Origin: Saprospiraceae bacterium | GTDB lineage: Bacteria > Bacteroidota > Bacteroidia > Chitinophagales > Saprospiraceae | Assembly (NCBI GenBank): GCA_031373665.1 | Contig: JANMMZ010000085.1 | Coordinates: forward strand, 1,389 to 65,388 | Direction of reading: 5' to 3' | Length of the DNA: 64,000 nt | Part shown: one piece after another, positions 1 to 64,000 of the stretch | Layout of the letters: every line of letters starts with the position of its first letter | How positions within the stretch are numbered: position 1 is the first letter of the stretch | Notes under the pieces: model-generated | The model's input: only the letters and a program-made list of their open reading frames with translations | The model's database searches: none | Told to the model about the DNA's origin: nothing | Made by a program: the position numbers and the translations under genes

Positions 1-985
1 GAAAAGATTGGGCGGTACTGAGGTTGATAAAATTGATGGCTGCCAACAGCAAGATAAAAGCCGCAATGCCCATCAGGCCGTACAAAGTGGGCAAATGTGC
101 CTTGCGCGAATAATTGTCTTGGCAATCCGCATCGAAATGCAAATCGGACAATGGCTGCAAGTCGGGTGTGAAAATAAATTCACCCGTAACATGCGCTTTG
201 GAAAACGCTGGGAATTGTGCCTCGATTTGCCCAAGGCTCGCGTTTTGATCTAATTTTACAAAAGCCTGTGAAGCCGACCAAACATCGTTCCATTGGGTCA
301 GATTGGTTTGATCTTTCAAAAAACTATTGGAAATGGTGCTGTAGGATAGAAAATCGGTGAATGTCAGGTCAGAATGCTGAGTCCAATCGCGCACGATGCC
401 TGCCACGCTCATCCGCAAAGAATCTTGATAAATGACTGTTTTGCCGATACATTCATCTGGCGAAAGATCACCAAAATACTGCTTTGCCTTTTTTTCAGAA
501 AGCACGACTTGGTGCGGCTCAATCAAGGCCGTTTTTGGGTTTCCGGCCAGCCATTCGTACTGAAATATCTTGAAATATTCAGGCTCCGCCAGAACGATTT
601 CGGCGGGGTCAGTATCCATGTTGCGGCGGTCAAACACCTTATTGGGCTTGTCCGTGTTGGGCACAGTGACCGCCGATTCAAAATTGATAAAGGCTGCCAA
701 ATGCTCCAAACCTGAAATTTCCGCCCGCATGGACTTCGGCAAAGCATATGGCACAAAACCTACCTTTTCTTCGTTGGTGTTGGCATCAAATTTCATGCGA
801 CCGACCACGCGATAAATCCGCTCCTTGTCAGGGTGAAAACGGTCAAAACTAAGTTCAAAACTCGTGATGCAATAAATAGCCAAGCACGCACTCACGCCAA
901 GCGTAAGACTCAATAGGTTGATAGCGGTGCTGGTTTTCCGCTTTTGGAGGTTGCGGAATGCGAGTTTGAAATGGTTTTGTAGCAT
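1..985 (-). CDS. ABC-transporter permease, duplicated FtsX/MacB type. N-terminal ~328 codons only; the 3' end lies beyond the window start.
   Basis: Not in the supplied ORF track because it is open at the window edge. My translation of the minus strand from the ATG at 985-983 gives MLQNHFKLAFRNLQKRKTSTAINLLSLTLGVSACLAIY...FDRFHPDKERIYRV...LMGIAAFILLLAAINFINLSTAQ. This is colinear with the N-termini of the full-length paralogues in the window. I saw no in-frame stop down to position 2. Confidence 0.75.
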   Translation of the reverse strand, partial: MLQNHFKLAFRNLQKRKTSTAINLLSLTLGVSACLAIYCITSFELSFDRFHPDKERIYRVVGRMKFDANTNEEKVGFVPYALPKSMRAEISGLEHLAAFINFESAVTVPNTDKPNKVFDRRNMDTDPAEIVLAEPEYFKIFQYEWLAGNPKTALIEPHQVVLSEKKAKQYFGDLSPDECIGKTVIYQDSLRMSVAGIVRDWTQHSDLTFTDFLSYSTISNSFLKDQTNLTQWNDVWSASQAFVKLDQNASLGQIEAQFPAFSKAHVTGEFIFTPDLQPLSDLHFDADCQDNYSRKAHLPTLYGLMGIAAFILLLAAINFINLSTAQSF

Positions 986-1061
986 GAGATATCGTTTTTT
1001 ATGTTTGATTGCTATTTGAAAAATGAATGACCAGAAAGGGCTTATCAGATGACTTCATAGA

Positions 1062-3443
1062 TCATTCGCTCCGCAAACTTTTCACCGGATTGGCCAAAGC
1101 CGCCCTCACACTCTGAAAGCCCACGGTGACCACCGCCACCAAAAAAGTAGTCAGCAAGGAGAGGCTAAAAATGCCAACACCGATAGATATTCGGTATTCA
1201 TAGGTCGCCAGCCAACCGTTCATCGCCCACCAAGCCACAGGGGCGGCCACCAAAAATGCAATAACGATCAGTCGAAGGTATTCTTTGCTAAAAAGCCAAA
1301 GTACCCCACCGACTGTTTCGCCCAAGGATTTTCGGATACCAATTTCTTTGCGTTTGCGAGCAACCATAAAGGCTGAAAGTCCATATAATCCTAGGCAACC
1401 GACAAAAATTGCAATGCCGGCAAAAGTACTTATCAAGCGCATAATCATGGTTTCTGTTTCCAAGAACTCTGCTAATTCTGCTTCCATAAATTTGGATTCA
1501 AAGCAATGGTTGGTATAATTATTTTCCCATATTTCTTTTATTTTAGCCAATGCTAGATTGGGATTACCGGGCTGCAACTCCACGGCACAAGTCGAAAAAC
1601 GCTCCATGTCGCTACCAATAGCAATCGCCGAAATCGGCATCGAAAGACTCCAGTTGTGGAAGTCGCGCACCACGCCAACAATGGGTGCACATACGCCATC
1701 TACACAGGCTTTTTTATTCAGTACTTCTTCTGGTGAAGCGAGGTTAAGTTTTTTTATAAATGTCTCATTGACAAGATATTCCCGGATAGTATCACTAATT
1801 TGAATGTTGCGGCCAGCCACAAGTTGCAGGCCAAATGTCTGCACATAATCGGCATCAGCAGGTTTGGTATTGAGCATCCATTTTTCACCTTCAGGGCGGT
1901 TGTCAAATGTTATACCCGTTTGATTATTGGAGCTGGAGGCAGGTGGCTGAAAGCACAAAGTCACGCTTTTTACCTCTGCTATGGCGGATAATTGTTGTTT
2001 TAGGGTTTTCATATTTGCGGGTTCGGGTACTTCCAGCGTCAGTATCGCGCCGGGTCGGAAACCCCAGTCGGCCTCCTGTGCAAAACGCATTTGAGCAATA
2101 ACGACCGCCGCTCCAATAATAAGCATTTGCGAAATAGCGAATTGAGAAGTCACTAAAACCCGTCGCAAAGAAAAACCGCCTATTTGTTGCGAGTTAATGG
2201 AGCCTTTTAGTGACTCGACCGTGCGGAAGCGTGCTTGCAAGAGGCCCGGATAAAATCCCGCCAAAATCGTAAGCAATACCCCAAGTGTTATTATAAATGG
2301 TACCAATACTTTCATACCCGCAACATCAAATAATAGATCAGTTTTTGTCCATGTATTGAGATACGGTAGTGCGAAAATGCTCAAAAGGCCGCCGATAAAT
2401 AAAGCCACCGTCACAATTATACCCGTCTCGAACATAAATTGCCAAAATAATTGCCCCCGTGTACTGCCCAAGGATTTTCGCACCCCCACTTCGCGCATCC
2501 GACCGAGCGCCTGTGCAGTAGCCATGTTGATAAAATTAACACACGCTGTCACTAGTAAAAACAAACCAATGAGTGCCAATGCCCAAAGGTGTTTTTTAGC
2601 CATTCCAGCACCATAATCTGTATCGAAATGCATCCCTAAAAAGGGTTTTGCTAAGTATTTGAATAAATCCAAACTCTCTGGATGTGGATGTTTTTTATTA
2701 AATTCAAGCAGCGCGCTTTCCAATTCACCGATACCATGACCCGCTCGAAGCAAGGCAAAACAGTAAGTACTGCTATTGATGCCACTCCAACGTTCGAGGC
2801 TGGGAGCATATTCCGGCATGGTATTGCGCGTGCTCCAAGAAACCAATATTTCTTGTGGATAATCGGTTGTTTTAGGTAGATTTTGCAGGATACCGACCAC
2901 GCGTACTTCCACTTTGTTGTCAAACTTGAAAGTCTTACCAATGGGGTCTTCGCTTTTAAAATATTTTAGGGCGATTTGTTCACTCAGAATAGCCGTATTA
3001 GGTTCTTGCATGGCTTGGAGGTCACCACGCAAGAGCGAGTAGTCCAATATTTCAAATATATTGGGCTGGACAAAAGCCATTTTACCACTTTCCCTATACT
3101 TTTCGGCGGTAGAACCGGCTTTAGGGATACTAATGACTACTTCATCCAGACTGGCAATCATCGCAGATTTTTCCACGCACGGCACTTCTGATTGTAAAGT
3201 AGTTGCCATCGGATTGGGTACACCCGGAATTGGAAACACCGTTTCGACATGGACTTCGGTAACAATCCTTGCAATGCGATCTCCCTTAATATGAAAAGTA
3301 TCGAAACTCAAATGATGCCGCAGCAACATGAAAATGAGTATGCATGAAGTGACACTTAGCCCCAACCCCATCACATTTAGCATGGCGTATGTGCTGTTTT
3401 TTCGGACGTTCCGAAGGGCGATGGTGAGGTAATTGGATATCAT
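1062..3443 (-). CDS. ABC-transporter permease, duplicated FtsX/MacB type
   Basis: 793-aa ORF. N-terminus MISNYLTIALRNVRKNSTYAMLNVMGL. Two FtsX-type signatures: MREVGVRKSLGS mid-protein and RKEIGIRKSLGE near the C-terminus. Large non-membrane domains follow TM1 and TM5. C-terminal ANPVKSLRSE. Confidence 0.9.
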   Translation of the reverse strand: MISNYLTIALRNVRKNSTYAMLNVMGLGLSVTSCILIFMLLRHHLSFDTFHIKGDRIARIVTEVHVETVFPIPGVPNPMATTLQSEVPCVEKSAMIASLDEVVISIPKAGSTAEKYRESGKMAFVQPNIFEILDYSLLRGDLQAMQEPNTAILSEQIALKYFKSEDPIGKTFKFDNKVEVRVVGILQNLPKTTDYPQEILVSWSTRNTMPEYAPSLERWSGINSSTYCFALLRAGHGIGELESALLEFNKKHPHPESLDLFKYLAKPFLGMHFDTDYGAGMAKKHLWALALIGLFLLVTACVNFINMATAQALGRMREVGVRKSLGSTRGQLFWQFMFETGIIVTVALFIGGLLSIFALPYLNTWTKTDLLFDVAGMKVLVPFIITLGVLLTILAGFYPGLLQARFRTVESLKGSINSQQIGGFSLRRVLVTSQFAISQMLIIGAAVVIAQMRFAQEADWGFRPGAILTLEVPEPANMKTLKQQLSAIAEVKSVTLCFQPPASSSNNQTGITFDNRPEGEKWMLNTKPADADYVQTFGLQLVAGRNIQISDTIREYLVNETFIKKLNLASPEEVLNKKACVDGVCAPIVGVVRDFHNWSLSMPISAIAIGSDMERFSTCAVELQPGNPNLALAKIKEIWENNYTNHCFESKFMEAELAEFLETETMIMRLISTFAGIAIFVGCLGLYGLSAFMVARKRKEIGIRKSLGETVGGVLWLFSKEYLRLIVIAFLVAAPVAWWAMNGWLATYEYRISIGVGIFSLSLLTTFLVAVVTVGFQSVRAALANPVKSLRSE

Positions 3444-3645
3444 ATTTTTAGATATTTAAACTGAGTTAATTTACTTTGGCTTCAGTGATTAATCCGATAA
3501 GCAAAGTCGGAGAGCCATTTATTCATGAAGTAGTAAGCATAATGATGTTATATTTTTGTTTGATAAATGTACTATCTTATTCAGGCAAGCCTTGAGCCAT
3601 TTATTCAAATAAATGATAATCATTATTTTATAAAATATTTTTTTG

Positions 3646-3696
3646 CATCATTGTGTTCACTTTCGCTCATCATGTGCGAAAGTGAACACAATGATG
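3646..3696. repeat. Perfect 21-bp inverted repeat with a 9-nt loop
   Basis: catcattgtgttcactttcgc (3646-3666) is the exact reverse complement of gcgaaagtgaacacaatgatg (3676-3696). The track ORF 3567..3761 is just a translation of this palindrome. Confidence 0.9.
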
Positions 3697-3896
3697 GGGA
3701 GGGGATTAGAGGCGGGCTTTTAGTACTACACAAGATAAAACGGGCTTTCCTAATTTTTTAATAAAATTTGGTTTTTTTCGTTAATGAATGTATGTATATG
3801 AGCAACCGGGCATATATCCACTGCATTTTTCAGTATCGCACAAGCATTTCTCAACCGATTCAATCAGAACTAGGGGGAAAACATACTATTTGACGG

Positions 3897-3971
3897 TTCA
3901 ATGATGGTGCAAATCCTACCCATCTGATGACTTCGAGTCATCAGATGGGTAGGATTTGCACCATCATTGAA
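3897..3971. repeat. Perfect 36-bp inverted repeat with a 3-nt loop, 20 nt downstream of the NTPase gene stop. Possibly a terminator or a REP-like element.
   Basis: Checked base by base: 3897-3932 pairs perfectly with 3936-3971 around the loop tcg. The arm ends carry CAATGATGG / CCATCATTG, a motif shared with the 3646-3696 palindrome. Confidence 0.9.
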
Positions 3972-3990
3972 TCATTATTTTCCCAGTTCC

Positions 3991-6504
3991 TTAAACCAAC
4001 CCAAATTTCCCCGATTGCTTCACTTTTTCCACGATTTCATGTACTGTTGGTAACACTTCGGGCGGGATCCGGAGCAAAAGGTTATCCTCTGTTTTATTGG
4101 TGAGGATCAAGGTCGCGTAATAGATCAATTCATAGCGACTTTTGAGCATCTTACCATGCGCGGCAGATTCAAACAATGATAACACAAGGTGCTTTTGTTC
4201 CAAACAGAGTAGATCAGTGAAGAACGCTTCAAGGTATTCACCTGCACTGATTTCAAGGACATGCGCTATTTTTTCGGGCAAACCATCCATTATGCCGTTC
4301 CAAATTTCGACGAGTACTACATGTTGATATCTACTCTTATCGCCAGATTGGGCATAATATGCCCGGATATACTCTAAGGCTTGGGGGGCTTGTTGATTGG
4401 TTGAGTAATACAAAATGGCCAAATTATTTAAGGCATTTACATGACCTTTTTCAATAGATTTTAAATACCAGGATTCTGATTCTGTGTTTTTGCCTTGTTC
4501 TCTATACAAGTTTGCCAAATTATACAGGGCATTTATATCGCCTTTTTCAATAGATTTTAAATACCAGGATTCTGATTCTGCGTTTTTGCCTTGTTCGCTA
4601 TACAAGTTTGCCAAATTATTCAAGGCATCTACATGACCTTTTTCAATGGCTTGTAAATAATAGGACTCCGATTCCGCGTTTTTGCCTTGTTCGCGGTACA
4701 AATTTGCCAAATTATACAAGGCATCCACATGACCTTTTTCAATGGCTTGTAAATAATAGGATTCCGATTCCGCTTTTTTGCCTTGATCGCGGTACAAGTT
4801 TGCCAAATTATACAAGGCATTCACATGACCTTTTTCAATGGCTTGTAAATAATAGGATTCCGATTCCGCTTTTTTGCCTTGATCGCGGTACAAAATGGCC
4901 AAATTATTCAAGGCATCTACATTGCCTTTTTTAATGGCTTGTAGATAATGGGATTCCGCTTCCTTATACTTTTTTAATTCATGGTAACAATACGCCTGTA
5001 AAAAGAACTTCACCCCGTCGGCTTCATTTTCGATTTCATCTATTTTTTTTAAGGCCGCTTCGTAGCGATTTTCATCCCAGAGTTGATCTATTTCTGCTTT
5101 GATTTCACTGTATTTTCTCGGCAGTTCGCTATCCAGTCCCATTTCTTGCTGGAGTGCTAAGGTCTTATCAATCAGTGCATCGCGCTCCTGAGTACTGATG
5201 TATTTTGATTGAGACAACCCTTTACTCAACACAAAAGCCTTGTCGTAGCGCAATTGCCCTGATCCCAAAGCGGTTAGGTGCTGGGTTGTTAGGTCTTTGA
5301 GTTCGGTCGCATCGTACCAAGATTCCAAAAAATGGGTTAGGTATTTAGCCCGTCTCTTTTGATCGGGATTGCCTTGGGTAACAATCAGCCACATATTGAA
5401 AAATCGCTCCGAGATTCGGTACAAATGATTTTTTTTGCCTGTCGCAATGGTTTCTACGATCCCATATTGCTCCAATTGTCGGAGGTAAGAAGCGATGAGT
5501 TTGCTTTCCATTCGGCATTTTTCTACCAATACCTTAGTAGGAGCGGCCTCCCACCAAAAAGCCATTTCTTGGACGATTTTGCGCTGGGCAGCCGTCAGGG
5601 TGTTGAGCCGCTCTTGGTAAAGCGGCGAGGCGTTGTCCATCACTTTGCGCAGGTAGTCGAAGCCGAACTGCTTGGCATCGTGGAGGAGGAGTTGGATAAA
5701 AACCTGAAGGGCGCGGGGGAGTCCGTCAGTCAGGATACGGATGGCCTCTATCCGCCCCCGATACTGTAGGGCGTAATCGTGTAACACAGGCAAGTCCATC
5801 TCCGCACTCCAATGATTGAGCAGTCGGTGTATCTCTTCAAATTGTAATCCTTCTAAGCGGTGTCGCCTGAAAAACTCGTAAAAAGGCTTATCATACTGCC
5901 AAAAATGTTCGTCCATGCGGGTGCTACCACCGATGATTTGTAGGTCGTTGTAGTTGAGCAGGGTTTCGCGCAGCAAGTTTCCGTCGTCGTCGAAGTTTTC
6001 GAGGATGCGATCCAAGTTGTCCAACAGTAACACAACCCTTTTGCCAGAACCTTGCAGCAATTGGTGTATCTCGGCATAGAGGTAGCGGGTATAAGCCGAA
6101 TTGTCTTCAAAATCGTCAAAGTCGCGTAGTTTGGGGGCTTTGCCAAACCGCAATTGGAGTTCATGCAATACTTCAAACCACAAATCGGAGAGCCGATAAA
6201 TAGATGCCTGTTCCTCGGCTAAATTGATGGCGATATAACGACTGGCGAGGTCAGTATCTTCGTCAATCTCGATTTGGATGCGGCGGAGGAGGGTTGATTT
6301 TCCGCTGCCGCGTCGCCCCAATATCAACTCATGCTGTACGGGATCGGCGGGCTTTTTGCGCCGCAATTCCGCCGTGATGAGTTCAAATTCAGCGATTCGG
6401 ATTAAAAAGTTGCGTTTAATAACCTCTGGGCTGCTATTGGCCGACTGGTATAGGCTGAGCCTGTCCAGAAAAGAGGTAGGGCCGCTTAGCGCATGGTTGC
6501 TCAT
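3991..6504 (-). CDS. STAND-like P-loop NTPase with a winged-helix-like segment and C-terminal Sel1/TPR-like repeats
   Basis: Walker A LGRRGSGKSTLL and Walker B VVLLLDNLDR. The C-terminal half has six 32-aa repeats, YYLQAIEKGHV(D/N)ALYNLANLYR(D/E)QGK(K/N)AESES. Start moved from 6708 to the ATG at 6504 (MSNHALSGP...). The longer ORF would overlap the upstream gene, whose stop is at 6524-6526. Confidence 0.8.
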   Translation of the reverse strand: MSNHALSGPTSFLDRLSLYQSANSSPEVIKRNFLIRIAEFELITAELRRKKPADPVQHELILGRRGSGKSTLLRRIQIEIDEDTDLASRYIAINLAEEQASIYRLSDLWFEVLHELQLRFGKAPKLRDFDDFEDNSAYTRYLYAEIHQLLQGSGKRVVLLLDNLDRILENFDDDGNLLRETLLNYNDLQIIGGSTRMDEHFWQYDKPFYEFFRRHRLEGLQFEEIHRLLNHWSAEMDLPVLHDYALQYRGRIEAIRILTDGLPRALQVFIQLLLHDAKQFGFDYLRKVMDNASPLYQERLNTLTAAQRKIVQEMAFWWEAAPTKVLVEKCRMESKLIASYLRQLEQYGIVETIATGKKNHLYRISERFFNMWLIVTQGNPDQKRRAKYLTHFLESWYDATELKDLTTQHLTALGSGQLRYDKAFVLSKGLSQSKYISTQERDALIDKTLALQQEMGLDSELPRKYSEIKAEIDQLWDENRYEAALKKIDEIENEADGVKFFLQAYCYHELKKYKEAESHYLQAIKKGNVDALNNLAILYRDQGKKAESESYYLQAIEKGHVNALYNLANLYRDQGKKAESESYYLQAIEKGHVDALYNLANLYREQGKNAESESYYLQAIEKGHVDALNNLANLYSEQGKNAESESWYLKSIEKGDINALYNLANLYREQGKNTESESWYLKSIEKGHVNALNNLAILYYSTNQQAPQALEYIRAYYAQSGDKSRYQHVVLVEIWNGIMDGLPEKIAHVLEISAGEYLEAFFTDLLCLEQKHLVLSLFESAAHGKMLKSRYELIYYATLILTNKTEDNLLLRIPPEVLPTVHEIVEKVKQSGKFGLV
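4375..4950 (-). repeat. Six tandem 96-nt (32-codon) near-identical coding repeats of Sel1/TPR-like type
   Basis: Unit phase read directly: HY at 4950-4945 and the next YY at 4854-4849, so the period is 96 nt. Units are nearly identical at nucleotide level. The antisense track ORFs 4608..4934 and 4629..4820 are periodic shadows of this array. Confidence 0.9.
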
Positions 6505-6523
6505 ATTTGTCTGATGTGGGTAT

Positions 6524-7711
6524 TTATGCTTCATATACTGGGTTGTCGCGCTTCCAAAATGCTTGTAAAAAAGGAGAAATAAATACAAATCGGCCGCCCA
6601 AGTCAGTGATGTAACCGTCCTGTTCGAGGCCGCCCACCAATTCCATATATGTGTCTTTTTTGTTGTGCTTGATGGCCAAATCGTACAATTGTCGCGGGTT
6701 GATCTCATTTCGATGAGCGATATACACCAGTGTTTCCATCAAAAATGCGACATCCTCCTTGGTAAAATAGTCAGAGAGGCGGTTTTTCCATTCCTTGAAA
6801 TGGTCGCTGTTTTTGACCACCTTCTCAAAGGCATCATCAATATGTTGTGGCGTAATGACGATATTGTTTGCTTTTCGCGCAGCCCGGTTGATCTCATCCA
6901 ACATCAGGTTGAGAAAATAAGGAATGAAATAGTTGATCTTAGAAAGCAAGTGTTGGGTAAGAGGATCATCGTATTGAACACTAGCACTTTGGGTGGCCCA
7001 GTTGACATAATCGGCCGCTTCGCTAGGTGTCAATGCCTCGAAGGGTACGATCCCAAAGTCATTGATATCGGAAGTGCGCCCTTCTATAGTCTTCACGATG
7101 TGGTGAATGCCGACCGAACCTGCCAATACCAAACTAAAATGTTGTCGGATTTCTGGGTTTTGTCGCCACTCGCGCAGGCGATCCAAAATGCCGCTCGCTT
7201 CATTTTGTTTGCCTTTTTTATATAGATTGTTCAATATTTCGGGCAATTCATCCAAAAGCAGCACGACCTTTACCTTGTTTTGACCAATTTTGGGCAGAAT
7301 CTTATTGATTTCTTCCACGTAATTGATGGGCTTCTTTTCGCCAAATTTTACGCCCTCCAAGGTGATTTCTTCCACAGTAAGGTGTTTGAGGAGGTCGCCG
7401 AGCCAGTTTTTACCTTTTTCAAACTTGCTCAAACATTGTACGATCAGTTCAAAAAACTCTTTGTAAAACTCCGCTTCTGATTGTACGCCTTGTATATTTT
7501 TGAAAATACAACGGGTGTCCTGCGGGCAGTTTTTTTGCATGGCCAGCATGACCGATGATTTGCCCACCCTACGCGGGGCGGCCAAAAGCACATGATTGCC
7601 CTTCTGGGTTTCGGCCCATATTTGCGCCTCTATATCTGGGCGTGGGAAGTAATAATCTCCGATGGCGGTGTTTCCGATGATGATTTTCGGGTCTTTCCAA
7701 GTGGTGCTCAT
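6524..7711 (-). CDS. P-loop ATPase (archaeal-ATPase/AAA-like) with a C-terminal winged-helix-like region
   Basis: Walker A LLAAPRRVGKSSVM and Walker B VVLLLDELPE. Start placed at the ATG at 7711 (MSTTWKDPKIIIGN); the 17-codon upstream extension is unsupported. The gene ends 19 nt before the start of the next NTPase gene. Confidence 0.75.
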   Translation of the reverse strand: MSTTWKDPKIIIGNTAIGDYYFPRPDIEAQIWAETQKGNHVLLAAPRRVGKSSVMLAMQKNCPQDTRCIFKNIQGVQSEAEFYKEFFELIVQCLSKFEKGKNWLGDLLKHLTVEEITLEGVKFGEKKPINYVEEINKILPKIGQNKVKVVLLLDELPEILNNLYKKGKQNEASGILDRLREWRQNPEIRQHFSLVLAGSVGIHHIVKTIEGRTSDINDFGIVPFEALTPSEAADYVNWATQSASVQYDDPLTQHLLSKINYFIPYFLNLMLDEINRAARKANNIVITPQHIDDAFEKVVKNSDHFKEWKNRLSDYFTKEDVAFLMETLVYIAHRNEINPRQLYDLAIKHNKKDTYMELVGGLEQDGYITDLGGRFVFISPFLQAFWKRDNPVYEA

Positions 7712-7822
7712 TTTAGCAATAAATTTGTTGTTAAAAATATTTGACCGCAAAGTTATTGCCAATAATTTATAACAACAAATTTATTGCTAAAAATTATTAT
7801 TATTTTTTGAAACTTAGATTCC

Positions 7823-8029
7823 CTACTCACTCCGCAACGCCCTCACCAGATCCATCAAAGCCGCTCGCACCGCCTGACCACCTACCGTCAAAAACGTAAT
7901 CACCACCGCGATCAAACCCGCCACTACGAACATCCACCATTGAATATCAGTGCGATAGGCAAAATCGGAAAGCCATTGGTTCATAAAATAATACGCAATC
8001 GGCAAAGCGATGACAATAGCGTAAGACCA
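7823..8029 (-). pseudogene. 3' remnant (last ~69 codons) of a duplicated-FtsX permease paralogue
   Basis: Translation is ..AIVIALPIAYYFMNQWLSDFAYRTDIQWWMFVVAGLIAVVITFLTVGGQAVRAALMDLVRALRSE*. This matches the last TM helices and tail of the intact paralogues. The in-frame stop TAG lies at 8032-8030, so no upstream ~730 codons exist. Confidence 0.85.
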
Positions 8030-8057
8030 CTATAAGAAAATTGGTTTGTACGTTATC

Positions 8058-8522
8058 CTATTTGTCTTTGATTTTTTCTTCATTTTTAGGAAATGGTCGC
8101 CAAGTATAACTTTTCTGGACGATCTTCCAAGCACCTTGGTATTTGAGTAGCAAAAAATAGTCCGTAAAAATCCGCCAATTGGGCACTACTATTTCCGCTT
8201 TGGCCATGGCTGCGTTGTGCTCATAATCTATCGAAATAATCCTTCCAATTCGGTTCGCTTTTTCACCCGCCTTGATATTTGCAATGTATACCTCTCCTGA
8301 CCGAATCCTCAAACTATCCGTTTCGGTGACGGTATATAGGTTAAAATCAGGATGAAATGCCTTTTTTAACCGCTCCGGTTCGCCATTTGCGGTTCCTTCA
8401 ATATAGTCCATCAGCGTTTCGGAAATCTGTTGGATTTCTGATTTGCTATTTTCGGTTTGGGCATTCACGCCCACTGCTGCAGTGAGCATTAAACCAATGA
8501 GTACAATTTTAAATAATTTCAT
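8058..8522 (-). CDS. Secreted NTF2-fold (lumazine-binding-like) family protein
   Basis: ATG at 8522 gives MKLFKIVLIGLMLTAAVGVNAQ, a signal peptide. The ~130-aa body has the family-typical C-terminal WKIV. The assignment rests on recollection of family patterns only. Confidence 0.45.
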   Translation of the reverse strand: MKLFKIVLIGLMLTAAVGVNAQTENSKSEIQQISETLMDYIEGTANGEPERLKKAFHPDFNLYTVTETDSLRIRSGEVYIANIKAGEKANRIGRIISIDYEHNAAMAKAEIVVPNWRIFTDYFLLLKYQGAWKIVQKSYTWRPFPKNEEKIKDK

Positions 8523-8526
8523 TTTT

Positions 8527-9771
8527 TTAATTACTTTTTCGTTTAAGTAACACAATAGTCACCAGAAGTACCCCTAAAAAGGAACCTACTCCAATGCCAA
8601 TTTTTTTGAAGGCGGACTGTTTGGTTTCCAATGAACGATTCATTAAACTGTTGGGTTTAAGATAGATAAAGCCCTGTTCATTGTCTATCAAAACATTGAA
8701 GCGATTCAGGATAGCATTGCCGATGATACCCAATTCGCCTGCGGGTACGGTGGATTGCGGTTTTTCAAGCGTAAAGATAAGGTCTTTAAAAACATAGCCG
8801 TTCACGATCAATTGAGGCAATATGCCCACTTTATGATGGCTCAATCCTATAAGTTTTGTTATGTTATCATAGATGGCCGGAATAGAGGTTACTGTTTTTG
8901 AAAGTCGCCCATTACTCGTATTCCCTGTATCAAATACATACCAGTGTGTGTAGGTTTTGTCATGCACACCAATCGAAAACTGCATACAAGGCCGAACGCC
9001 GCCATCCAGAAACATGCCATGTTTTGTATAACCTGAATCTATGGCGGGCATTTTTTCATGGACAATCAAACGCTTGTTGTCGTAGTCAATTTCTAGGTAC
9101 TTATCCAAAAATAGGGTATTGCCAACAATGGCGTCTTCCCAACGTTCCATATTTTTGGTTTCTACCAAATACTCATTTTCCCACGTCAAGTGCCCGATTT
9201 CAAGCGTGTTTTTGGTGCTGGCACGCGCTTTATTTCCCCCTTGGGAATTGACTAAATAGGTTTCAGTGTCAAATTTTATAGGAATCTTGTCTGTGGAATG
9301 GTGATTGATGTTCGTAGCCCCAGCACCTAAATCAAATTGAACTAACACATCCGATCTACCATTGATTTTGCCTTTCAAAAAAATTCGATTGTTGCGCAGC
9401 TCGAAAGGGATCGTATCACGACCGTCGAGCGCACAATTTTTGGGGCCATTCGTCGGACGAGGCTGGGCGGAAATCCTTAAACGGCAACTGTCCCGATCAT
9501 TCAGCAGAATGATAAAGTCGTAATTTTGACCAAATTTGGAAATCCAAACAATCGAATCGGTGTCGGTATAGATACTGATTCTTTGTCCTTTCTTTGGCAT
9601 TTCTACCCAATACACATCCGGGTTGGCTTCTGGAACGATCACTCCCCTGATGGTGTGCGAACCATCTTGGATCACCAAATCTTTGGATTGGGCGCGGATG
9701 ATTGCAGGTTGCTGCGCTTGTATTCCAACAATAAGGAGAAATAGGGCAAAAACGCTCAATAAATAATGCAT
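8527..9771 (-). CDS. Putative retropepsin-like aspartyl protease with a signal peptide and a C-terminal TM anchor
   Basis: Two D-(L/T)-G motifs, FDLGAGAT and VFDTGNTS. N-terminal signal MHYLLSVFALFLLIVGIQAQ. C-terminal hydrophobic segment IGIGVGSFLGVLLVTIVLL. Confidence 0.45.
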   Translation of the reverse strand: MHYLLSVFALFLLIVGIQAQQPAIIRAQSKDLVIQDGSHTIRGVIVPEANPDVYWVEMPKKGQRISIYTDTDSIVWISKFGQNYDFIILLNDRDSCRLRISAQPRPTNGPKNCALDGRDTIPFELRNNRIFLKGKINGRSDVLVQFDLGAGATNINHHSTDKIPIKFDTETYLVNSQGGNKARASTKNTLEIGHLTWENEYLVETKNMERWEDAIVGNTLFLDKYLEIDYDNKRLIVHEKMPAIDSGYTKHGMFLDGGVRPCMQFSIGVHDKTYTHWYVFDTGNTSNGRLSKTVTSIPAIYDNITKLIGLSHHKVGILPQLIVNGYVFKDLIFTLEKPQSTVPAGELGIIGNAILNRFNVLIDNEQGFIYLKPNSLMNRSLETKQSAFKKIGIGVGSFLGVLLVTIVLLKRKSN

Positions 9772-9850
9772 AAATAGGGTAAAATATTGATAGAATCTGC
9801 TGTCTTTAGCAGCACCCGCCTCAAGATAAACAGCAAAGTATAATAGTTAA

Positions 9851-9912
9851 GATGCCCGTTTCCACTCGCTCCGCAACGACCTCATCCCGAAAAAAAATCG
9901 GGATTACGTGCT
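9851..9912 (-). repeat. Conserved hairpin plus a vestigial permease 3' coding end (site A)
   Basis: Hairpin: atcccga (9884-9890), loop a7, tcgggat (9898-9904). On the minus strand it is followed by ATG AGG TCG TTG CGG AGC GAG TGG, which reads MRSLRSE-W, with the former stop mutated. Confidence 0.85.
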
Positions 9913-12324
9913 TTATTCGCTGCGCAGGCTCTTAACTGGATTGGACAACGCCGCTTTCACCGCCTGAAAACCCACCGTCAAAAACGCAATAACCGCCGCC
10001 GCCACACCTACTGCGACGAACACCCACCACGAGATTTCGATGCGATACGCGAAGTCAGCCAGCCATTTGTTCATGAAGTAATAAGCAATCGGAGATGCAA
10101 TGACAATGGCGACAATAACCAATTTCAAAAAATCTTTGGCCAAAAGACTTGTGATACCCGCTACCGAGGCGCCGAGTACTTTACGGATGCCGATTTCCTT
10201 CGTCCGTTGTCCAATTACAAATGCTGACAAAGCCAGTAATCCCAAGCAAGCGATGCAAATAGATAACAATGTGGCAAAAAGTAGGGCTTGCGCAAGCCGA
10301 TTTTCGCTTTCGTATATCTGTGCAAAATGCTCATCCATAAATGTGTAGTCAAACGGACGGTCTTTCACATGCCGCATCCAAACCTCCCGTGACTGGCTCA
10401 AAACCGCTTGCATATTGGCCGCGCCGACCTTCATCGAAATCACCGACGACACCTGTGAGGCTTGCATACAAATCGGTGAAATGGCGTGTCGCAGCGTATT
10501 GTGGTGCATATCGCGGATAATGCCGACTACTCGGCCAGGGGTGCTTTGGCCAAAAGTGGCACGCATGATTTCTTTGCCGATAGGGTCGTCCTTCCAGCCC
10601 ATTTTTTTTACAAACGCCTCATTTACAATGTATTCTGTCTCGTTTAATGCGCCTTCGTACGTGGGTGCCCGACCTGCCACAAATTGCATCCCGTACAAAC
10701 CGAAGTAATTGTGGTCGGCTCGGATAATGCTCATCGGGTGGTTTTCCCATTGACGGGTTTCGGGATTGCGCACCATCAAACCGTTTTGGCGGTCAATGGT
10801 GCCGAGCGATTGGTCGCTGCTGCTGACCGCTTCGACCCCGGGGATGGCCGCAAGTTCCGTTTTCAGGGCGGTTGCGTGCATCCAATTGCCGTTGCCGATG
10901 TCCATTTCCACGACCTGCGCAAAACTAAAACCCAAGTCTTTGTTTTTCAAAAAACTCAATTGCTGATAACAAATCAGCGAGCCTAACATCAATATCCCCG
11001 ACAAGGCAAATTGCACCACCACAAGGTTTTGAATGAATGGGCGTTTCAGCGAAACGGCTGTCCTGTGCTGCTGAAAGGTTTGTGTAACACCATGTCGGGC
11101 AGCTTGAATGGCAGGGTAAATGCCTGACAATAGACCGAGCAAAATAACTATCGCAGCAAACCCCAACAACACTTCTGTTGGGAAAGGCAAATCAACATCG
11201 CGCCCGAGCAGGCTCAAAAAAGGCTTGCGGATCAGGGTTGCCCAAAGCAAACCCAATGCGCCCGCTAACACTGTCATCATCAAGGATTCGCTCAAAAAAT
11301 TGCCCATAATATCGCCGCGTGATGCGCCGAGCGAGCGGCGAACCCCTACTTCTCGCCCTCGTTTTAGGGCTAATACAGTGGATAAATTAGCAAAATTGAT
11401 GCTGCTGATAAGCAAGATGAACAAGGCCAACAAGCCAAGCACACCCACGTACGCCCGATTGGAGCGAAGGTGGTTGTTTTCGTCCTCTAGGTGCATCGAA
11501 CCGAGGTGAATATCGGCAAAGGGCTGCATGGAGAGCGCGATCATTTCCGAGTTGGGCATTTCTTTTTTCAACAATTCGGCAAAAACAGGCTCTAAGGCGG
11601 CTCCATTTTGCACCGAAGGGTGGCATTGGAAATAAGTGGACGACACCACGCCATGCCAACGCGAACCGACATCCCAAGCGTCAAATCGCTGTGCATCAAG
11701 TGGAAATAAGGCATCAAATTGCAAGTGGCTGTTGGCTGGTAAATCCTTCAAAACACCCGAAACCGTGAAAAAAATCGTCGTGTCCTGACCCGAAGGCAGG
11801 GTAAAAGTGTTTTCCACGATTTTGCCGAGCGGCATTTCTGTGCCGAACAAAGCCACGCTGACCGGGAGGGTCAACAGAATGTTTTCAGGCCGTGCAAAAA
11901 CCGTTGAGGGGTCGCCCAATTGGAGCGCGTAATTGAAAAAGGAAAAAAATGAAGTATCCACTTCTAGGCACTTTTGAAGCGTCGTTTCGCGGCTGCCACT
12001 ACGGCAGAGAATGTTTTCGCTTGAAGGGAGCACCCGCAAAAAACGCTCGATGTCACCACATTCCCGGTGTAAAAAAGGCCCCATCATCGCCGATGAAAGC
12101 GCGTGGGTGCTTTCTGGCGAATTGGGATATTTGAAGGCCGTATTCAAGCGGTACAGGCTCGGATGAGCCGGGTTTATTCGGTCAAAATTGAATTCAAAAT
12201 GCAGATACACGCCGATCAACACACAAATGGCAAGGCTGACTGACAGCCCGAAAATGTTGATGGCCGAAAAATTGGCGTTTTTCCAGAGATTTCGGAAGAT
12301 GAGTTTTATTTTATGTATATACAT
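9913..12324 (-). CDS. ABC-transporter permease, duplicated FtsX/MacB type
   Basis: 803 aa. N-terminus MYIHKIKLIFRNLWKNANFSAINIFGL. Signatures GREVGVRRSLGAS and TKEIGIRKVLGAS. Ends SNPVKSLRSE. Confidence 0.9.
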   Translation of the reverse strand: MYIHKIKLIFRNLWKNANFSAINIFGLSVSLAICVLIGVYLHFEFNFDRINPAHPSLYRLNTAFKYPNSPESTHALSSAMMGPFLHRECGDIERFLRVLPSSENILCRSGSRETTLQKCLEVDTSFFSFFNYALQLGDPSTVFARPENILLTLPVSVALFGTEMPLGKIVENTFTLPSGQDTTIFFTVSGVLKDLPANSHLQFDALFPLDAQRFDAWDVGSRWHGVVSSTYFQCHPSVQNGAALEPVFAELLKKEMPNSEMIALSMQPFADIHLGSMHLEDENNHLRSNRAYVGVLGLLALFILLISSINFANLSTVLALKRGREVGVRRSLGASRGDIMGNFLSESLMMTVLAGALGLLWATLIRKPFLSLLGRDVDLPFPTEVLLGFAAIVILLGLLSGIYPAIQAARHGVTQTFQQHRTAVSLKRPFIQNLVVVQFALSGILMLGSLICYQQLSFLKNKDLGFSFAQVVEMDIGNGNWMHATALKTELAAIPGVEAVSSSDQSLGTIDRQNGLMVRNPETRQWENHPMSIIRADHNYFGLYGMQFVAGRAPTYEGALNETEYIVNEAFVKKMGWKDDPIGKEIMRATFGQSTPGRVVGIIRDMHHNTLRHAISPICMQASQVSSVISMKVGAANMQAVLSQSREVWMRHVKDRPFDYTFMDEHFAQIYESENRLAQALLFATLLSICIACLGLLALSAFVIGQRTKEIGIRKVLGASVAGITSLLAKDFLKLVIVAIVIASPIAYYFMNKWLADFAYRIEISWWVFVAVGVAAAVIAFLTVGFQAVKAALSNPVKSLRSE

Positions 12325-12423
12325 AAGTCATATTTTTTAAAAATTGCTTATACAATCGGGTTTCGTTCGCTTTCCTTCAAAAAGAAAGCTCAGAAAAGAA
12401 ATTTTTTTACAAACGGTCTTTTT

Positions 12424-14829
12424 TCACTCACTCCGCAAAGACTTCACGGGATTCATCAACGCCGCCTTCACGCTCTGCAACCCAATCAAAATCGAAGTCA
12501 TCAAGGCCAGCCCCGCAATGGAACCGACAAAAAATAAAGGTGAAAGTTCGATCCGATAAGCATAAGCGTCCAACCAACCGCGTAGCAAATACCACGCGAG
12601 CGGGCAAGCCAACACCCCTGCGACCAGCAAAATGAGCAAAAACTCCCGCAAAAACAGTCCGATGATACCCAGTACAGAAGCGCCCAAGACCTTGCGAACG
12701 CCGACCTCTTTCATCCGCCGTTGCAAGTTGAGCGACACCAAACCCAGAACGCCAAGCAGCGCGATGAGTAAGGCCAAACCCGAAGCGGCGTAGGCTGATT
12801 TTTTCAATTGCAATTCTGTGGCGTAGATTTTTGCCAAGGCATCATCCATAAAAGCGTACTCGAACGCGCTGCCAGGCAGGAGTTCGGCCCATTTTCGTTG
12901 CAGGGCTGCCATGCTCTCGCCCACGTTTTCGGGTTGGATTTTGAAAGACAAATAGCGGTAGGTGGTGTTGTCGTTGACTGAAAGGAACAAAATCGGTTGG
13001 ATTTGCGCCGCCATTGATCCAAAATGGAAATCTTTCACCACACCCTTGATTGGAAACTGGGTAGCCCCATTGATGATATGCACCGATTGGCCGACAGCAG
13101 ATTCCGCATCCGGGAAACCGAGGGCAAGTGCGGCGCGTTCATTCAGCACCACATGTCCAGAATCGAGCCCTCGTTGCGCAAAGAATTTTCCCGCCACCAA
13201 GGGAATGTGGTAAGTGTCTAAGAATTTGTCGTCGGTCGTGAGTTGTTGGCAAACAATGGCCATCGTGGAGTCTTTTCCACTCTGAAAGACTGGGAGTTGG
13301 TTGCCGTTGTTGCCGTTCGGGATTTCAAAGGAGAGGCAGGCACTGTGTACTTGGGGCAGTTTGGCCATTTCGTCGTGCACGGTCAGCATTTTGGCCGTTC
13401 CTGCGGGTGTCCAATCGCGTGGCACTTGCGCGGACACCACAAATTCCTTGTCGTAGCCGATGTTTTTGCCAAAAAAATGGTTGACTTGCGCCGCTACGAC
13501 CACCGCTGCCACGATGACCAAATTGGCGATGCCAAACTGAAAGCCGACCAAATATTTGCGAAGCCAAAGGCTTTCGTTGGCAGAGCGCAGTTTGCCTTTC
13601 AGGGAATCCACCGTTTTCATCGAAGACAACACAAGCGCGGGGTACATGCCCGCCAAAAGGCCGATCGCAATCACCATCCCAATGGGCAACAAGACAAAAT
13701 AGCGGGGAAAGTCAGCAAAAGCAGGCAGTTTTTTGCCCACTATTTGCTCAAAATACGGTTGTGCGAGCGGGTACGCCAAAAAAGCAAGTCCCGTAGCCAC
13801 CGCCACCAAAAGCAGCGATTCGGCCAAAAACTGGGTCGCCAATTGTTGTTTCAAACCGCCAAGTGCCTTGCGCACCCCGATTTCGCGGATGCGCGTGCCA
13901 GAACGTCCAATGGACAAATTGATGAAATTCAAAATCGCCATAAACAGAATGAACAACCCCACCGACGATAAGGTGAGCAACATCCGCTTGACCAATGCCT
14001 TGTTTTTTTGGAGATAATATTCGGTGAGAGCGATGGGGCGCACAGTAAGATTTTCCTTTTCAACGTCCGTCCCCTCTTGTTGGATGAGTTGTTGGATGGG
14101 TTTTTCGAGGTCGGCGGCGACAATACCTGGTTGCAATTCGAGGTAGGTCGGGATGATGACGTTCGACCATCTATCCACGTCGTCACGACCAAAATAGGAA
14201 GCAGTATTCAGGGGTACAAACAAACAATTGGGGTCGTTGCCGAGCAATTGTGTGACAGAATTTTCAGGCAATTCCCGCAACACGCCCGTGATTTGGAATT
14301 CGCGCTTGCCGCCCGAAAAATTCTGGATCGTGAGTGTTTGGCCGACAACATCGGTTTTTCCGAAATATTTGATTGCCTTTTTTTCCGTGACGACCACCGA
14401 ATAAGGGGCAGTTAGTGCGCTGTTGGGGTCTCCGTGCAGCAGTTCAAAGCCAGACATGGGCAACAAAGTGCTGTCGCCAATCTGAATGCCCTCGCGGAAA
14501 ATCTTGTCGCCCGTAGCCACGCCCGACGTGATGCCGTCCCAACGGTAATAATTGGACACCAAATGCGGGTAAACTTCCTTCAAACGCTTGCCCAAAGGAC
14601 CAGCTGTGGTAAGATCCATGCCGAGGTCGGGATTTTTCCAGATACTGGTCAAAAAATATTGCTGGTCAGCGTGGCGAAGGTTATGGTTCACCTGCAACTC
14701 GCCCCAAACAAATACCCCGATGAGCAGGACAAAGAGCATACCTGCCCACAACCCAAATACGTTAAGCGCGGAGTAGAACGCGTTTTTTTGGAGGTTGCGA
14801 AGGGCGAGTTTAAGATGATTTTGCAGCAT
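12424..14829 (-). CDS. ABC-transporter permease, duplicated FtsX/MacB type
   Basis: 801 aa. N-terminus MLQNHLKLALRNLQKNAFYSALNVFGL. Signatures IREIGVRKALGG and MKEVGVRKVLGAS. Ends MNPVKSLRSE. Confidence 0.9.
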   Translation of the reverse strand: MLQNHLKLALRNLQKNAFYSALNVFGLWAGMLFVLLIGVFVWGELQVNHNLRHADQQYFLTSIWKNPDLGMDLTTAGPLGKRLKEVYPHLVSNYYRWDGITSGVATGDKIFREGIQIGDSTLLPMSGFELLHGDPNSALTAPYSVVVTEKKAIKYFGKTDVVGQTLTIQNFSGGKREFQITGVLRELPENSVTQLLGNDPNCLFVPLNTASYFGRDDVDRWSNVIIPTYLELQPGIVAADLEKPIQQLIQQEGTDVEKENLTVRPIALTEYYLQKNKALVKRMLLTLSSVGLFILFMAILNFINLSIGRSGTRIREIGVRKALGGLKQQLATQFLAESLLLVAVATGLAFLAYPLAQPYFEQIVGKKLPAFADFPRYFVLLPIGMVIAIGLLAGMYPALVLSSMKTVDSLKGKLRSANESLWLRKYLVGFQFGIANLVIVAAVVVAAQVNHFFGKNIGYDKEFVVSAQVPRDWTPAGTAKMLTVHDEMAKLPQVHSACLSFEIPNGNNGNQLPVFQSGKDSTMAIVCQQLTTDDKFLDTYHIPLVAGKFFAQRGLDSGHVVLNERAALALGFPDAESAVGQSVHIINGATQFPIKGVVKDFHFGSMAAQIQPILFLSVNDNTTYRYLSFKIQPENVGESMAALQRKWAELLPGSAFEYAFMDDALAKIYATELQLKKSAYAASGLALLIALLGVLGLVSLNLQRRMKEVGVRKVLGASVLGIIGLFLREFLLILLVAGVLACPLAWYLLRGWLDAYAYRIELSPLFFVGSIAGLALMTSILIGLQSVKAALMNPVKSLRSE

Positions 14830-14897
14830 AATTTTTATGTTTTGTGATGTTCACAGCATCTAACTTGATTTAAGTTCATTTTTCAAGATTTTAATAA

Positions 14898-17276
14898 TCA
14901 CTCACTCCGCAGCGACTTCACCGGATTCGCCAAAGCCGCCTTCACACTCTGAAAACCCACCGTTAAAAACGCGATCCCCATCGCCGCCGCGCCCGCTGCC
15001 GCAAACATCCACCATTGAATATCAATGCGATAGGCAAAGTCGGAGAGCCATTGATTCATGAAATAATACGCGACTGGGGAGGCGATGACGATGGCGATGA
15101 GCACCAATTTCAAGAAGTCTTTGGCCAAAAGACTTGTGATAGATGCAATGGATGCACCGAGTACTTTGCGGATACCGATTTCTTTGGTGCGCTGCTCGGC
15201 AGCAAAAACAGTTAGGCCAAACAGTCCTAAACAGCCAACAAAAATGGTCAGACAGGCAAACAGAAAAATAATGCTTGCCATCTGTTGGTCATTTTTGTAC
15301 GAATCATGGATGGCTGCGTCCACGAAACTAAATTCCATCGGTGTTTCCGTTTCGTAGTTTTTGTAGGTTTTTTCCAATTGCGTGATGGCTTCTTCGGTTT
15401 TGCCCACCGCTGTTTTTACAAACATAGAAAAATACGGTGCCCAAGGTTGGTAGCGAAAAATAAAGGGTTCGATACCCGAATTGAGCGATTTGAAATGAAA
15501 ATCTTTTACCACGCCAATGACAGGGCCTGTTGCGCCCCAAAAAGTGACTTGCTTGCCGATCACCTCATTGACCGTAAAGCCCATCCGCTTGACGGCGGTT
15601 TCATTGAGGATATAATTGTTGATCGTATCGGTTATCTCTTGCGGCGGGAAATTAGTACCGCTCATCAACTGCATCCCAAGCGCGGGGATAAAGGTCGGGT
15701 CAACGTTTGCACCGACGGTTAAAAACACCTCCGACGCTTGCATCCCTTTCCATTTCAAATCCGCAGAATTGTCCACGTTTACAAGCGACATCGTAGCGGG
15801 TGCGGCAGTGACAATCGCACTTTGTTTTTCCAAATCTTGCTTCAACAACGCGGATTTGTCTCTCAAACCACCTTTCAAACGCAGCGTTATCAGTTGTTCT
15901 TTGTTGAATCCAAGGTCGTATTGTTGCATAAATCGCAGTTGATTATACATCAAAAACGAGCAAATCATCAAGACGATGGAAATGCCAAACTGAAAAACCA
16001 CCAAGCCCTGTTGGAGGGTTTTACCCGATTGTTTGGTATTCGTATTTTTTAAATTTCTAAGAGGCTTGAAAGCCGACATGATAAAGGCGGGATAAATACC
16101 TGCCACCAACCCGATGATAAAGACAAATGCAAGGAAAAATCCGAGCAATAAAGACGGAGTAAATGAAATAGACACGACCTTATCAGTCAGATCATAGACG
16201 AGCGATTGTAATCTCTGAAACGGCACAATCGCAACAATACCCGCAAGGCTTGTAATCAGCAAGGATTCGCATAAAAACTGGACAATCAATTGTTTGCGCG
16301 ATGCACCATTGACTTTTCGCACGCCTACTTCCAACGATCTTTTCAAAGAACGCGCTGTCGAAAGATTGATAAAATTGAAGCATGCAATCAGCAACAAAAG
16401 CAATCCAACGGCGGCGAATATCTTGACATATTTCGCATTGCTGCGTTTGCCCCAATCGGTTTGAAAATCAAATTTAGAATACAGGTATTGCGCTTTCAGC
16501 GGCTGCAATTGCAGTAAATCCTCTGTTTTGTCGTTATAAACGTGTAGTTGGTTTTTTATCTTTTCCGCAAATGCTGGCACATCCGCTTTCGGATTTAGTT
16601 GGACGTAGGTGTGCCAACTATTGCTGCCCCATTTGTTCGACCATTCATCTATTTTGAGCAGAAGAGGTTTCGGCAACAACACTTGGAACTGAATGCTTGA
16701 ATTTTCAGGCGGGTTTTGGACAATACCCGCTAATTTGAAGTTAAATTCATTGTTCAGTACAAAAATCTGTCCCAACAGGGAGGGCTTGCTTTGCCAATCT
16801 TGACCGAAGTATTTTTCCGCGACGTTTTCTGTTATCACAATGTCGTCAAGCGATTGCAAAGCCGTTTTGCTATCGCCTTGGAGCAAAGGAAAATTGAAGA
16901 CACTAAACAGGCTGTTTTCGGTTATCAATATCTTTTTTTCCTCAAAAACATTTATGTCGTTCTTCAACGTACCGCTCCATTGCATGAAACTAACGGTGTT
17001 CACAACCTCTGGAAAATCCTTTTGCAAAGCCGGCGCCAATGGGCCTGGCGTAACGGCTACATCATAAAGTTTCCCTGCTTGAATTTGCTTTTCCGTTACG
17101 CGATAGATGTTGTCAACATTAGAGTGAAAAGTATCATAATGCACTTCATTCCAAATAAAAACACCAATCACCAAGCAACAAGCCATGCTTAATGCCAAGC
17201 CAATGATATTGACCAGAGAATACACTTTGTTGTTCCAGATATTGCGAAAGGCAATTTTTAAGTTGAAGGTAAACAT
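14898..17276 (-). CDS. ABC-transporter permease, duplicated FtsX/MacB type
   Basis: The track ORF extends to 17426. The paralogue-consistent start is the ATG at 17276 (MFTFNLKIAFRNIWNNKVYSLVNIIGL). The 50-codon extension runs through the hairpin/pseudo-end region. Signatures SLEVGVRKVNGAS and TKEIGIRKVLGAS. Ends ANPVKSLRSE. Confidence 0.9.
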   Translation of the reverse strand: MFTFNLKIAFRNIWNNKVYSLVNIIGLALSMACCLVIGVFIWNEVHYDTFHSNVDNIYRVTEKQIQAGKLYDVAVTPGPLAPALQKDFPEVVNTVSFMQWSGTLKNDINVFEEKKILITENSLFSVFNFPLLQGDSKTALQSLDDIVITENVAEKYFGQDWQSKPSLLGQIFVLNNEFNFKLAGIVQNPPENSSIQFQVLLPKPLLLKIDEWSNKWGSNSWHTYVQLNPKADVPAFAEKIKNQLHVYNDKTEDLLQLQPLKAQYLYSKFDFQTDWGKRSNAKYVKIFAAVGLLLLLIACFNFINLSTARSLKRSLEVGVRKVNGASRKQLIVQFLCESLLITSLAGIVAIVPFQRLQSLVYDLTDKVVSISFTPSLLLGFFLAFVFIIGLVAGIYPAFIMSAFKPLRNLKNTNTKQSGKTLQQGLVVFQFGISIVLMICSFLMYNQLRFMQQYDLGFNKEQLITLRLKGGLRDKSALLKQDLEKQSAIVTAAPATMSLVNVDNSADLKWKGMQASEVFLTVGANVDPTFIPALGMQLMSGTNFPPQEITDTINNYILNETAVKRMGFTVNEVIGKQVTFWGATGPVIGVVKDFHFKSLNSGIEPFIFRYQPWAPYFSMFVKTAVGKTEEAITQLEKTYKNYETETPMEFSFVDAAIHDSYKNDQQMASIIFLFACLTIFVGCLGLFGLTVFAAEQRTKEIGIRKVLGASIASITSLLAKDFLKLVLIAIVIASPVAYYFMNQWLSDFAYRIDIQWWMFAAAGAAAMGIAFLTVGFQSVKAALANPVKSLRSE

Positions 17277-17305
17277 AATTTTATATTTATATTTTTTTAA
17301 ATGTG

Positions 17306-17403
17306 TTATTCGCTCCGCAAACTTTTCATCCCGAAGAAGAATCGGGATTCCATCACTCTGAACGGAGCGACTTGATCCCGAAAAAAAATCGGGATTTCGT
17401 GCC
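17306..17403 (-). repeat. Two conserved hairpins, each followed by a vestigial KSLRSE-stop coding end (site B)
   Basis: Hairpins at 17375-17395 (loop a7) and 17328-17348 (loop agaagaa). The minus strand reads TAA ggcacgaa HAIRPIN c AAG TCG CTC CGT TCA GAG TGA tgga HAIRPIN g AAA AGT TTG CGG AGC GAA TAA. Confidence 0.9.
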
Positions 17404-19839
17404 TTATTCGCTGCGCAGGCTCTCAACAGGATTCGCCAATGCTGCTTTCACACTCTGAAAACCCACCGTCAAAAACGCAATCAGCATGGCTGCTAAACCC
17501 GCAGTTACGAACATCCACCATTGAATATCAATGCGATACGCGAAATCGGCGAGCCATTTATTCATAAAGTAGTAGGCAATGGGCGAAGCGATGACAATGG
17601 CGATGACGACGAGTTTTAGGAAGTCTTTGGCTAACAAGCCCGTGATACCCGCTACCGAGGCACCGAGCACTTTTCGGATGCCGATTTCTTTGGTGCGTCT
17701 TTCGGCGGTGAAAGCAGCCAAGCCAAACAAGCCCAGACAGGCCACAAAAATGGCGATGCCAGCGGCAAGCAATGCCAACACGCCTGTGCGCCTGTCGCTC
17801 CGGTACATCTGATCGAACTGCTCGTTCATGAACTCGTAATCGAAGGGCAGTCCCGGCCCGTTTTTTTGCCAAATAGCCTGGATTTCTGCCAACGTGCCTT
17901 GCACATCGCCGTTTTGAAGGCGAAAACTGATGTTACCCGAGTAATTGCTTTGAATCAGCACCAACGGCTCCACTTTGTTGCGGAGGTTTTCAAAATTGAA
18001 ATCTTCCACCACGCCAATGATTTTCCAATCGGTGAGGCCCTTTGATGCGCCGTCGGACACATCCACTGTGTACAAATTTTGATCAATGGGATTGGCAAAA
18101 CCGAGCATTTTGGCCGCCGATTGGTTGATAATGACGGCATTGGAATCCGCCGGGGAGCCTTCCCTGAAATTGCGGCCAGCCGCCATTCGGATGCCGAGGG
18201 TTGGGATGTAGCCAGCGTCCACTTTCCAGTCGTTTAAGGAAATTGCGTTCTCAGCACTGGTATTTCTGTCCTTGAAAAAGCCGTTGTTGTTGCCATTGCC
18301 ATTGGTCGGCAAATAACCGGTGACTGTGCAGTGTGTGACTTTTGGCAATTGTAATATTTCGTTTTTGAGGATTTGGGCTTTATCGCCCAAAGATTGGGTG
18401 CCGTTGAGGATCAAAACTTGTTCGCGATCGTAGCCGAGGTCTTTGTGCTGTATGAAATCCAATTGTCTATACACGACCAAAACGCCCACAATAAGGAGTA
18501 TGGAGGTCGAAAACTGGAAGGTGACGAGGCCATTGCGCAATAGCTTGCCGCCCGCCCCGCTCGTTAATTGCCCCTTGAGCACGCGCACCGGACTAAAGGC
18601 CGACAGGAAGAATGCCGGATAAAGACCCGACAAAAGACCCGTCAAAATCGTGAAGCCGATCAAAATGGCTATCAACCAAGGGCGTTGGATAAAATCGAAG
18701 GCGATGTGTTTTTCTGTCAAATTATTGAATGCGGGTAACAAAGTCGCTGTCGCCAGCACCGCAATACTCATGGCAAGGCTGCTCACCAATAGTGATTCGG
18801 ACAAAAACTGGCTTACCAATTGGTTTTTTTGCGAACCCAATGCCTTCCGAACGCCTACCTCCCGTGCCCGCATCGAGGAGCGGGCTGTGCTTAGGTTCAT
18901 AAAATTAACCACAGCCAGTACCAAAACAAATAAAGCAATAGCCGAAAACACCCATACCAATTCGATACTCCCAGGGGGACGCAAAGCCCCCGATTGTGCG
19001 CCTGCATACAGGTGGATGTCGGTCAGAGGTAGCAACTTGAACTCGTAGCGGGTGCCAGCCTTCAGCATGTCATCCCAAGAAGTATTAAGTATTTGTTGGG
19101 CCTGTCCGCCGATGTGTTTTCGGACGATTTTGGGCAGTTCCGGGGCAAAAGCAACAGCATCCGCGCCTTTTTGGAACAAAATATAGGTGTGAAAATTGCT
19201 ACTTAACCATGCATCCTCTGCACTCTCGGCAAGCGTGGACATGCTCATCAAAAAATCGAATTGAAAATGACTATTTTCCGGCATGTCGCGCACGACTCCG
19301 CTGATTTCGTACTGGTCTTCCTTACTGTTCAAGGAAAGTGACTGACCAAGTGCATCGCCTTTTGGGAAATATTTGTTGGCAATCGTCTCGCTGATGACCA
19401 GGGTGTACGGTCGTACCAAAGCCGTTTTCGGGTCGCCTGCCACCAAGGGCAGGCTGAATACCCGAAACAAAGTGCTGTCCGCTAAAATCGCCTGGTTTTC
19501 TTCAAACAATTGGTCGCCCTTCCAGACGGGCAAATGTCCAAAATTGCGCAAACGGCAGGTTGTTTCCACCTGCGGATATTCTCGCGCCAGCAAAGGGCCG
19601 AGCGGCGCCGGAGCCTCAATGACGTTGGACTCGGCACCCCCAAAATTGATCTCGGAATCAATCCGGTAAATGCGGTTTGCATGGACATTGAAGCGGTCGA
19701 AACTTAGTTCGTCCAGCACCCACAACGCGATGAGTAAGCAACAAGTGAGGCCTAACGCCAAGCCGAGAATGTTGATGGCCGCAAAACCACGCTGTTTGCG
19801 GAGATTGCGCCAGGCGAGTTTGAAATAGTTAGTTAGCAT
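17404..19839 (-). CDS. ABC-transporter permease, duplicated FtsX/MacB type
   Basis: 811 aa. N-terminus MLTNYFKLAWRNLRKQRGFAAINILGL. Signatures AREVGVRKALGS and TKEIGIRKVLGAS. Ends ANPVESLRSE. Confidence 0.9.
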   Translation of the reverse strand: MLTNYFKLAWRNLRKQRGFAAINILGLALGLTCCLLIALWVLDELSFDRFNVHANRIYRIDSEINFGGAESNVIEAPAPLGPLLAREYPQVETTCRLRNFGHLPVWKGDQLFEENQAILADSTLFRVFSLPLVAGDPKTALVRPYTLVISETIANKYFPKGDALGQSLSLNSKEDQYEISGVVRDMPENSHFQFDFLMSMSTLAESAEDAWLSSNFHTYILFQKGADAVAFAPELPKIVRKHIGGQAQQILNTSWDDMLKAGTRYEFKLLPLTDIHLYAGAQSGALRPPGSIELVWVFSAIALFVLVLAVVNFMNLSTARSSMRAREVGVRKALGSQKNQLVSQFLSESLLVSSLAMSIAVLATATLLPAFNNLTEKHIAFDFIQRPWLIAILIGFTILTGLLSGLYPAFFLSAFSPVRVLKGQLTSGAGGKLLRNGLVTFQFSTSILLIVGVLVVYRQLDFIQHKDLGYDREQVLILNGTQSLGDKAQILKNEILQLPKVTHCTVTGYLPTNGNGNNNGFFKDRNTSAENAISLNDWKVDAGYIPTLGIRMAAGRNFREGSPADSNAVIINQSAAKMLGFANPIDQNLYTVDVSDGASKGLTDWKIIGVVEDFNFENLRNKVEPLVLIQSNYSGNISFRLQNGDVQGTLAEIQAIWQKNGPGLPFDYEFMNEQFDQMYRSDRRTGVLALLAAGIAIFVACLGLFGLAAFTAERRTKEIGIRKVLGASVAGITGLLAKDFLKLVVIAIVIASPIAYYFMNKWLADFAYRIDIQWWMFVTAGLAAMLIAFLTVGFQSVKAALANPVESLRSE

Positions 19840-19914
19840 TTTTTTATATTTTACTGAAAATCAATTTTTTGTGTGTTATTGATCTTGTTTTTTGAAAAAA
19901 TAGCATTGCTGACC

Positions 19915-19965
19915 CTACTCACTCCGCAGCGACTTCATCCCGAAAAAAAATCGGGATTTCGTGCC
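19915..19965 (-). repeat. Conserved hairpin plus a vestigial KSLRSE-stop coding end (site C)
   Basis: Hairpin at 19937-19957 (atcccga a7 tcgggat). On the minus strand it is followed by ATG AAG TCG CTG CGG AGT GAG TAG. Confidence 0.9.
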
Positions 19966-22389
19966 TTATTCGCTGCGCAGGCTCTCAACAGGATTCGCCA
20001 ATGCTGCTTTCACACTCTGAAAACCCACCGTCAAAAACGCAATCAGCATGGCCGCCGCACCCGCAGTTACGAACATCCACCATTGAATATCAATCCGATA
20101 CGCGAAATCGGCGAGCCATTTATTCATAAAGTAGTAGGCAATGGGCGAAGCGATGACAATAGCGATCACAACCAATTTCAAAAAGTCTTTGGTTAGCAAG
20201 CCCGTGATGCCTGCTACCGAAGCACCAAGTACTTTTCGGATACCCATTTCCTTTACTTTTGATTCGATTGTGAATGATACCAACCCAAACAAGCCCAAGC
20301 AAGCAATAAATATGGCCCACAAGGACGCTGCCGCAAACAACCAAGAGTATTGCTGTTCACTGAGGTATGCTTTTTGAAAATTATCGTCGGCAAAAAAGTA
20401 TTCAAATGGATTTCCACTAAAATACTGCCCATATATTTTTTCTAAGGCAGCGATTTTTGCTGGTAAATCGTTGGCCGTAAGCCTTACGGTAAAGTAGGCA
20501 CTGTTGTTTTGCGGGTAATACAAGATCGGCTCGATCGGTTTTTGTAAACTTGTATGATGGTAATCTTTCACCACGCCCACAATGTCTAGGTACCGCTCGT
20601 CCCATTTTATTTTTGTCGTAAGGGCCTCTTCCGCTGTTAATCCCAGCGAAGCGAGGGCCTTTTCATTGACCAAAATTTTGCTATTGTCATTCCATTCTAT
20701 ATTGCATTCGGCACCAGTGAAATTGCGCCCTGTACGCAAGGGCAATCCATATACATCTAAGAATCGCTCGCCGATGATGGCAAAATTGTACGATTTTTCC
20801 TCGTCATTGGGCTTAGATTTTGGAGAGGTAAACCCAGCGGTAGCAAAATTATAACCCTCACTTGGCACACTACCCGTCGCACAATAATCCTGTACAAAAT
20901 TCTGGGTAGCGATGGCGTTCCCAAACCCTGTTTTTCTAAACTTGTAGGTGCTGTCACGGCCTATTTCAGGCCCTCTGATCACCAGCAATTGCTCGGTATT
21001 GATGCCCAACTCTTTGTTTTGCATGTATTTTAATTGGCTATATATAACCACCGTAAATAAGATCAATACCGTGGAAATGCCAAATTGTGCCACCACCAAT
21101 GTTTGGCGTAACCGCAGTCCACTGACGGATTTGGTCAGTTTGCCTCTTAGGGTTTCTATAGGATTGTAGCGTGCAATAGCATTGGCTGTAAAAGCACCAG
21201 ATAAAAGAGAGCCTAAGAACAACGCACCCAAACCATAAAGCCAGACACGGGTTTGGAATAGTGCGGATAGGTCAAGGGTTTTGCCGATGACAAGGTTGAA
21301 AAGCGGTTGCAATGCGACAATTAATATAACTGCCAAGGTTAGGGCCAATAAGTTAACGACCAGTGTTTCGCTCAGAAACTGGGCAATCAACGTGCCTTTA
21401 CTTGCACCGATGGCCTTTCGAACGCCCACCTCTTTGGCTCTGCGGAGGGCATTGGCAGTGCTTAAATTGACGTAGTTAAACCAAGCAATGAGCAGGATCA
21501 AGAATCCAATACCAGCCAGCATGTAAACGTACCGAACATTGCCAGTGTGGAACAAGTTATCGGTGAAATTATTAGCCAAATGTGTTTCCCCAAATGCTTG
21601 AAGTCGGAAAGACACCGCATCTTTTTCAGGTTGAAGGTTGCGACGTAGGGCTGTCAATTTTTGCTCCAATGCTACCGGATCAGAATGCTGATCGAGGAGG
21701 AAAAACATATTGGTGAATTGAGAATCTAGGTTATCCAACCTAGCCCAACCGTTTTCGTTCAGATTGGCTTCATTTTTCAAGGTTTCCAAGGAAAAAACCA
21801 TGTCAAAACGGATATCTGAATTTTCACCCATGTCTTCAAAAACACCTCCCACGATGTAGCGATGGTTTCCAAATTGATTATATAAGGTCAAGGATTTTTC
21901 CAAAGGATTTTCTTGCCCAAAATACTTTTTAGCGTATGATTTTGAAATAAAAACCACATCAGGCTGTTTTAATGCGGCAGCGTCTCCTTGGATCACTGGG
22001 AAACTGAAGAACTCAAAGAAATTGCCTTCTCCATAGCAGACATTCTTCTCCCGATAAGATAGGTTTTTTGCCTCGTTTTTGACAATCCCTTGGCCAATCC
22101 CTTCCCCAAATCGGCAAAATGCCTTGATTTCAGGGAAATTCTCCGTTGATTTTGTTGCCCAACCAGGTTCTACCTCCGGCCATGATTTTCCGTCTGAACT
22201 TTGGCACAAAACACGGTACATCTGGGGTAGTTTTGTATGAAACCGATTGACACTTTGCTCCAAACTAACGTATTGTAGGATCAAAGCAAAGGCAGTAATG
22301 CCCAAAGCCAATCCAGCAATGTTGAGCGCACTATACATACGGCGGCTGCTTAGGCTGCGCCATGCCATTTTGAAATGATTGTATATCAT
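19966..22389 (-). CDS. ABC-transporter permease, duplicated FtsX/MacB type
   Basis: 807 aa. N-terminus MIYNHFKMAWRSLSSRRMYSALNIAGL. Signatures AKEVGVRKAIGAS and VKEMGIRKVLGAS. Ends ANPVESLRSE. The start lies only 4 nt after the stop of the upstream paralogue. Confidence 0.9.
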   Translation of the reverse strand: MIYNHFKMAWRSLSSRRMYSALNIAGLALGITAFALILQYVSLEQSVNRFHTKLPQMYRVLCQSSDGKSWPEVEPGWATKSTENFPEIKAFCRFGEGIGQGIVKNEAKNLSYREKNVCYGEGNFFEFFSFPVIQGDAAALKQPDVVFISKSYAKKYFGQENPLEKSLTLYNQFGNHRYIVGGVFEDMGENSDIRFDMVFSLETLKNEANLNENGWARLDNLDSQFTNMFFLLDQHSDPVALEQKLTALRRNLQPEKDAVSFRLQAFGETHLANNFTDNLFHTGNVRYVYMLAGIGFLILLIAWFNYVNLSTANALRRAKEVGVRKAIGASKGTLIAQFLSETLVVNLLALTLAVILIVALQPLFNLVIGKTLDLSALFQTRVWLYGLGALFLGSLLSGAFTANAIARYNPIETLRGKLTKSVSGLRLRQTLVVAQFGISTVLILFTVVIYSQLKYMQNKELGINTEQLLVIRGPEIGRDSTYKFRKTGFGNAIATQNFVQDYCATGSVPSEGYNFATAGFTSPKSKPNDEEKSYNFAIIGERFLDVYGLPLRTGRNFTGAECNIEWNDNSKILVNEKALASLGLTAEEALTTKIKWDERYLDIVGVVKDYHHTSLQKPIEPILYYPQNNSAYFTVRLTANDLPAKIAALEKIYGQYFSGNPFEYFFADDNFQKAYLSEQQYSWLFAAASLWAIFIACLGLFGLVSFTIESKVKEMGIRKVLGASVAGITGLLTKDFLKLVVIAIVIASPIAYYFMNKWLADFAYRIDIQWWMFVTAGAAAMLIAFLTVGFQSVKAALANPVESLRSE

Positions 22390-22393
22390 AACT

Positions 22394-24829
22394 TTATTCA
22401 GATTTTAAAGATTTGGCTGGATTGGCTAGTGCGGCCTTCATGGCCTGTCCACCAACTGTTACCAGTGCGATGATCATTGCTGCCGCGCCTGCTGCTGCAA
22501 ACATCCACCAAGCAATGTCAATGCGGTAGGTGAAATCAGAGAGCCATTTTTGCATGGCCCACCACGCCAAAGGCGTAGCCAATGTTAAGGCGATCAAAGC
22601 CAACTTCAAGAAATCGAGGGTCAAAAGCCCCGTAATACTCGCTATAGATGCGCCCAGCACTTTTCGAATCCCAATTTCTTTGGTCTTGGCCTCCACCACA
22701 AATACCGTCAGGCCGATCAGCCCCAATGCATTGATGAGTAGGGCCAATAAGGCTACCAGTTTGAAAATAGAAAAGACGCGCCTTTCTTCCTGATAAAGGC
22801 TGACAAGAAATTCATCTAAGAAAGAAGCAGTGAACAAGTCGGCGGGGAAAATAGTTTTCCAAGCCGATTCTATTTTTGAGAGCGTTGCGGTATTGGCCGC
22901 CGCAGGGTCGAGGCGAATACCCAAGGAGTTTTTGAAATTGTGGAGGGGTAATATCGCCACCGATTGAAGCGGGCTGCGCAACGATTGGGTATGGAAATCG
23001 CGCACAACGCCTACGATGGTCGCTACAATTCCGTTGGCTCCAGTTTTTACCGGATTGCCTATGGCGAGTGCAGTGGTCGTATAACCGAGGTTTTTTACAG
23101 CGGTTTCATTCAGTACACATACGTATTTACGTGCATCTTTGGCTACTGATTCCGCTGCTTGTGCCATATCGGCATCGGTCAAAAAACGACCATCCACCAG
23201 TTCTAAACCGTAGGTTTCGAGGTATTGTGGATCGGCAACTTTCATGGCTACTTCCAATTTCTGTTGTTCGTATAGTTCTGGGCGATTGAATCTGGTTGTA
23301 AATCCAGACCGAGAAGTGGGCGCCCCAATGCAATAAGTAGTGGTCTGTACACCCGAAATACGGGCTACTTCAGAGCGAAACGCAGAGATTTGTTCAGGTT
23401 TTGCCTCTGGTAAACGGAGATTCACCACACCTTCTTTATTAAATCCAAGTGGTTTGGAGCGGATGAATTGCATTTGCATGGCCGCCACGATCACCGCTAC
23501 TATAAACACTTGTGCCACCATGAATTGGAAAGCCACCAAACTCCGACGTAGGATCAGAGAATTGCCCATGCCTTTAGTGGAAAGTTTTCCGCGAAAGGCT
23601 TCTACCGGACTAAAACCCGCTAATACAAAGGCTGGGTAGAATCCTGCTGCCAACGTAGTGAGCAAACAAAGCGCAGCCATGAATCCCAGCATTTGGGGTG
23701 ACAACCAATCCGATACAATGTGTTTGTCCAAAAAATTATTAAGGACAGGGAGTATTAAATGGGCTGCAATAGCCGAAAAAGCGGCAGCACCTGCCACCAA
23801 TACAAAGGTTTCAAACCAGAAACGCAGTGCTAACTGAGCCCTACTTGCACCGAGGGTTTTGCGTACGCCTACTTCGCGGGCTTTGCGCTGGGCAATGGCC
23901 GTAGCCAAGTTTACGTAGTTGACCACCGCAATCAGCAACAAGAATAAGGTAATGGCTCCAATCCAATAAAACTGCTCAAAATCGGCGGTATAAGTGGCAT
24001 TGCCATCGGCATAATCCAAGTTGGTATGAATATCAGCCAGTGGTTGAAGGGTATAAGTGTATTTGCTGGGATCCTCTTTGTCTTTGCGAGTATTGGCTAG
24101 GTTCGTGATTCGCTCGCCGATTTGGGCAGCATCCATCTTGGCGCCTGTTTTTACATACAAAAATTGTCCACTCATAAACCACCCCCAACTAGCATCAGGA
24201 TTGGGTGTTCGAGAAGCCGCCGATATAAGCATATTGAATGGCAAATGTGAATTGGCTGGTGCATCGGCCATGATACCCACTACTTCAAACTCCTTTACCA
24301 GACAATCCTCCAATTCGAGGATGATTTGCTTGCCGATAGGGTCTTCTTTTAGAAAATACTTGGCAGCCGTGGTTTCGGTCAGCATCACCACATTGGGCTG
24401 GGTAAGTGCCGTACGCGCATTTCCTTTTTTAGTTTCAAAATGAAATAAATCAAAAAACGCGGTATCCACAAAAACCAAGTCTTTTTCCGTGAAAAATTGG
24501 GTGGCTGATAGCCGCACCAATGCTTGATCAGAGTAAATAACTTCGGCAAATTGGCCATTTTCTCCCAATTCTGCCTTTGCAACCGAAGGCATTATCGTAG
24601 CCCCTTGGGCAAATTTGTCTATTTCTCCATTGGGGCTATCCATCCGTGTTACAACTCGAAAAATCCGCTCGCCATCAGGGTGAAAATCATCAAAACTACG
24701 CTCATGAAAAACCATAAGCCCAATCAGTAAACTGATGGTGAGTGCTACAGATAAGCCTACAAAATTGAGTGCAGCGAAGCCTTTTTGACGGCTCAGGCTG
24801 CGGAATGTATTTTTTAGTAACTCTTTCAT
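22394..24829 (-). CDS. ABC-transporter permease, duplicated FtsX/MacB type
   Basis: Start set at the ATG at 24829 (MKELLKNTFRSLSRQKGFAALNFVGL), because the track start at 24847 is a GTG. Signatures AREVGVRKTLGAS and TKEIGIRKVLGAS. Ends ANPAKSLKSE. Confidence 0.9.
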   Translation of the reverse strand: MKELLKNTFRSLSRQKGFAALNFVGLSVALTISLLIGLMVFHERSFDDFHPDGERIFRVVTRMDSPNGEIDKFAQGATIMPSVAKAELGENGQFAEVIYSDQALVRLSATQFFTEKDLVFVDTAFFDLFHFETKKGNARTALTQPNVVMLTETTAAKYFLKEDPIGKQIILELEDCLVKEFEVVGIMADAPANSHLPFNMLISAASRTPNPDASWGWFMSGQFLYVKTGAKMDAAQIGERITNLANTRKDKEDPSKYTYTLQPLADIHTNLDYADGNATYTADFEQFYWIGAITLFLLLIAVVNYVNLATAIAQRKAREVGVRKTLGASRAQLALRFWFETFVLVAGAAAFSAIAAHLILPVLNNFLDKHIVSDWLSPQMLGFMAALCLLTTLAAGFYPAFVLAGFSPVEAFRGKLSTKGMGNSLILRRSLVAFQFMVAQVFIVAVIVAAMQMQFIRSKPLGFNKEGVVNLRLPEAKPEQISAFRSEVARISGVQTTTYCIGAPTSRSGFTTRFNRPELYEQQKLEVAMKVADPQYLETYGLELVDGRFLTDADMAQAAESVAKDARKYVCVLNETAVKNLGYTTTALAIGNPVKTGANGIVATIVGVVRDFHTQSLRSPLQSVAILPLHNFKNSLGIRLDPAAANTATLSKIESAWKTIFPADLFTASFLDEFLVSLYQEERRVFSIFKLVALLALLINALGLIGLTVFVVEAKTKEIGIRKVLGASIASITGLLTLDFLKLALIALTLATPLAWWAMQKWLSDFTYRIDIAWWMFAAAGAAAMIIALVTVGGQAMKAALANPAKSLKSE

Positions 24830-24843
24830 GTTTGTTGTTTTTA

Positions 24844-25470
24844 TCACTTGTTATCTTGTTGTTTATTGTTCAAGGCTGGGTCTGACCATCCAAATTTTAA
24901 GGTAAGCATACCAAATGCTCCTGACAATTTTTGATTGTTTAAATCGGCCAACTGGACATCGGTCACGGCACGGTACCCGCCTTCTAAGGACAGGTGAAAC
25001 CATCGGTATAAATTCAACTCAATGCCAACACTAGGGCTGGCAATGAATAACCTGTCTTTGCCAATGTCATTCATTTTGACGCGACCAATGCCCAAATCTA
25101 GCTCAATAATGGGGTGTACTACTCGGTGCGCAGCCAGCATATAACCCAATTGGAGCGAATGCCACCGCAGTTTGATATTTTGCACTTTTTGTTCAAACCG
25201 ATAAGGCACATCATTGGATACCCAATTGAAATTATACCCCGCGATGAACTTGCGTTCATACTCGCCTATAAAAGTAAAACTTGAAATCCGCGCCTCTTGA
25301 TCCGCAATATTTCCTGCCTGCAACCGGTATCCACCCCAACCGCCACTACTTTTCAATTTTCGGGTACCGAACAGTGTTTTTTCACTTTGGGCAGAACAAA
25401 CGCCTGCGTACAAAAACATCATTAAAAATAAGGTTGCCGAATGTCGGGCAAAAGTTTGAATTAATCGCAT
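24844..25470 (-). CDS. Small outer-membrane beta-barrel-like protein with a signal peptide
   Basis: 208 aa. Signal ATLFLMMFLYAGVCSAQ. Alternating hydrophobic beta-strand pattern with aromatic residues, and a C-terminal strand MLTLKFGW. It ends ~14 nt upstream of the next permease start. Confidence 0.5.
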   Translation of the reverse strand: MRLIQTFARHSATLFLMMFLYAGVCSAQSEKTLFGTRKLKSSGGWGGYRLQAGNIADQEARISSFTFIGEYERKFIAGYNFNWVSNDVPYRFEQKVQNIKLRWHSLQLGYMLAAHRVVHPIIELDLGIGRVKMNDIGKDRLFIASPSVGIELNLYRWFHLSLEGGYRAVTDVQLADLNNQKLSGAFGMLTLKFGWSDPALNNKQQDNK

Positions 25471-25506
25471 ATTATTATTTATTTTTATTATAAAATATCT
25501 TTTTTG

Positions 25507-27915
25507 TTACTCTGAGCGAAGCGACCTGATTGGATTATCCACCGCTGCTTTATAGGTCACAACGCCGACAATCACAGCCGTCAGAACAAACGTAAGAATA
25601 CCGATAATAAGCATCATGAAATATTGAATGTCAACTTGATATGCAAAATTACTTAGCCAAGTATTTGTAACGTACAGAGCAATTGGTATGCTTATAATCA
25701 TGGCAATACTCACCATATAAATGTATTCTTTTGTTAAAATCTGGATAATAGAAAAAGGCGATGCGCCGAGAACTTTGCGGATGCCTATTTCTTTGATGCG
25801 TGCCACCGTCAAAAATAGCGTGATGCCAATGATGCCTAAAGAAGCCAAAAAGACAGCAATGATGTTGAAGTAGAGCAAAAGATGCGCTGTACGCTGGTCT
25901 TGAGTATATAATTTTGCTAAATTTTCGTCCAAAAATTCTATATCCAACGGCGTGGTTTGATTGAGTTCCGCATGAATGGCACTGATATTTTTGACCACGT
26001 TAGCCGTATTCTTTGCATCAAATAAAACAATGCTGCGCCCGTCCATACGTACCCTTTCGGATACGGTGATAAAATAAGGCTCAATTTTATTGTGCAATGA
26101 AAACAGATTAATGTCTTCAAATATGCCCGCTATGGTGAAAGGTACGCCAACCTGACCTGTTGCTGCATTGGTGTATTCTGGCTCGGTGATGATGGTTGTG
26201 CCAATCAATTTATCGGCGGAAACGCCCTTGGTTTTTGCCAACTTTTCAGCCGCCGTCCGATTGATGAGCGTTGTGGCAGTAGTCGTGGGCGCGTTTAAAG
26301 TTGTTTTTAAATCATAGGCTTTTACGCCTTCATAATCGAGATATAATTGGTTGGCATCGTCGAAAACGACATCTATTCCTTCCATTTTGTACGTCATTTG
26401 GTTAAACGGTTCGATACCAAAAGTTGAACCGTTCCCAACCGCTTTTATTTCGGGAATTTGACGCAATTTTTCTTGAAAAACAGCTTGGCTTTCTTCGGTT
26501 GTGTAGGCGTATAAAATCCCGTTTTTTCGGAATCCAATATTTTTATTATCAATAAAATTGATTTGCTGATGGATAAAATAAGAAATCGAAGTAATGGAAA
26601 TGAGTATGACAAATTGACTGGCAACCAAGTATCGTCGAATTGGAAAACGTTGAAAATTATTGCTTTTTAAGCCTTCTTTAAACAGCGTAACCGTATCTTT
26701 TTTTGATAAATAGAAAGCAGGGAAAAGGCTCGCCAACGTACCAACCGATACGGCCAACACAAAGAGCAACAGAAACGTTTGTGGATTAGCCAAAACGTTT
26801 GCGCTGATGTCGGTTGCCATAAATGTATTGAAAAAAGGCATTAATACGTGTATCAGTACCGCCGTTATGGGCAAAGCAATCAAGGATAGCAAGACACTTT
26901 CGACAATAAATTGAGCCGTAATGCCCGAACTTTTAGCCCCAATAACTTTTCTAATGCCAATGGTTTTACTTTGTTTTGATTTAATTGCAAGCGTTAAATT
27001 GGCATAATTGAATAAAGTAATGAGCGTGATAAACAAAGCAAAAAAACCGATGAGCGTGATGTACAGACTATTACCGGTCGGTTTTAGTTCATATAACACA
27101 TTTTCTCTGAAATGAATATTGGCGATCGGTTGTAAAGAATGTTTTTTATACAAAACATCTTTGGCAACTTTTGGATTGAACGCTGCGAAAGCAATATTCA
27201 ATTGATTTTCAACGGTTTGTACATCACTGACTTTATCTTTTTGTACGTACACATGACAGCCCCAATAATTGATTGTAGGATTATTCAACGCGACACTAAA
27301 ATCAAAATTGGCATTTAGGGGAACGTCTTCAATGATGGCAGCTACCGCATAATCTTCTCCCCCAATTTTCACCAATTTATTAATCGCCGTACCGTTATTA
27401 AGTCCGTCTTTACCGTACAATTTTTCCGCTACGGAAGCCGTCAAAAGGGCTTTTTTTGTTCCTTCGCCAAAATTTTTAAAACTGCCGTGCTTCAATGTCC
27501 ACGTAAACATGGCGGTAAAAGCGGTGGGTGTATTGGTCGTCAATACATCTTTTACCTCAATTTTTTTATCGTCTGACTGAATAAACGCCACCGTTGGCGA
27601 CACCACAAACTGAACCACCTCCTTGACACCCGTTGCAGATTTGAAGGCTTGGGCTTGCCGAGCCTGTTCATCAGCATTTAGTCCTGACCCTGGGAAGCCA
27701 ATTATACTGTAATCCTGAGAGCGGTACGTCCACTCAACCCGATAAATATTGTCCGAATTTTGGTGAAACTTATCGTAGCTCCATTCGAATCCGATGTAAC
27801 TAATAGCCGTATAGGCCACAAAAAGACCAATTACCAAACTGGTCAGATTTAGCAACGTAAACGTGCGGTTTCTAAGGTATCCCCGTAGGATCATCTTCAA
27901 ACTGTTCGCAATCAT
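25507..27915 (-). CDS. ABC-transporter permease, duplicated FtsX/MacB type (most divergent member)
   Basis: 802 aa. N-terminus MIANSLKMILRGYLRNRTFTLLNLTSL. Signatures SKTIGIRKVIGAK and IKEIGIRKVLGAS. Ends DNPIRSLRSE. Confidence 0.9.
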   Translation of the reverse strand: MIANSLKMILRGYLRNRTFTLLNLTSLVIGLFVAYTAISYIGFEWSYDKFHQNSDNIYRVEWTYRSQDYSIIGFPGSGLNADEQARQAQAFKSATGVKEVVQFVVSPTVAFIQSDDKKIEVKDVLTTNTPTAFTAMFTWTLKHGSFKNFGEGTKKALLTASVAEKLYGKDGLNNGTAINKLVKIGGEDYAVAAIIEDVPLNANFDFSVALNNPTINYWGCHVYVQKDKVSDVQTVENQLNIAFAAFNPKVAKDVLYKKHSLQPIANIHFRENVLYELKPTGNSLYITLIGFFALFITLITLFNYANLTLAIKSKQSKTIGIRKVIGAKSSGITAQFIVESVLLSLIALPITAVLIHVLMPFFNTFMATDISANVLANPQTFLLLFVLAVSVGTLASLFPAFYLSKKDTVTLFKEGLKSNNFQRFPIRRYLVASQFVILISITSISYFIHQQINFIDNKNIGFRKNGILYAYTTEESQAVFQEKLRQIPEIKAVGNGSTFGIEPFNQMTYKMEGIDVVFDDANQLYLDYEGVKAYDLKTTLNAPTTTATTLINRTAAEKLAKTKGVSADKLIGTTIITEPEYTNAATGQVGVPFTIAGIFEDINLFSLHNKIEPYFITVSERVRMDGRSIVLFDAKNTANVVKNISAIHAELNQTTPLDIEFLDENLAKLYTQDQRTAHLLLYFNIIAVFLASLGIIGITLFLTVARIKEIGIRKVLGASPFSIIQILTKEYIYMVSIAMIISIPIALYVTNTWLSNFAYQVDIQYFMMLIIGILTFVLTAVIVGVVTYKAAVDNPIRSLRSE

Positions 27916-28004
27916 TATTCTATTTTATTTGTGCATCCAATACATTATAAATCAAATGCTTGTGGATAAAATTTAATCTTTTCTTACAAAATACGAAGGG
28001 GGTA

Positions 28005-30407
28005 TCATTCACTCCTGAGTGATTTCACTGGATTCACCAAAGCCGCCTTCACCGACTGGAAACCTACGGTCAAAAATGCGATCAATACCGCCACCAAACC
28101 TGCGATGGCAAACATCCACCACTCCACTTCAATGCGATAGGCAAAATCAGCCAGCCACTTATCCATTAAATAATAGGCAATCGGAGAAGCGATGACAATG
28201 GCGATGACCACGAGTTTCAAAAAATCCTTAGCAAGCATACCCGTAATACCCGCGACCGAGGCTCCGAGTACTTTTCGGATGCCGATTTCTTTGGTGCGTT
28301 GCCGCGTGGTATAGGTAGCCAGCCCAAATAGCCCGATACCGGCAATGAAAACTGCCAGCAGGGCAAATAAAGTGGCTATACTGCCCGATTGCTGTTCGGT
28401 GCGATACATTTCGTCAAACTCTTGATCAAGAAACTCATAGTTGAAAGGACGATGAGGCGCCACCTTTTTCCACGTGCTTTCGATACTGCTCAGGGTGGCT
28501 TGTATGTCGTCGCCATTAAATTTGATGAGCAATTTATTCACCTCCTGATCGGTAAGGAATAGGGCCAGTGGGCCAATGTTTTCGTGCAATGAAGCGATAT
28601 GGAAATCTTTGCTGACTCCCTTCACCGTGCCGTCTCTCCCGTTGAGGCTCAACCGCTTACCAATAGCCATTTGGGGTGTCCAGCCCAGTGTTTTCGCTGC
28701 TGACTCATTGATGATGAAGCAATAACGTCGTAGTTCTGCACTGTCCATAGCAATCTGAGCGATGTCTGATTCGACAAAGTCTTGCCCCGCTACCAGTTGG
28801 ATGCCCAGTGTTTTGATATAGTCATAGTCTGTACCCACCGCGCTGATGCCCAACTGAAAGTCTTCGGGTTTGCCCTCTGCCCACACACTGTAGCCTCCCT
28901 TTACCAAGGTGGGGGTCTCGGAGCCTGCCGCCACCTGTTGGATTCGGGAGTCAGATTTTAACTCATTTTTGATGCTGGTAAGGTTTTTTCTCACTATCCG
29001 ATCCATGGGTAGTACCACGACTCGCTCTTTGTCGTAGCCCAATTTTCGGTTTTGGATATAGGTCATCTGTTGGTTGATGACGAAGGTGCCAATAAACAAT
29101 AGGATGGATACTACAAACTGAAACACCACCAAGCCTCGACGGAGACCGCCTCCGCTTCCGGTGGTTTTAAAATTGCCTTTTAGTACTTTCACTGGTTGAA
29201 AATTGGACAGCACAAAGGCCGGATATCCGCCTGCAAGAAGGCTGACCACTACACCTAGACCCAGAAATCCAGCCAGTGCAAGGGGGCTTTCCATAAAAAC
29301 AAAACTGAGATCACGTCCACTCAATCTGCTGAAAGCAGGGAGCAATAAGAAGGTGGTCAGTGAAGCGAGTGCCAAGGCAATGCTGGTAAAAAAGACTGAT
29401 TCGCCAATGAATTGCCGCACCAATTGTCCACGGAAGGCGCCCACTACTTTGCGGATACCTGTTTCGCTGGCTCGCTCAATGGCTTGCGCAGTGGTCAAGT
29501 TGATGTAGTTGATACAGGCAATCAGTAAGATCAGGAGTGCAATAGCCGAAAAAATATAGAGGTACTGGATATCATTACCCGGCTCCAGCCCACCTGCTAC
29601 GCGGGCCTTTAGGTGTACTTCGCGCATGGGTTGCAACACGTAAGTAAGATAACTGCCTGCCGTAAAATCACCCTTCATCACTTGAGCCATATGGTCTTTG
29701 ATTTTGGCTTCTATCGGTACCGCTGCCATCGGATCGGTGAGCAGTAGGTAGGTATAAAAATTGGCCGAACCCCAAATGTGCTCGCGCCAGTTTTCCAAGG
29801 TATGGAATGAAGCCACAAAGTCGAACTTGATTTGCGAGTTTTGGGGTGGATCGGCTACCACGCCACTCACTGTCAGGTCAGTGCTGGCTCCCAACCGCAA
29901 AGTCTTGCCCATCGGGTCTTCTTTACCAAAATACTGGTTGGCCATCTGCTCAGTCAGTACCACGGTGTTCATCTGATCGAGCATCGTACGCGGGTCACCT
30001 TTGATTACTTTGAAAGAAAAGATGTCAAAAAATGTTGAATCTGCCCATAAAAAGCCTTTTTCTTCCCGTGCCTCGTCATGATACCGCAGCACCGCAGGTG
30101 AAAAATCTGAAGTGCTATAAATCCGAACACCCGACTCCACTTCGGGAAAAACTCGCTTAAATTCAGGATAAGCGGCAGTGGGAGTCGTGCTAAATTCGGA
30201 GGTCTCTCCACTATCTTGAACCAGTGTGGTTAGCCTGAAAATTCGGTCGCCTTGCTGTTGGAAGCCATCGTAACTCAACTCGGACACCACATAAGTAGCG
30301 ATGAGCATAAAACAAGCCAACCCAACGCTCAGGCCAGCGATATTGATGAATGCGTACATCTTATTTCGTCGCATCCGTCGCATCATAGTGCGAAAAAAAA
30401 TGGCCAT
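28005..30407 (-). CDS. ABC-transporter permease, duplicated FtsX/MacB type
   Basis: The track start at 30425 is a TTG. ATGs occur at 30416 and 30407, and 30407 (MAIFFRTMMRRMRRNKMYAFINIAGL) aligns best with the paralogue N-termini. Signatures ASETGIRKVVGAF and TKEIGIRKVLGAS. Ends VNPVKSLRSE. Confidence 0.85.
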   Translation of the reverse strand: MAIFFRTMMRRMRRNKMYAFINIAGLSVGLACFMLIATYVVSELSYDGFQQQGDRIFRLTTLVQDSGETSEFSTTPTAAYPEFKRVFPEVESGVRIYSTSDFSPAVLRYHDEAREEKGFLWADSTFFDIFSFKVIKGDPRTMLDQMNTVVLTEQMANQYFGKEDPMGKTLRLGASTDLTVSGVVADPPQNSQIKFDFVASFHTLENWREHIWGSANFYTYLLLTDPMAAVPIEAKIKDHMAQVMKGDFTAGSYLTYVLQPMREVHLKARVAGGLEPGNDIQYLYIFSAIALLILLIACINYINLTTAQAIERASETGIRKVVGAFRGQLVRQFIGESVFFTSIALALASLTTFLLLPAFSRLSGRDLSFVFMESPLALAGFLGLGVVVSLLAGGYPAFVLSNFQPVKVLKGNFKTTGSGGGLRRGLVVFQFVVSILLFIGTFVINQQMTYIQNRKLGYDKERVVVLPMDRIVRKNLTSIKNELKSDSRIQQVAAGSETPTLVKGGYSVWAEGKPEDFQLGISAVGTDYDYIKTLGIQLVAGQDFVESDIAQIAMDSAELRRYCFIINESAAKTLGWTPQMAIGKRLSLNGRDGTVKGVSKDFHIASLHENIGPLALFLTDQEVNKLLIKFNGDDIQATLSSIESTWKKVAPHRPFNYEFLDQEFDEMYRTEQQSGSIATLFALLAVFIAGIGLFGLATYTTRQRTKEIGIRKVLGASVAGITGMLAKDFLKLVVIAIVIASPIAYYLMDKWLADFAYRIEVEWWMFAIAGLVAVLIAFLTVGFQSVKAALVNPVKSLRSE

Positions 30408-30458
30408 TTCATACATATACAACAAGTTTATTTTTTAATAAATATAGACATCGGCAAA

Positions 30459-30556
30459 TCACTCGCTGCGCAGGCTCTTCATCCCGAAGGAAAATCGGGA
30501 TTCCATCACTCACTTCGGAGTGATTTTATCCCGAAGAAAAATCGGGATTTCGTGCC
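30459..30556 (-). repeat. Two conserved hairpins, each followed by a vestigial KSLRSE-stop coding end (site D)
   Basis: Hairpins at 30528-30548 (loop agaaaaa) and 30481-30501 (loop aggaaaa). The minus strand reads TAA ggcacgaa HAIRPIN a AAA TCA CTC CGA AGT GAG TGA tgga HAIRPIN g AAG AGC CTG CGC AGC GAG TGA. Confidence 0.9.
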
Positions 30557-33016
30557 TTATTCGCTGCGCAGGCTCTTAACTGGATTGGCCAAAGCCGCTT
30601 TCACCGACTGGAAACCTACTGTCAAAAACGCAATCAATACCGCTGCCAAGCCAGCCACTGCGAATATCCACCACGAAATATCAATCCGATAAGCGAAGTC
30701 GGCAAGCCAATTATTCATAAAGTAATAAGCAATTGGCGAAGCAATTAGGATCGCAATGACAACTAATTGTAGGAAATCTTTGGCCAAAAGCCCCGTGATG
30801 CCCGCAATAGATGCACCTAGTACCTTTCGGATGCCTATTTCTTTGATTCGCTGCTCCGCAGCATAGGTAGCCAGACCAAACAAGCCAATGCAAGCGATGA
30901 AAATCGCCGCTATTGCCGCCCAAATCAACATGGCTTCACGGCGGGCATCTTCGGTATAAAAAAGAGCCAATTGCTGGTCGAGGTAATGGTATTCAAACAG
31001 TTCATCAGGATCAATTTTTGCTAAAATACCTTCCATCGCTTTTATGGTGGTGGCAGCGTCTTTTGATTCGATTCTTGAAGTATAATAATCAATGTTTTGA
31101 ACGGGATTTTGCCGATACGCCAAGACCAAAGGGGCAATTTTTTCTCTTAATGTCTGAAAATTGAAATCTTTTACTATCCCAATCACCCGGGCTTTAAATG
31201 CCTGATTGCCACGAAGCGGGACATACGTTCCGCCGTATGATGCAGCCGGAATTTCAATCAATTGATCAGATGGCTCTGTGATATTTAGGAGTTTGGCCGC
31301 CGTTTCATTTAATAAAACAGAGGAAGTATCGCCCAAACCGCTGAAATTTTTGCCTTTCAATAATTCTACCTCAAAGGTATTGGAAAAATGCTCATCCACG
31401 CCTAACAAATATGAAACTTTCTGTTCATCAGGATAGCCCATTTGCCTTATTTTAACACTGGGAATATTTTTCCATTCACCTGGCACCCGTGAAGTAGTGG
31501 ATACATTTTTTACATTGGGTATTTTTTCAAATTCTGAAACGATGGTGGAGGCTGCTCTTCTTATCGTGCCACTGTTGATATCCACGACCACCAAAAGGTC
31601 TTTATTGAACCCCAAATCTTTGCTGTTGACGAAACGAACTTGCAAAAACATCACGATGGTTGCAATGATCATAAATACAGATACCGAAAATTGGAAAACA
31701 ACCAAGCCTTTTCGCAAAGAAAAACCTGATTTGTCTTGAATTTTTAGACTTTTCAATAACATATTAGGGCTAAATTGGGAAAGCATCAATGCTGGATAAG
31801 AGCCTGATAATATACCTGTCAAGATAGCCACACTAAATGATGCAACCCAAATCCTATAATCGGTTGAAAAACCAAGTGAGAGTTGTTTGTTGGTAAATTC
31901 ATTGAAAAACGGGATCATTAAATTGACCAATAAAATAGCCAAAACAAAAGAAAATAGCGTTACCAATACTGATTCTACCAGAAATTGTGTTACCAATTGC
32001 CCTTTAAATGCACCCACAACCTTTTTTATCCCAATCTCTTTGCTGCGATTGGAGGCTTTAGCAGTAGTGAGATTCATATAGTTGATACAAGCAATCATCA
32101 ATACAAAAAGAGCGACCAACGCAAATATTTTCACGTACAAAAGATACCCTGTGCCGGCTCCCAATTGATTGAAGTTTCTGGCACCATCCGTAATGCTTTC
32201 GGAATGAAGGTGAACATCTTTGAGTGGCTGAAGGCTATAGGCCAATGATACACCCAGTGCTGGCTTATAGTTGGCATTGACCAATTGCCCTAGTTTTTGT
32301 GAAACAGCGACAAGGTTGGCATCTTTTCGGAGCAGCGTATAAACGGAATATTCGCTTGAGCCCCAATCGCTATTCACCTCATTTACATAACTGGAATCAG
32401 CATAATAGGTGCTTTCGGAATAAACAGAACTAAAATCAAAACTTGAATTCCGAGGATGATTTTTAAGCACTGCGGTAACAGTAAATGGTTGTTCATAGCC
32501 TTGCCATTTCAACGTCTTTCCGGCTACTTGTGTACTGCCAAAAAGTTGAAGGGCCAACGCTTCCACAATGACAATGGAGTTGGGAGCCGTCAAAGCCGTT
32601 TTGGGATTACCATCAAGGGCTTCAAAATCAAATATCTCCATTAAACCATTGTTGGCAACCGTGATTTCTTCATTCACTTTTTTCTGATCTGCCAAGTTTT
32701 CAAGCATATCTCTACCCCCTTGTGCCATGCGGGCTGTATTTTCAATTTCTCCAATACTGATTTTCGATGCTTCCGCCAGTTTGTAACTTGCTCCTGCTAT
32801 TTTAACATCCTCATCGGGTGATTTTCTGTGCTTGATAACACGGCATATTCGATCAGCATTGGTATGATGACTGTCGTAGGTAATCTCATCAATGACGTAA
32901 AGGCCTAATATCAAAAAACAGGCAAGACCGAAGGTCAGGCCAGCGATGTTTAGCACTGCGTGGAGTTTGTTTCTGAAGAGATTTCGGACAGCGATTTTTA
33001 GATAATTGGATACCAT
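30557..33016 (-). CDS. ABC-transporter permease, duplicated FtsX/MacB type (first gene of the array in transcription direction)
   Basis: Start set at the ATG at 33016 (MVSNYLKIAVRNLFRNKLHAVLNIAGL). Signatures SKEIGIKKVVGAF and IKEIGIRKVLGAS. Ends ANPVKSLRSE. Confidence 0.9.
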   Translation of the reverse strand: MVSNYLKIAVRNLFRNKLHAVLNIAGLTFGLACFLILGLYVIDEITYDSHHTNADRICRVIKHRKSPDEDVKIAGASYKLAEASKISIGEIENTARMAQGGRDMLENLADQKKVNEEITVANNGLMEIFDFEALDGNPKTALTAPNSIVIVEALALQLFGSTQVAGKTLKWQGYEQPFTVTAVLKNHPRNSSFDFSSVYSESTYYADSSYVNEVNSDWGSSEYSVYTLLRKDANLVAVSQKLGQLVNANYKPALGVSLAYSLQPLKDVHLHSESITDGARNFNQLGAGTGYLLYVKIFALVALFVLMIACINYMNLTTAKASNRSKEIGIKKVVGAFKGQLVTQFLVESVLVTLFSFVLAILLVNLMIPFFNEFTNKQLSLGFSTDYRIWVASFSVAILTGILSGSYPALMLSQFSPNMLLKSLKIQDKSGFSLRKGLVVFQFSVSVFMIIATIVMFLQVRFVNSKDLGFNKDLLVVVDINSGTIRRAASTIVSEFEKIPNVKNVSTTSRVPGEWKNIPSVKIRQMGYPDEQKVSYLLGVDEHFSNTFEVELLKGKNFSGLGDTSSVLLNETAAKLLNITEPSDQLIEIPAASYGGTYVPLRGNQAFKARVIGIVKDFNFQTLREKIAPLVLAYRQNPVQNIDYYTSRIESKDAATTIKAMEGILAKIDPDELFEYHYLDQQLALFYTEDARREAMLIWAAIAAIFIACIGLFGLATYAAEQRIKEIGIRKVLGASIAGITGLLAKDFLQLVVIAILIASPIAYYFMNNWLADFAYRIDISWWIFAVAGLAAVLIAFLTVGFQSVKAALANPVKSLRSE

Positions 33017-33266
33017 AGTCGTAATTTTTAGTAGCCAATATAGGTTCAATCATTAAGCCATTTTTGTAATATGCTGAATATCAAGGCTTTAAAATATTTA
33101 TTTGAAACTAGAAGTGTCCGAACGCGAACTAATGATGTTCGGTTTCGGACATGATGGAGGGGGGAGTGATGTTATCGTGGGTGAAGCCGTGGTATCCATT
33201 AATATTATGAGATTGAATCTATATTGCTAAAAATAGTTGGGGTAACATAAAAAAATCCCTAGATTA

Positions 33267-33297
33267 TTGCGAGTTATAGAAACTTGACATATATTTG
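33267..33297 (+). promoter_or_regulatory. Candidate Bacteroidetes-type promoter (-33 TTG, -7 TATATTTG)
   Basis: TTG at 33267-33269 and TATATTTG at 33290-33297, with a 20-nt spacer. This matches the TTTG-N(19-21)-TAnnTTTG consensus known for Bacteroidetes primary-sigma promoters. Confidence 0.35.
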
Positions 33298-33364
33298 TGC
33301 CATCAAAATATCATCACTTGAACCACTCGTACCAAATATCATTCAATCTTGCCTTGCATACAGT

Positions 33365-33406
33365 GCGGATACTTGGCCTTTGGGGCTGGGTATCCGCATT
33401 TTTTTT
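33365..33406 (+). terminator. Candidate intrinsic terminator or attenuator
   Basis: gcggatac (33365-33372) pairs with gtatccgc (33390-33397) around a 17-nt loop. It is followed by a and then eight T (33399-33406). Confidence 0.45.
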
Positions 33407-33566
33407 GGGGTTGTTTGGGTGGGTAGTTGCGGGAATCTGACTAGATTTGGTTGGATTGCCGCAACTGGACTGGTGATATGGCGGATTTTTGTGCAACTTG
33501 GGGTATGTGGGGCGTTGCGGGAAACCATAGTTAGACGTAACAAAAACAATATAAAAATAAATAAAC

Positions 33567-34646
33567 ATGGCGAAGTCAAATATTGAAAATGACGATATCA
33601 CTATCCTCAAACAGAAGGTTGATTTTTTAGAAAAGCGTCTAAGTAGTTATGAAGATATTAATAAAACACTATCAACGCAAGTTTTAGGAAAATGGAATGT
33701 AATTGGGCATACGACCAAATTTTTACAATGGGCAGCCGGAATCGTATTCGCTGTTACATTTGGACTATATTGGTTGGTTTATGATAATTTAAGAGATTTT
33801 AAAGAAGAATCAAATCAAAATAAGATAGAAATTACAAAATTGTCAAAACTTTCAAGTTCACTAATTTCTGTTACATCAGATTTACATACAATGAACCTTG
33901 ATTACAATCGTAAACAGTATGAAAGGGTTTTAGACAAAGCAAAAAAGTCTCTTGAAAAGATTGAAGAGGCAAAAAATAATTTATTTTTAAATAATTATGA
34001 CGAACTTAAAATGACATTACTATCTTTTAGGGGAGTAGCTTACTATCAAAAATACCTAGATGATAAAAAAAATAGCTACCCGAATAAAAACGACTTGATC
34101 AATATGATTTCAATTGGGGATACCATGGTAGCACTTAACCCGAATCATTGGAAGGGTTATCAAATTCGTGGGTTTGGCAACTGGGAGAACTCCTCTATAA
34201 ACGGAAGAATATCTAATGATAATGATTACAATAAAATAAAAAGTGATTTGGATAGGTCGGTACAACTAGGAGAAGAATTTAATACAAATACTATAAATTT
34301 AATCGAATTGTCATTTGTAAACTTTCGTTTTGATGAATCTAAATATTATATTACTATCTTTGAAGATAACTTTGGCAATAAGTTTCAAAGATATCGAGAT
34401 AAAAATGGTCAAGTCGCTTATTTATTTTATAAACACATGACTAACTACATTTTATCCAAAGACAAAAATGAACTTAAGGAATTAGATAAGAGCATTGCTG
34501 CTTTGAAAAATAAAGGAGTTCAAAATTTCGATAACACGAATTTAGAAGCATGGTTCATTAATGCCGAAGATAATCCCAATTTACTTCGAGGGATTAATCC
34601 AAATTTACTAAAAACCTGGCGCAAAAAAATATTTAAAACCCCCTAA
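33567..34646 (+). CDS. Hypothetical membrane-anchored protein with an N-terminal coiled-coil segment, one TM helix and a helical repeat-like body
   Basis: 359-aa ORF with AT-rich codon usage like the neighbouring R-M genes. One hydrophobic helix, FLQWAAGIVFAVTFGLYWLVY. I recognise no family. Confidence 0.6.
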   Translation: MAKSNIENDDITILKQKVDFLEKRLSSYEDINKTLSTQVLGKWNVIGHTTKFLQWAAGIVFAVTFGLYWLVYDNLRDFKEESNQNKIEITKLSKLSSSLISVTSDLHTMNLDYNRKQYERVLDKAKKSLEKIEEAKNNLFLNNYDELKMTLLSFRGVAYYQKYLDDKKNSYPNKNDLINMISIGDTMVALNPNHWKGYQIRGFGNWENSSINGRISNDNDYNKIKSDLDRSVQLGEEFNTNTINLIELSFVNFRFDESKYYITIFEDNFGNKFQRYRDKNGQVAYLFYKHMTNYILSKDKNELKELDKSIAALKNKGVQNFDNTNLEAWFINAEDNPNLLRGINPNLLKTWRKKIFKTP

Positions 34647-34997
34647 ACATCTAACAATGCACTGTCTAAAATGTCCGACTAAGCGCGTCCACGTAGCCAG
34701 TGCCCCCGTTAGTTAGCACCAACCATAGGGGCAGCCAAGCATAGTTCCAGATAATAATATTGATTTTCACCAGTTTTTAAGAATAGCGGACAGGCTGAGC
34801 GGAGACAGTAAAGCTTGTGCCCGCAGGCCCCCGCTCCAATTTTGGCAGGTAACCCGGCGCGGCATTGAATATAATATTGACTTACAAGTGGTACACTTTT
34901 CGTGATTAGTGGCAAAATGGAAAACTGTACCTCAACTTTTGACAATAACCAAATTATAAATTGTACCTTAGCAGCCTAAAAAATAAAGACATTCAGC

Positions 34998-36659
34998 ATG
35001 AGTGAAGATTATAAAAGGGGGTTGGAATCGCAACTTTGGAACATTGCCAATACGCTACGTGGCAAAATGAATGCAGACGAATTTCGTGACTACATTTTGG
35101 GTTTCATTTTCTATAAATACCTAAGCGAGAAAATGAACATTTTCGCTGACGAAATCTTGAAACAAGACAATATCAAGTTTCAAGAAATAACACCAAAGAC
35201 TACAGACGGGGCAGCATTTATTGAAGCCATAAAAGAAGAAGCCTTGGAAAAATTGGGCTACTTTCTAAGACCTGAAGAACTGTTTACAGAAGTTGCCAAA
35301 CGAGGAAATTTAATTACGAATGACGAATTAGAAGTGACGAATGAAAAAGAAGACTCAAAAAAAGTAATTCGTAATTCTCAATTCGTAATTAATGAAACCA
35401 ATTTCATTTTAGAAGATTTACAAAAAATCCTGATCAATATCCAGTTGAGTACCATGGGTACTGAAAGCGAAGAAGATTATGAGAATCTCTTTGAGGATAT
35501 GGATTTGAATAGTTCAAAATTAGGCAAAACTCCAGAGGCAAGAAATGCAATCATTGCAAAAGTGCTAACGCACCTTGACAAAATTGATTTCATGTTAGTT
35601 GATCAACATGGCCGTGCTCATCAACATGAAAATGATGTTTTGGGCGATGCTTACGAATATTTGATTGGACAATTTGCCAGTGGTGCAGGAAAAAAAGCAG
35701 GTGAATTTTATACACCGCAACAAGTCTCTACAATTTTGGCAAAAATAGTAACCACAGGAAAACAAAAACTAAAATCAGTTTATGACCCTACTTGTGGTTC
35801 GGGTTCTTTGTTGCTTCGTGTGGCAAGGGAGGTAGAAGATGTAAGTAATTTTTACGGACAAGAAATGAACCGTACTACTTACAACCTTGCCCGCATGAAT
35901 ATGATTTTGCACGGGGTGCATTACCGCCAATTTGATATTAAACAGGACGATACACTCGAACACCCACAGCATATTGACCAACAATTTGAAGCCATTGTAG
36001 CCAATCCACCATTTTCGGCTCAATGGAGTGCCAACCCATTGTTTACCAGTGACGACCGTTTTAGCCAATACGGACGACTTGCACCCAGTAGTAAAGCCGA
36101 CTTTGCTTTTGTGCAACACATGATTTACCATTTGGCAGACAATGGCACGATGGCCATTGTTTTGCCGCACGGTGCTTTGTTTAGAGGTGGTGCAGAGCAA
36201 CACATTCGAACGTATTTGATAGAAAACAAAAACTTTTTAGATGCCGTCATTGGCTTGCCAGCCAATATATTTTATGGTACCAGTATTCCAACGTGTATTT
36301 TGGTTTTCAAAAAGTGTAGAGAAAACCCTGATGACATTTTGTTCATAGATGCCAGCCAGCATTTTGAGAAAGTGAAAACCCAAAATGTTTTAAGGCCCAA
36401 AGACATTGATTTAATTATTGACACGTACCGTAAGAGAACGGAATTGCCAAAGTACAGCAAGAAAGCAACATTAGAGGAAATTGCTAAAAACGATTACAAC
36501 CTGAATATACCAAGGTATGTAGATACCTTTGAGGCAGAAGAAAATATAGACATTGAAGCCATCGCCACAGCACTCAAAGCATTGGATGAATCAATGGCGG
36601 ATACTGACAAAACCATTGCACAGTTTTGTAAGGAATTGGGTATTTCAACACCTTTTTAA
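34998..36659 (+). CDS. hsdM: Type I restriction-modification system, DNA methyltransferase subunit M
   Basis: 553 aa. AdoMet motif I VYDPTCGSGSLLL and catalytic motif IV IVANPPFSAQW. N-terminal HsdM_N-like LWNIANTLRGKMNADEFRDYILGFIFYKYLSE. Confidence 0.95.
   Translation: MSEDYKRGLESQLWNIANTLRGKMNADEFRDYILGFIFYKYLSEKMNIFADEILKQDNIKFQEITPKTTDGAAFIEAIKEEALEKLGYFLRPEELFTEVAKRGNLITNDELEVTNEKEDSKKVIRNSQFVINETNFILEDLQKILINIQLSTMGTESEEDYENLFEDMDLNSSKLGKTPEARNAIIAKVLTHLDKIDFMLVDQHGRAHQHENDVLGDAYEYLIGQFASGAGKKAGEFYTPQQVSTILAKIVTTGKQKLKSVYDPTCGSGSLLLRVAREVEDVSNFYGQEMNRTTYNLARMNMILHGVHYRQFDIKQDDTLEHPQHIDQQFEAIVANPPFSAQWSANPLFTSDDRFSQYGRLAPSSKADFAFVQHMIYHLADNGTMAIVLPHGALFRGGAEQHIRTYLIENKNFLDAVIGLPANIFYGTSIPTCILVFKKCRENPDDILFIDASQHFEKVKTQNVLRPKDIDLIIDTYRKRTELPKYSKKATLEEIAKNDYNLNIPRYVDTFEAEENIDIEAIATALKALDESMADTDKTIAQFCKELGISTPF
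35312..35392. mobile_element. 81-nt palindromic AATTACGAAT-family element embedded in frame in hsdM
   Basis: taattacgaat (35312-35322) and attcgtaatta (35382-35392) are exact reverse complements. Internal gacgaat/attcgta repeats are present. 81 nt is 27 codons, translated as ITNDELEVTNEKEDSKKVIRNSQFVIN. Confidence 0.8.
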
Positions 36660-36660
36660 T

Positions 36661-37255
36661 TGTCTGAATCACAGATTTAATGGATTTAATGATTTCACGG
36701 AATATGAACACAGCATTAAAATACAAGGACATAACCGAAAAAATATTAGGTGCTTCGTTTGAAGTGCATAAATTTTTAGGCAACGGCTTTCAAGAAGTCA
36801 TTTATCAGAGAGCATTGGCTTGGGAAATGAAGCAGAAAGGATTAGAATTTGCCAGAGAAATAGAACAAGATATTTTTTATAAGGATTTGCCAGAACCTAT
36901 TGGTACAAGAAGAGCAGATTTTGTAGTAGAGGGAAAAATTTTGGTGGAGTTAAAAGCCGTTATTCAATTAGAAGACGTGCATTTAGCACAAGCTTTGAAC
37001 TACCTCAAAGCCTATAAATTAGAAGTTGGTTTATTAATAAATTTTGGGAGCAAATCGCTCACTTTTAAACGTATTGTACTATGATAAAACAAAATAGTCA
37101 GCATCACGGATTGAAAAATAGTCAGCATCACGGATTAAAAAATAGTCAGAATCACGGATTAAACGGATTAAAGGATGACACTGATTTAAAATCGGAAAAT
37201 AATCAAAAAAAATCCGTGAAATCTGTGCAATCCTTTAAAATCCGTGATTCAGACA
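36661..37255. mobile_element. Composite of a GxxExxY ORF bracketed by TGTCTGAATCAC(G/A)GATT-family repeats
   Basis: The left end tgtctgaatcacagattt begins at 36661, 2 nt after the hsdM stop. The right side has three 24-nt tandem repeats (agtcag(c/a)atcacggatt at 37096, 37120 and 37144). It then carries a full element body ending aatccgtgattcagaca at 37239-37255, the reverse complement of the left end. Confidence 0.7.
36680..37084 (+). CDS. GxxExxY family protein (PD-(D/E)XK nuclease-like fold)
   Basis: Contains the GFQEVIY (G-x-x-E-x-x-Y) motif. Family-typical ILGASFEVHKFLG and ADFVVEGKILVELKAV (D...ExK-like) segments, and C-terminal LINFG. An alternative start is the ATG at 36704 (MNTALKYKD). 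The stop TGA overlaps the hsdS ATG as ATGA at 37081-37084. Confidence 0.85.
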   Translation: MDLMISRNMNTALKYKDITEKILGASFEVHKFLGNGFQEVIYQRALAWEMKQKGLEFAREIEQDIFYKDLPEPIGTRRADFVVEGKILVELKAVIQLEDVHLAQALNYLKAYKLEVGLLINFGSKSLTFKRIVL

Positions 37256-38532
37256 ACATTCCAGTATTGCGTTTTCCTGAGTTTAATGAGGAATGGAAAG
37301 AAAAGAAGTTGGGGGAAGTAGCGACCAATAAGTCAGGTAAATATAATCCTGAAAAAGAACGAGAATCTGTGAAATGTATTGAATTAGAACATTTATCTTC
37401 GGATTCAAGCCAATTACTGGGATATATTGATGGAAAAAATTCAGGAAGTATTAAGAATAAATTTGATAAAGGCGATGTGCTTTTTGGAAAATTAAGACCT
37501 TATCTAAAAAAGTATTTACTAGCACCTTTTGAAGGAGTTTGTTCGTCAGAAATTTGGGTATTGAAAGGGCTGAATATTTCAAATGACTTTTTATTTAGGA
37601 TAGTGCAAACAGATTCATTTATTGATTTAGCAAATCAATCAAGTGGCTCTAAAATGCCAAGAGCAGATTGGAATGTTGTTGAAAATGGAATATTCTCTTT
37701 CCCCACCCTACCCGAACAAACCAAAATCGCCACCTTCCTCACCGCAGTAGATGAAAAAATCCAAGCCCTCAAAAAGAAAAAAGGCCTTTTAGAAGATTAC
37801 AAAAAAGGGGTGATGCAAAAACTCTTCTGTCTGAATCACGGATTAGATGGATTTAAAGATGACACAGATTTTGACAATGAATCCGTGGAATCTGCGCAAT
37901 CCTTAAAAATCCGTGATTCAGACAATGTACGCTTCAGACAAAAAGATGGCAGCAACTTTCCAGATTGGGAAGTGAAGAAGTTGGGGGAGGTGGCAAAAAG
38001 GAAAACATTGAAAAATAAAGAAGGGAATACAAATGTTCTTACAATTTCTGCACAATATGGATTGATAAGCCAATTAGAATTTTTCAATAAATCTGTTTCT
38101 GCGAAAGATGTAACAGGGTATTATTTATTAGAAAATGGAGATTTTGCATACAATAAAAGTTATTCAAATGGTTATCCAATGGGTGCAATTAAGTGTTTAA
38201 ATAGATATGGAAAAGGTGTAGTTTCAACATTGTATATCTGTTTTAAATTTAATGAAGTGATAAATAATTCATTTATGGAGCATTTTTTTGAAACAGGTAT
38301 TCATAATAGTGAAATTGAAAAAGTAGCACAGGAAGGAGCAAGAAATCATGGTTTGTTGAATATTGGATTAGAAGATTTTTTCAATATTGCAATATCAATC
38401 CCCTGCCTCAAAGAACAAACCGCCATCGCCAATTTCCTATCCGCCCTAGACGAAAAAATAAACCATACGCAAACCCAAATAACCCAAACCGAAACGTGGA
38501 AAAAGGGGCTTTTACAAAAAATGTTTTGTTAA
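37081..38532 (+). CDS. hsdS: Type I restriction-modification system, specificity subunit S
   Basis: Two target-recognition domains. Each is preceded by (L)RFPEF..W..KKLGEV or FPDWEVKKLGEV and followed by the conserved helices LPEQTKIATFLTAVDEKIQALKKK and LKEQTAIANFLSALDEKINHTQ. The first ~60 codons and codons ~250-282 are translations of the repeat element. Confidence 0.9.
   Translation: MIKQNSQHHGLKNSQHHGLKNSQNHGLNGLKDDTDLKSENNQKKSVKSVQSFKIRDSDNIPVLRFPEFNEEWKEKKLGEVATNKSGKYNPEKERESVKCIELEHLSSDSSQLLGYIDGKNSGSIKNKFDKGDVLFGKLRPYLKKYLLAPFEGVCSSEIWVLKGLNISNDFLFRIVQTDSFIDLANQSSGSKMPRADWNVVENGIFSFPTLPEQTKIATFLTAVDEKIQALKKKKGLLEDYKKGVMQKLFCLNHGLDGFKDDTDFDNESVESAQSLKIRDSDNVRFRQKDGSNFPDWEVKKLGEVAKRKTLKNKEGNTNVLTISAQYGLISQLEFFNKSVSAKDVTGYYLLENGDFAYNKSYSNGYPMGAIKCLNRYGKGVVSTLYICFKFNEVINNSFMEHFFETGIHNSEIEKVAQEGARNHGLLNIGLEDFFNIAISIPCLKEQTAIANFLSALDEKINHTQTQITQTETWKKGLLQKMFC
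37828..37924. mobile_element. 97-nt solo MITE-like copy of the TGTCTGAATCACGGATT-family element, in frame inside hsdS
   Basis: tgtctgaatcacggatt (37828-37844) and aatccgtgattcagaca (37908-37924) are exact reverse complements. The body aligns with 37144-37255. It is translated as CLNHGLDGFKDDTDFDNESVESAQSLKIRDSDN, at the junction between the central conserved helix and TRD2. Confidence 0.85.
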
Positions 38533-38544
38533 AATTAATTACAA

Positions 38545-39336
38545 ATGAAGAATTACAAATTACAAATAATACCCACTGATTTGCTCCCTGTTTATTTGGA
38601 GCAAGTGCCTAAGGGTTTGCAGAAAGCATTTGATGCCTTGAAGGACGCAGAGATTTCTACTGATACTTTTAGTTTTTACACTTCGGTATCAGCTATGGCA
38701 TCGAGCAAAATTGAGGGCGAACAAATGGAAATTGACAGCTACATCAAACACAAAATGTTGAATATTGAGTATCTGGAAGACTTGGTTGAAAAACCAAACG
38801 ATTTGTATAATGCTTATCTGTTTGCCCAAAAAAATGAACTCACCGAAAAAAATTTTTTAGAAACCCATAAATTATTGTCAGCACATCTTTTAGCCCCCAA
38901 TAAAAGAGGCGTTTGCAGAACAGGCAATATGGTGGTAATGGAGCATAAAACATTCCGCATACAATATGAAGCTGCCTTGGGGAGCGAAGTAAAACCCTTG
39001 TTTGCCAGACTTTGGAAAGATATTGAGCAACTAAAAAAAGAAAGATTAAGCATAGAAGAAACATTCTTTTTTGCATCATTCATTCATATTGTTTTTGTAA
39101 ATATTCACCCTTTTGAAGATGGAAACGGAAGAGCAGGAAGATTATTAGAAAAATGGTTTTTGGCTCAAATGCTGGGCGAAAAAGTTTGGTATATACAAAG
39201 TGAATTGAATTATTATAAAAACGTAAACAACTATTACAAAAATCTGAACAGGCTCGGAATTTTTTACGAAAAATTGGATTACAACCAAGCTATTCCATTT
39301 CTATTAATGCTACCAAGTTCAATTACGAATATTTAA
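38545..39336 (+). CDS. Fic family protein (AMPylase-type fold)
   Basis: Fic motif HPFEDGNGRAGR, matching HxFx(D/E)GNGRxxR. An upstream SSKIEG matches the [S/T]xxxE[G/N] inhibitory-helix motif. The last codons (SSITNI*) are encoded by the first AATTACGAAT repeat. Confidence 0.9.
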   Translation: MKNYKLQIIPTDLLPVYLEQVPKGLQKAFDALKDAEISTDTFSFYTSVSAMASSKIEGEQMEIDSYIKHKMLNIEYLEDLVEKPNDLYNAYLFAQKNELTEKNFLETHKLLSAHLLAPNKRGVCRTGNMVVMEHKTFRIQYEAALGSEVKPLFARLWKDIEQLKKERLSIEETFFFASFIHIVFVNIHPFEDGNGRAGRLLEKWFLAQMLGEKVWYIQSELNYYKNVNNYYKNLNRLGIFYEKLDYNQAIPFLLMLPSSITNI

Positions 39337-39372
39337 TTACGAATGTTTAATTACGAATATTTAATTACGAAT
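39321..39372. repeat. Four AATTACGAAT repeats with a 14-nt period, upstream of the four-helix-bundle ORF
   Basis: aattacgaat occurs at 39321, 39335, 39349 and 39363. Confidence 0.9.
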
Positions 39373-39379
39373 CACAAAA

Positions 39380-39805
39380 ATGAAAACTGACAATATTATA
39401 CAACAAAAAAATTATGCTTTTGCAGTGAGAATTGTAAAAGTGTATCAATATTTATGTGACGAGAAAAAAGAGTTTACTTTAAGCAAACAGCTTTTAAGAT
39501 GCGGCACATCGGTTGGTGCAAATGTTGAAGAAGCCATTGGTGGGCAAAGTGAAAAGGATTTTTTTGCCAAACTAACCATTTCATACAAAGAAGCAAGGGA
39601 AACACATTATTGGATACGGTTATTGACAGACACTGGTTATTTAACAAAAGAGCAAAGCGAAAGTCTGTTGAATGACATAACAGAAATTCAAAAAATAATT
39701 GGAAGTATTCAACGCACAATCAAATCTCGTAATTCAAAATTAATTACGAATGACGAATTCAAAATTACGAATGACGAATTTAAAATTACGAATGAAAAAT
39801 CATAA
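39380..39805 (+). CDS. Four-helix-bundle protein (family formerly called 23S rRNA intervening-sequence protein)
   Basis: Family-typical AFAVRIVKVYQYL..., LSKQLLRCGTSVGANVEEAIGGQSEKDFFAKLTISYKEARETHYWIRLL. The C-terminal LITNDEFKITNDEFKITNEKS is encoded by AATTACGAATGACGAATT repeats. Confidence 0.85.
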   Translation: MKTDNIIQQKNYAFAVRIVKVYQYLCDEKKEFTLSKQLLRCGTSVGANVEEAIGGQSEKDFFAKLTISYKEARETHYWIRLLTDTGYLTKEQSESLLNDITEIQKIIGSIQRTIKSRNSKLITNDEFKITNDEFKITNEKS

Positions 39806-39923
39806 TAAAAATATAAAAACTATAACTCAATTAAAATACAAAATCGTAATTCGTAATTCACAATTCGTAATTAAAAATTCGTAATTCGTAATTAAAAATT
39901 CGTAATTAAAAATTCGTAATTAA
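39727..39923. mobile_element. Palindromic AATTACGAAT / ATTCGTAATT repeat block between the four-helix-bundle ORF and hsdR
   Basis: aattacga at 39743, 39763 and 39784 forms the left arm, with a ~20-nt period. Seven tcgtaatt copies lie between 39844 and 39921 and form the right arm, in inverse orientation. The last repeat abuts the hsdR ATG at 39924. Confidence 0.8.
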
Positions 39924-42869
39924 ATGAGCAGACAGTCGGAACAAATATTAGAAGAACAACTCATTGCCCAGTTGCAAAAATTGGGGTACGGCTATATTGT
40001 CATCAATAGTGAAAAAGATGTATTGCTCAACCTCAAAGGGCAATTGGAAAAACACAACCAATCCGCCCTAACTAAAACAGGCAATGCACAATTTACCCAA
40101 ACAGAGTTTGAGAAGATTTTAAACCTGTTGAGCAAAGGGTCTGTTTTTGAAAAATCAAAAATGCTTCGCCAAAAGCAACACCTTGTTCGGGAGCATGGAG
40201 ACAACCTGTATTTTGAATTTTTGAATACGGAGCATTGGTGTCAAAATGAATATCAAGTAACCAACCAAGTAAGCCAGGAAGGAAAATTCAAAAACCGTTA
40301 TGATGTAACCATTCTCATCAACGGTTTGCCATTGGTGCAAATAGAACTGAAGCGCAGAGGCTTAGAATTGAAAGAAGCGTTCAATCAAATCAACCGTTAT
40401 CAACGGCATTCGTTTGGTGCAAACGCTGCTTTGTTTCAGTATGTTCAAATCTTCATTATCAGCAATGGCGTAAATACAAAGTACTACGCCAACAACCGCA
40501 ACCAAAGTTTCAAACAAACTTTCTATTGGACAGATGCAGCAAACAAAAGGGTTTCTAATATACTAAATGGCTTTACGGATACATTTTTAGAGCCTTGCCA
40601 CTTGAGCAAAATGATATGCAAGTACATTGTGCTGAACGAAGCCTATAAAATTCCAATGGTACTTCGTCCGTATCAGTTCTATGCTGTGGAAGCTTTAATA
40701 GAAAGAGTAAAGTCACAAGGCCTTACGAGTCAACCCAAAAACGGTTATATATGGCATACCACAGGTTCGGGTAAAACCCTCACAAGTTTTAAAGCCAGTC
40801 AGATTTTAATGGCTTTGCCACAAGTTCATAAAGTGGTTTTTGTGGTGGATAGAAAAGATTTGGATTACCAAACGACTAAAGAATTCAACAGTTTTCAAGA
40901 AGGTTGTATTGACGGAACAGACAATACGCAAAACTTAGTAAAGCAATTTACAGGCACTTATGTTGACAAAAAAGGAGAGGCCAAAAATTCCAAACTCATA
41001 GTAACCACCATTCAAAAACTCAATACTGCAATCAGCAAATTGAAGTATGAGGCTAAAATGGCTGAACTGAAAGACAAACGCATCATTTTTATTTTTGACG
41101 AGTGCCACAGAAGCCAATTTGGCGATACTCACAAAAGAATAAAGGACTTTTTCAATAATGCTCAATTGTTTGGGTTTACAGGCACTCCCATTTTTGCAGA
41201 CAATGCTGCTAAAAACGAACACGGCAAGCGAACCACCAAAGATTTATTTGAAGACTGTTTGCATAAGTATGTAATTACAGATGCTATCAAAGACGAAAAT
41301 GTATTGAAGTTTTCGGTTGAATATGTAGGCAGATATAAGCATAAAGACGGACGAGAGACCAATATTGATATTGAGGTAGAAGACATTGACACTAAAGAGT
41401 TGATGGAAGATGAAACCCGTTTAGAAAAAATAACAGATTACATTATTGCACACCACAACCGCAAAACACACAGCCGAGCGTTTACGGCTATGTTTTGTAT
41501 CAATAATGTGCCTACGCTTATCAAATACGTTGATTTATTCAAAAAGAAAAAAGCCGAAGGATTACACAATTTGAACATTGCAACCATATTCAGTTATGGG
41601 GCAAATGAAGATGATGCAGATGCCAACGGCTTTATCAACTTTGAACAAGATTTTGACAATGTTGATTTGAATCTAGTGGCAGAATCAAAGCCCGAATATA
41701 AAATCAATTCGCATAGCAGAGACAAGTTAGAAGAATTTATAGGTGATTACAACAAACTATTTGGTGATAATTTCACGACCAAAGACAGCCAAAGTTTTTA
41801 CAACTATTACAACGACATTTCAAAGAAAGTCAAGGAACGCAAAATTGACATTTTAATAGTGGTAAATATGTTCCTTACGGGTTTTGACAGCCCAACATTG
41901 AACACCATGTATGTGGACAAAAACCTACGATATCACGGACTAATACAAGCATATAGCCGAACCAACAGAATTTTAAACGAGCAAAAAAGCCAAGGAAATA
42001 TTGTTGCGTTTCGCAACCTCAAAAACCGCACAGACGAAGCGATTACTTTATTTAGCAACAAAGAAGCGATTGAAGTAATCATCATGAAACCGTATGAAGA
42101 CTACACAGCCAAGTTTGACGAAGCCTTTGAACATTTAATTTCTTTGACACCAACTACAGACAGCGTTGATGATTTACAAACAGAAGATGACGAACTTGAA
42201 TTCATAAAGGCTTTCAGAGATTTGATGAGAATAAAAAATGTTCTCACTGCATTTTCAGACTTCAAATGGGAAGACTTGGAAATGACCGAGCAACAATTTG
42301 AAGATTTTAAAAGCAAGTATCTCGACCTTTACGACAAAGTAAAAAGCAACCACCAAAAAGAGAAGGTTTCCATTTTAGAAGATGTGGATTTTGAGTTGGA
42401 ATTAATTCACCGTGACGAAATAAATGTTGCTTATATCATTCAACTTTTAATCAAACTAAAAGCACAAGCTCAAAAAGACACGACAAAAGCAGAACAAGAA
42501 ATATTCAACTTGTTAAGCACCGAAACGACTTTACGTAGCAAACGAGAGTTGATAGAAAAATTTATACAAGAGAATTTGCCAGTAATTGTGGATACAGACG
42601 AAGTTGCACCGGCGTTCGACAAATATTGGAACGAAGAACAGCAAAAGGCATTTTCTAAATTGGTGATTGAAGAAAGCCTTTCACCCGACAAGACAGAAAA
42701 ATTAATTGAAGACTATTTGTTTGCAGAAAGGCCACCATTAAGAGACGAAGTTTTAGAACTCATTGAAGGCGAAAAACCAAGTTTGCTTCAAAGAAAAAAA
42801 CTGGGTGAAAGAATTTTAAAACGTATCATGGACTTTGTAGAAACGTTTATAAACGGAATGGCAGGATAG
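39924..42869 (+). CDS. hsdR: Type I restriction-modification system, endonuclease/translocase subunit R
   Basis: 981 aa. N-terminal nuclease-like region, helicase motif I WHTTGSGKTLTSF, motif II IFIFDECHRSQ, and later motifs TGTPIF and VNMFLTGFDSP. Confidence 0.95.
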   Translation: MSRQSEQILEEQLIAQLQKLGYGYIVINSEKDVLLNLKGQLEKHNQSALTKTGNAQFTQTEFEKILNLLSKGSVFEKSKMLRQKQHLVREHGDNLYFEFLNTEHWCQNEYQVTNQVSQEGKFKNRYDVTILINGLPLVQIELKRRGLELKEAFNQINRYQRHSFGANAALFQYVQIFIISNGVNTKYYANNRNQSFKQTFYWTDAANKRVSNILNGFTDTFLEPCHLSKMICKYIVLNEAYKIPMVLRPYQFYAVEALIERVKSQGLTSQPKNGYIWHTTGSGKTLTSFKASQILMALPQVHKVVFVVDRKDLDYQTTKEFNSFQEGCIDGTDNTQNLVKQFTGTYVDKKGEAKNSKLIVTTIQKLNTAISKLKYEAKMAELKDKRIIFIFDECHRSQFGDTHKRIKDFFNNAQLFGFTGTPIFADNAAKNEHGKRTTKDLFEDCLHKYVITDAIKDENVLKFSVEYVGRYKHKDGRETNIDIEVEDIDTKELMEDETRLEKITDYIIAHHNRKTHSRAFTAMFCINNVPTLIKYVDLFKKKKAEGLHNLNIATIFSYGANEDDADANGFINFEQDFDNVDLNLVAESKPEYKINSHSRDKLEEFIGDYNKLFGDNFTTKDSQSFYNYYNDISKKVKERKIDILIVVNMFLTGFDSPTLNTMYVDKNLRYHGLIQAYSRTNRILNEQKSQGNIVAFRNLKNRTDEAITLFSNKEAIEVIIMKPYEDYTAKFDEAFEHLISLTPTTDSVDDLQTEDDELEFIKAFRDLMRIKNVLTAFSDFKWEDLEMTEQQFEDFKSKYLDLYDKVKSNHQKEKVSILEDVDFELELIHRDEINVAYIIQLLIKLKAQAQKDTTKAEQEIFNLLSTETTLRSKRELIEKFIQENLPVIVDTDEVAPAFDKYWNEEQQKAFSKLVIEESLSPDKTEKLIEDYLFAERPPLRDEVLELIEGEKPSLLQRKKLGERILKRIMDFVETFINGMAG

Positions 42870-43228
42870 CCCATGCTTTTGGTGGCACATTTGCAAAGCC
42901 GCACGACCTGTCCCGCTGCTGCGGGAATGAACTAGGCAAATAGATAAATCGCTCAACTTTGCACAGATGTCCATCCCTCCTAAACGTCGGTACGGGCAGA
43001 GAGGCAACCAATATATCTTACTAAGTTCTACCCAATCTGCAAGCAGCCCAATTTGTAAATAGGGTTTTGTTTCAGGTTGCGCCACCACCTATTAATTTTG
43101 AGCAGGCTTCGCCCATCACTGTATCAGTTATCAAATTAAATCGGATGTTTTTTCAATGAACTAATTATTTTTTTCAAGGCTTTTCAAGGAAACATAGCCA
43201 AAACTAACATTAAAATTTTAAAATTAAC

Positions 43229-44362
43229 ATGGACAACAAACCTGAGATAATTCAAACAATCATTGAAAATATTTTTTTCGCTATACGTGATACATTAAAC
43301 AAAATAATACTTTTTATCTTGTTGACAATCATTAGTTCTTGCAACGCGCAAGAAAAAACAAACACATTTAATCCCCCCAATATTTCCAAATCAAGTCCAA
43401 CAGTAATAAAAAACTTTAAGTCCATTGCTGTAGCTCCTGATTTTGATACCACCTTAGTCAGTCAATATATCCGAAGTATTTTTCAGGATTCTAAAGGGAA
43501 TTTATGGTTTGGTACGTTAGGCGAAGGCGTAGTGAGATATGATGAAAAAACATTGACCTACTTTTCCAATCCTGATGGTTTTAATAACAACACAGTTTAT
43601 GCCATCAATGAAGATAAAAATGGTAATCTTTGGTTTGGGACTGACCAAGGCGTTTATAAATATGATGGAAAAACTTTTAAAAATTACAATCAAAAAGATG
43701 GACTAAACCATATAGACATAAGTCGAAAAAGCATCCTTGTTGACAAATCAGGTACTATTTGGGTGGGCACACATGGCGGCGTTTACCAATATGACCCGTC
43801 TGCCGATAGCAAAGGCGGTCAAAGTTTTTCATTATTTCAACTACTTCCTTCTATAAATATTGCTGGCATCATGGAAGACAAAAGTGGCAACATTTGGTTT
43901 GCTTCTTCGAATAAAGGTGTCTTTCGCTATGATGGAAAAACAATTACCAATATTGCAGAAAAGGAAGGTTTGGGAGAGAACTATGCAGGAGGAATCGCAG
44001 AGGATAAAGATGGAAATGTGTGGTTTACTATGAAAAACGGCATTTGCAAATATGATGGAAAAACCTTAACAGAATATACCCCCAAAGACGGATTAGGCGG
44101 AACTGAATTTTGGGGAATGATTATAGAACAGTCAGGTATTGTTTGGGTTACAGCCCGAGGCAGTACTACTAGATTTGATCCTTCTATTCCCTTACCAAAT
44201 CCCAAAGCATTTACGGTGTTTACAGTAAAAGATGGTCTTAATTGCTGTGTTCAAAGTATGTATCAAGATAAGTCAGGAAATATGTGGTGGGGTGCAGGAT
44301 CAGGTCTTTTCCGGTTTGATGGAACGCGCTTTTATCAAGTTAAACAGAATGGCCCTTGGTAG
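43229..44362 (+). CDS. Two-component-regulator-propeller (Reg_prop) repeat protein, probably a lipoprotein
   Basis: At least six repeats of the form GN(L/I/V)WFGT..GV..YDGKT(F/L/I)(T/K)(N/Y). N-terminal hydrophobic segment ending IISSC, lipobox-like. Confidence 0.8.
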   Translation: MDNKPEIIQTIIENIFFAIRDTLNKIILFILLTIISSCNAQEKTNTFNPPNISKSSPTVIKNFKSIAVAPDFDTTLVSQYIRSIFQDSKGNLWFGTLGEGVVRYDEKTLTYFSNPDGFNNNTVYAINEDKNGNLWFGTDQGVYKYDGKTFKNYNQKDGLNHIDISRKSILVDKSGTIWVGTHGGVYQYDPSADSKGGQSFSLFQLLPSINIAGIMEDKSGNIWFASSNKGVFRYDGKTITNIAEKEGLGENYAGGIAEDKDGNVWFTMKNGICKYDGKTLTEYTPKDGLGGTEFWGMIIEQSGIVWVTARGSTTRFDPSIPLPNPKAFTVFTVKDGLNCCVQSMYQDKSGNMWWGAGSGLFRFDGTRFYQVKQNGPW

Positions 44363-44368
44363 TACAAA

Positions 44369-44415
44369 AAGAGGCCGTCACATAAGTTCAACTTACATGA
44401 CGGCCTCTTTTTGTT
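44369..44415 (+). terminator. Intrinsic terminator
   Basis: aagaggccgtca (44369-44380) pairs with tgacggcctctt (44398-44409), followed by a T-run. It lies immediately after the stop at 44362. Confidence 0.75.
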
Positions 44416-44647
44416 AACCCTCTTCTGCAACAGTCCTACAACCCATCAAAACAAATCTTCCCGTTTTGGTGGAATGTCTTTGTTGCTCAACACAACCTAG
44501 TGGCGGGCAGGATTAGGCGATACTTGCCATATTTGCCCTGCACTCAATGAAACAAATTTTTATAGGAAAACCATGATTCTTTAAATAGGCATCGTTTATA
44601 CTTCATAAAATATATGTATATTTGCCCTTCATAAAAATATTAGTAAC

Positions 44648-45703
44648 ATGAAAAAAACAACAATCATTCTTCTTTTTACGCTAGGCCTTCTTCGCCTACA
44701 TGCACAAACACTGCCCGTTTCTGTATTACCCAAACCTGCACAGAAAATGCTGGTTGACTTCGCCTTTGTGAAAGGTGATTCACTGCTTACAGGGGTGTAT
44801 TTCGGTTGGGATAGTCTGCAATTTCATCTGCCAAAAACACTTGCGGTGTCCGCTTTTTACATCAACCGATATGAGGTTTCGGTGAAGGCTTATCATAAGT
44901 TTTGTCGGGGAAACACGGCCTCAACAGATTGCCCAGATACTACTGTTTGGCTCTCGGAGTTCCCATACTCTTTTAACAAACCGATAGCCGATAAGTATTT
45001 TAAGCATCCAACCTTTCATCAGCATCCCGTTATTTGTGTCACTTGGGATCAAGCCGTTCGGTATTGCGCCTGGCAGACCAAGCAAATCAATGCCTTACTA
45101 GACAATAGCGAATACAGTGTCGAAATACGGCTGCCTACTGAAGCGGAGTGGGAATTGGCGGCATTGGGCCCTGATTTGTATGCAAAAGATAGGCAAGGGA
45201 GTAGGTACAGAAGAATGTTTCCTTGGGATTTAGAATACTTTAAAATAGATAAAAATGGCCTTCATTTTCAATGCAACGCTGGCCCTACGAGAACACCTCA
45301 AGCAGATTTTACTTTATTAGGATATCGGGAAGATGGTTATACCTACACTGCTCCAGTTCAATCCTACGAACACAATGGTGCTGGATTGTATCAAATGGCA
45401 GGCAATGCTGCGGAGTGGACTTCTGACCGCTTTTCTATTGATTCTATTGCCCTTGCAGAGATAATAGAAAAAAAACTAGAAAAAAAGCCAGATCTTTTGT
45501 ACAACTCAAAGTTGTTGAATCGGTTTCGGCCTCCATTTCCGACGCATCAATACGACGATTATATGATTGTGAAAGGTGGTTCTTGGGTAGATGAGCCGTT
45601 TTATATGCAAATCAGTGTACGCAAAATCCAACACCCCACCCAGGCGAGTGCGACCATTGGTTTTCGGCCAGTTTGTGTGGTGAGGCGGAAGAAGCAAGAG
45701 TGA
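44648..45703 (+). CDS. Formylglycine-generating-enzyme (SUMF1/FGE) family protein with a signal peptide
   Basis: HPVICVTWDQAVRYCAW, MAGNAAEWTSD and VKGGSW are family hallmarks. Signal MKKTTIILLFTLGLLRLHAQ. Confidence 0.8.
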   Translation: MKKTTIILLFTLGLLRLHAQTLPVSVLPKPAQKMLVDFAFVKGDSLLTGVYFGWDSLQFHLPKTLAVSAFYINRYEVSVKAYHKFCRGNTASTDCPDTTVWLSEFPYSFNKPIADKYFKHPTFHQHPVICVTWDQAVRYCAWQTKQINALLDNSEYSVEIRLPTEAEWELAALGPDLYAKDRQGSRYRRMFPWDLEYFKIDKNGLHFQCNAGPTRTPQADFTLLGYREDGYTYTAPVQSYEHNGAGLYQMAGNAAEWTSDRFSIDSIALAEIIEKKLEKKPDLLYNSKLLNRFRPPFPTHQYDDYMIVKGGSWVDEPFYMQISVRKIQHPTQASATIGFRPVCVVRRKKQE

Positions 45704-45792
45704 GCGTTAGGGCAATGTCGTTAAGTTAATTTTATTTTGTCACTTTAAAAAATCAGGAATACTTGAATCTGGTATTTTTTATCTTGCTTTTC

Positions 45793-46078
45793 TTGGTAAA
45801 AGGCTGTTGCCATTTACCCTACTTCAATGGCCTTATCTAAATTCCGACGGAGCACTCAAAAAAATGCGTGCCGCAGGCAAAACTTGGCTTTTTAAAAACT
45901 GTTTGAGCCATGATCAAGTGTCGGGGCGCAGCCCCCGCTCCATCATGCGGCGAGTTTTTTTAAAAAGATAAGTTTTAGCGTTTTTTTGAGTAGCGCAGTC
46001 GTGGAATTTAGATAAAGCCAAGTCTTTTGGGTTACTTTTTTGACGAAAAAAGTGACAAAAGCAAGGAAGCCTGTAGTG
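45793..46078 (+). repeat. ~286-bp structured (rod-like hairpin) repeat, copy 1
   Basis: Aligns at roughly 90 percent by eye with 49575-49860 in the same orientation. Internal inverted repeats: aattccgac..ctcaaaaaaatgc versus gc.tttttttgag..gtcgtggaatt, plus the cggggc...gcccc hairpin. A 15-nt exact direct repeat ttttatcttgctttt lies at 45777-45791 and 46138-46152. Confidence 0.85.
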
Positions 46079-46336
46079 ATTTTAACTAGTGAATATTATG
46101 CTGCTGTACTTTATACTCATTTTTAAATCATTCCTACTTTTATCTTGCTTTTTACCTCTAAAGTGGAGGAAGTTATTTAATCCGTATTACTAAGAATGAC
46201 GCCGAAATCATCAATAAAACCAATGGATTTAACAAATGGAGGACCTCATCCGAGGTCGAGATTGTGGTAAAATGTAAACTCCTACAAATGGGAAGCCTCT
46301 CCGAGGCTGGTTTTGCGACAACCGATCAACCCTGCC

Positions 46337-47869
46337 CTATTGGCTCCGCAAAAACATCACCGACCGCTCAATATCCACACTCAATATCCGATCCTCTTTC
46401 AAGCGCGGCACCACCTGACGGTATTGTACATACAAGGCTTCCGTTTGGGGCGAAGACCGTTGTGGCCTCCTGAAATCAAGGGCTTGCATCACAATCATCA
46501 ATTCTATCGCCAACAAACGCTCCAAATTGAGTACCACCCGCATGGCTTTGGTAGCCGCATTGGCGGCCATACTTACGTGGTCTTCTTGTCCATTGCAACT
46601 CACAATACTATCTGCGGAGGCAGGCATACAAAGCGTTTTGTTTTGACTCACAATGGAAGCGGCGGTATATTGAGCGATCATCATGCCAGAGTGCAGGCCT
46701 GGGTTTTCGGTCAGAAAAGCAGGCAGCCCCCTAGTGCCGCTGATGAGTTGATAGACCCGCCGTTCGGAGATGCTGCCCAATTCGGACAAAGCCAAAGCCA
46801 TATAATCCAAGGGCAATGCCAAGGGCTGCGCGTGGAAATTACCACCAGAGACAATGAGGTCTTCTTCTGGAAATAAATTTGGGTTGTCCGTCACAGAATT
46901 GACTTCGGTGGTAATCACTTGTGCTATATAACGGAGGGCATCATGGCTGGCTCCATGCACCTGTGGTACGCAACGGAAAGCATAGGGGTCTTGCACGGTC
47001 GTCTTAGGAGTCTGGGCTATCTCGCTGCCTTCGAGCCAATGGCGGAGGTTGCGAGCAGTATCCACCTGACCTTGGTGAGGCCTGATCCGGTGTATGCCCT
47101 CGTGGAGGGGCGAGAGACTGCAATGAAAAGCATCATAACCTACAGCCGCGTTGATATCTGCTTGGCGCGCCAATGTACGCGCTTTCAAAGCGCACCATAC
47201 GGCATAAGCCGCTGAAAACTGGGTGCCATTGAGGAGGGCTAATGCCTCTTTTTCTTTAAAAACTAAGGGGTTCCACCCTTGCAATTTCAATGCCTCATTG
47301 GAGGGTATTCGTTGGCCTCGATACCATACTTCACCCAGCCCAATGAGGGGCAGGCTCAAGTGTGCCAAAGGAGCCAGATCGCCAGAGGCACCCAAGGATC
47401 CCAACTCAAAAATAACGGGCAATACATCAGCATTGTAAAAATTAATCAATCGCTCCACCAAGGCCAATCGAATACCGGAATGTCCGTAAGAAAGGCTTTG
47501 TATTTTGAGCAAAAGCATGATCTTAACCACCGCTGGCGGCACGGTATCGCCAGTGCCAGCGGCATGGCTCACGACAAGGTTATACTGCAACTGTTCTATA
47601 TCGGCAGCGGAGATTCGGATATTGCAAAGGGAACCGAAACCAGTATTGATCCCATAATGAAGGTGATCGGTATTCGATATTTTTTGCTCCAAAAAAGCCC
47701 TGCAAGCATTGATCTGCTGAGTGGCGGCCTCCGATAAGGCCAGTGATCCCGATCCCGTTATCAGGTGCTCAATTTGGTCGAGGGTTATGTGGTCGGGCGA
47801 AATTAGGTGTGTCAAGTGTGGTGCTATTTCTAAAATTTCAGACAATAATGGTTCGGAATGTTGCATCAA
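46337..47869 (-). CDS. hutH: Histidine ammonia-lyase
   Basis: 510 aa. MIO-forming GSLGASGDLAPLAHL, YGINTGFG, and NLVVSHAAGTG. The S-H at the selectivity position is the HAL type. Confidence 0.9.
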   Translation of the reverse strand: MMQHSEPLLSEILEIAPHLTHLISPDHITLDQIEHLITGSGSLALSEAATQQINACRAFLEQKISNTDHLHYGINTGFGSLCNIRISAADIEQLQYNLVVSHAAGTGDTVPPAVVKIMLLLKIQSLSYGHSGIRLALVERLINFYNADVLPVIFELGSLGASGDLAPLAHLSLPLIGLGEVWYRGQRIPSNEALKLQGWNPLVFKEKEALALLNGTQFSAAYAVWCALKARTLARQADINAAVGYDAFHCSLSPLHEGIHRIRPHQGQVDTARNLRHWLEGSEIAQTPKTTVQDPYAFRCVPQVHGASHDALRYIAQVITTEVNSVTDNPNLFPEEDLIVSGGNFHAQPLALPLDYMALALSELGSISERRVYQLISGTRGLPAFLTENPGLHSGMMIAQYTAASIVSQNKTLCMPASADSIVSCNGQEDHVSMAANAATKAMRVVLNLERLLAIELMIVMQALDFRRPQRSSPQTEALYVQYRQVVPRLKEDRILSVDIERSVMFLRSQ

Positions 47870-48217
47870 ATGAATAAGGTATTATTGACGCATTCTTTAG
47901 GGCGGGCAAAATTACGAATTAGTAATGGTGAAACAATCAGATAAAAAGGATAAGTTATTATTTCGCCGTTACTTGGCTCGGAAGGAATAACCACGTTAAA
48001 ATTAATTTAAAAGCGGTTAAGCAGTGGTTAATGTTTAGCAAAGCCTTTGGATGTTCATTTTAATAAGATATTGACAATCAATTTATTATAAAAAAAACAT
48101 TCAAAAAACCAAGAAATACTAAGCAACTTTACTACACATTGTTACGTCTAATCACTGCAAGGAACTAGAAATACTAGTACTTTTGCCTTATTCACCATCA
48201 AATAATATTAATCAATT

Positions 48218-48733
48218 ATGTTTAAGAAGATTTTTTCATCCGTTCTATTTGTATTGGCTGTTGCTTTGACTGCTCAAGCCCAACGTATCGCTTTTGTAGA
48301 TGTCACCGACGTTTTAGAAAGCCTACCAGATTATCAAAAAGCCCAAGAGCAATTGGATAAAGTGGCCACACAATGGCGACAAGAAATTGCGCAAGAGCAA
48401 GACAAAGTAAAAGGTATGTACAGCAAGTACCAAGCAGAACAAGTGTTGCTCAGCGATGAAATGAAAAAACAACGTGAAGAGGAAATTCTAACCAAAGAAA
48501 AAGAAGTGCGCGAAATGCAACGCCAAAAATTTGGTTCTGAAGGCTCTCTATTCAAAAAGCGCGAAGAACTTGTAAAGCCCATCCAAGACAAAGTGTATGG
48601 TGCCATTGAGCGTTTTGCTACTGAGAAAGGCTATGAATTTATCTTTGAAAAAGGCAGCGCGTCAGGTATGATCTTTGCAGACAAGCGCAACGATAAAACA
48701 GAAGATATCAAAACGATGCTTAAAAAAGGCTAG
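48218..48733 (+). CDS. OmpH/Skp family periplasmic chaperone
   Basis: 171 aa. Signal peptide ending AQAQ. Family-typical IAFVDV...LESLPDYQKAQEQL, and a K/E/Q-rich coiled-coil body. Confidence 0.85.
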   Translation: MFKKIFSSVLFVLAVALTAQAQRIAFVDVTDVLESLPDYQKAQEQLDKVATQWRQEIAQEQDKVKGMYSKYQAEQVLLSDEMKKQREEEILTKEKEVREMQRQKFGSEGSLFKKREELVKPIQDKVYGAIERFATEKGYEFIFEKGSASGMIFADKRNDKTEDIKTMLKKG

Positions 48734-48825
48734 ACCGTGTGAATACCTATCGAAACTTTACTTAATCGTTACTTAATTCCCTATCTTTGCGGTTTCATTC
48801 TTTAAATTTTAGAAACACATTAATT

Positions 48826-49335
48826 ATGAATAAGACTTTTTTGCTGGCACTGAGCCTGCTTTTAAGTATCACAACCCTTGCAAGTGCCCAAAAATTTGGG
48901 TTTTGCAACTCTGCTCTTCTTATGACCCAATTGCCCGAAGTGAAGGCTGCCGATAGCGATTTGCAAGCATTTCAGACTCAATTGACTAAAGTAGGCCAAC
49001 AGCGTGTAAAAAACTTGCAGGATAAGGCTGCCGAACTGAAATCTAAACAAGATCGCGGTGCTATTTCGCGAGTAGATGGCGAAACCCAGACGGCATTGTT
49101 GCAAGCCGAACAGGAATCTATCGCTGATTATGAGCAAGAGGTTTACTCTAAATTAGCGCAAAAACGCCAAGAATTGTATAAGCCAATCTTTGATAAAGTA
49201 AACGAAGCCATGAAAGTGGTGGCTGCCGAAAATGGTTTTCAATTTGTATTTGACTCCAGTACCCAAGTGGTGCTTTACGGCCATGAATCGCTGGATGTCA
49301 CTTCGCTCTTGAAGGTAAAATTGGGCCTCAACTAA
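48826..49335 (+). CDS. OmpH/Skp family periplasmic chaperone (second copy)
   Basis: ATG at 48826 gives MNKTFLLALSLLLSITTLASAQ; the track start at 48787 is a TTG. Same coiled-coil architecture as the first copy. Confidence 0.85.
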   Translation: MNKTFLLALSLLLSITTLASAQKFGFCNSALLMTQLPEVKAADSDLQAFQTQLTKVGQQRVKNLQDKAAELKSKQDRGAISRVDGETQTALLQAEQESIADYEQEVYSKLAQKRQELYKPIFDKVNEAMKVVAAENGFQFVFDSSTQVVLYGHESLDVTSLLKVKLGLN

Positions 49336-49383
49336 GCCTTTATCAATAGTTTAAGAAGTGCATCACATCGGCTGCACTATATA

Positions 49384-49430
49384 AAAAATAGCACACCTAA
49401 CACGACGCTTGTTAGATGTGCTATTTTTTT
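49384..49430 (+). terminator. Intrinsic terminator
   Basis: aatagcacacctaaca pairs with tgttagatgtgctatt with one mismatch, followed by T7. It lies ~50 nt after the stop at 49335. Confidence 0.75.
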
Positions 49431-49574
49431 ACTGTTTTTAAATAAAAACCCCGCCTAAATCCGCGTTTTGTAGATCTTACGACGTGGCGTGGTTTCTATT
49501 CGCATTTCCATGTGTAGGCCATCAGGCTAAGGTCAATAAATTGATGCTTGTACCTCCATCGTTGTTGGCTAAAA

Positions 49575-49860
49575 GGTTGTTGCTATTTACCCTACTTCAA
49601 TGGCCTTATATAAATTCCGACGGAGCACTCAAAAAAATGCTTGCCGCAGGCAAAAATTGTCTTTTTAAAAACTTTCTGAGCCATGACCAAGAGACGGGGC
49701 AAAGCCCCGCTCTATCATGCGGCGAGTTTTTTAAAAAAGATAAGTTTTAGCATTTTTTTGAGTAGCGCAGTCGTGGAATTTATATAAAGCCAGGTCTTTT
49801 TGGTTACTTTTTTGACGAAAAAAGTGACAAAAGCAAGGGAAAATGTAGTGTTTTTTCTAA
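49575..49860 (+). repeat. ~286-bp structured repeat, copy 2
   Basis: See copy 1. The track ORF 49484..49750 is a translation artefact of this repeat. Confidence 0.85.
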
Positions 49861-49927
49861 ACTGAAAATCAAATACGAATCACAATTTTAGGCTTAGTCA
49901 GACGGTTATGATGCAATAATCTCAACC

Positions 49928-52900
49928 CTACCGCACCACCAAAATTTCCCCCGGCTTCCACTCATACAAGTCAGTAACCCTGCCTCGGAGTCCCAAAGTG
50001 ACAGGTAAGGGCTTGAAACCTCCCTTCCCATCGCCAACCAACAATTGCCCATCTCCAGCGTCTATACGCCCGATATAGGGCTGCACTTCCAGCATATTGC
50101 CAGCCACCAGTATATCAGGATGGCCATCGTTTTGATAATCAAATATCAGCGCGGCAGTCACGTTACTCATTTGTGCTTCGATCGGGAGTAAGTGCATTTC
50201 AAATTGGCCTCCACCCTTGTTTTCAAGCCACGCAGAGCCGAGGGTATTAGCCCTGTAATGCACTGTATTTTGGAGCATATCCTTCGTGAATATCCCATTA
50301 AAATCACTATCAGCGTATTTTTTATAAGTCACAAATCGCTTTTTAAGCATGGGTATTTGACTGACCAACAGGTCTTTATCCACTAGAACATGCGACTTCC
50401 CTTGGCGATAGTAAGTCAAGATAGGATCAAAAGACCCATTTCCATCAAAATCTTTGACCCAAAGTTCCAGTGGTGCCGCTATACTAGCACTCAAATTGGA
50501 ATTAAAGCCTCTATTACCGGCCACTATATCCAAATCCCCATCGTGGTCAAGGTCTGCGGGGACGGAAAGGCAGTTCCATAAACCCTCCGAATTGGAGAGT
50601 TCATGGTGTTCAAAACCACTAGGTTTATTCAAATAACACACAATGGGCGACCAATCGCCCGCCACCATCAAGTCAAGGCGACCATCGCCATCCATATCGG
50701 CCCAACGAGCATCCTTGATGGAAGGAGGCAGGTTAGGCAGGGCTACTCCTTCTGGTAGATAAGCCCCTGTGCCAGTACCTCTCAACAAAGTCGAATTAGT
50801 AGGAATTCCGTAGGCTGCACTGGCAAAATGTGTTCCTAGAAACCGATCCTCACAGCCATTGTTGTCGAAATCTGCGCACCGCACCACACTTTCTTGGCTA
50901 TGGGCTTCAACGGTAATCCCAAAGGCGGTGGGTTGAGCCGCAAATTTTCCATTTTTTCCTTGAAAAATGAACCCCTTGGTCGTAATAATGTCGAGGAGAC
51001 CATCATGGTTAGCATCCCGATAATCAATCGGTTTTACGCCTTGATACATGCTCCAAGGGAGCAATTTTTCTTGAAGTATATCCGTGCCGATGGTAGAATC
51101 TAAGGTGACGAAAGTCGTTTTTACCGAGTGGCCAATCCCACGATTTGCAAGGTCAGGGTAGGGTAGTGCGGCACCTGATTTTTCAAAGGTCAGTACCTGA
51201 TCGGCGGTGATATTCCGATGGGCTTCATATTGGCCATTAGGCCAAATCACCCATAAAGAATCAATGTTGTGGGCGATACCTAATCCAATATAAAGACAAC
51301 CCGGCTCCACACTACTTTGGAATCCACGCACAGGTTGGTTTTCCACTTTTTGCACGACCCCATTGGCCCAAACCTGAATTTTTGCACCAATTGCAAAGGG
51401 GTTTTTGCCTTTTTGACGCAATTTTACCTTCAAATAGTGCGCGTTAGCAACGTTGTTTTCATAGACAGTTGCTTTCGCGTTCAGGTTATTGACCACCAAA
51501 TCCAAGTCGCCATCTTGATCAAAATCAGCGTAAGCAGCACCATTTGAAAACCCGATTTTATCCAAGCCCCAATCAGCCGACTTATCCTTAAAACACAGAT
51601 TTTTTTGATTCTGAAAAACATAGTTGGCCGCCGCTCCGCTAGGCATTTGAGTGATGAGTTCCAGATCGGAGGCCTTCTTTTGAACGGCTGCCGAAGAGAT
51701 GAATTTATTGTACTCTATGTCGTTGGGTCGGTGCGGAATCCCATTGGTGATCCAAAGGTCTTTGTATCCATCCAAATCGAGATCGGCGAATAAGGCACTC
51801 CATGACCAATCGGTGGTGGCTACCCCCGCCAATTGCCCGATTTCAGCAAATTGCACCTTGTTGGGATCATGGGTTTGGTTGAGTTGTAAGTTGTTGCGGG
51901 CAAACTGCCAATGATACCCGTAATCATGTTTGAATTGATAGATCTGGTATGGATCGGCTGGGGCAGAGGCTTTCAAAATGGACTCTTGTTCTGGTTTCAT
52001 GTCCAAGGTGATGATGTCGGGCAACAGGTCATTGTTGAAATCAGCAATATCGCAACCCATAGAGAAATTAGAACTATGACCAACTGCCTCCGATGATTGC
52101 TCTTTAAAATATTTTCCGCCCACGTTCATATACACAAAATCTTGCTCATGAAAATCATTGGCTACATAAATATCTGGGTATCGGTCATTGTTCAAGTCGC
52201 TGACACATACCCCCAATCCGTAACCTGATTTGCCATCACGAAGGCCCGATTTTGGGGTAATATTGGTGAATACATGACCGTCATTTCTAAACAAACGATC
52301 GCTCGAAAGCGGATCATATACCCTCGAAATACTGCTATCTTTATAAGAATCTGGAGAGTGTACACTGTGACAGAGCAAAAAACAATCAAGGTCGTCATCT
52401 AAATCATAATCAAAAAATGCCGCTTGGGTACTAAAGGCAGATACCGCCAACCCATAGGCCGCTGCGGCCTCTTCGTAGCCTTGCCAACTGCCTTGGGGGC
52501 TGTTTCCTCGGTTGATAAATAATTGATTTTTGCCTTGAAATTGCTTGTATTGCCCTACCTGACACACGTAAATATCCAACCAACCATCACCATTTACATC
52601 AGCCATGGTGATCCCCGTTTTCCATGATCCTTGGCCGCCTACCCCTGATTGGGCAGTGGCATCTTCAAACCCAAACCCACCTTTGTTCAGAAATAACTGA
52701 TTCTGATTGATATTAGAACTAAAGTAAATATCTATCCATCCGTCATTGTTGACATCGCCCGTGGCTACGCCCCCGCCATTGTAATAATAGAGGTATTGTA
52801 TGATATTCATCCCATTGGGGCTTTGCTCCGGCAAGGTATTTTCAAAGGCAATGCCTGTTTTTTCAGGAGCCAATTCTACAAAAAGCGGCGGCACGGGTCG

Positions 52901-52978
52901 GTTGCACTGCCAACCCATCACCGATCCTACCCAAATCAAGAGGTTTATTTTCAATAAATTGCGATGTATCAATAGCAT
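49928..52978 (-). CDS. FG-GAP/VCBS repeat protein with an ASPIC/UnbV domain (CRTAC1-like)
   Basis: At least nine calcium-loop-like repeats, including DVNNDGWIDIY, DVNGDGWLDIYV, DLNNDRYPDIYVAN, DFDQDGDLDLVVNN and DLDHDGDLDIVAGN. ASPIC/UnbV-like NPFAIGAKIQVWANGVVQKVENQPVRGFQSS. The start codon is uncertain. Confidence 0.85.
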   Translation of the reverse strand: MLLIHRNLLKINLLIWVGSVMGWQCNRPVPPLFVELAPEKTGIAFENTLPEQSPNGMNIIQYLYYYNGGGVATGDVNNDGWIDIYFSSNINQNQLFLNKGGFGFEDATAQSGVGGQGSWKTGITMADVNGDGWLDIYVCQVGQYKQFQGKNQLFINRGNSPQGSWQGYEEAAAAYGLAVSAFSTQAAFFDYDLDDDLDCFLLCHSVHSPDSYKDSSISRVYDPLSSDRLFRNDGHVFTNITPKSGLRDGKSGYGLGVCVSDLNNDRYPDIYVANDFHEQDFVYMNVGGKYFKEQSSEAVGHSSNFSMGCDIADFNNDLLPDIITLDMKPEQESILKASAPADPYQIYQFKHDYGYHWQFARNNLQLNQTHDPNKVQFAEIGQLAGVATTDWSWSALFADLDLDGYKDLWITNGIPHRPNDIEYNKFISSAAVQKKASDLELITQMPSGAAANYVFQNQKNLCFKDKSADWGLDKIGFSNGAAYADFDQDGDLDLVVNNLNAKATVYENNVANAHYLKVKLRQKGKNPFAIGAKIQVWANGVVQKVENQPVRGFQSSVEPGCLYIGLGIAHNIDSLWVIWPNGQYEAHRNITADQVLTFEKSGAALPYPDLANRGIGHSVKTTFVTLDSTIGTDILQEKLLPWSMYQGVKPIDYRDANHDGLLDIITTKGFIFQGKNGKFAAQPTAFGITVEAHSQESVVRCADFDNNGCEDRFLGTHFASAAYGIPTNSTLLRGTGTGAYLPEGVALPNLPPSIKDARWADMDGDGRLDLMVAGDWSPIVCYLNKPSGFEHHELSNSEGLWNCLSVPADLDHDGDLDIVAGNRGFNSNLSASIAAPLELWVKDFDGNGSFDPILTYYRQGKSHVLVDKDLLVSQIPMLKKRFVTYKKYADSDFNGIFTKDMLQNTVHYRANTLGSAWLENKGGGQFEMHLLPIEAQMSNVTAALIFDYQNDGHPDILVAGNMLEVQPYIGRIDAGDGQLLVGDGKGGFKPLPVTLGLRGRVTDLYEWKPGEILVVR

Positions 52979-53074
52979 GATCTTTGTGCTGGTACTGGAT
53001 AAGCGGCAAAGATACCTTTTTTAAGACTCTACAAGGCGGTGATGATGAGCGTACACTGCGTGGTGAAACCCCTC

Positions 53075-54106
53075 TCACCTTCTCTCCCTCCAAGCCAACA
53101 CCAAAGGAATCACCTTGCTGTAATTTTGCATCCCCTCCGATATGCCTTGTGCTTTCAAAAAATGGTCATAAGCCTTGTACCGAAACACCTCAAAAAATTC
53201 AGGATATCGGTCGTTTTGTCGGTATATTGCTTCCAAATCTCCGATGAGTCCTGCCGGCAACGCCTTGCGGAAATCGGCATATAAATCGGGCTGCAAATGG
53301 CGGTAAGCCCCCGCCAGTTCGCGCCAAAAATCAAAAGCAGCCGAATACCTCAAGAAGGGGTCCTGAGCCTGTTCTAAGGCAATATACGCCAAAAAGTTGC
53401 AAGTACCTTCATCGCCGAACCCATACCCATGGCAGAATTCATGGGCCAGATTGTAAGGTTTGGTTAAAAAATACAGTCCTTGATCTATGTTACACTCTCC
53501 CGTAAACGGATTGTAAATACCCGCCGCTCCAAATCGGAGCAGAAACCCATCCCAAAATGGTTGTCGGCCTCGTGGCGCACCCGTGGTCGGATACCCCAAG
53601 GCTTTCAATTGGGATACCACCGCACTGCGAATAGCCCCCTCCGTACTACCACTCGAAACAGCCGCATCAATGACTTGACTGCTGTCGGGTTGGATAGATT
53701 TTCGGAGATCTAACACCAATTTGGTCTGCACCTCCAAAGCATCTTTAATATCCGCTTCTGTGAGCGTGATACTTGGTATGGAGAGTTGTTGGGTTATCGG
53801 AATACGGTTATAATTGAATCCCCATAAGGCATAAAACAAGGCTATTATTCCACAAACAAAGGTAAATACTTGGATGATGGATTGAAATACTCGTTTTTTT
53901 AAAGGAATGGCCTTCGTAAATACCAGCGTATAAAAGCCTTTGGATAGATGCCAAATCAGGTATCCAAAAAACAAATAAGTGAGGGGGAAAGGCAACCAAC
54001 CCAACCCAACATCAAATACCCACCGAACCCCTTGAAAAAAGCCACGGCTGTACCATCGCTCCGCCCAATCGGGAAACGCTTGGAATAAAAACCTTAATGC
54101 CAGCAT
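53075..54106 (-). CDS. DUF3810-like putative zinc-dependent membrane protein
   Basis: N-terminal TM helices and LAHEFCHGYGFGDEGTCNFLAY (HExxH plus an E-x-x-x-N-F pattern). The frame stays open and hydrophobic for a further 25 codons upstream with no ATG, so the start is uncertain. Confidence 0.55.
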   Translation of the reverse strand: MLALRFLFQAFPDWAERWYSRGFFQGVRWVFDVGLGWLPFPLTYLFFGYLIWHLSKGFYTLVFTKAIPLKKRVFQSIIQVFTFVCGIIALFYALWGFNYNRIPITQQLSIPSITLTEADIKDALEVQTKLVLDLRKSIQPDSSQVIDAAVSSGSTEGAIRSAVVSQLKALGYPTTGAPRGRQPFWDGFLLRFGAAGIYNPFTGECNIDQGLYFLTKPYNLAHEFCHGYGFGDEGTCNFLAYIALEQAQDPFLRYSAAFDFWRELAGAYRHLQPDLYADFRKALPAGLIGDLEAIYRQNDRYPEFFEVFRYKAYDHFLKAQGISEGMQNYSKVIPLVLAWRERR

Positions 54107-54618
54107 CGAGCACGCAAAAAAGAACCAGAAAATGGATTGCTTCTTGATTGTTGTTATGTTTAGAGGTGCAAATCTACGTACTTATTTTGCTTGATTGCTT
54201 TTTGATGTTGCCTTTGGTGAGTCATATTCTACTTTGGCATTTTAGAAAACACTGAAAGGGTAGAACGATGCCCAAATATAATTTTTTCAAACCATTACGC
54301 TCCCTCTTGCTAGGCTTTGCTCGACCTACACAAAACCGAATAACCCAATTATTCAATATATAAATCTGCATTTTTTTTATAAATATTTTTTTGTTTTGAT
54401 ATTTTTGGATTTCTCCATAAGAATGAGGTTGAAAAATTATATTTGGTCATTTCAGAAACCTGACTTATCCAAAAACAAGTATTTGGTGGTCTCAGATTTA
54501 GTACTTATATTTGTATCTTGTTTCGTTGCAACGTTCATACACTTTCATTTAATCCCTCCATTTATCACCATGAGTCACCCGCAAACGAGCGTTTGACCCA
54601 AAAATTCTTTTATAAAAA

Positions 54619-57483
54619 ATGTTACAATCTATTTATCTTTGCCAGCGCAGCAACCACCGCGCAGCAACCACCGCGCGTAGCTTTATTCTAGTTGCCCTTA
54701 TGCTATCATTTCTTTGGGATTTAAATGGGCAGAGTTGCAATCCGCTCCCGACATTTAACAGGACATTTACCAATACAACGGTCACTACAGCCGCTACGTT
54801 CACATCGGAAAATATTCGCATCACTGGGACGGTGAACTTCAATGCCAACATTACCTTGGCTTACTGTACTGTATTAATGGATCCTGGTGCCATTTTAAAC
54901 ATCAATAACGCTACTTTTGGATTACTTTACGGTAGTAGAATATATGGGTGCGATGGCATGTGGAAGGCTATCAAGGTGAATGATAAAAGTTCGATTGTTT
55001 TTGAAAACAGTGTCATTCGTGATGGTCAGCAAGGGATTGTATTTGGGCCAAAATTTAACAATGAAAATACACGGATAACAGGGTGTTATTTCGGGCGCAA
55101 TTCGTGTTCAATCACTGCCAATCATTTGGACAATCTTACTTTTGCTGCTTTTACAGGGAATATTTTTAAAAGTAACATTAGTATGAGTGTTGATCCACCA
55201 TTTCTTTCACCACATATAATGGGTGTTACGCCTATCAACGCGATGAGATTGAACGACTGTACAGGTACTATTGGTACAAGTGGTGCAGTAAACAATATAG
55301 AATGGATGACTACTGGTGTCAGAATAACCGGTGGTTCAAACATCACCATCAAAAATTGCGTTTTTAAAGACTGTGTAAGGCCAGACAATGAAAATAGTTT
55401 TTCGGTTGGAATTCACTCCAGACATTCTTCACTGACCATGCAAAGCATTTTCAGCAATAATGTTAGCTGTTCCTTTGTCAATAACCATCGAGGGATCCGT
55501 TCAGAGCAAACCCAACAACTGATTATTCAAGATGCCTTATTTGACGGAAACACAAAATCTGATATTGAAGTCATAAACTCTACCAACCCATACAAGGTTG
55601 ATATCAGTAGAAATATTATGAAACTATTACCCCCTTCTGAGCAATCTATTTTATTAAACCGCGCAGCCAACACCGGCTCCACGGCAATCAATACCCGTAT
55701 TCGAGGTAATGTTATGACGATGCCTACTGCTACGCTGCCCAGTTCGATACGAGTCATAAACATCACCACCCAACCAGGGGCTACTGATCGGGCAGTGATT
55801 GACGAAAACCAAATCACCTGCCCGGGAGTAACAGTAACACAAGCAAGTGGCGCTGTGGATGGGATATGGGTATCTGGTGATGCGGATGGGTATCAATTGT
55901 CTGGCAATATCATCAATTATGTTTTTGCTACGGCACCCACCTCTGATGTGACCAGTGTTGGTATTTCGATGCAAAATGTTGATGGAGTCAGTAATATAGT
56001 CGGCCCTGATAATACGATCACGAGTACTCGTTTTCCCGGTCTGAACAGTCTCCGAGACTCTTGGCTGCGTTGTGGGATTCATACAGAAGGGTCACTGAAT
56101 GTAGCCATATGCAAAAATGACGTCGATGATACCAGGCATAGTTACCATTTTATGAAAAATTGTGCCAACATTGAGTTCGGTCGCAATATCATTCAGGATG
56201 CCATTATTGGTTTAGAGGTTTGGGATCAAATACCAAATAACCACAATTATAGGATGAACCGATGGATAGGGGATTATTATTTTATACAGGCAGCGAATAA
56301 TACTGCTCCTAATGCTCAAAGTATAACATGGCAAGTTGATAACTCGAATGGAGACCCATATAGATTTAGACCACCCTCATTTAGTCCAGCCACATGGTTT
56401 GTTTCCCTTGCTAACGGCCAAACCTCTGGCACCCCCTTTTGTGATGCCGTTGTTCCTCCCCCCCTCCCCCCCGGTGGATTTGGAACACCCCCTACAGGTG
56501 ACATGGTTCACCAGTTTTTGAACAACGAGTATGGAGCGATGAGTGCCGCCGCCGCCTGGGATTTTGAGCGCAATCTTTTATCTCAGATGATCCGATTCCC
56601 GGCCACTTTTGCAGGGAATACCGAGGCAGAACAATACTATGCCACCAAAGTGAATGGATTCCATTGGAAGTTTGCCAAAGCCGAGCGCCTGCTCCATGAG
56701 GCCGCAGTGATGACTCCGACAGAGCAGGCAGGATTAAGTCAGGCATATACCAATCTACAATCACTGGCAGAGAGCCTGAATCAGATAGAAGTATGGGAAG
56801 GTGCAGACACCCTTACGATCAATCCAGCCTGGCAAACCTCTAAGACCAGCCTCTTAGAGCAGGTGAGTGGGCAACAGACACAACTAGAGACGCTGACTTC
56901 TTCCATCCTCTCCGCCCGATACGCCAAACTGGAACCTGCCCTGGAATTCATCAGATTGCTACCTCAAACCACCAGTTTGGAAACCAATTTCAGGACTTTA
57001 CTTCTCCTCAAAGTTAAACAACAAATTCAATCCGATTGGACTGCTGCGGACAGTGTCTCCCTGCGTGCTATTGCTTACTCCTGCCCTGCCACAGGGGGCG
57101 AAGCGGTCACCATCGCCAGGGAAATGCTTCCCTCCCCAGAGTCTTATAAATTTGGTCGGGAAGGATTTGATCCGTTGTGTGGTCAGGGTATCGGTGCTGG
57201 AGGTGAAGAGCGGGAAACGCCGGTGACACGACACCAACCTCACCCTGCATCCATTTGGCCCAATCCAGCCAATGATGTATTGGTAGTTGATTTTGGAGGG
57301 CATTCATTCTCAGGAATCTTAGAAATATTGAATGTATCCGGTACTGTCGTCAGTACAACCTCAGTAAAAGAAATGACTCAGGAAAGCCTGAACACCACAG
57401 GTCTTTCCAATGGGGTTTACTTCCTTCGGATGGTGGGTACTGGCCAACCAGCCCAGACCCATAAATTCACCATTCTTAAATAA
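54619..57483 (+). CDS. T9SS-sorted secreted protein with right-handed parallel beta-helix-like repeats
   Basis: 954 aa. Repeated short segments such as NSVIRDG, ITGCYF, NCVFKDC and GNIINY, typical of beta-helix proteins. The C-terminal ~80 aa, IWPNPANDVLVVDF...GVYFLRMVG...HKFTILK, matches the T9SS sorting-domain pattern. Confidence 0.75.
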   Translation: MLQSIYLCQRSNHRAATTARSFILVALMLSFLWDLNGQSCNPLPTFNRTFTNTTVTTAATFTSENIRITGTVNFNANITLAYCTVLMDPGAILNINNATFGLLYGSRIYGCDGMWKAIKVNDKSSIVFENSVIRDGQQGIVFGPKFNNENTRITGCYFGRNSCSITANHLDNLTFAAFTGNIFKSNISMSVDPPFLSPHIMGVTPINAMRLNDCTGTIGTSGAVNNIEWMTTGVRITGGSNITIKNCVFKDCVRPDNENSFSVGIHSRHSSLTMQSIFSNNVSCSFVNNHRGIRSEQTQQLIIQDALFDGNTKSDIEVINSTNPYKVDISRNIMKLLPPSEQSILLNRAANTGSTAINTRIRGNVMTMPTATLPSSIRVINITTQPGATDRAVIDENQITCPGVTVTQASGAVDGIWVSGDADGYQLSGNIINYVFATAPTSDVTSVGISMQNVDGVSNIVGPDNTITSTRFPGLNSLRDSWLRCGIHTEGSLNVAICKNDVDDTRHSYHFMKNCANIEFGRNIIQDAIIGLEVWDQIPNNHNYRMNRWIGDYYFIQAANNTAPNAQSITWQVDNSNGDPYRFRPPSFSPATWFVSLANGQTSGTPFCDAVVPPPLPPGGFGTPPTGDMVHQFLNNEYGAMSAAAAWDFERNLLSQMIRFPATFAGNTEAEQYYATKVNGFHWKFAKAERLLHEAAVMTPTEQAGLSQAYTNLQSLAESLNQIEVWEGADTLTINPAWQTSKTSLLEQVSGQQTQLETLTSSILSARYAKLEPALEFIRLLPQTTSLETNFRTLLLLKVKQQIQSDWTAADSVSLRAIAYSCPATGGEAVTIAREMLPSPESYKFGREGFDPLCGQGIGAGGEERETPVTRHQPHPASIWPNPANDVLVVDFGGHSFSGILEILNVSGTVVSTTSVKEMTQESLNTTGLSNGVYFLRMVGTGQPAQTHKFTILK

Positions 57484-57503
57484 TCTTTCATCCCAACATA
57501 GTC

Positions 57504-57549
57504 TTGCCACGCCGCGCCCTGACAGAATGGTCAGGGAATGGCGTGGCAA
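57504..57549 (+). terminator. Two-tier hairpin downstream of the 954-aa gene
   Basis: ttgccacgcc (57504-57513) pairs with ggcgtggcaa (57540-57549). ccctgac (57517-57523) pairs with gtcaggg (57530-57536). No clear T-run follows. Confidence 0.5.
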
Positions 57550-57569
57550 AACTATATATCAAACACAAA

Positions 57570-59207
57570 ATGGCCTTTAATATGCAAAAAACACTAATAT
57601 TGCTGCTTATACTTTGTAATACCTCCTTACTATATAGCCAGGCCAAAAATGATTATACTTGGATACTGGGTTATCCAACATTAATACCCGGAATGCCCAA
57701 TAACGAAGAGTTTGGAGGTATGTTTATGAAATTTACAGATAAGGGTTACACCGTCGAAAAGTTTGATATTTTCGGAGGTCCTATCTCCGCCGTAGCAAAC
57801 GACGAGGGCGGCAACCTGCTTTTTTACACCAATGGTTGTTCCATATTTAATAAAGAACATAAATTGATGGAAAATGGAGATGAAATCAATCTGGGTGCGA
57901 CTGATTATGAGTACAACTGCGAAGAAAACATAGGAATATTTTATATACGCAGTGGAAATATGACCCTCCCTATGCCAGGCGATAATAAACGACATTTTCT
58001 CTTACATTTGAGATTGATTGAAACCTCAGATACCAGTATCTATGATTTGGTAAATGACCGCTTTTACTTTTCTGAAATAGACATTCAGGCAAACAACGGT
58101 CTAGGCAGGGTGGTACAAAAAAACCAGACTCTGGTGGCTGACAGCCTGCACGACGCTGTTGCTGCGGTACGGCATGGAAACGGGCGCGATTGGTGGGTAG
58201 TGATGCCCAGGGGAAGAAACAGGGCTTTTTGGAAAATATTACTAACACCCGAAGGATTCCAGGAGCCGGTGTTACAGACCTTCGCACCCCCTTATTTTCC
58301 ATATACGGTCAAATATATAGTCCCTACCGATACGCCTCCACTCTATGAAGAAGAAGTGATCCCCGACGAGTATGGGCACGAGTGCTGGGGTGGGCAGGCT
58401 ACCTTTTCTCCGGATGGTACTAAATACTGTCGGGTCATCAAAGCAGGAGAAGTAGAAATTTATGATTTTGACCGGTGTTCCGGGGAACTCACCCTTAGAA
58501 GGGCGTTTGCCCTGCCACCCTATATTAAGTACCCAAAAATACCTGTACAGGCCTGTGGATTAGCCGTATCTCCCAACAATAGATATTTATATTTTAACAA
58601 TAATGAAGCCCTGTACCAATTTGATATTTGCGAAGAGCATATAGAAAATGGAGATTACGAACTGATTGCGGAATGGGATCGATATTTAGATGATGATTTT
58701 TTTGCGACTAATTTTTTCCAGATGCGCAATGCCCCTGACGGAAAGATATATGTAAATCATTCAAATAGTACGCGCTATCTCCACGTCATACATGAACCCA
58801 ACAAGGCTGGCCAAGCCTGCAATTTTGAGCAACGGGGAGTGACATTGCCACGATATTCTGCTTTTGTCATCAACTATTTTCCCAACTTCAATTTGTTTGA
58901 TTTGAAAGACAGCCCTTGCGATTCCTTGGGCATTGATAATCCAAATCAATCATATTATACTTTTGAGCAATTCAGGGTATTTCCCAATCCTGCCAATCAG
59001 GAGGTATTGCTCTATGTCCCACAGTGCGAAGGCATTAGGATACAGGTATGGAATGTGGCTGGGCAACTAGTTAGAGAAATCCCCTTTATCGCTGGTATGG
59101 AAGCCTATCGCTTGGATGTATCTGACTGGGCAGCAGGGGCTTATATTATTGCGGCTTATATTGATGCGCGGGAGCCTATTATTCAGAAACTTATTGTGGT
59201 GCATTGA
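57570..59207 (+). CDS. T9SS-sorted secreted protein, function unknown
   Basis: ATG at 57570 (MAFNMQKTLILLLILCNTSLLYSQ) or at 57582. The track TTG at 57504 lies inside the hairpin. C-terminal FRVFPNPANQEVLLYV...GAYIIAAY...QKLIVVH matches the T9SS sorting-domain pattern. Confidence 0.75.
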   Translation: MAFNMQKTLILLLILCNTSLLYSQAKNDYTWILGYPTLIPGMPNNEEFGGMFMKFTDKGYTVEKFDIFGGPISAVANDEGGNLLFYTNGCSIFNKEHKLMENGDEINLGATDYEYNCEENIGIFYIRSGNMTLPMPGDNKRHFLLHLRLIETSDTSIYDLVNDRFYFSEIDIQANNGLGRVVQKNQTLVADSLHDAVAAVRHGNGRDWWVVMPRGRNRAFWKILLTPEGFQEPVLQTFAPPYFPYTVKYIVPTDTPPLYEEEVIPDEYGHECWGGQATFSPDGTKYCRVIKAGEVEIYDFDRCSGELTLRRAFALPPYIKYPKIPVQACGLAVSPNNRYLYFNNNEALYQFDICEEHIENGDYELIAEWDRYLDDDFFATNFFQMRNAPDGKIYVNHSNSTRYLHVIHEPNKAGQACNFEQRGVTLPRYSAFVINYFPNFNLFDLKDSPCDSLGIDNPNQSYYTFEQFRVFPNPANQEVLLYVPQCEGIRIQVWNVAGQLVREIPFIAGMEAYRLDVSDWAAGAYIIAAYIDAREPIIQKLIVVH

Positions 59208-59232
59208 GGGAGGGGGCATGATAGCCCCCTCA

Positions 59233-59260
59233 CACCCGCTCCCAAATTTGGGAGCGGGTG
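59233..59260. terminator. Perfect 28-nt palindrome between convergent genes, a candidate bidirectional terminator
   Basis: cacccgctcccaaa/tttgggagcgggtg, checked base by base. Confidence 0.6.
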
Positions 59261-59297
59261 CGTGTTGCGCTTGAGCGATCCAATGATGATAGCCCCC

Positions 59298-62200
59298 TCA
59301 CAACCGCTCCCAAATACGATGCTTCACTCCAGTATTCGTCTGTAGCCGAACAATATAAATACCTTGAGATAATTGCGCCGTATCTATAATCCATTGATCT
59401 TGGCCTTCTATATTTAAAACATCTTGAGATGACACTACTTGACCCGTAACTGAGACAATACTAATGGTTGCTTGTGTGGTTTCTGGGCCGAAATAAGTCA
59501 AGATCAACCGATCTTTACCCGGATTGGGCTGAATCTGGAATTGGAGATCATCTTGAGCAGGCGTACGCACACTTTCATTTAAATCGCCATTGTCACGACC
59601 CATTAGGTTAGCCGATAAAGCACACGGCGTTACAATTCCGGAACACAAAACCGTGGCAGTGGTATTAGAAACTGGATTGGGGTAACTATTGGACCAACAA
59701 AAGAATAACCTAAGCGTTTGGGTAGGGCCATTGGCGGCATTTACCTTCCACCGATAACTGGTATTGGTGATAAAGGCTAGGTTATAGTTGAAGGTCGCGG
59801 TATTAAGTGCCACGTTGTTCAGGCTCGACATGTCTGTGCTGATTCCACCGGAAGGAAGACCACTGATGATGACCTCATCAGAGACGGTTACATTGGCCAT
59901 CACAATTTCAAAATAATAGTCACCTGCTGCGTTACACCCAACATTCGTATGAGGCCGACGCAAGAATGAGGCTATATTGGAGCAAAGCCCAGTAATTTGG
60001 ATGGCAATAGAAGGGGTGTAAACATAGTCATTGCAAATGGTTCGCTTGGCTGCCCGCCTATAATAAGTGGTTTGGGTAAGTGCTGGTGGATCAAAAACAA
60101 GACCTGTTTCATTAGAAATATCTACAAAGGTACTGTTATTAGAGGATTGTTGCCACTGATATACCACAACACCACCCGTTCCGCCACTAGCGGGCGTACT
60201 GCTTGCGATCAAACCCGGATTAAATCCACTTGACCCGCTGGTTGGTACAGGTGCCACTATCTGGCCGGCTTGGGTAACATTGGTGCAGGCATTGCAAGCA
60301 ACCAACTGAATAAAAGCGGGGTTTTTCCGAATGGTGGTTAAGGTAGTGGTGCCACACATAACGCCAGATGCTGATGAAAATACCTGTCCGGGCGAAGTGC
60401 TTTCCGCAAATACCTGTGCATTGGTGGTGTTAACGCTATAACTACCCGGTAGTATTTCTGACCAAGTGATCGTTTTACTGATGGGTATATCCGTATTGAT
60501 ATCGGCATCGGTGGTTCGTTGTGGTGCCCAAAAGATCAGGTATGGATCAGTCCCATCACTTTTTGCGATCAAATATACAAAAGCATCTTGGTCTTCATAC
60601 AATGCTTTGTAAAAGACATGGTTGTTGAATCGGTTTTTTAAATCCATCATACCATGCCATGATGGTTTGGGGGTGGCGCCGTGGGCTATAAATGGGGATG
60701 CCCAAGCACTATTGTTAGGATTAGTACCTAACTTCCAGAACCCTGAACTTTGGAATAAACCACTATATGCGGCATCTGTAGCCTTCGAATGATCATAACC
60801 ATTATAGAAAAACACCTTGGAGAAGTGGTACCTACTGTGCAACATTAAGCCCCTGATTAAGTAAGCCGACTGGGTTTTTTCTCCAACTCCTGTATTCGGA
60901 TTACTGTCAAATCCGAACTCTGACGACCATAACTGTACATTGCTCAAAATGCCAGAACTGGCGTTCTTATTAGCATCTCGCCATCCTGCAAGATTTCGGA
61001 TTTGGCGGGTTTCAGAACTGGGATTTTCTGGATAAGTCCACTGCAAGGTACCAGCACCAAGGCTATAAGGATGGCAATCAATAGCATCTAAATCTTTGAG
61101 CACTTCGCAATCGGCAACATTCAAGTAATCGCCAATAAAATCATGTCGCTCTAGCGATCCCCCGCAGTTTGAATAATCCCGGAGGGCCGAACCGCAATCA
61201 TTTTCCTTGATGGCCTGAAATGCTCCAACCACCAACTTCATTTTCCACCCACCCAATGATTTTGCGCCATATTTTCCCACAAAAGCATTCCGTGCGCCTG
61301 TCAATAGGGCGTGGTAATCTGATTTTACTGGATAGTCCCATAGTTCGTTGCCTATCTGATAATTGTGTACCAGTATTTGGGCACTTGTGCCATTTGGTGG
61401 GGCATACTCGTCTATGAATTTTTTGGTATAGTTCTCAAAAGCGTTTCTTATACCCGCAGGTCCAGCATTAGACCATTCGCTTTCATTGTATATTTTTTCT
61501 TTCCAAGTGTATGGGTAAAATAACAACTCCGTAGCGGCTGTGATATTCATAAAGCCATGCGTATTCCTATATATATTGTAAAGCCCTTTATTAAACGCAG
61601 TGAAGGCGGGGGTACCTTCCGGCGTGGTGTTTTTGGGCTTTATGGTTTGATTATAAAATGGCAAAATTTGATCTGCCCCCCAAGGATAAGGCACACTGTT
61701 CATCAGGCTAGTCAAGGTGGTCTTACTGTTGAAATCCTCATCCATCACATGAAAGTTCCTATACTGAGTAGTCAGTTGAGTGATCTGGTTGAAAGCCTCA
61801 TTTTGAAACGCCCTAAATATCAGTCCGCCGTCATTGACGGCAATCATAGAACCGAGGTTAAAAGGACTTGGAGCATTATAATTGTTATTTATTTGTGCTA
61901 TTTCAGTAGGGGTTAATTGCTTTCCAAAATTTTTATTGGCCAAACAAGATATCGCCTCCTGCGTAGTAAAAGTACTTGAAGGGGAGTAGGCACTGGTGCC
62001 CGACGGACATATTGCTTGAGTTTGTACCTGATAAACCGTAGAAGGCTCCAGCGGTGGATTCAGCGTATATACGGGAGTGGTGATATTGGTGCCAGCGGTT
62101 ATCCATCCGCCACTGTTGCCCTGCCGGTACTGCACATGATACCCTGTGACACCGCTGGCCGCTGGTAACACGACCGTTGCATTGGTGCTGCCAGCAGTCA

Positions 62201-62858
62201 CCGCAGGGGCAGATGGGGTAGCGCACCCACCTATGTGGGCTATTACTTGTACGTACGTACTGGAGGTAGCGTTACAGTTGCTTTTTACTTCTACTTGATA
62301 AGTGCCTGATGGCAGACCTGCAATTGAAAATGGAGATGCCATTACCGATAACCCCCCCGCTGGGATCAACCAATCGCCCGATGTACCGGGGCGATACCTA
62401 ATGGTGTGGGCTCCAGAAGATGACCAAGAAACAAGGATATTTGAAAGACCTGTACTTGCGGTCACTCCCGTAGGAGGGCTACACATCCCAGACCCATTTG
62501 AAGTCAAGTAATGAACTGCCGTACCCCAATCAGAGAAACCAGTGCTACATTTGGATCGAATTTGAATCGTATAATTGGTATTTCTATTTAACCCACTTAA
62601 CGTGTAAGGTGGTGGCCCAAAATTGTCAACAATGGTCTTTACAGACGGAACTGCCGTCTCGTAGTATCTGATTTGATACTGGGTGGCTTCTGAAACCGCT
62701 ACCCACTTCAACGTGAATGAGGTAGAAGTTTGGAATGTATGAAGCCAGATTGAACTTGGAGGATTGCATTGTGCGTGTAAAAAATGGCAAACGAACCAAG
62801 GGGCAAGGAAAATCAATAGATTCCTTTTGCGGAGAAGGCGAAAAGCGTAATTTTTCAA
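59298..62858 (-). CDS. T9SS-sorted multidomain protein with N-terminal Fn3-like modules and a central clan GH-A-like glycoside-hydrolase domain
   Basis: 1186 aa. Three or more CxPP...Y(Q/H)(I/V)(R/Q)Y modules, such as TQYQIRYYE, HTIRYRP and GYHVQYRQ. YQIGNELWDYP and LWSSEFGFD resemble the acid/base NE and nucleophile E strands of clan GH-A. The C-terminal QIQPNPGKDRLILTY...GIYIVRLQT matches the T9SS sorting-domain pattern. Confidence 0.7.
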   Translation of the reverse strand: MKNYAFRLLRKRNLLIFLAPWFVCHFLHAQCNPPSSIWLHTFQTSTSFTLKWVAVSEATQYQIRYYETAVPSVKTIVDNFGPPPYTLSGLNRNTNYTIQIRSKCSTGFSDWGTAVHYLTSNGSGMCSPPTGVTASTGLSNILVSWSSSGAHTIRYRPGTSGDWLIPAGGLSVMASPFSIAGLPSGTYQVEVKSNCNATSSTYVQVIAHIGGCATPSAPAVTAGSTNATVVLPAASGVTGYHVQYRQGNSGGWITAGTNITTPVYTLNPPLEPSTVYQVQTQAICPSGTSAYSPSSTFTTQEAISCLANKNFGKQLTPTEIAQINNNYNAPSPFNLGSMIAVNDGGLIFRAFQNEAFNQITQLTTQYRNFHVMDEDFNSKTTLTSLMNSVPYPWGADQILPFYNQTIKPKNTTPEGTPAFTAFNKGLYNIYRNTHGFMNITAATELLFYPYTWKEKIYNESEWSNAGPAGIRNAFENYTKKFIDEYAPPNGTSAQILVHNYQIGNELWDYPVKSDYHALLTGARNAFVGKYGAKSLGGWKMKLVVGAFQAIKENDCGSALRDYSNCGGSLERHDFIGDYLNVADCEVLKDLDAIDCHPYSLGAGTLQWTYPENPSSETRQIRNLAGWRDANKNASSGILSNVQLWSSEFGFDSNPNTGVGEKTQSAYLIRGLMLHSRYHFSKVFFYNGYDHSKATDAAYSGLFQSSGFWKLGTNPNNSAWASPFIAHGATPKPSWHGMMDLKNRFNNHVFYKALYEDQDAFVYLIAKSDGTDPYLIFWAPQRTTDADINTDIPISKTITWSEILPGSYSVNTTNAQVFAESTSPGQVFSSASGVMCGTTTLTTIRKNPAFIQLVACNACTNVTQAGQIVAPVPTSGSSGFNPGLIASSTPASGGTGGVVVYQWQQSSNNSTFVDISNETGLVFDPPALTQTTYYRRAAKRTICNDYVYTPSIAIQITGLCSNIASFLRRPHTNVGCNAAGDYYFEIVMANVTVSDEVIISGLPSGGISTDMSSLNNVALNTATFNYNLAFITNTSYRWKVNAANGPTQTLRLFFCWSNSYPNPVSNTTATVLCSGIVTPCALSANLMGRDNGDLNESVRTPAQDDLQFQIQPNPGKDRLILTYFGPETTQATISIVSVTGQVVSSQDVLNIEGQDQWIIDTAQLSQGIYIVRLQTNTGVKHRIWERL

Positions 62859-63602
62859 GATTAAAGTACATTAAAAATTAAATGAATGATTTTTAATATA
62901 CTGGCACGTTGTAATGGCGTTACAAGGTTTCTATTTCTGTTATTTACCACATAGATATACCTGCCAACACCTATGTAAAGTGCCAGTATATAATAGTGGG
63001 GGGTAAGATTAAAAGTGAAAATGCTATGGTGGCCTATAGCAGGAAATACCTCAACGGAAAGCGATAATAATGATTCATAAGACGATGTAATATTGATGAT
63101 TAAATAAGTTAAGAAGCAAATATACTAGTATTCTCTATGCACATTTATAGACAGTAGTGTTCAATATTTTCTTAGGAATGCAGTTTGTTTTTTGCGATAT
63201 ATTACACAGCCCAATGACTCTTTTAACGACCGATTCCAAAAATGAAATCAAAAATAAATATAAATAAATTAAAGTATTTATTATTAACTAATAATCAACT
63301 TGTTGCTGATTCTGAATACGGGAGAATGATCTAATGGAGGGCTAGAAAAAAGATATTTTATTACTTGTAAGTATAAGCAAATGTTTATAAATAATACATA
63401 AATTTTTGTGTATGTAATTGGCAATCAATTATTTATGAGAATATTTTAAAAATAAAACATACCAATATTTTAAATTTTAATTTAAGTATTTAATAGTTTA
63501 TTTTAACTAAAAAACAAAATATAATTTTTTAAATATCATAATATCGATTTCATGGGTGTCTTTTAGAAGGACACCAAATACATTATATTGCTTTTAGTCA
63601 AT

Positions 63603-63634
63603 AAAAAAAGCCACTCCAAATGAATGGAATGGCT
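63603..63634 (-). terminator. Intrinsic terminator
   Basis: On the minus strand agccattcca pairs with tggagtggct with one mismatch, followed by T6-7. It lies ~50 nt after the stop at 63687. Confidence 0.7.
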
Positions 63635-63686
63635 CGTGTTTTCTCGGTCGAATTCGGGTGTAATCAGGGTTTTGAAAATATAAGTG

Positions 63687-64000
63687 TTAGATCTTCACAA
63701 ATTTGAGTATTTCATTGATGCCCTTTCCATGGAGTCGGATAAGGTAAATTCCTGATGGCAATGCCGCTATATCAATCAAAGTTTGCACCTTCGAAACGAC
63801 TTGTTCTGTATATACATTTTTGCCGTCCATGTTATAAATGGCCAGCGAGTGGTAAGTATCGGCAGGCAGGTTTACCTGCAATTCATTGAAAGCAGGATTG
63901 GGTCTAATGGTTGTCAGGCCAGTATTGCTTGTTTCCATGTTGCGGTCGCCACCTCCGCCTCCCCAGAGGGTAGAGATGTTTACCGAAGCAGTATTGTTGC
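63687..64000 (-). CDS. C-terminal part of a T9SS-sorted protein; the 5' end lies beyond the window
   Basis: IRPNPAFNELQVNL...SGIYLIRLHGKG..ILKFVKI* matches the T9SS sorting-domain pattern. The frame stays open upstream of the track's Met (..NNTASVNISTLWGGGGGDRN-METS) to the window end. Confidence 0.75.
   Translation of the reverse strand, partial: NNTASVNISTLWGGGGGDRNMETSNTGLTTIRPNPAFNELQVNLPADTYHSLAIYNMDGKNVYTEQVVSKVQTLIDIAALPSGIYLIRLHGKGINEILKFVKI

Follow-up and report, generated by a model that had tools for sequence, protein, structure and literature searches.

Among the closest described relatives of the locus reported here are the proteins of NCBIfam TIGR03434, the "acidobacterial duplicated orphan permease" (ADOP) family. 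The usual companion of acidobacterial ADOPs is PadR, according to the TIGRFAMs description. Our locus shares with the ADOPs proteins of about 800 aa that combine a pair of FtsX domains with a pair of MacB-type periplasmic domains, large paralogous same-strand arrays and paralogues without an adjacent ATPase (27 copies in this genome); it differs in that the array leaves no room for a PadR-type gene, and its companions, two ATPases together with an adaptor and a sigma-54 regulator, are instead encoded on another contig. In Bacteroidota, Acidobacteriota and Verrucomicrobiota from soil and fresh water, few paralogous gene families are larger than the ADOP-like permeases: Dyadobacter genomes carry 28-33 ADOP copies (PMC11573002), and Psychroflexus torquis has a 42-kb ADOP cluster of ten paralogues (PMC3914696). 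A gene layout with an array and a distant likely motor is common and has already been noticed in print, which is why the practical value of describing another one is modest.

MacAB-TolC (5NIK, 5GKO, 5LIL; PMC5985334) resembles the present system in its 4-TM FtsX unit, in which a large periplasmic domain separates TM1 from TM2 and a coupling helix, predicted in our permeases, follows TM2, in its HlyD-family adaptor, in the clade of its ATPase and, presumably, in mechanotransmission. Each MacAB-TolC pump, however, has a single permease, the MacB homodimer, whose ATPase domain is fused at the N-terminus, whereas here the halves are fused, the separate ATPases are of two kinds and 27 alternative permeases stand opposite one chassis. 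The best structural match (E 6e-20) is E. coli YbbAP-TesA (9GE6/9GE7; PMC12646458), whose permease is likewise a type VII fused dimer, has two periplasmic domains and works with an ATPase that is a protein of its own. YbbP has 10 TM helices and two linker helices, against 8 TM helices in our array family model; it is a single gene adjoining its ATPase, which is homodimeric and has no adaptor, and it shares 14% sequence identity with array permease F, while a separate YbbP-like gene lies on contig C87 of this genome. The darobactin exporter DarBCD (NF038008 for DarB, NF038007 for DarD) likewise combines a duplicated FtsX permease with a separate ATPase and an adaptor, but the array permeases score 61-140 bits against the DarB equivalog cut-off of 700, and the two ATPases 239-275 bits against the DarD cut-off of 375. 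A biosynthetic cluster encloses DarBCD, whose permease and ATPase are single; such a cluster is absent here, with neither a radical-SAM gene nor a precursor gene in the array. An ATPase module encoded once for many unlinked, substrate-specific membrane components is familiar from group II ECF transporters, in which one EcfAA'T module serves many S components, and from the multitask ATPases MsmX and MsiK. These systems are importers of unrelated folds, however, and we know of no type VII exporter in which ATPase sharing has been demonstrated.

The permease array and its insertions

The window, a 64,000-nucleotide stretch of a Saprospiraceae bacterium contig (JANMMZ010000085.1, here C10), carries, by profile searches and ORF calls, 10 complete permease genes with duplicated FtsX/MacB_PCD architecture and an eleventh cut by the edge; every one is encoded on the minus strand. 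A first-pass annotation had recognized the same-strand array with two FtsX domains per ORF, and correctly so, but its count of twelve (11 complete and one truncated) was one too high; the 905-aa and 412-aa ORFs within the range it claimed are non-permeases. The array's first gene is K (30557..33016; 819 aa from ATG 33016, the open frame reaching 33049), followed by J (28005..30425; 806 aa from a TTG, with ATG 30407 as the probable start) and I (25507..27915; 802 aa, two FtsX matches). Permease I is the most divergent copy, with 21-29% identity to the others; it lacks a MacB_PCD match at the Pfam threshold, yet aligns over its full length. H (22394..24847; 817 aa from a GTG, 811 aa from ATG 24829) lies 4 nt upstream of G (19966..22389; 807 aa). 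Next come F (17404..19839; 811 aa, modeled with 8 TM helices and two periplasmic domains), E (14898..17276; 792 aa from ATG 17276, the open frame reaching 17426), D (12424..14829; 801 aa), C (9913..12324; 803 aa) and B (1062..3443; 793 aa, two FtsX matches and MacB_PCD). The edge copy A (2..985), identified by a MacB_PCD match, has its N-terminal 328 codons in the window and runs on to the end of C10 and then into contig C46. An exact 135-nt end overlap joins the two contigs and completes A to an ORF of 809 aa ending in NPVKSLRSE; C46 contributes three extra copies, bringing the array to 14 permeases in about 49 kb. Genome-wide, there are 27 permeases of the array type.

The array ORFs measure about 790-820 aa, and neighbors are separated by 4 nt at the closest (22390-22393) and 146 nt at the widest, bearing out the gap range first described. 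Also confirmed are the common N-terminal helix and the NPVKSLRSE-type tail, which varies to NPVESLRSE in F and G, NPAKSLKSE in H and NPIRSLRSE in I. Five unrelated genes interrupt the array, all on the minus strand. Four of them form an insert (3991..9771) that lies outside the pump and encodes a STAND/TPR NTPase (3991-6708), an AAA ATPase (6524-7762), a Lumazine_bd_2 protein (8058-8555) and an aspartyl-protease-like protein (8527-9771). The fifth is a 208-aa ORF (24844..25470) between I and H, which has no family match and shares 4 nt with H when H is read from its GTG. Two permease remnants were found where one had been reported, both on the minus strand: a 3' remnant of 65 codons (7826..8020), 74% identical to residues 747-811 of F, which terminates in ALRSE-stop and has an upstream in-frame stop, and a C-terminal remnant of 17 codons (3488..3538; AYYFMNKWLSDFAYRIN). 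The longer remnant sits inside the 3991-9771 span, which therefore records more than one insertion, and the two truncated remnants together indicate that permease copies can be lost.

Profile searches of C10, window included, and of the adjoining C46 returned no ABC_tran match and no HlyD_3 adaptor match, in agreement with the ATPase and membrane-fusion protein absence noted at first; a cognate ATPase just outside the window was sought on both contigs, and there is none. None of the 27 permeases of the genome has an ABC ATPase as a neighbor. No sigma-54-type or Bacteroidota -7 promoter motif was recognized upstream of any array gene, apart from a weak sigma-54-like motif 156 nt upstream of B.

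Fold, motifs and age of the copies

Each copy has two FtsX matches, and 10 of 11 have MacB_PCD at the Pfam threshold. NCBIfam models ranked ADOP first and DarB second for the tested copies, and alignments to TIGR03434, at 171-311 bits for the seven copies tested, were mostly near full length. All seven fall under the curated cut-off of 622.3 bits, which a single protein passes in 151 Bacteroidota genomes; with scores so far below it, the array permeases represent a sister clade rather than strict ADOPs.

An AlphaFold2 model of F (pLDDT 80.8) shows 8 TM helices, and its two periplasmic domains are rich in beta structure. TM1 (residues 17-45), a periplasmic domain (46-291) and TM2-4 (292-413) are joined by a short cytoplasmic linker (414-428) to a second half comprising TM5 (429-465), a periplasmic domain (466-670) and TM6-8 (671-801). 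The top Foldseek matches of this model were YbbAP (9GE6), a P. gingivalis permease domain (3IS6), MacB (5GKO/5LIL/5NIK) and LolCDE, with a probability of 1.00 for MacB, LolCDE, YbbAP, BceAB and HrtBA. By their 4-TM FtsX units and extracytoplasmic domains, the array products are type VII ABC (MacB superfamily) permeases. Nearly all 27 copies carry the motif E-[IV]-G-[IV]-R-K-x-L-G in both halves, in the TM2-TM3 and TM6-TM7 loops; its position suggests that it forms the coupling helix touching the ATPase.

The periplasmic domains are the most divergent region of the array proteins, with 22-23% identity against 35% in TM2-4 and 54% in TM6-8, the last three helices being the most conserved; the idea that the extracytoplasmic parts had diverged more than the membrane parts thus stands. 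The first FtsX half, which also needs to dock an ATPase, is far less conserved than the second.

In a phylogenetic tree, no two members of the array are sisters, and several pair with genes from other orders. H and E are sister to members of an operon in another genome of the same genus (G008, below), B falls in a clade containing one such member, and F clusters with Niastella permease 4 in a wider clade that includes G008 operon members. Homologues about 50% identical are retained across orders, and the closest orthologue pair has a dN of 0.08-0.24 against saturated dS, indicating purifying selection. The lack of sister pairs, the cross-order pairings and the dN/dS pattern mean that the diversity is old and conserved: on these sequence comparisons, the copies are ancient paralogues rather than recent duplicates. 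A resistance or immunity repertoire, as proposed earlier, finds no support in these data if rapid diversification is meant by it.

These results bear on whether the permeases use an ATPase at all. They could instead constitute a sensor or scaffold bank, or be unused relics that have drifted since linkage to a motor was lost, in keeping with the missing cis ATPase, the remnants and the lack of a recognized promoter motif at array genes. We find this most improbable, given that all 11 copies have an open frame of 790-820 codons and both coupling-helix motifs are kept, that selection and cross-order retention are evident as described above, and that the Psychroflexus ADOP cluster is abundantly translated (PMC3914696).

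A candidate motor on another contig

Contig C71 encodes, on the minus strand, an HlyD-type adaptor (26747-27991; HlyD_3 and HlyD_D23 matches) directly upstream of a MacB/DarD-type ATPase, NBD1 (25976-26653), and a second one, NBD2 (25066-25755); a sigma-54 response regulator (28243-29646) is divergent to these three genes. This chassis lies at least 25 kb from each permease in the genome, and C71 contains no FtsX match and no permease remnant. Both ATPases belong to the MacB/LolD/FtsE clade, and score highest against DarD, which works with the duplicated permease DarB. Each has an intact Walker A, Walker B and H-loop. NBD1 keeps LSGGQQQR and GNLDS, whereas NBD2 orthologues have a non-canonical signature, LSGGQQQL, and the D-loop GNL[Q/H/N]S.

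Relatives carry the same genes together with permeases. In G008, a histidine kinase and a response regulator are followed divergently by adaptor-NBD1-NBD2 and four permeases, then by one opposite-strand gene and four more permeases, with gaps of 29-170 nt within each run; G007, G005, G006 and G002 have a similar layout. The C71 products are 88-93% (NBD1), 87-90% (NBD2) and 77-82% (adaptor) identical to those of sister species. The adaptor is directly upstream of NBD1 also in G005, G007, G008 and Niastella; the Niastella koreensis locus reads adaptor-NBD1, four permeases, NBD2 and an outer-membrane channel gene (OEP), with identities to the C71 ATPases of 69% for NBD1 and 65% for NBD2. Across 151 Bacteroidota genomes, NBD1 occurs in 39, all of which have ADOP-like permeases; 97 have neither, and 15 have one or two weaker permease matches without NBD1. 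Both NBD1 and NBD2 are present in 32 genomes, and each is single-copy (NBD1 in 38/39 genomes, NBD2 in 33/33) independent of permease number. At least 27 of the 38 other NBD1-bearing genomes have a permease within 10 kb downstream of NBD1 on the same strand. The term "orphan" thus describes the arrangement in the window's genome and not the family. Counter to the general pattern, G004, of the same genus, has eight permeases and no close NBD1 in a genome 93% complete and in 360 contigs.

An inventory of the genome, as the first-pass annotation had advised, yielded five further MacB-clade ATPases besides NBD1 and NBD2. One or several of these LolD-, YbbA- or MacB-like proteins might power the array promiscuously, C71 then being a degenerate operon that is indeed without a permease. 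Substitution is possible in principle, and the genome has a YbbA-like ATPase (C78) unlinked from its YbbP-like permease (C87). We nevertheless rate this as very unlikely. Two of the five, on C62 and C132 (the latter best to the MacB ATPase domain), adjoin their own single-FtsX permease, and the remainder match best to LolD (on C71), FtsE (C131) and YbbA (C78). Moreover, the C71 genes for both ATPases and the adaptor are intact, their sister-species counterparts head a permease operon, and NBD1/NBD2 are the only ATPases that track array-type permeases across the phylum. The C71 adaptor-NBD1-NBD2 operon is thus the likely trans partner of the array permeases. The C71 module, the cis linkage in relatives and the co-occurrence support service in trans by shared ATPases; the single ATPase first envisaged gives way to two ATPases and an adaptor. 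Comparative evidence thereby names partners for ADOP-like permeases: one adaptor and two distinct single-copy ATPases.

A proposed shared-motor pump

We favor, as the probable arrangement, a model in which the 27 permeases are alternative substrate-specific modules on one trans-encoded C71 chassis. The window covers the greater part of a supercluster of 14 genes for fused-dimer type VII (MacB-superfamily) permeases of an ADOP-like Bacteroidota clade. Each product supplies the whole membrane half of a pump in a single chain (4 TM + 4 TM), with two periplasmic domains of Porter/Sabre type and, in either half, a coupling-helix motif. Permease copies would dock in turn onto the HlyD-type adaptor, NBD1 and NBD2 through a common surface, presumably formed by the final three helices and the tail, which are strongly conserved, and NBD1 and NBD2 would probably heterodimerize, matching the permease's two unlike halves. 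A common docking surface alone leaves the weaker conservation of the first FtsX half unexplained. Cytoplasmic ATP hydrolysis may be transmitted through long TM helices to the periplasmic domains, as in MacB, and the last component would be a TolC-type outer-membrane channel encoded at an unlinked locus. The diverged periplasmic domains would set specificity, and substrates residing in the periplasm or in the inner membrane's outer leaflet would be expelled or extracted.

The outer-membrane step is where a further reading departs: the permeases may be ATPase-driven without TolC, extracting a lipid, lipoprotein or hydrophobic compound by mechanotransmission, or activating or feeding a periplasmic enzyme, as in LolCDE-LolA, FtsEX-EnvC and YbbAP-TesA. 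YbbAP (9GE6), the top structural match, extracts hydrophobic compounds and passes them to TesA (PMC12646458), and an acyl-CoA thioesterase gene lies within the Psychroflexus ADOP cluster (PMC3914696). Small unrelated genes occur inside arrays, such as the 208-aa ORF at 24844-25470 and a DUF2911/TPR gene embedded in a Spirosoma array. In this genome the channel gene is unlinked: there are about 10 OEP genes, none on C10, C46 or C71, and the best counterpart of the Niastella OEP is just 29% identical. We consider this reading unlikely, if worth weighing: an HlyD-type adaptor is always part of the conserved chassis, the Niastella chassis adds an OEP channel, the signature of a tripartite efflux pump, and the arrays have no conserved periplasmic partner gene.

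With 27 permeases, none of them chassis-linked, this genome lets the "orphan" label be recast as a hypothesis that can be tested, namely that exchangeable permeases share one motor. The shared-motor model predicts an ATPase heterodimer, which to our knowledge occurs in no characterized type VII ABC system; literature searches found none. We see an even chance for a bolder version, in which each of the 27 fused MacB-type permeases depends in trans on a single unlinked chassis, made up of one adaptor and of NBD1 and NBD2 as an asymmetric heterodimer. Type VII ABC exporters would in that case include an ECF-like modular class that combines one motor with many exchangeable specificity modules, and the unusually conserved three-helix C-terminal "handle" with its 3' hairpin would act as a common docking and recombination unit. 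The hairpin, ATCCCGA-N7-TCGGGAT, occurs in two copies behind the F stop (17328..17395, minus strand), interleaved with vestigial KSLRSE-stop codings, and again behind C (9884-9904), G (19937-19957) and K (30481-30501 and 30528-30548). It is family-specific: of its 9 matches in the whole genome, 8 follow a permease stop at a distance of no more than 80 nt.

Composition of the permease array

We report that positions 1-33,049 of the window carry, on the minus strand, an array of duplicated FtsX/MacB_PCD permease genes comprising 10 complete ORFs of 792-819 codons and one copy cut by the window edge. These are permeases A (edge-cut, 2-985), B (1062-3443), C (9913-12324), D (12424-14829), E (14898-17276), F (17404-19839), G (19966-22389), H (22394-24847), I (25507-27915), J (28005-30425) and K (30557-33016), the last being the first gene of the array, and gaps between array genes measure 4-146 nt. 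Every complete copy has two Pfam FtsX domains, and all except I also match MacB_PCD (Pfam). The top NCBIfam model is the acidobacterial duplicated orphan permease (ADOP, TIGR03434), at 171-311 bits, far below its 622-bit cut-off, followed by DarB, the permease of the darobactin exporter; the closest named homologues come from Saprospiraceae metagenome bins. The first-pass annotation had counted twelve permeases, one too many, its 905-aa and 412-aa ORFs being a STAND/TPR NTPase and an AAA ATPase; with the count corrected, the array is real as a feature.

The inserts at 3991-9771 encode these two, a Lumazine_bd_2 protein and an aspartyl-protease-like protein, and are marked by permease 3′ remnants of 65 codons (7826-8020) and 17 codons (3488-3538). 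The STAND-like NTPase with TPR repeats and the AAA-ATPase_like gene (3991-7762) are co-directional P-loop NTPases with permease remnants on both sides, and the TPR part of the former includes a 96-nt tandem repeat in 5 copies (4313-4984). Between I and H lies a 208-aa ORF (24844-25470) that shares 4 nt with the GTG start of H and has no Pfam or NCBIfam match; its start resembles a signal peptide, and it is the sole non-permease gene in the 9.9-33 kb interval. Across the copies G+C is uneven, from about 0.40 to 0.50 in 2-kb windows over 1-33000, a spread that fits old or separately acquired paralogues.

The array extends beyond the window. The first 135 bases of its contig (65,491 bp, of which the window is bases 1389-65388, in a genome of 6.0 Mb and 138 contigs) are identical to the last 135 bases of contig C46, and a 31-mer from this overlap is absent from every other contig. 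Joining the two contigs makes gene A whole (809 aa, C-terminus NPVKSLRSE) and adds three same-strand permeases at C46 12596-20343, some 8 kb further downstream than A, so that 14 copies fall within about 49 kb. A genome-wide search with a profile built from the window copies recovered 27 full-length members on 12 contigs.

An AlphaFold2 model of F, built from a 44-sequence alignment (pLDDT 80.8, pTM 0.73), predicts an N-terminal amphipathic helix, eight TM helices arranged as 4+4, the two sets being joined through a short linker in the cytoplasm, and a pair of beta-rich periplasmic domains. Foldseek searches with this model retrieved E. coli YbbAP (9GE6, E 6e-20) and 3IS6, a structural-genomics domain of a P. 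gingivalis permease (TM-score 0.77-0.80 on target), as well as MacB, LolCDE, BceAB, YtrEF and HrtBA. In nearly all 27 copies E-[IV]-G-[IV]-R-K-x-L-G recurs in the two loops that follow TM2 and TM6, where MacB has its major coupling helix (PMC5985334); that review of MacB covers the YbbP and BceB fusions but not the 8-TM form of these permeases. ADOP is an already named family: in Psychroflexus torquis a 42-kb cluster of ten paralogues and other transporter genes was described in 2014 as abundantly translated, with efflux suggested (PMC3914696), and Dyadobacter genomes are reported to carry 28-33 copies (PMC11573002). Our literature search for the multi-permease system returned annotation-level mentions only and no experimental study.

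ATPase and adaptor partners

ABC_tran and HlyD_3 had no match on the window's contig or on C46. The genome encodes seven ATPases of the MacB/LolD/FtsE clade: two MacB-clade proteins that adjoin a single-FtsX permease (C62, C132), a LolD-like ATPase on C71, an FtsE-like one on C131, a YbbA-like one on C78, and a tandem pair on C71, NBD1 (25976-26653) and NBD2 (25066-25755), for both of which the best model is DarD, the ATPase of the darobactin exporter. Directly upstream of NBD1 and on the same strand is a HlyD-family adaptor gene (C71 26747-27991), with a sigma-54-dependent response regulator divergent from it (C71 28243-29646) and two TGGCAC boxes upstream of the adaptor gene. We found neither a permease nor a permease remnant in the 25 kb downstream of this adaptor-NBD1-NBD2 chassis; the genome therefore has one chassis without permease and 27 permeases without chassis.

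Relatives carry the two parts together. In G008, from the same genus, a single locus encodes a histidine kinase and a sigma-54 regulator and, divergently, the adaptor, NBD1, NBD2 and four permeases with gaps of 29-170 nt, followed by one opposite-strand gene and four more permeases. The same head followed by arrays occurs in four further comparison genomes (G007, G005, G006, G002), and Niastella koreensis, from a different family, has the order adaptor-NBD1-four permeases-NBD2-OEP channel; its ATPases are 69% (NBD1) and 65% (NBD2) identical to those on C71, whereas NBD1 and NBD2 share only about 51%. The gene after the G008 array, which we had suspected to be a TolC, is dipeptidase-like by eye.

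Within the genus, a close NBD1 (70% identity or more) is present in eight other genomes, each with 7 to >22 duplicated permeases, while of the ten genomes lacking it nine, one of them only 68% complete, encode no duplicated permease of full length; the tenth, G004, encodes eight and has a fragmented assembly. Across 151 evenly sampled Bacteroidota genomes, 39 have an NBD1 orthologue, and every one of these also encodes ADOP-like permeases; 15/151 have one or two weaker permease matches without NBD1 and 97/151 have neither, counts to which we attach no P-value because related genomes are not independent. NBD2 is found in 33 genomes of this sample, 32 of them with NBD1, and both ATPases are single-copy (NBD1 in 38/39 genomes, NBD2 in 33/33); permease candidates, on a first look, number as many as 108 in one genome. 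Among the 38 other genomes with NBD1, at least 27 have a same-strand permease within 10 kb downstream of it and at least 16 within 200 nt, both being lower bounds, and among the listed loci NBD2 usually sits at the array end or inside the array.

The first-pass annotation had called the permeases orphans and proposed a single ATPase serving them in trans. Orphan status holds for linkage in this genome, where neither array contig has an ABC ATPase, but not for the family, which other genomes encode in adaptor-NBD-permease loci. Comparative genomics supports the partner in trans and sharpens it from a single ATPase to an adaptor with NBD1 and NBD2. Full detachment of chassis from permeases is particular to this genome, which makes it a useful test case. 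Walker A, the H-loop and the glutamate of Walker B are intact in both ATPases. They differ in two other motifs: LSGGQQQR and GNLDS in NBD1, as in the MacB-like and LolD-like ATPases, against LSGGQQQL and a D-loop of GNL[Q/H/N]S in the NBD2 orthologues of five genomes. That both ATPases are conserved, single-copy and unlike one another, and that the permease likewise has two unlike halves, suggests a heterodimer of NBD1 and NBD2.

Orthologues from other families and classes are 74-80% identical to this genome's NBD1, those of G002 and G005 from the same genus only 70-71%, and about half of the genus is without the whole system. These identities and the patchy distribution suggest an accessory system that has moved horizontally. 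A second type VII system also appears unlinked here: a YbbP-like fused permease (C87 48702-51224, 840 aa), which by its likeness to YbbP we take by eye to have 10 TM helices, and the YbbA-like ATPase (C78 31659-32357) lie on separate contigs.

Age and divergence of the copies

Pairwise identity within the array is 21-43%. We placed the array members in a tree with copies from sister genomes, Niastella and Spirosoma, and none proved to be sister to another. Most instead have a partner from another genome: from G007 for C and G, from G008 for H and E, from G005 for K and from Spirosoma for D. Copies of G007 and G008 share a clade with B, and a clade containing genes of Niastella and Spirosoma includes F paired with a C46 copy; for A, I and J the sample offers no close partner. 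Proteins of Niastella, Spirosoma and Mucilaginibacter are about 50% identical to F, and permease gene order is not conserved between species. Lacking sister pairs and having partners in other genomes, the array is a collection of ancient lineages. DNA likeness between paralogues is confined to the last 340-450 nt and up to about 90 nt downstream (72-88% identity), which, with the lack of sister members, led us to reject recent tandem duplication or expansion.

As the first-pass annotation had noted, the extracytoplasmic parts diverge most. With region boundaries taken from the model of F, the 11 copies have a mean identity of 22% in periplasmic domain 1 and 23% in periplasmic domain 2, against 34% in TM1, 35% in TM2-4, 31% in the linker and TM5 and 54% in TM6-8. 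Its further idea of an immunity repertoire finds no support. Synonymous sites are saturated between paralogues, and even the closest orthologues have a synonymous-site divergence (pS) of 0.68-1.0, which leaves only dN for a comparison by domain and puts dN/dS out of reach. F and its G015 counterpart, at 75% identity the closest orthologue pair, have a dN of 0.21-0.24 over the periplasmic domains; the value is 0.20 for TM2-4 and falls to 0.08 for TM6-8, and NBD1 from the same two genomes gives 0.10. The pattern indicates purifying selection along the whole protein rather than an arms race.

In the 3′ segment pS is 0.67-0.71 for most pairs, near saturation, so the high protein identity there comes mainly from constraint, and gene conversion is rejected as its sole cause. 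Three pairs have a 3′ pS well below that of the remaining gene (neighbours F-G, 0.39; two C7 neighbours, 0.47; F and the C46 copy, 0.54), which points to past conversion in these. Just past their stops, C, F, G and K are also followed by a hairpin, ATCCCGA-N7-TCGGGAT, interleaved with vestigial KSLRSE-stop codings (9884-9904, 17328-17348, 17375-17395, 19937-19957, 30481-30501 and 30528-30548); it is doubled at F and K, with extra KSLRSE-stop codings between the copies, and in the genome as a whole 8/9 matches fall no more than 80 nt beyond a permease stop. These hairpins may represent an RNA end, a recombination scar or a terminator; in the intrinsic-terminator scan they are not canonical terminators. 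An integron-like cassette reading was rejected, all genes being paralogues and no integrase being present. A short hairpin also arises within the SLRSE codons, and its variants (TCGCT/AGCGA and TCACT/AGTGA) are compensatory.

Promoter signals and neighbouring genes

Scans found no sigma-70 promoter excess, no intrinsic terminator in the intergenic gaps of the array and no Bacteroidota -7 motif (TAnnTTTG) within 200 nt upstream of any array gene. The sigma-54 pattern had six one-mismatch matches in the window against 5.8 expected, and no permease start was preceded by one. Counted over the 300 nt next to each of the 27 permease starts, matches numbered three against 0.44 expected (upstream of B and of the permeases on C64 and C116), and near-consensus motifs, TGGCATAGAGATTGC and TGGCACATCAATTGT, lie 26-37 nt before the singleton permeases on C64 (upstream of 30938) and C116 (upstream of 52917). 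The excess is suggestive for these two singletons alone.

Immediately upstream of the array, on the other strand, are the type I restriction-modification genes HsdM (34998-36659) and HsdS (37081-38532), with a Fic/DOC gene beside them (38545-39336); the domain scan of this region spanned 34998-39336, leaving out the ORF at 39924-42869. The region is low in G+C, at 31-37% against 40-50% in the array. Near the array just one site strongly resembles a terminator: an 18-pair hairpin with a T-run behind it (33362-33400), located between K and the divergently oriented gene at 33567.

Follow-up and report, generated by a model that had tools for sequence, protein, structure and literature searches.

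We found that four of the ten MacB_PCD/FtsX permease genes arranged in tandem in the window (the whole 64,000-nucleotide stretch of Saprospiraceae bacterium DNA analysed here) carry at their 3' ends a discrete cassette of 44-51 nt, composed of a surrogate for the final codons of the family, a stop codon, 0-13 nt and a hairpin, whereas the other six do not. The cassette occupies a fixed insertion point inside the Val codon of the ...A-N-P-V-K-S-L-R-S-E end (AAYCCNG^TNAAG). The C-terminus of the permease that bears it stays full length, and the resident tail has been moved behind the hairpin, where it decays. This looks like a gene-end-mimicking repeat element of a new, small kind.

Hairpins and relic gene ends in the permease array

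The ten paralogues (positions 1062 to 33049, minus strand) share pairwise amino acid identities of 22-43%, and all of them terminate in NP(V/A/I)xSL(R/K)SE. The motif ATCCCGA-N7-TCGGGAT had six exact matches in the window, at 9884, 17328, 17375, 19937, 30481 and 30528, and none in 100 dinucleotide-preserving shuffles of the window (chance expectation 0); with three mismatches allowed, extra matches elsewhere in the window occurred at chance level only. All six hairpins are on the minus strand, directly 3' of genes for permeases of about 800 amino acids (four paralogues), and after each of them stands a relic (K/R)SLRSE end. The original observation of KSLRSE-type ends stacked behind permease stops, with an invariant 7-bp stem, was real. 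Its statement that the six relics encode a single peptide held for five of them, which read KSLRSE-stop, but the relic at 9862-9882 reads RSLRSEW (AGG, TGG) and for that reason was graded as slightly decayed.

Behind g17404 (site B, minus strand), a type A cassette at 17376-17426 comprises the TT of the Val codon, the ESLRSE codons, the stop codon TAA (17404-17406), the spacer GGCACGAA (17396-17403) and a hairpin (17375-17395; ATCCCGA-TTTTTTT-TCGGGAT) minus its last T. After this hairpin come a C and the first relic layer (17353-17373; AAG TCG CTC CGT TCA GAG TGA, or KSLRSE-stop), which together with TGGA (17349-17352) and a second hairpin (17328-17348; ATCCCGA-TTCTTCT-TCGGGAT) makes up a buried type B cassette. 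A G then leads into the second relic layer (17306-17326; AAA AGT TTG CGG AGC GAA TAA, also KSLRSE-stop), 20 of whose 21 bases agree with the functional g1062 tail. Site D, behind g30557 (30459-30580, minus strand), has two layers as at site B: a type A cassette (stop 30557-30559, hairpin 30528-30548), a first relic (30506-30526; AAA TCA CTC CGA AGT GAG TGA) followed by TGGA and a hairpin at 30481-30501, and a second relic (30459-30479; AAG AGC CTG CGC AGC GAG TGA). Neighbouring hairpins are 47 nt apart at both two-layer sites.

The remaining two sites, also on the minus strand, have one layer each. At site A, behind g9913 (9862-9936), the type A cassette at 9885-9935 (stop 9913-9915, spacer AGCACGTA, hairpin 9884-9904) is followed by the decayed relic RSLRSEW. 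Site C, behind g19966 (19915-19989), consists of a type A cassette at 19938-19988 (stop 19966-19968, hairpin 19937-19957) and a KSLRSE-TAG relic (19915-19935) that matches the tail of g14898 at 20 of 21 bases.

With copies from other genomes included, the cassettes fell into four types (A-D), and their junction lies at the same phosphodiester in all four. The stem core TCCCGA/TCGGGA is kept across types, and the stem is invariant where neighbouring synonymous sites are saturated, although for types A-C this invariance is partly built into the search because the genome scan fixed that stem. The fourth type, D, turned up without a hairpin-based search and has the variant hairpin TCCCGAC-N6-GTCGGGA. 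The loops had been described as pyrimidine-rich, and in the window they are composed of pyrimidines only, but those of type D (CGAAGC and similar) are not.

Types B, C and D, three of the four, have tail codons that form a first hairpin of their own, at -8 to -10 kcal/mol; only 0.07% of random synonymous encodings folded at -8 kcal/mol or lower. This first hairpin (e.g. TCACTCCG/CGGAGTGA or TTCGCT/AGCGAA) bears no relation to the second (TCCCGA/TCGGGA). The second is flanked 5' by CGAA, GGAA, TGGA, CGTA or TAAG and 3' by a T plus a K/E codon, and its foot is the right edge of the cassette. The distance from stop to relic is 26 nt in types B and C. The number of hairpins equals the number of ends minus one, the last unit never having a hairpin after it. 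At one locus (L150), unique among the 161 that were fetched, the 3' flank (TAA AGCATATAATCCCTA) resembles the type A spacer plus left arm.

Clean insertion, decaying relics and patchy occupancy among orthologues

Contig L151 has an empty (1-190) and a filled (13675-13910) copy of the target. Their left and right flanks are each about 93% identical, and the filled copy has a clean 44-nt insertion at AATCCGG^TGAAG that neither duplicated nor deleted any target sequence. As the two copies are collinear on both sides, the difference is an insertion before the gene's own tail. The inserted segment consists of a new tail, a stop and the hairpin, which bears out the original view that the relics are genuine former gene ends, displaced by a segment bringing a new coding end together with the hairpin. 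The buried tail has accumulated three changes in 23 nt, including AAG>TAG (stop) and AGT>CGT (missense). The same comparison did not support the more specific suggestion that the hairpin arose as a 14-nt snap-back into resident ANPV codons, for the whole hairpin lies inside the insert and the resident ANP codons are intact upstream of the new tail. Nor could we substantiate a likeness of the spacer and left arm to resident AALANP codons, since these alignments were no better than those of shuffled sequences (p 0.22-0.54).

Displacement was also backed by cassettes that are more alike than their flanks, by relics that match the tails of other paralogues, by a gradient of decay, and by cassette-free orthologues. 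Between paralogues, identity was 94-100% in the cassettes, 50-90% in the 30 nt upstream, 57-87% in the relics and 53-84% in the gene bodies. For the type A copy at site B, identity to the other type A copies was 94-100%, against 60-90% in the flanks. At sites B and C, g17404 and g19966 have only five mismatches from -195 to the hairpin foot, with the next one, past the foot, at +30. Functional and relic tails are separated by multi-step synonymous switches (e.g. Ser AGC to TCG, Arg CGA to AGG), and their differences are synonymous and involve all four bases. Among the matches listed, 15 of 21 relics are intact and six have defects; in the deepest layer of L041 the hairpin has decayed too.

The same architecture was found at at least 14 further sites in at least six other assemblies, from Saprospiraceae, Lewinellaceae and one metagenome-assembled genome labelled KSB1. 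Among the matches listed, all 20 intact hairpins of this architecture (18 sites, seven assemblies) are at permease tails with a relic behind, and none was seen without a relic. A metagenome scan that required an upstream L-R-x-E-stop returned only four relevant loci, and protein-led sampling of about 40 further permease ends in relatives found cassettes in one genome only. Orthologues are patchily occupied: those of g30557 at 83, 78 and 74% amino acid identity and that of g17404 at 70% identity have no cassette, and an orthologue of g22394 in L041 has three layers, g22394 itself none. One cassette, at L160, lies outside an array, and at L085 a permease 3' remnant of about 95 nt directly follows the stop of a different permease.

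Proposed copying between paralogues and alternative explanations

We favour, at about an even level of belief, the explanation that a discrete two-hairpin cassette with a surrogate tail is copied between paralogues by copy-paste guided by short homologies. The copying would proceed by gene conversion or template switching, with the conserved coding end of the donor strand as the left homology arm and the relic tail behind the donor hairpin as the right one. The cassette would fold and loop out between the two arms, so that the donor strand could pair with any paralogue's intact ...CCNG-TNAAG... end; if the recipient already had a cassette, pairing of the donor relic with its functional tail would stack a further layer. 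Such a process would account for the fixed junction, for the relic tail behind every hairpin, for relics that bear the synonymous codons of real tails, for the stacking of layers, and for the homogenisation of hairpin-bearing paralogues up to the hairpin foot. At L160, the third type D copy, the relic is identical to the normal tail at position 97 of L151, which corresponds to 23 nt of perfect right-arm homology.

Whereas the discrete unit, its fixed site, the clean insertion, the decay of relics and the patchy occupancy of orthologues are shown by the sequences, this mechanism is inferred, as is any role of the hairpins at the RNA level, and some observations count against it. Flanking markers of the filled L151 site (on its left side 5 nt away, on its right 6-8 nt) mismatch the other type D copy on that contig; with that copy as donor the arms would be only 4-5 nt, too short for RecA-type conversion, and transposition-like precise insertion suits this site equally well. 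Furthermore, the invariant stem and the recurrence of the hairpin's 21-mer are not explained by passive copy-paste, which points to a possible factor or function specific to the hairpin. Nor did we identify a founder event.

The main competing explanation, which we judge unlikely, is a non-autonomous, hairpin-ended mini element like the palindrome-associated elements of IS200/IS605 or REP/RAYT, whose hairpins would be recognised by a single-strand transposase acting in trans and inserting the element 3' of AAYCCNG; the surrogate tail would have evolved so that insertion does no harm. Two tandem hairpins in the element, the precise and fixed insertion point without target duplication, the sharp edges and the copies 94-100% identical across diverged paralogues and genomes are all expected of such an element. 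IS200/IS605 elements themselves have subterminal palindromes, a short specific target and precise excision (PMC3201880, PMC5027513), and the same hairpin occurs in other Bacteroidota repeat families and tandem arrays. However, neither the window nor the neighbourhood of any fetched copy showed a transposase; scanned window ORFs of at least 150 aa yielded no transposase, recombinase or reverse transcriptase, and no RAYT was found in the window, where all six copies are at one gene family. Copies outside the family amounted to none of 20 among the matches listed, and neutral intergenic insertions should persist. The first hairpin, moreover, is wholly different between types and goes along with the tail variant present locally (SLRSE, SLKSE, SLRYE), the right edge falls on the foot of the hairpin with no distance between the two, and the GTAG or CGTC tag is absent. 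We regard with similar reserve the broader possibility that the cassette is an actively mobilised tail-mimic, which would make it the smallest known mobile unit homing to the 3' end of a gene family with a replacement C-terminus. Its mover might be a hairpin-specific single-strand transposase or reverse transcription from hairpin-terminated mRNA 3' ends, and the hairpin might be a recognition module common to Flavo-1 and other Bacteroidota repeats.

The relics could instead be the remainders of deleted downstream paralogues, with no insertion at all, each deletion having started behind a gene's terminal hairpin and ended in the Val codon of the following array member. We consider this improbable, although the arrays are tandem, the tails of other paralogues match the relics, and the remnant of about 95 nt at L085 lies behind the stop of a different permease. 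It conflicts with the filled and empty copies of L151, which are collinear and about 93% identical to either side of the 44-nt insert, with the cassette at L160 that stands outside an array, and with a junction at one phosphodiester in four cassette types. The precursor that it needs is also missing, as no hairpin without a relic was seen among the matches listed. Deletion of a paralogue may nevertheless have been the origin of a founder.

Largely refuted, and very improbable in our estimation, is the idea that replication slippage at the hairpin duplicated the last ~47 nt locally in tandem and that the copies then diverged where they stood. The 47-nt spacing of hairpins at both two-layer sites would suit it, and the same 21-mer does form true tandem arrays in Pelobium and Lacinutrix, but multi-step synonymous switches are impossible for non-coding copies in place, the last unit never has a hairpin behind it, the identity profile fits poorly, and Tandem Repeats Finder reported no array here.

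We attach the least probability to maintenance of the relics by selection, whether for stop-codon read-through or for pairing with the functional tail, as the 3' side of a long RNA hairpin: the predicted read-through peptide GTKSRFFFG(M/I)KSLRSE is indeed in frame at three window sites, 15 of 21 relics are intact among the matches listed, a fold with z = -4.4 was obtained for the two layers at 30450-30580, and the functional and relic tails of L085 are near-perfectly complementary, but the frame is kept in type A only, the peptide being in frame because that one type has an 8-nt spacer, while types B and C have 26 nt from stop to relic and type D and site A have in-frame stops, so that a function for read-through was not upheld. 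Matched functional and relic pairs are no more complementary than mismatched ones (permutation p = 0.73), relics decay, and the hairpins lack the U tail of terminators.

Three further candidates were rejected. Intrinsic terminators do not fit, as the hairpins lead into N-AAG or N-GAG with no U tract and a terminator scan listed none; an integron-like G^TT crossover does not, as the insertion point of type D is G^CG and A^T forms the right junction; and a diversity-generating retroelement, in which template and variable repeats differ at adenines, was dismissed because no reverse transcriptase domain was found in the scanned window ORFs and the differences involve all four bases.

Relation to known elements and significance

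The hairpin was originally proposed to be specific to this gene family and not a generic REP. As a sequence the hairpin did not prove family-specific, which goes half the way to refuting the proposal: an identical 21-mer is widespread in Bacteroidota and the sequence is generic, yet within the window and the lineage the hairpin has a strict preference for permease gene ends. The 21-mer with the TTTTTCT loop occurs in at least 22 unrelated Bacteroidota contexts, and ATCCCGA-T5(C/T)T-TCGGGAT is the apical stem-loop of matches to Flavo-1 (RF01705) in Flavobacterium and Pedobacter. Flavo-1 is an orientation-independent repeat that is often untranscribed (PMC9723704). The apical hairpin is common to both, but the cassettes have permease tails in place of the outer arms. 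The Flavo-1 covariance model had no match at its gathering threshold or above in the window, L104 or L151, and none at E up to 10 for 17250-17480; the cassettes matched no known RNA family in Rfam.

Literature searches found no described equivalent. In polymorphic toxins (Rhs, CdiA, MafB), recombination at a conserved motif stacks old 3' ends downstream of the functional gene, and these orphan modules are long, encode different toxins and are accompanied by immunity genes. The cassette layers, in contrast, all encode the same (K/E)SLRSE peptide, and since every layer specifies the same seven residues, nothing is diversified.

Another likeness is the e14 prophage in E. coli icd, which supplies the gene with a new 3' coding end and so keeps it intact, while the displaced end, the icdC C-terminal pseudogene, differs mainly at synonymous sites (PMC13626634, citing Hill et al. 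1989). The target is regenerated, which makes repeated insertion possible. The cassette likewise has a surrogate 3' end, and the displaced original persists downstream. However, e14 is about 15 kb long with site-specific recombination of its own, whereas the cassette has 44-51 nt, no enzyme, no integrase or att sites and coding capacity for the tail only, and it targets a multi-copy gene family in up to three stacked layers.

With REP/BIME the cassettes have in common that they are short multi-copy palindromes just after stops between co-oriented genes, where arrays are possible. REPs are defined by a GTAG or CGTC tetranucleotide at one palindrome end (PMC3733652); the cassette lacks this tag, includes coding sequence, inserts inside an ORF and has a strict family preference. 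Elements derived from IS200/IS605 are similar in being hairpin-ended, with precise edges and a fixed short target, and in having no terminal inverted repeats or target duplication (PMC3201880, PMC5027513). A hairpin at either end and a short, fixed target that is not duplicated are indeed features of the cassette, but similar left and right palindromes for one TnpA are not, nor is cleavage away from the hairpin feet. Its first hairpin varies between types and must encode the tail, and neither a transposase nor off-family copies were seen.

These results connect Flavo-1 and related Bacteroidota repeats, which are unexplained, with a specific insertion process that has a visible footprint and in which a repeat of 44-51 nt enters a coding region harmlessly because a surrogate gene end comes along with it. 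Annotators should treat ORFs and 'read-through' peptides downstream of such genes as fossils. If the relic tail truly is a homology arm, the cassette would be a natural template for scarless 3'-end knock-ins by self-folding inserts; if it is moved by an enzyme, it would represent a new minimal class of site-specific mobile DNA, and the tail-mimic reading, if true, would give the orphan Flavo-1-like repeats a mechanism. For the permease family itself, the stacks preserve in readable form in what order and at what tempo ancient paralogues exchanged sequence.

Cassette anatomy in the permease array

Ten tandem permease genes of ~800 aa each occupy 1062-33049 on the minus strand of the window, as ORFs with MacB_PCD and/or FtsX domains in each one scanned, and all ten share the C-terminal end ...A-N-P-(V/A/I)-x-S-L-(R/K)-S-E. 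The host paralogues (named g plus a coordinate) have 22-43% amino acid identity among themselves and are ancient. The motif ATCCCGA-N7-TCGGGAT matched six times in the window and never in 100 shuffles, and all six hairpins lie directly 3' of four genes, g9913, g17404, g19966 and g30557 (sites A to D, in that order), which confirmed the original prediction of hairpins and KSLRSE-like ends behind four permease genes. On the minus strand, the functional tail and stop are followed by an 8-nt spacer (GGCACGAA or AGCACGTA), the hairpin, one base, and then 21 nt encoding (K/R)SLRSE and a stop. Two sites carry an extra layer, in which TGGA is followed by another hairpin, a single base and another KSLRSE-stop. 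We call the segment from surrogate tail through hairpin the cassette and the displaced old end behind it the relic. The six relics had been predicted to encode one and the same KSLRSE-stop; this held for five, which are perfect, the exception being RSLRSEW at 9862-9882.

An 842-aa ORF listed mechanically at 14898-17426 is a 5' extension of g14898 across relic tails and hairpins, with the true start at an ATG at 17285; automated gene calling could make the same kind of error wherever a gene lies downstream of a stack like this.

Occurrence, types and insertion of the cassette

A genome scan (one genome per species, pattern ATCCCGA-Y7-TCGGGAT, at least 119 stretches) located at least five sites of the same architecture in a Lewinellaceae MAG (loci L037, L103, L104 (two) and L120) and, among the matches listed, further ones in two Saprospiraceae MAGs (L041, L085) and in a MAG labelled KSB1 (L008), a label that may be a binning effect. 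A metagenome scan in which only an upstream L-R-x-E-stop was required added L129, L133 and L142, and protein-led retrieval, made without the hairpin pattern, yielded a fourth cassette type in GCA_965185395.1 (L151, two copies, and L160). For types A-C the scan pattern fixes the stem, a bias that spares only type D and the window's own copies. In total there are at least 18 sites in 7 assemblies, with at least 20 intact hairpins and one decayed; every listed copy (18 sites) stands at a permease tail with a relic behind it, and the cassette was absent from ~40 other permease ends inspected in relatives.

Type A (window, L041) reads (G)TT RAG AGC CTG CGC AGY GAA TAA, RGCWCGWA, hairpin; type B, in the buried layers of the window and L041, reads TCN CTC CGN NNN GAG TGA, TGGA or GGAA, hairpin; and type C/C' (L037, L085, L103, L104, L120, L129, L133, L142) reads (G)TT RAG TCA CTC CGT TCG GAG TGA, CGAA or GGAA, and a hairpin with loop TTTTTCT. 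The type D tail (L151, L160), GCG CGT TCG CT(A/G) AAA AGC GAA TAA (NPARSLKSE*), directly abuts G-TCCCGAC-N6-GTCGGGA-T, after which come G and the relic tail. All types share the stem core TCCCGA/TCGGGA.

At L150 4327-4345, a permease end that lacks a hairpin continues with TAA AGCATATAATCCCTA, alike in 12 of 15 bases to the type A spacer and left hairpin arm (TAA AGCACGTAATCCCGA), a flank similarity unique among 161 fetched loci; by this resemblance the end could be a progenitor or remnant of type A. At L037 1930-2005, the loss of 1 nt from the cassette tail throws the permease ORF out of frame, and it runs through the hairpin (...VESSVRSDSIPIFLRD*) to a TGA formed jointly by the final T of the hairpin and the relic.

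An empty and a filled copy within L151 allowed direct comparison. The normal end at position 97 reads GTG AAG AGT TTG CGG AGT GAG TAA, then CGTACCTCGAAACACC..., and the type D end at position 13770 has the same downstream flank. With ~93% identity on either side, the filled copy has 44 nt more than the empty one, CGCGTTCGCTAAAAAGCGAATAAGTCCCGACCTAAGCGTCGGGA, cleanly inserted between AATCCGG and TGAAG, where the Val codon is split behind its first base; the alignment showed neither duplication nor loss. The buried tail has since acquired 3 changes in 23 positions, AAG>TAG and AGT>CGT among them, as would be expected of a neutral relic. The cassette is thus an insertion displacing the resident tail, in agreement with the original prediction that old ends were displaced by an incoming segment bringing a new coding end and hairpin. 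The predicted snap-back origin of the hairpin from the ANP codons was rejected, the whole hairpin being inserted at L151, and so was read-through of the stop into the relic, the frame of which is specific to type A.

The junction seen in type D also fits types A-C, with the functional Val codon as G+TT: their functional tails have GTT in 14 of 15 cases (GTG only in L008), and the 36 hairpin-less tails compared have GTG in 27 and GTT in 2. In types A-C, the second and third bases of the resident Val codon are the final T of the hairpin and the variable base that follows.

That relics are remains of deleted paralogues was rejected as a general explanation on the L151 empty/filled pair; remnants of this kind do exist in L085, and the founder may have arisen through one. 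The relic as a complementary arm was rejected by a comparison of tail complementarity, and simple tandem duplication was rejected because of synonymous multi-step codon switches and by hairpins numbering one fewer than the ends.

At L085 3305-3445, a ~95-nt permease 3' remnant with a type C cassette directly follows a divergent permease stop (NPVDGLKVE*). Its functional-type and relic tails are, unlike those of all other sites, almost perfectly complementary (-33 kcal/mol).

Turnover, exchange and a proposed copy mechanism

Identity is 94-100% among copies of the same type, against 50-90% for the 30 nt immediately upstream (100% only for g17404 vs g19966), 57-87% for relic tails and 53-84% for gene bodies. 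These values mark the cassette as a discrete unit. Type C/C' copies taken from separate genomes show 1-2 mismatches over 47 positions; at the 78.5% DNA identity of the L037 and L129 host orthologues, so few have a probability of 0.001. Cassette presence also varies among orthologues. The two layers of g30557 are missing from orthologues at 83%, 78% and 74% aa identity (the last from Haliscomenobacter hydrossis), as are those of g17404 from the L001 orthologue (70%). Conversely, g22394 and g1062 lack cassettes in the window, whereas the L041 orthologue of the former (72%) has three layers, its last 350 nt resembling the 3' ends of g17404/g19966, and the L120 orthologue of the latter (61%) has type C. 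Turnover is fast and does not follow the gene phylogeny. The 21 relics make up a decay series, with 15 of them intact; L085 (S>T) and L142 (S>P) have single defects, site A and the L151 copy at 13770 two each, and decay is heavy in the L008 relic and the L041 third-layer relic, whose hairpin has decayed too.

From -195 through stop, spacer and hairpin to +29, g17404 and g19966 show only 5 mismatches, and they diverge from +30; this is a recent conversion tract with its 3' edge at the hairpin foot. Further evidence of exchange guided by homology comes from relics that match other tails: site C and the functional tail of g14898 at 20/21 bases, site B layer 2 and that of g1062 likewise at 20/21, and the L160 relic and the normal tail at L151 position 97 agree in all of 23 nt.

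The copy mechanism that we infer (as we would any RNA function) starts from a donor strand laid out as [conserved ...AAYCCNG][cassette][TNAAG... relic tail]. Self-folding of the cassette would let its two flanks mimic an uninterrupted normal tail and pair with any paralogue's end, so that the cassette could be copied in as a loop-out. Pairing via the flanks would explain the fixed junction, the obligatory relic, the stacking and the homogenisation up to the hairpin, and most relics would look intact because each served as a working gene end up to the most recent event. The model leaves unaccounted for why the stem sequence is so strictly conserved and why one L151 event implies very short arms.

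The cassette consists of two tandem hairpins. Type B, C and D tails fold at -8 to -10 kcal/mol, values reached by 0.07% of random synonymous encodings, and the type A tail base-pairs with its own spacer. Among hairpin-less tails, 22% reach -5 kcal/mol or lower, compared with 4% of random synonymous encodings. For the permease tails of the window (1062-33049) and all those fetched, the S-L-R-S-E-stop codons allow a near-perfect palindromic encoding, TCA CTC CGN NCG GAG TGA.

The hairpin in other contexts and related elements

The hairpin is not private to the permease family. Loop TTTTTCT occurs in 47 of at least 130 genome-scan matches, spread over 22 or more unrelated flank contexts in genera such as Pedobacter, Flavobacterium and Chryseobacterium; the predicted family preference thus holds for the cassette, all of whose at least 18 sites are at permease tails, but not for the 21-mer. 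A T7 loop occurs in at least 22 matches, mostly A-rich upstream and T-rich downstream, like bidirectional terminators. Two non-permease contexts score as Flavo-1 RNA (RF01705; 71.9 and 47.6 bits), with the 21-mer as apical stem-loop; in Flavobacterium psychrophilum, Flavo-1 lies in either orientation to transcribed regions, and many copies lie outside them (PMC9723704). The cassettes themselves matched no Rfam family, and their hairpins were not terminator-like in a terminator scan.

The exact 21-mer ATCCCGATTTTTCTTCGGGAT also forms true tandem arrays with identical linkers, at L054 1646-1894 (Pelobium; 57-nt period, at least 5 copies, contig end) and L067 813-1144 (Lacinutrix; 40-nt period). 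At 3897-3971 of the window, just 3' of a STAND-NTPase/TPR gene, two perfect 36-bp arms are inverted around a 3-nt spacer, with centre TGACTCGAAGTCA; that centre recurs in L002/L003, in a GC-rich palindrome (stem of 13-14 bp) directly behind a permease tail, which points to another family of palindromic repeats in these genomes. The type I restriction-modification locus has repeats at 39318-39925, 35310-35392 and 37091-37163: AATTACGAAT-type unit arrays in opposite orientations flank ~470 nt between a Fic gene and hsdR, a pair of such units lies inside hsdM, and a 24-nt repeat occurs three times at the hsdS start, all of which might be regulatory or related to phase variation. The STAND NTPase gene (3991-6708) also contains, at 4418-4963, 5.7 copies of a 96-nt tandem repeat with 90% identity; these correspond to the TPR units of the gene, which are unusually homogeneous as DNA.

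Integration of e14 in icd, leaving icdC, follows the same target-restoring logic (PMC13626634), although the cassette is only ~50 nt and has no enzyme. Its form is REP-like, but without the GTAG or CGTC tags (PMC3733652). Derivatives of IS200/IS605 likewise have two hairpins, no duplication and fixed-site insertion (PMC3201880, PMC5027513), whereas the cassette's two hairpins are unrelated to each other and its edge is at the hairpin foot. Neither a transposase nor an off-family copy was seen in the window and fetched copies, and the literature searched held no description of an equivalent tail-replacing cassette. This mini-cassette is real, recurrent and lineage-restricted, replacing permease gene tails and stacking the old ones, and it adds a new variation on palindromic repeat elements and gene conversion.

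Follow-up and report, generated by a model that had tools for sequence, protein, structure and literature searches.

What leaves a gene followed, past its own stop codon, by two further untranslated versions of its last seven codons, each set behind a hairpin? The case in point is the end of gene D (site D) in a 64-kb stretch of Saprospiraceae DNA, 64,000 nucleotides long and referred to here as the window. With moderate confidence, we read site D as a two-deep stack of a small 3′-end cassette specific to one gene family; a new block of tail and hairpin has probably been added to the end of gene D twice. A description of this layout was not found in the literature.

Site D and its sister sites

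Gene D encodes a permease whose sequence is identical to P0001 and 72–83% identical to its orthologues. The sequence-only reading had proposed a two-layer arrangement behind this gene on the minus strand, and all of its elements lie where they had been placed. In the direction of transcription, the gene and its parts are as follows.

30557..33016 (−): gene D, an 819-aa MacB_PCD + FtsX permease (Pfam); ATG at 33016, stop TAA at 30557–30559
30557–30577 (−): live tail, AAG AGC CTG CGC AGC GAA TAA (KSLRSE*), which makes up the coding portion of the upper (type-2) cassette
30549–30556 (−): type-2 linker, GGCACGAA; also at sites B and C, with AGCACGTA at A and GGCTCGAA in L013
30528–30548 (−): hairpin 1, ATCCCGATTTTTCTTCGGGAT, that is ATCCCGA-TTTTTCT-TCGGGAT; −9.6 kcal/mol, as for hairpin 2
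30527 (−): single base A between hairpin foot and inner tail, taken as the last position of the displaced Val codon
30506–30526 (−): inner displaced tail, AAA TCA CTC CGA AGT GAG TGA (KSLRSE*), untranslated
30502–30505 (−): type-1 linker, TGGA; the same in site B, L055 and L062
30481–30501 (−): hairpin 2, ATCCCGATTTTCCTTCGGGAT, that is ATCCCGA-TTTTCCT-TCGGGAT
30480 (−): single base G before the outer tail, taken as the last position of the oldest Val codon (GTG in the orthologues)
30459–30479 (−): outer displaced tail, AAG AGC CTG CGC AGC GAG TGA (KSLRSE*)

Hairpin 1 also occurs, with identical sequence, 3′ of family genes in other genomes. The inner tail, which forms a hairpin of its own (−6.4 kcal/mol), was once the live tail of a type-1 cassette. 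The outer tail is probably the ancestral tail of gene D: it agrees with the live tail of the orthologue in L081/L082 at 18 of 21 bases (counted from the sequences), and both Ser codons are AGC in these tails, both being AGT in L048.

The hairpin motif is present six times in the window against 0.02 copies expected, a number reached by none of 100 shuffles. All six copies are on the minus strand, directly 3′ of four genes of one family, which adds three sister sites to site D:

17306..17424 (−): site B, a type-2 cassette over a type-1 cassette over an outer tail
19915..19986 (−): site C, one displaced tail under a type-2 cassette
9862..9933 (−): site A, one displaced tail, its stop decayed to TGG, under a type-2 cassette

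That sites B and D have the same two-layer layout and TGGA linker, as noted from the letters alone, is borne out by the sequence; the accompanying statement that their codon choices are 'completely different' goes too far, since the two inner tails share 14 of 21 bases (by eye). The type-1 TGGA–hairpin block, which occupies the inner position at B and D, belongs to one cassette type that is live in other genomes (L054, L064, L034 and L041). An exact look-up of the gene C protein gave no record, and Rfam returned no match at E ≤ 1 for window positions 9000–34000.

A candidate mobile block of tail, linker and hairpin

The bodies of paralogues A, B, C and D are only ~30% identical, with third-position identity of about 0.4. 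Over the last seven codons, third-position identity among the four genes is 1.00, and it drops to 0.14–0.43 in pairs with the hairpin-free paralogues g14898 or g28005; across codons 8–50 it stands at 0.47–0.67 in all pairs except B/C, hairpin or not. The live tails of A–D differ solely in the first base of the Lys/Glu codon. The preceding Val codon is GTT in the four hairpin genes and GTG in those hairpin-free paralogues that have Val there. Because the upper block is identical at all synonymous positions from A to D, the live end is the newcomer, travelling with the hairpin; live tail, linker and hairpin (about 50 nt) are a common, recently acquired and discrete block with its own history. 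The earlier proposal that B and D are not copies of each other thus holds for their displaced tails and fails for the upper block, which is a copy common to A–D.

Long 3′ gene-conversion tracts can be rejected as the source of the shared tails, since synonymous identity falls to background just upstream of the last 7–8 codons. The exception is B/C, nearly identical from −195 through the last hairpin base, with the very next base differing, a sign of recombination between these two paralogues. On the left, the block always follows ...CCN GT/GC, with an edge that is not placeable to the base; there is no target duplication.

Tail codons are chosen for DNA/RNA folding. The tail DNA is far more self-complementary than its synonymous recodings, and the type-1 cassette folds into two adjoining hairpins (−18.2 kcal/mol, z −3.1). 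One alternative is a composite RNA/DNA structure selected in place, such as a long terminator or insulator stem, whose tails would be kept for pairing with the live tail and would seem coding only because they are quasi-palindromic. Site D can indeed fold into a single nested quasi-palindrome (−54.8 kcal/mol, z −4.5). However, cognate tails pair no better than non-cognate ones (−14.2 versus −13.9 kcal/mol; 1917 of 5000 permutations perform as well), and no compensatory changes between the two were found; we therefore reject selection of the displaced tail for pairing with its own live tail. The inner and live tails of D pair poorly (−5.0), several displaced tails are decaying, the structure is absent from orthologues and an insertion event would be required all the same, making this alternative very improbable.

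Displaced tails as former gene ends

Between 4 and 12 of 21 bases differ between displaced and live tails. Even so, xSLRxE-stop is still encoded by 12 of 14 displaced tails in a set found without requiring a tail. If substitutions were random, such intactness would have a probability of less than 0.001 at 13 of the 14 sites and of 0.009 at L025. Decay is seen at site A, in L002, L048 and L073, and in the outer tail of L013. A search for extant paralogues with matching ends, as the sequence-only reading had suggested, gave good partners: the outer tail of B matches g1062 at 20/21 bases, the tail of C g14898 at 19/21 and the inner tail of D g28005 at 18/21. Intactness beyond the drift expectation and these matches to live tails together support the original view of the displaced tails as genuine gene ends; the tails behind hairpins are displaced real tails and not copies of one another. 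The single base after the hairpin (G 34, A 6, T 5 and C 1 among 46 rows, one of them spurious) follows local Val-codon usage.

The same data bear on local tandem duplication of tail and hairpin by slippage, followed by drift, or on use of the downstream tails through read-through or frameshifting. A period of 47 and 51 nt and, at type-2 sites, a 30-nt distance that keeps the first layer in the frame of the live stop would suit these ideas. Against this, the intactness test rejects duplication plus drift, and linkers at one site differ from each other. Stop-to-next-tail distances span 24–48 nt (25, 26, 30, 31, 32 and 38 all being common) and have no frame preference, so read-through or frameshift use is rejected as well. 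The chance that either accounts for site D is practically negligible.

Empty sites and distribution across genomes

All seven fetched orthologue loci of D (72–83% identity; six distinct sequences) are empty, as is the closest orthologue of B. The converse also occurs: g22394 in the window is empty, and its orthologue in L013 (72%) is a two-layer gene. Some 45 junctions were collected, all in one gene family; they come from Saprospiraceae, Lewinellaceae, Ferruginibacter, a KSB1 genome and metagenome contigs. Linker and hairpin each exist in several variants, and stacks are up to three layers deep. With orthologues empty and the layout recurring in other genes and phyla, the proposal that B and D are parallel outcomes of one recurrent process is upheld.

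In each of the 45 cases, the right junction falls at the hairpin foot. Among 80 gene ends there was no clear case of a family gene with this hairpin that has no intact or decayed tail behind it. The same hairpin sequence has no duplicated tail in other contexts, so a duplicated tail is not a general property of the hairpin sequence. Viral contigs gave 0 matches, and no larger, possibly autonomous element was found between live and displaced tails in the fetched loci.

Recombination between tails

L052 and L068 represent the same locus in two states, with one hybrid tail in the first and two tails around a gene remnant in the second; tail-to-tail recombination is seen directly in this comparison. 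In L025, 24 codons from the 3′ end of a lost paralogue survive. Relatives differ in the order of genes around D and B, and arrays therefore turn over fast. A second layer could thus form without a second insertion, by tail-to-tail recombination that deletes the body between neighbouring single-layer genes.

Taken further, each layer behind the first hairpin would be the remnant of a downstream tandem paralogue, its body deleted by tail-to-tail or microhomology recombination. Beyond the L052/L068 pair, the L025 fragment and the rapid turnover around D and B, this scheme would account for the second layer at D and B, type 2 over type 1, with no second insertion. It cannot create the first layer, however, as hairpin foot and V|K junction lack homology, and the precursor it needs—a family gene followed by the hairpin but by no further tail—is the very arrangement missing from the 80 ends. 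Nor does it explain why A–D live tails are synonymously identical and codons upstream differ, or why the remnant is always exactly seven codons plus one base. As a full account we judge it improbable.

A cassette model for site D

In the cassette reading, which we prefer, the unit would comprise ~46–51 nt: a replacement permease tail, a short linker and a 21-nt hairpin, ATCCCGA-N7-TCGGGAT. The replacement tail would run from approximately the Val codon through K/E-S-L-R-S-E-stop, in hairpin-prone codons. The cassette would land within the conserved ...Asn-Pro-Val|Lys-Ser-Leu-Arg-Ser-Glu-stop end of a paralogue, where the incoming tail terminates the open reading frame; the resident tail, starting at the final base of its Val codon, would stay behind the hairpin, untranslated, and decay. 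At site D, two such events would have left a type-1 cassette (TGA-TGGA-hairpin) beneath a type-2 cassette (TAA-GGCACGAA-hairpin). The cassette provides a stable stem-loop just after the stop, which probably serves at the transcript 3′ end or as an insulator between tandem paralogues.

Copying between paralogues is, on the sequence comparisons, the most likely route of spread. A non-reciprocal copy of a cassette-bearing paralogue would be made through break repair or template switching, anchored on the left by the conserved DNA encoding Asn-Pro-Val and with its right end at the hairpin foot, the point at which the displaced tail of the donor meets the live tail of the recipient. Copying would require no element-encoded enzyme, and the 64-kb window encodes no transposase or integrase. 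Several points count against this route. A search for fresh gain/loss polymorphisms turned up just the L052/L068 pair and caught no donor–recipient pair of a fresh insertion. The right-side homology, only ~21 nt at 60–90% identity, is poor for RecA-type recombination, and the block edges are sharp in most comparisons, which also fits an enzyme-moved element with defined ends. The displaced tails at the four type-2 sites have no common 5′ part, so that a right crossover would have to fall at the hairpin foot. Copying further presupposes a first tail–hairpin–tail unit, whose origin lies outside the model.

An enzyme-moved element would be non-autonomous (a miniature REP, a MITE or an IS200/IS605 derivative), with an enzyme from elsewhere in the genome recognizing the hairpin or hairpins and inserting at the fixed Asn-Pro-Val|Lys point. 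Sharp left and right edges, the unvarying right junction (45/45) and an orientation that is the same everywhere all suit such an element. The two adjacent hairpins of the type-1 cassette resemble the ends of single-stranded DNA transposons, and conservation between genomes looks higher in linker and hairpin than at synonymous tail sites (window, L013 and L079; by eye). On its right side, an unrelated deletion in the L068 gene body breaks at this V|K position as well, a hint of a cleavage or stalling hotspot. But the window holds no candidate enzyme, cassettes are strictly confined to one gene family and the left edge varies in the B/C event. Moreover, the two hairpins of a cassette are dissimilar, at odds with IS200/IS605 ends, most variants lack the GTAG/CGTC head and there is no target-site duplication. 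We regard this reading as unlikely.

A related and tentative idea, possible if rather doubtful, is a self-propagating homing cassette of ~50 nt that has no open reading frame: a recoded copy of its own target, the seven codons at the end of a huge paralogous permease family, plus a hairpin, entering family tails repeatedly and harmlessly, either via a structure-specific enzyme or via hairpin-induced template switching. Were this true, no smaller mobile unit that replaces gene ends would be known, and the cassette would represent a new class of DNA parasite or commensal confined to a single gene family, its stacked tails a readable stratigraphy of past events.

Site D shows how a small structured DNA element could spread among the members of a large gene family without burdening the host: it carries a synonymous copy of the few codons that it displaces. 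The displaced tails are datable fossils of the gene's tail before each event; as they record earlier tails, the sequence can reveal in which order and at what tempo events took place. The system links three subjects that tend to be treated separately: palindromic repeats at gene ends, paralogue recombination in tandem arrays and overlapping codes.

Comparison with known systems

Elements such as e14 and phage 21 in E. coli icd, and islands in tRNA and tmRNA genes, integrate at gene 3′ ends and carry a substitute for the stretch that they displace, which keeps the host gene whole. Site D likewise has a new 3′ end with synonymous differences and the original end left downstream, and in both settings repeated events yield several remnants in a row. 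The differences are that the cassette is ~50 nt long, that the window lacks an integrase gene and that identical attL/attR core repeats are absent; live and displaced tails are separated by only 30 nt of non-coding DNA, with no common core at the two junctions. The cassette also targets the shared tail of a large paralogous family, not one locus. Other systems were set aside from the sequence: integron attC by inspection (arms ATCCCGA/TCGGGAT, no AAC...GTT pair, no RYYYAAC...GTTRRRY core sites), and a CRISPR-like array or tyrosine-recombinase core site (7-7-7 geometry) from the lack of core motifs and of cas or int genes, with loops that differ between copies.

REP and BIME sequences are short stem-loops just after coding regions that in some cases contribute C-terminal residues or a stop codon; different hairpin types alternate in their mosaic arrays, which are probably transcribed, and they are associated with RAYT transposases (PMC3733652, PMC2817692). 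REPs are high in copy number, dispersed after unrelated genes and headed by GTAG or CGTC (PMC3733652, PMC2817692). The 21-nt hairpin, 4–8 nt past the stop, agrees with their 20–40-nt imperfect palindrome after a coding region. In contrast, window copies are preceded by CGAA or TGGA (one metagenome variant has a stem-adjacent GTAG), and the six copies in 64 kb all follow genes of one family. Unlike REPs, the cassette hairpins come with a copy of the seven codons that end the family's genes, and a displaced tail lies behind them in every case. The 64-kb window itself holds no RAYT gene.

Rickettsia palindromic elements, ERIC and YPAL are structured, MITE-type repeats fused in frame to genes without destroying the protein (PMC2229807). 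They and the cassette are both small, structured and able to coexist with coding sequence, but those repeats add foreign residues at many unrelated sites, whereas the cassette reproduces and replaces the host C terminus. Its ends are not inverted repeats, as MITE ends would be, and the flanking tails, with their 4–12 mismatches in 21 bases, are not a target-site duplication. Similar subterminal hairpins of the IS200/IS605 kind are also lacking, the TCACTC...GAGTGA tail hairpin being unrelated to the ATCCCGA hairpin. In the 64-kb window there is no TnpA (Y1 HUH) gene.

At polymorphic toxin, Rhs and CDI loci, recombination brings in a new C-terminal tip and orphan tips come to be layered downstream (PMC3482391). 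Cassette and toxin loci alike displace C-terminal tips and leave layered remnants downstream. Toxin tips, however, span hundreds of codons, differ in function and come with immunity genes; the cassette tips are the same seven residues, and the novelty is the hairpin.

A stable G+C-rich stem-loop a few bases past the stop resembles an intrinsic terminator or a 3′ stabilising stem-loop. The classical form is rejected, as there is no T-run (AAAATC and GAAGAG follow the two site D stems) and a scan of 30300–30700 flags neither hairpin. The same hairpin sequence followed by a T-run does occur after unrelated genes in other bacteria. The hairpin may be a portable 3′-end signal for Bacteroidota. As a practical matter, gene callers can over-extend the next gene through tail remnants.

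Layout of site D

The − strand of the window carries a tandem array of MacB_PCD/FtsX-domain permeases of ~800 aa, all terminating in ...NPVKSLRSE-stop or a near variant. Four of these paralogues bear hairpins at their 3′ ends (sites A–D). The coordinates of site D in the sequence-only reading proved exact when rechecked on the − strand sequence. We term the translated last seven codons the live tail, and an untranslated tail copy behind a hairpin (inner or outer layer) a displaced tail.

Hairpin-bearing genes in the window and elements of site D
9913..12324, −: gene of site A
17404..19839, −: gene of site B, two layers
19966..22389, −: gene of site C
30557..33016, −: gene D CDS, 819 aa
Site D element 1, −: live tail, AAG AGC CTG CGC AGC GAA TAA
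Site D element 2, −: linker after live tail, GGCACGAA
Site D element 3, −: first hairpin, ATCCCGATTTTTCTTCGGGAT
Site D element 4, −: single base A after first hairpin
Site D element 5, −: inner tail, AAA TCA CTC CGA AGT GAG TGA
Site D element 6, −: second linker, TGGA
Site D element 7, −: second hairpin, ATCCCGATTTTCCTTCGGGAT
Site D element 8, −: single base G after second hairpin
Site D element 9, −: outer tail, AAG AGC CTG CGC AGC GAG TGA

Six copies of the hairpin motif occur in the window (0.02 expected), all on the − strand and immediately 3′ of the four paralogues, with a folding energy of −9.6 kcal/mol per hairpin. The motif has no match in Rfam (window 9000–34000, E ≤ 1), and no T-run follows the stems in a scan around site D (30300–30700).

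The array is broken up by STAND/AAA+TPR NTPase genes (3991–7762, −), contains a 208-aa ORF without a Pfam match between two paralogues (24844–25470, −) and adjoins a type I restriction-modification system (HsdM, HsdS, a Fic/DOC protein and HsdR; 34998–42869, +). Mechanical ORFs downstream of sites B and D (14898–17426 and 28005–30425, −) have TTG starts in or just past the stacked-tail regions, the first passing through site B and the second starting 34 nt downstream of the outer tail of site D. Over-extension of these N-termini by gene callers is possible.

A shared tail, linker and hairpin

Live tail, linker and first hairpin are almost identical DNA at all four sites. Scored only at codons with an identical amino acid, third-position identity over the last seven codons is 1.00 among A, B, C and D, and 0.14–0.43 in pairs with g14898 or g28005, two hairpin-free window paralogues. 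At codons 8–50 from the end it is 0.47–0.67 for every pair except B/C, hairpin or not, and in gene bodies about 0.40 for all pairs (protein identity between bodies is only 25–39%). The Val codon before the tail is GTT in all four hairpin genes and GTG in hairpin-free paralogues having Val there; in other variants, an Ala codon (GCG) at this position moves along with the block. The third-position pattern and the shared Val/Ala codon thus mark out a discrete unit of ~50 nt with its own recent history, running from about the Pro/Val codons through stop and linker to the hairpin. We call this replacement tail, linker and hairpin a cassette (type 1, TGA-TGGA-hairpin; type 2, TAA-GGCACGAA-hairpin).

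Six paralogues (genes at 9913, 14898, 17404, 19966, 28005 and 30557) are 79–93% identical over their C-terminal 100 residues and 29–39% in their bodies. The high identity, over the last ~110 codons, reflects mostly protein-level constraint, since synonymous sites there are near background; a recent B/C conversion tract of about 225 nt is the exception. Linker plus 5′ arm, CGAAATCCCGA (30541–30556 and equivalents), resembles the family's Ala-Asn-Pro codons, GCGAATCCNG, two single-base indels apart.

Tails behind the hairpins

Fourteen live/displaced pairs, found without requiring a tail (window plus hairpin-only genome scan), differ within each pair at 4–12 of 21 bases. The xSLRxE-stop pattern is retained in 12 of the 14 displaced tails; chance retention under random substitution is <0.001 at 13 sites; at L025, with just four differences, it is 0.009 (L handles denote loci fetched from other genomes or metagenomes). 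Comparison with extant paralogue ends, as the sequence-only reading had proposed, gave live-tail matches of 18–20 of 21 bases: B outer with g1062 (20/21), C with g14898 (19/21) and D inner with g28005 (18/21). The D outer tail matches the live tail of orthologue L081/L082 at 18/21 (counted by hand), with AGC for both Ser codons in each; L048 has AGT at both. Decay is evident at site A (stop gone), L002, L048, L073 and the L013 outer tail. The single base 3′ of each hairpin tracks the third base of the local Val codon, so the displaced piece begins within that codon. These tails are thus displaced real tails, and the earlier interpretation of site D was largely right; it needs correcting in that live tail and hairpin together are the shared newcomer.

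At L025 (3304–3440), a 24-codon 3′ fragment of another paralogue comes after the live tail NPVDGLKVE-stop, and behind it lie the hairpin and one more displaced tail. A displaced tail at L044 (~2862–2910; GTG AAG AGC CTG ... AGA ACG GAG TGA) is split by a different small hairpin, CCTGCCGGTAGACAGG.

Empty orthologues and recurrence

All seven gene D orthologue loci fetched (72–83% identity; six distinct sequences, one gene read from two contigs) are empty, with neither hairpin nor extra tail, as is the closest gene B orthologue (71%), which points to gain in the lineage of the window. Conversely, window gene g22394 is empty, and its orthologue in L013 (72%) bears the same stack of type 2 over type 1.

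In a hairpin-only scan of one genome per species, family genes followed by the motif turned up in two Saprospiraceae MAGs, a Lewinellaceae MAG (four sites), Ferruginibacter and a KSB1 MAG, every time with a tail one base past the hairpin. Scanning metagenomes for a hairpin foot joined to a tail, a search that demanded an intact tail and is uninformative on decay, added about 30 sites, with numerous variants of linker and hairpin and stacks of up to three layers. A census of 80 distinct family gene ends shows no layer at 45, one at 32 and two at three. Inspection of most, but not all, zero-layer ends with strong hairpins brought up no clear example of this hairpin type lacking a tail, intact or decayed, behind it. 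After other genes, the same hairpin sequence acts as a plain terminator-like stem or belongs to other repeats, and no duplicated tail was found.

A Pelobium MAG (L016, 1645–1894) has five identical 57-nt tandem units, each with the same hairpin, AATCCCGATTTTTCTTCGGGAT. A longer palindromic repeat centred on the same hairpin has at least eight copies in Chryseobacterium/Flavobacteriales MAGs (L005, L006, L007, L009, L023, L027, L031 and L045), with six copies in a single Flavobacteriales MAG and two in one of Chryseobacterium gleum, and has the look of a distinct MITE-like family. In rhizosphere contigs (L055, L070 and L074), a further short repeat, CTGAACCNGGATT...GGGATTATTGGGAA..., directly follows displaced tails downstream of stacks.

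Type 2 lies on top of type 1 at three independent genes, window B (17306–17424), window D (30459–30577) and L013, and the window has no live type-1 site. This order may reflect two successive waves, preferential entry into genes that already have a cassette, or collapse.

Routes to layering

Recombination between paralogues acts at these gene ends. The near-identity of genes B and C starts 195 nt before the stop and continues to the hairpin's last base; the following base differs. One locus sampled twice (L052, 826–870; L068, 4091–4300, −) has a single hybrid tail in one allele and, in the other, two tails around 150 nt with a remnant of another paralogue, in which that gene's first ~40 codons are joined straight to K-S-L-R-T-E-stop. 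The pair shows that the tails themselves recombine, and that a gene body was deleted precisely up to the Val|Lys junction.

We favour a route in which the cassette is copied out of a paralogue that has one, through break repair or template switching, because recombination is seen, no transposase or integrase gene is encoded in the 64-kb window and the tail-hairpin-tail layout is limited to one gene family. The Asn-Pro-Val codons would anchor the copy on the left; its right end would be the hairpin foot, at which the displaced tail of the donor would adjoin the live tail of the recipient. The cassette could also be an enzyme-driven miniature element, given its sharp edges, the constant junction, and a linker and hairpin that look strongly conserved. 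For the second layer specifically, tail-to-tail deletion collapsing two single-layer neighbours into one is a serious rival to a second insertion; this route cannot produce a first layer and leaves the identical live tails unexplained. The two-layer observation is confirmed, with insertion and collapse both possible routes.

Relation to known systems

As with elements integrating into gene 3′ ends, the newcomer supplies a replacement end, and C-terminal tip displacement at polymorphic toxin loci shares this logic (PMC3482391). Physically, the unit takes the form of REP/BIME-like stem-loops, which can overlap gene ends and provide stop codons (PMC3733652, PMC2229807). Literature searches found no published description of the tail-hairpin-tail layout. 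What is new is the combination: a ~50-nt enzyme-less unit, one paralogous family, a synonymous copy of the last seven codons and stacked displaced tails.

Folding at the stop codon

The putative role of the hairpin is most likely that of a transcript 3′ end, or of an insulator separating tandem genes. The tail-coding DNA is hairpin-prone in its own right. Mean energy over 21 nt, against synonymous recodings, is −4.8 kcal/mol (null −1.1) for cassette live tails, −2.4 (−1.0) for ordinary tails and −2.7 (−1.0) for displaced tails, the relatedness of the sequences inflating z-scores. The SLRxE-stop codons of all family gene ends self-fold far better than synonymous recodings; because this extends to genes without a cassette, codon choice around the stop forms an overlapping structural code. 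Tuning of a displaced tail to its own live tail was ruled out (cognate −14.2, non-cognate −13.9 kcal/mol; 1917 of 5000 permutations at least as good).

The type-1 cassette forms a pair of hairpins side by side (−18.2 kcal/mol, z −3.1). Since all its components are palindromic, site D as a whole forms one nested structure (−54.8 kcal/mol, z −4.5). Among the tail variants, the common TCACTCCGTACGGAGTGA is perfectly palindromic; a further variant has a linker that is reverse-complementary to its Ser-Leu codons and covaries with them (TCATTAC/GTAATGA versus TCATTGC/GCAATGA).
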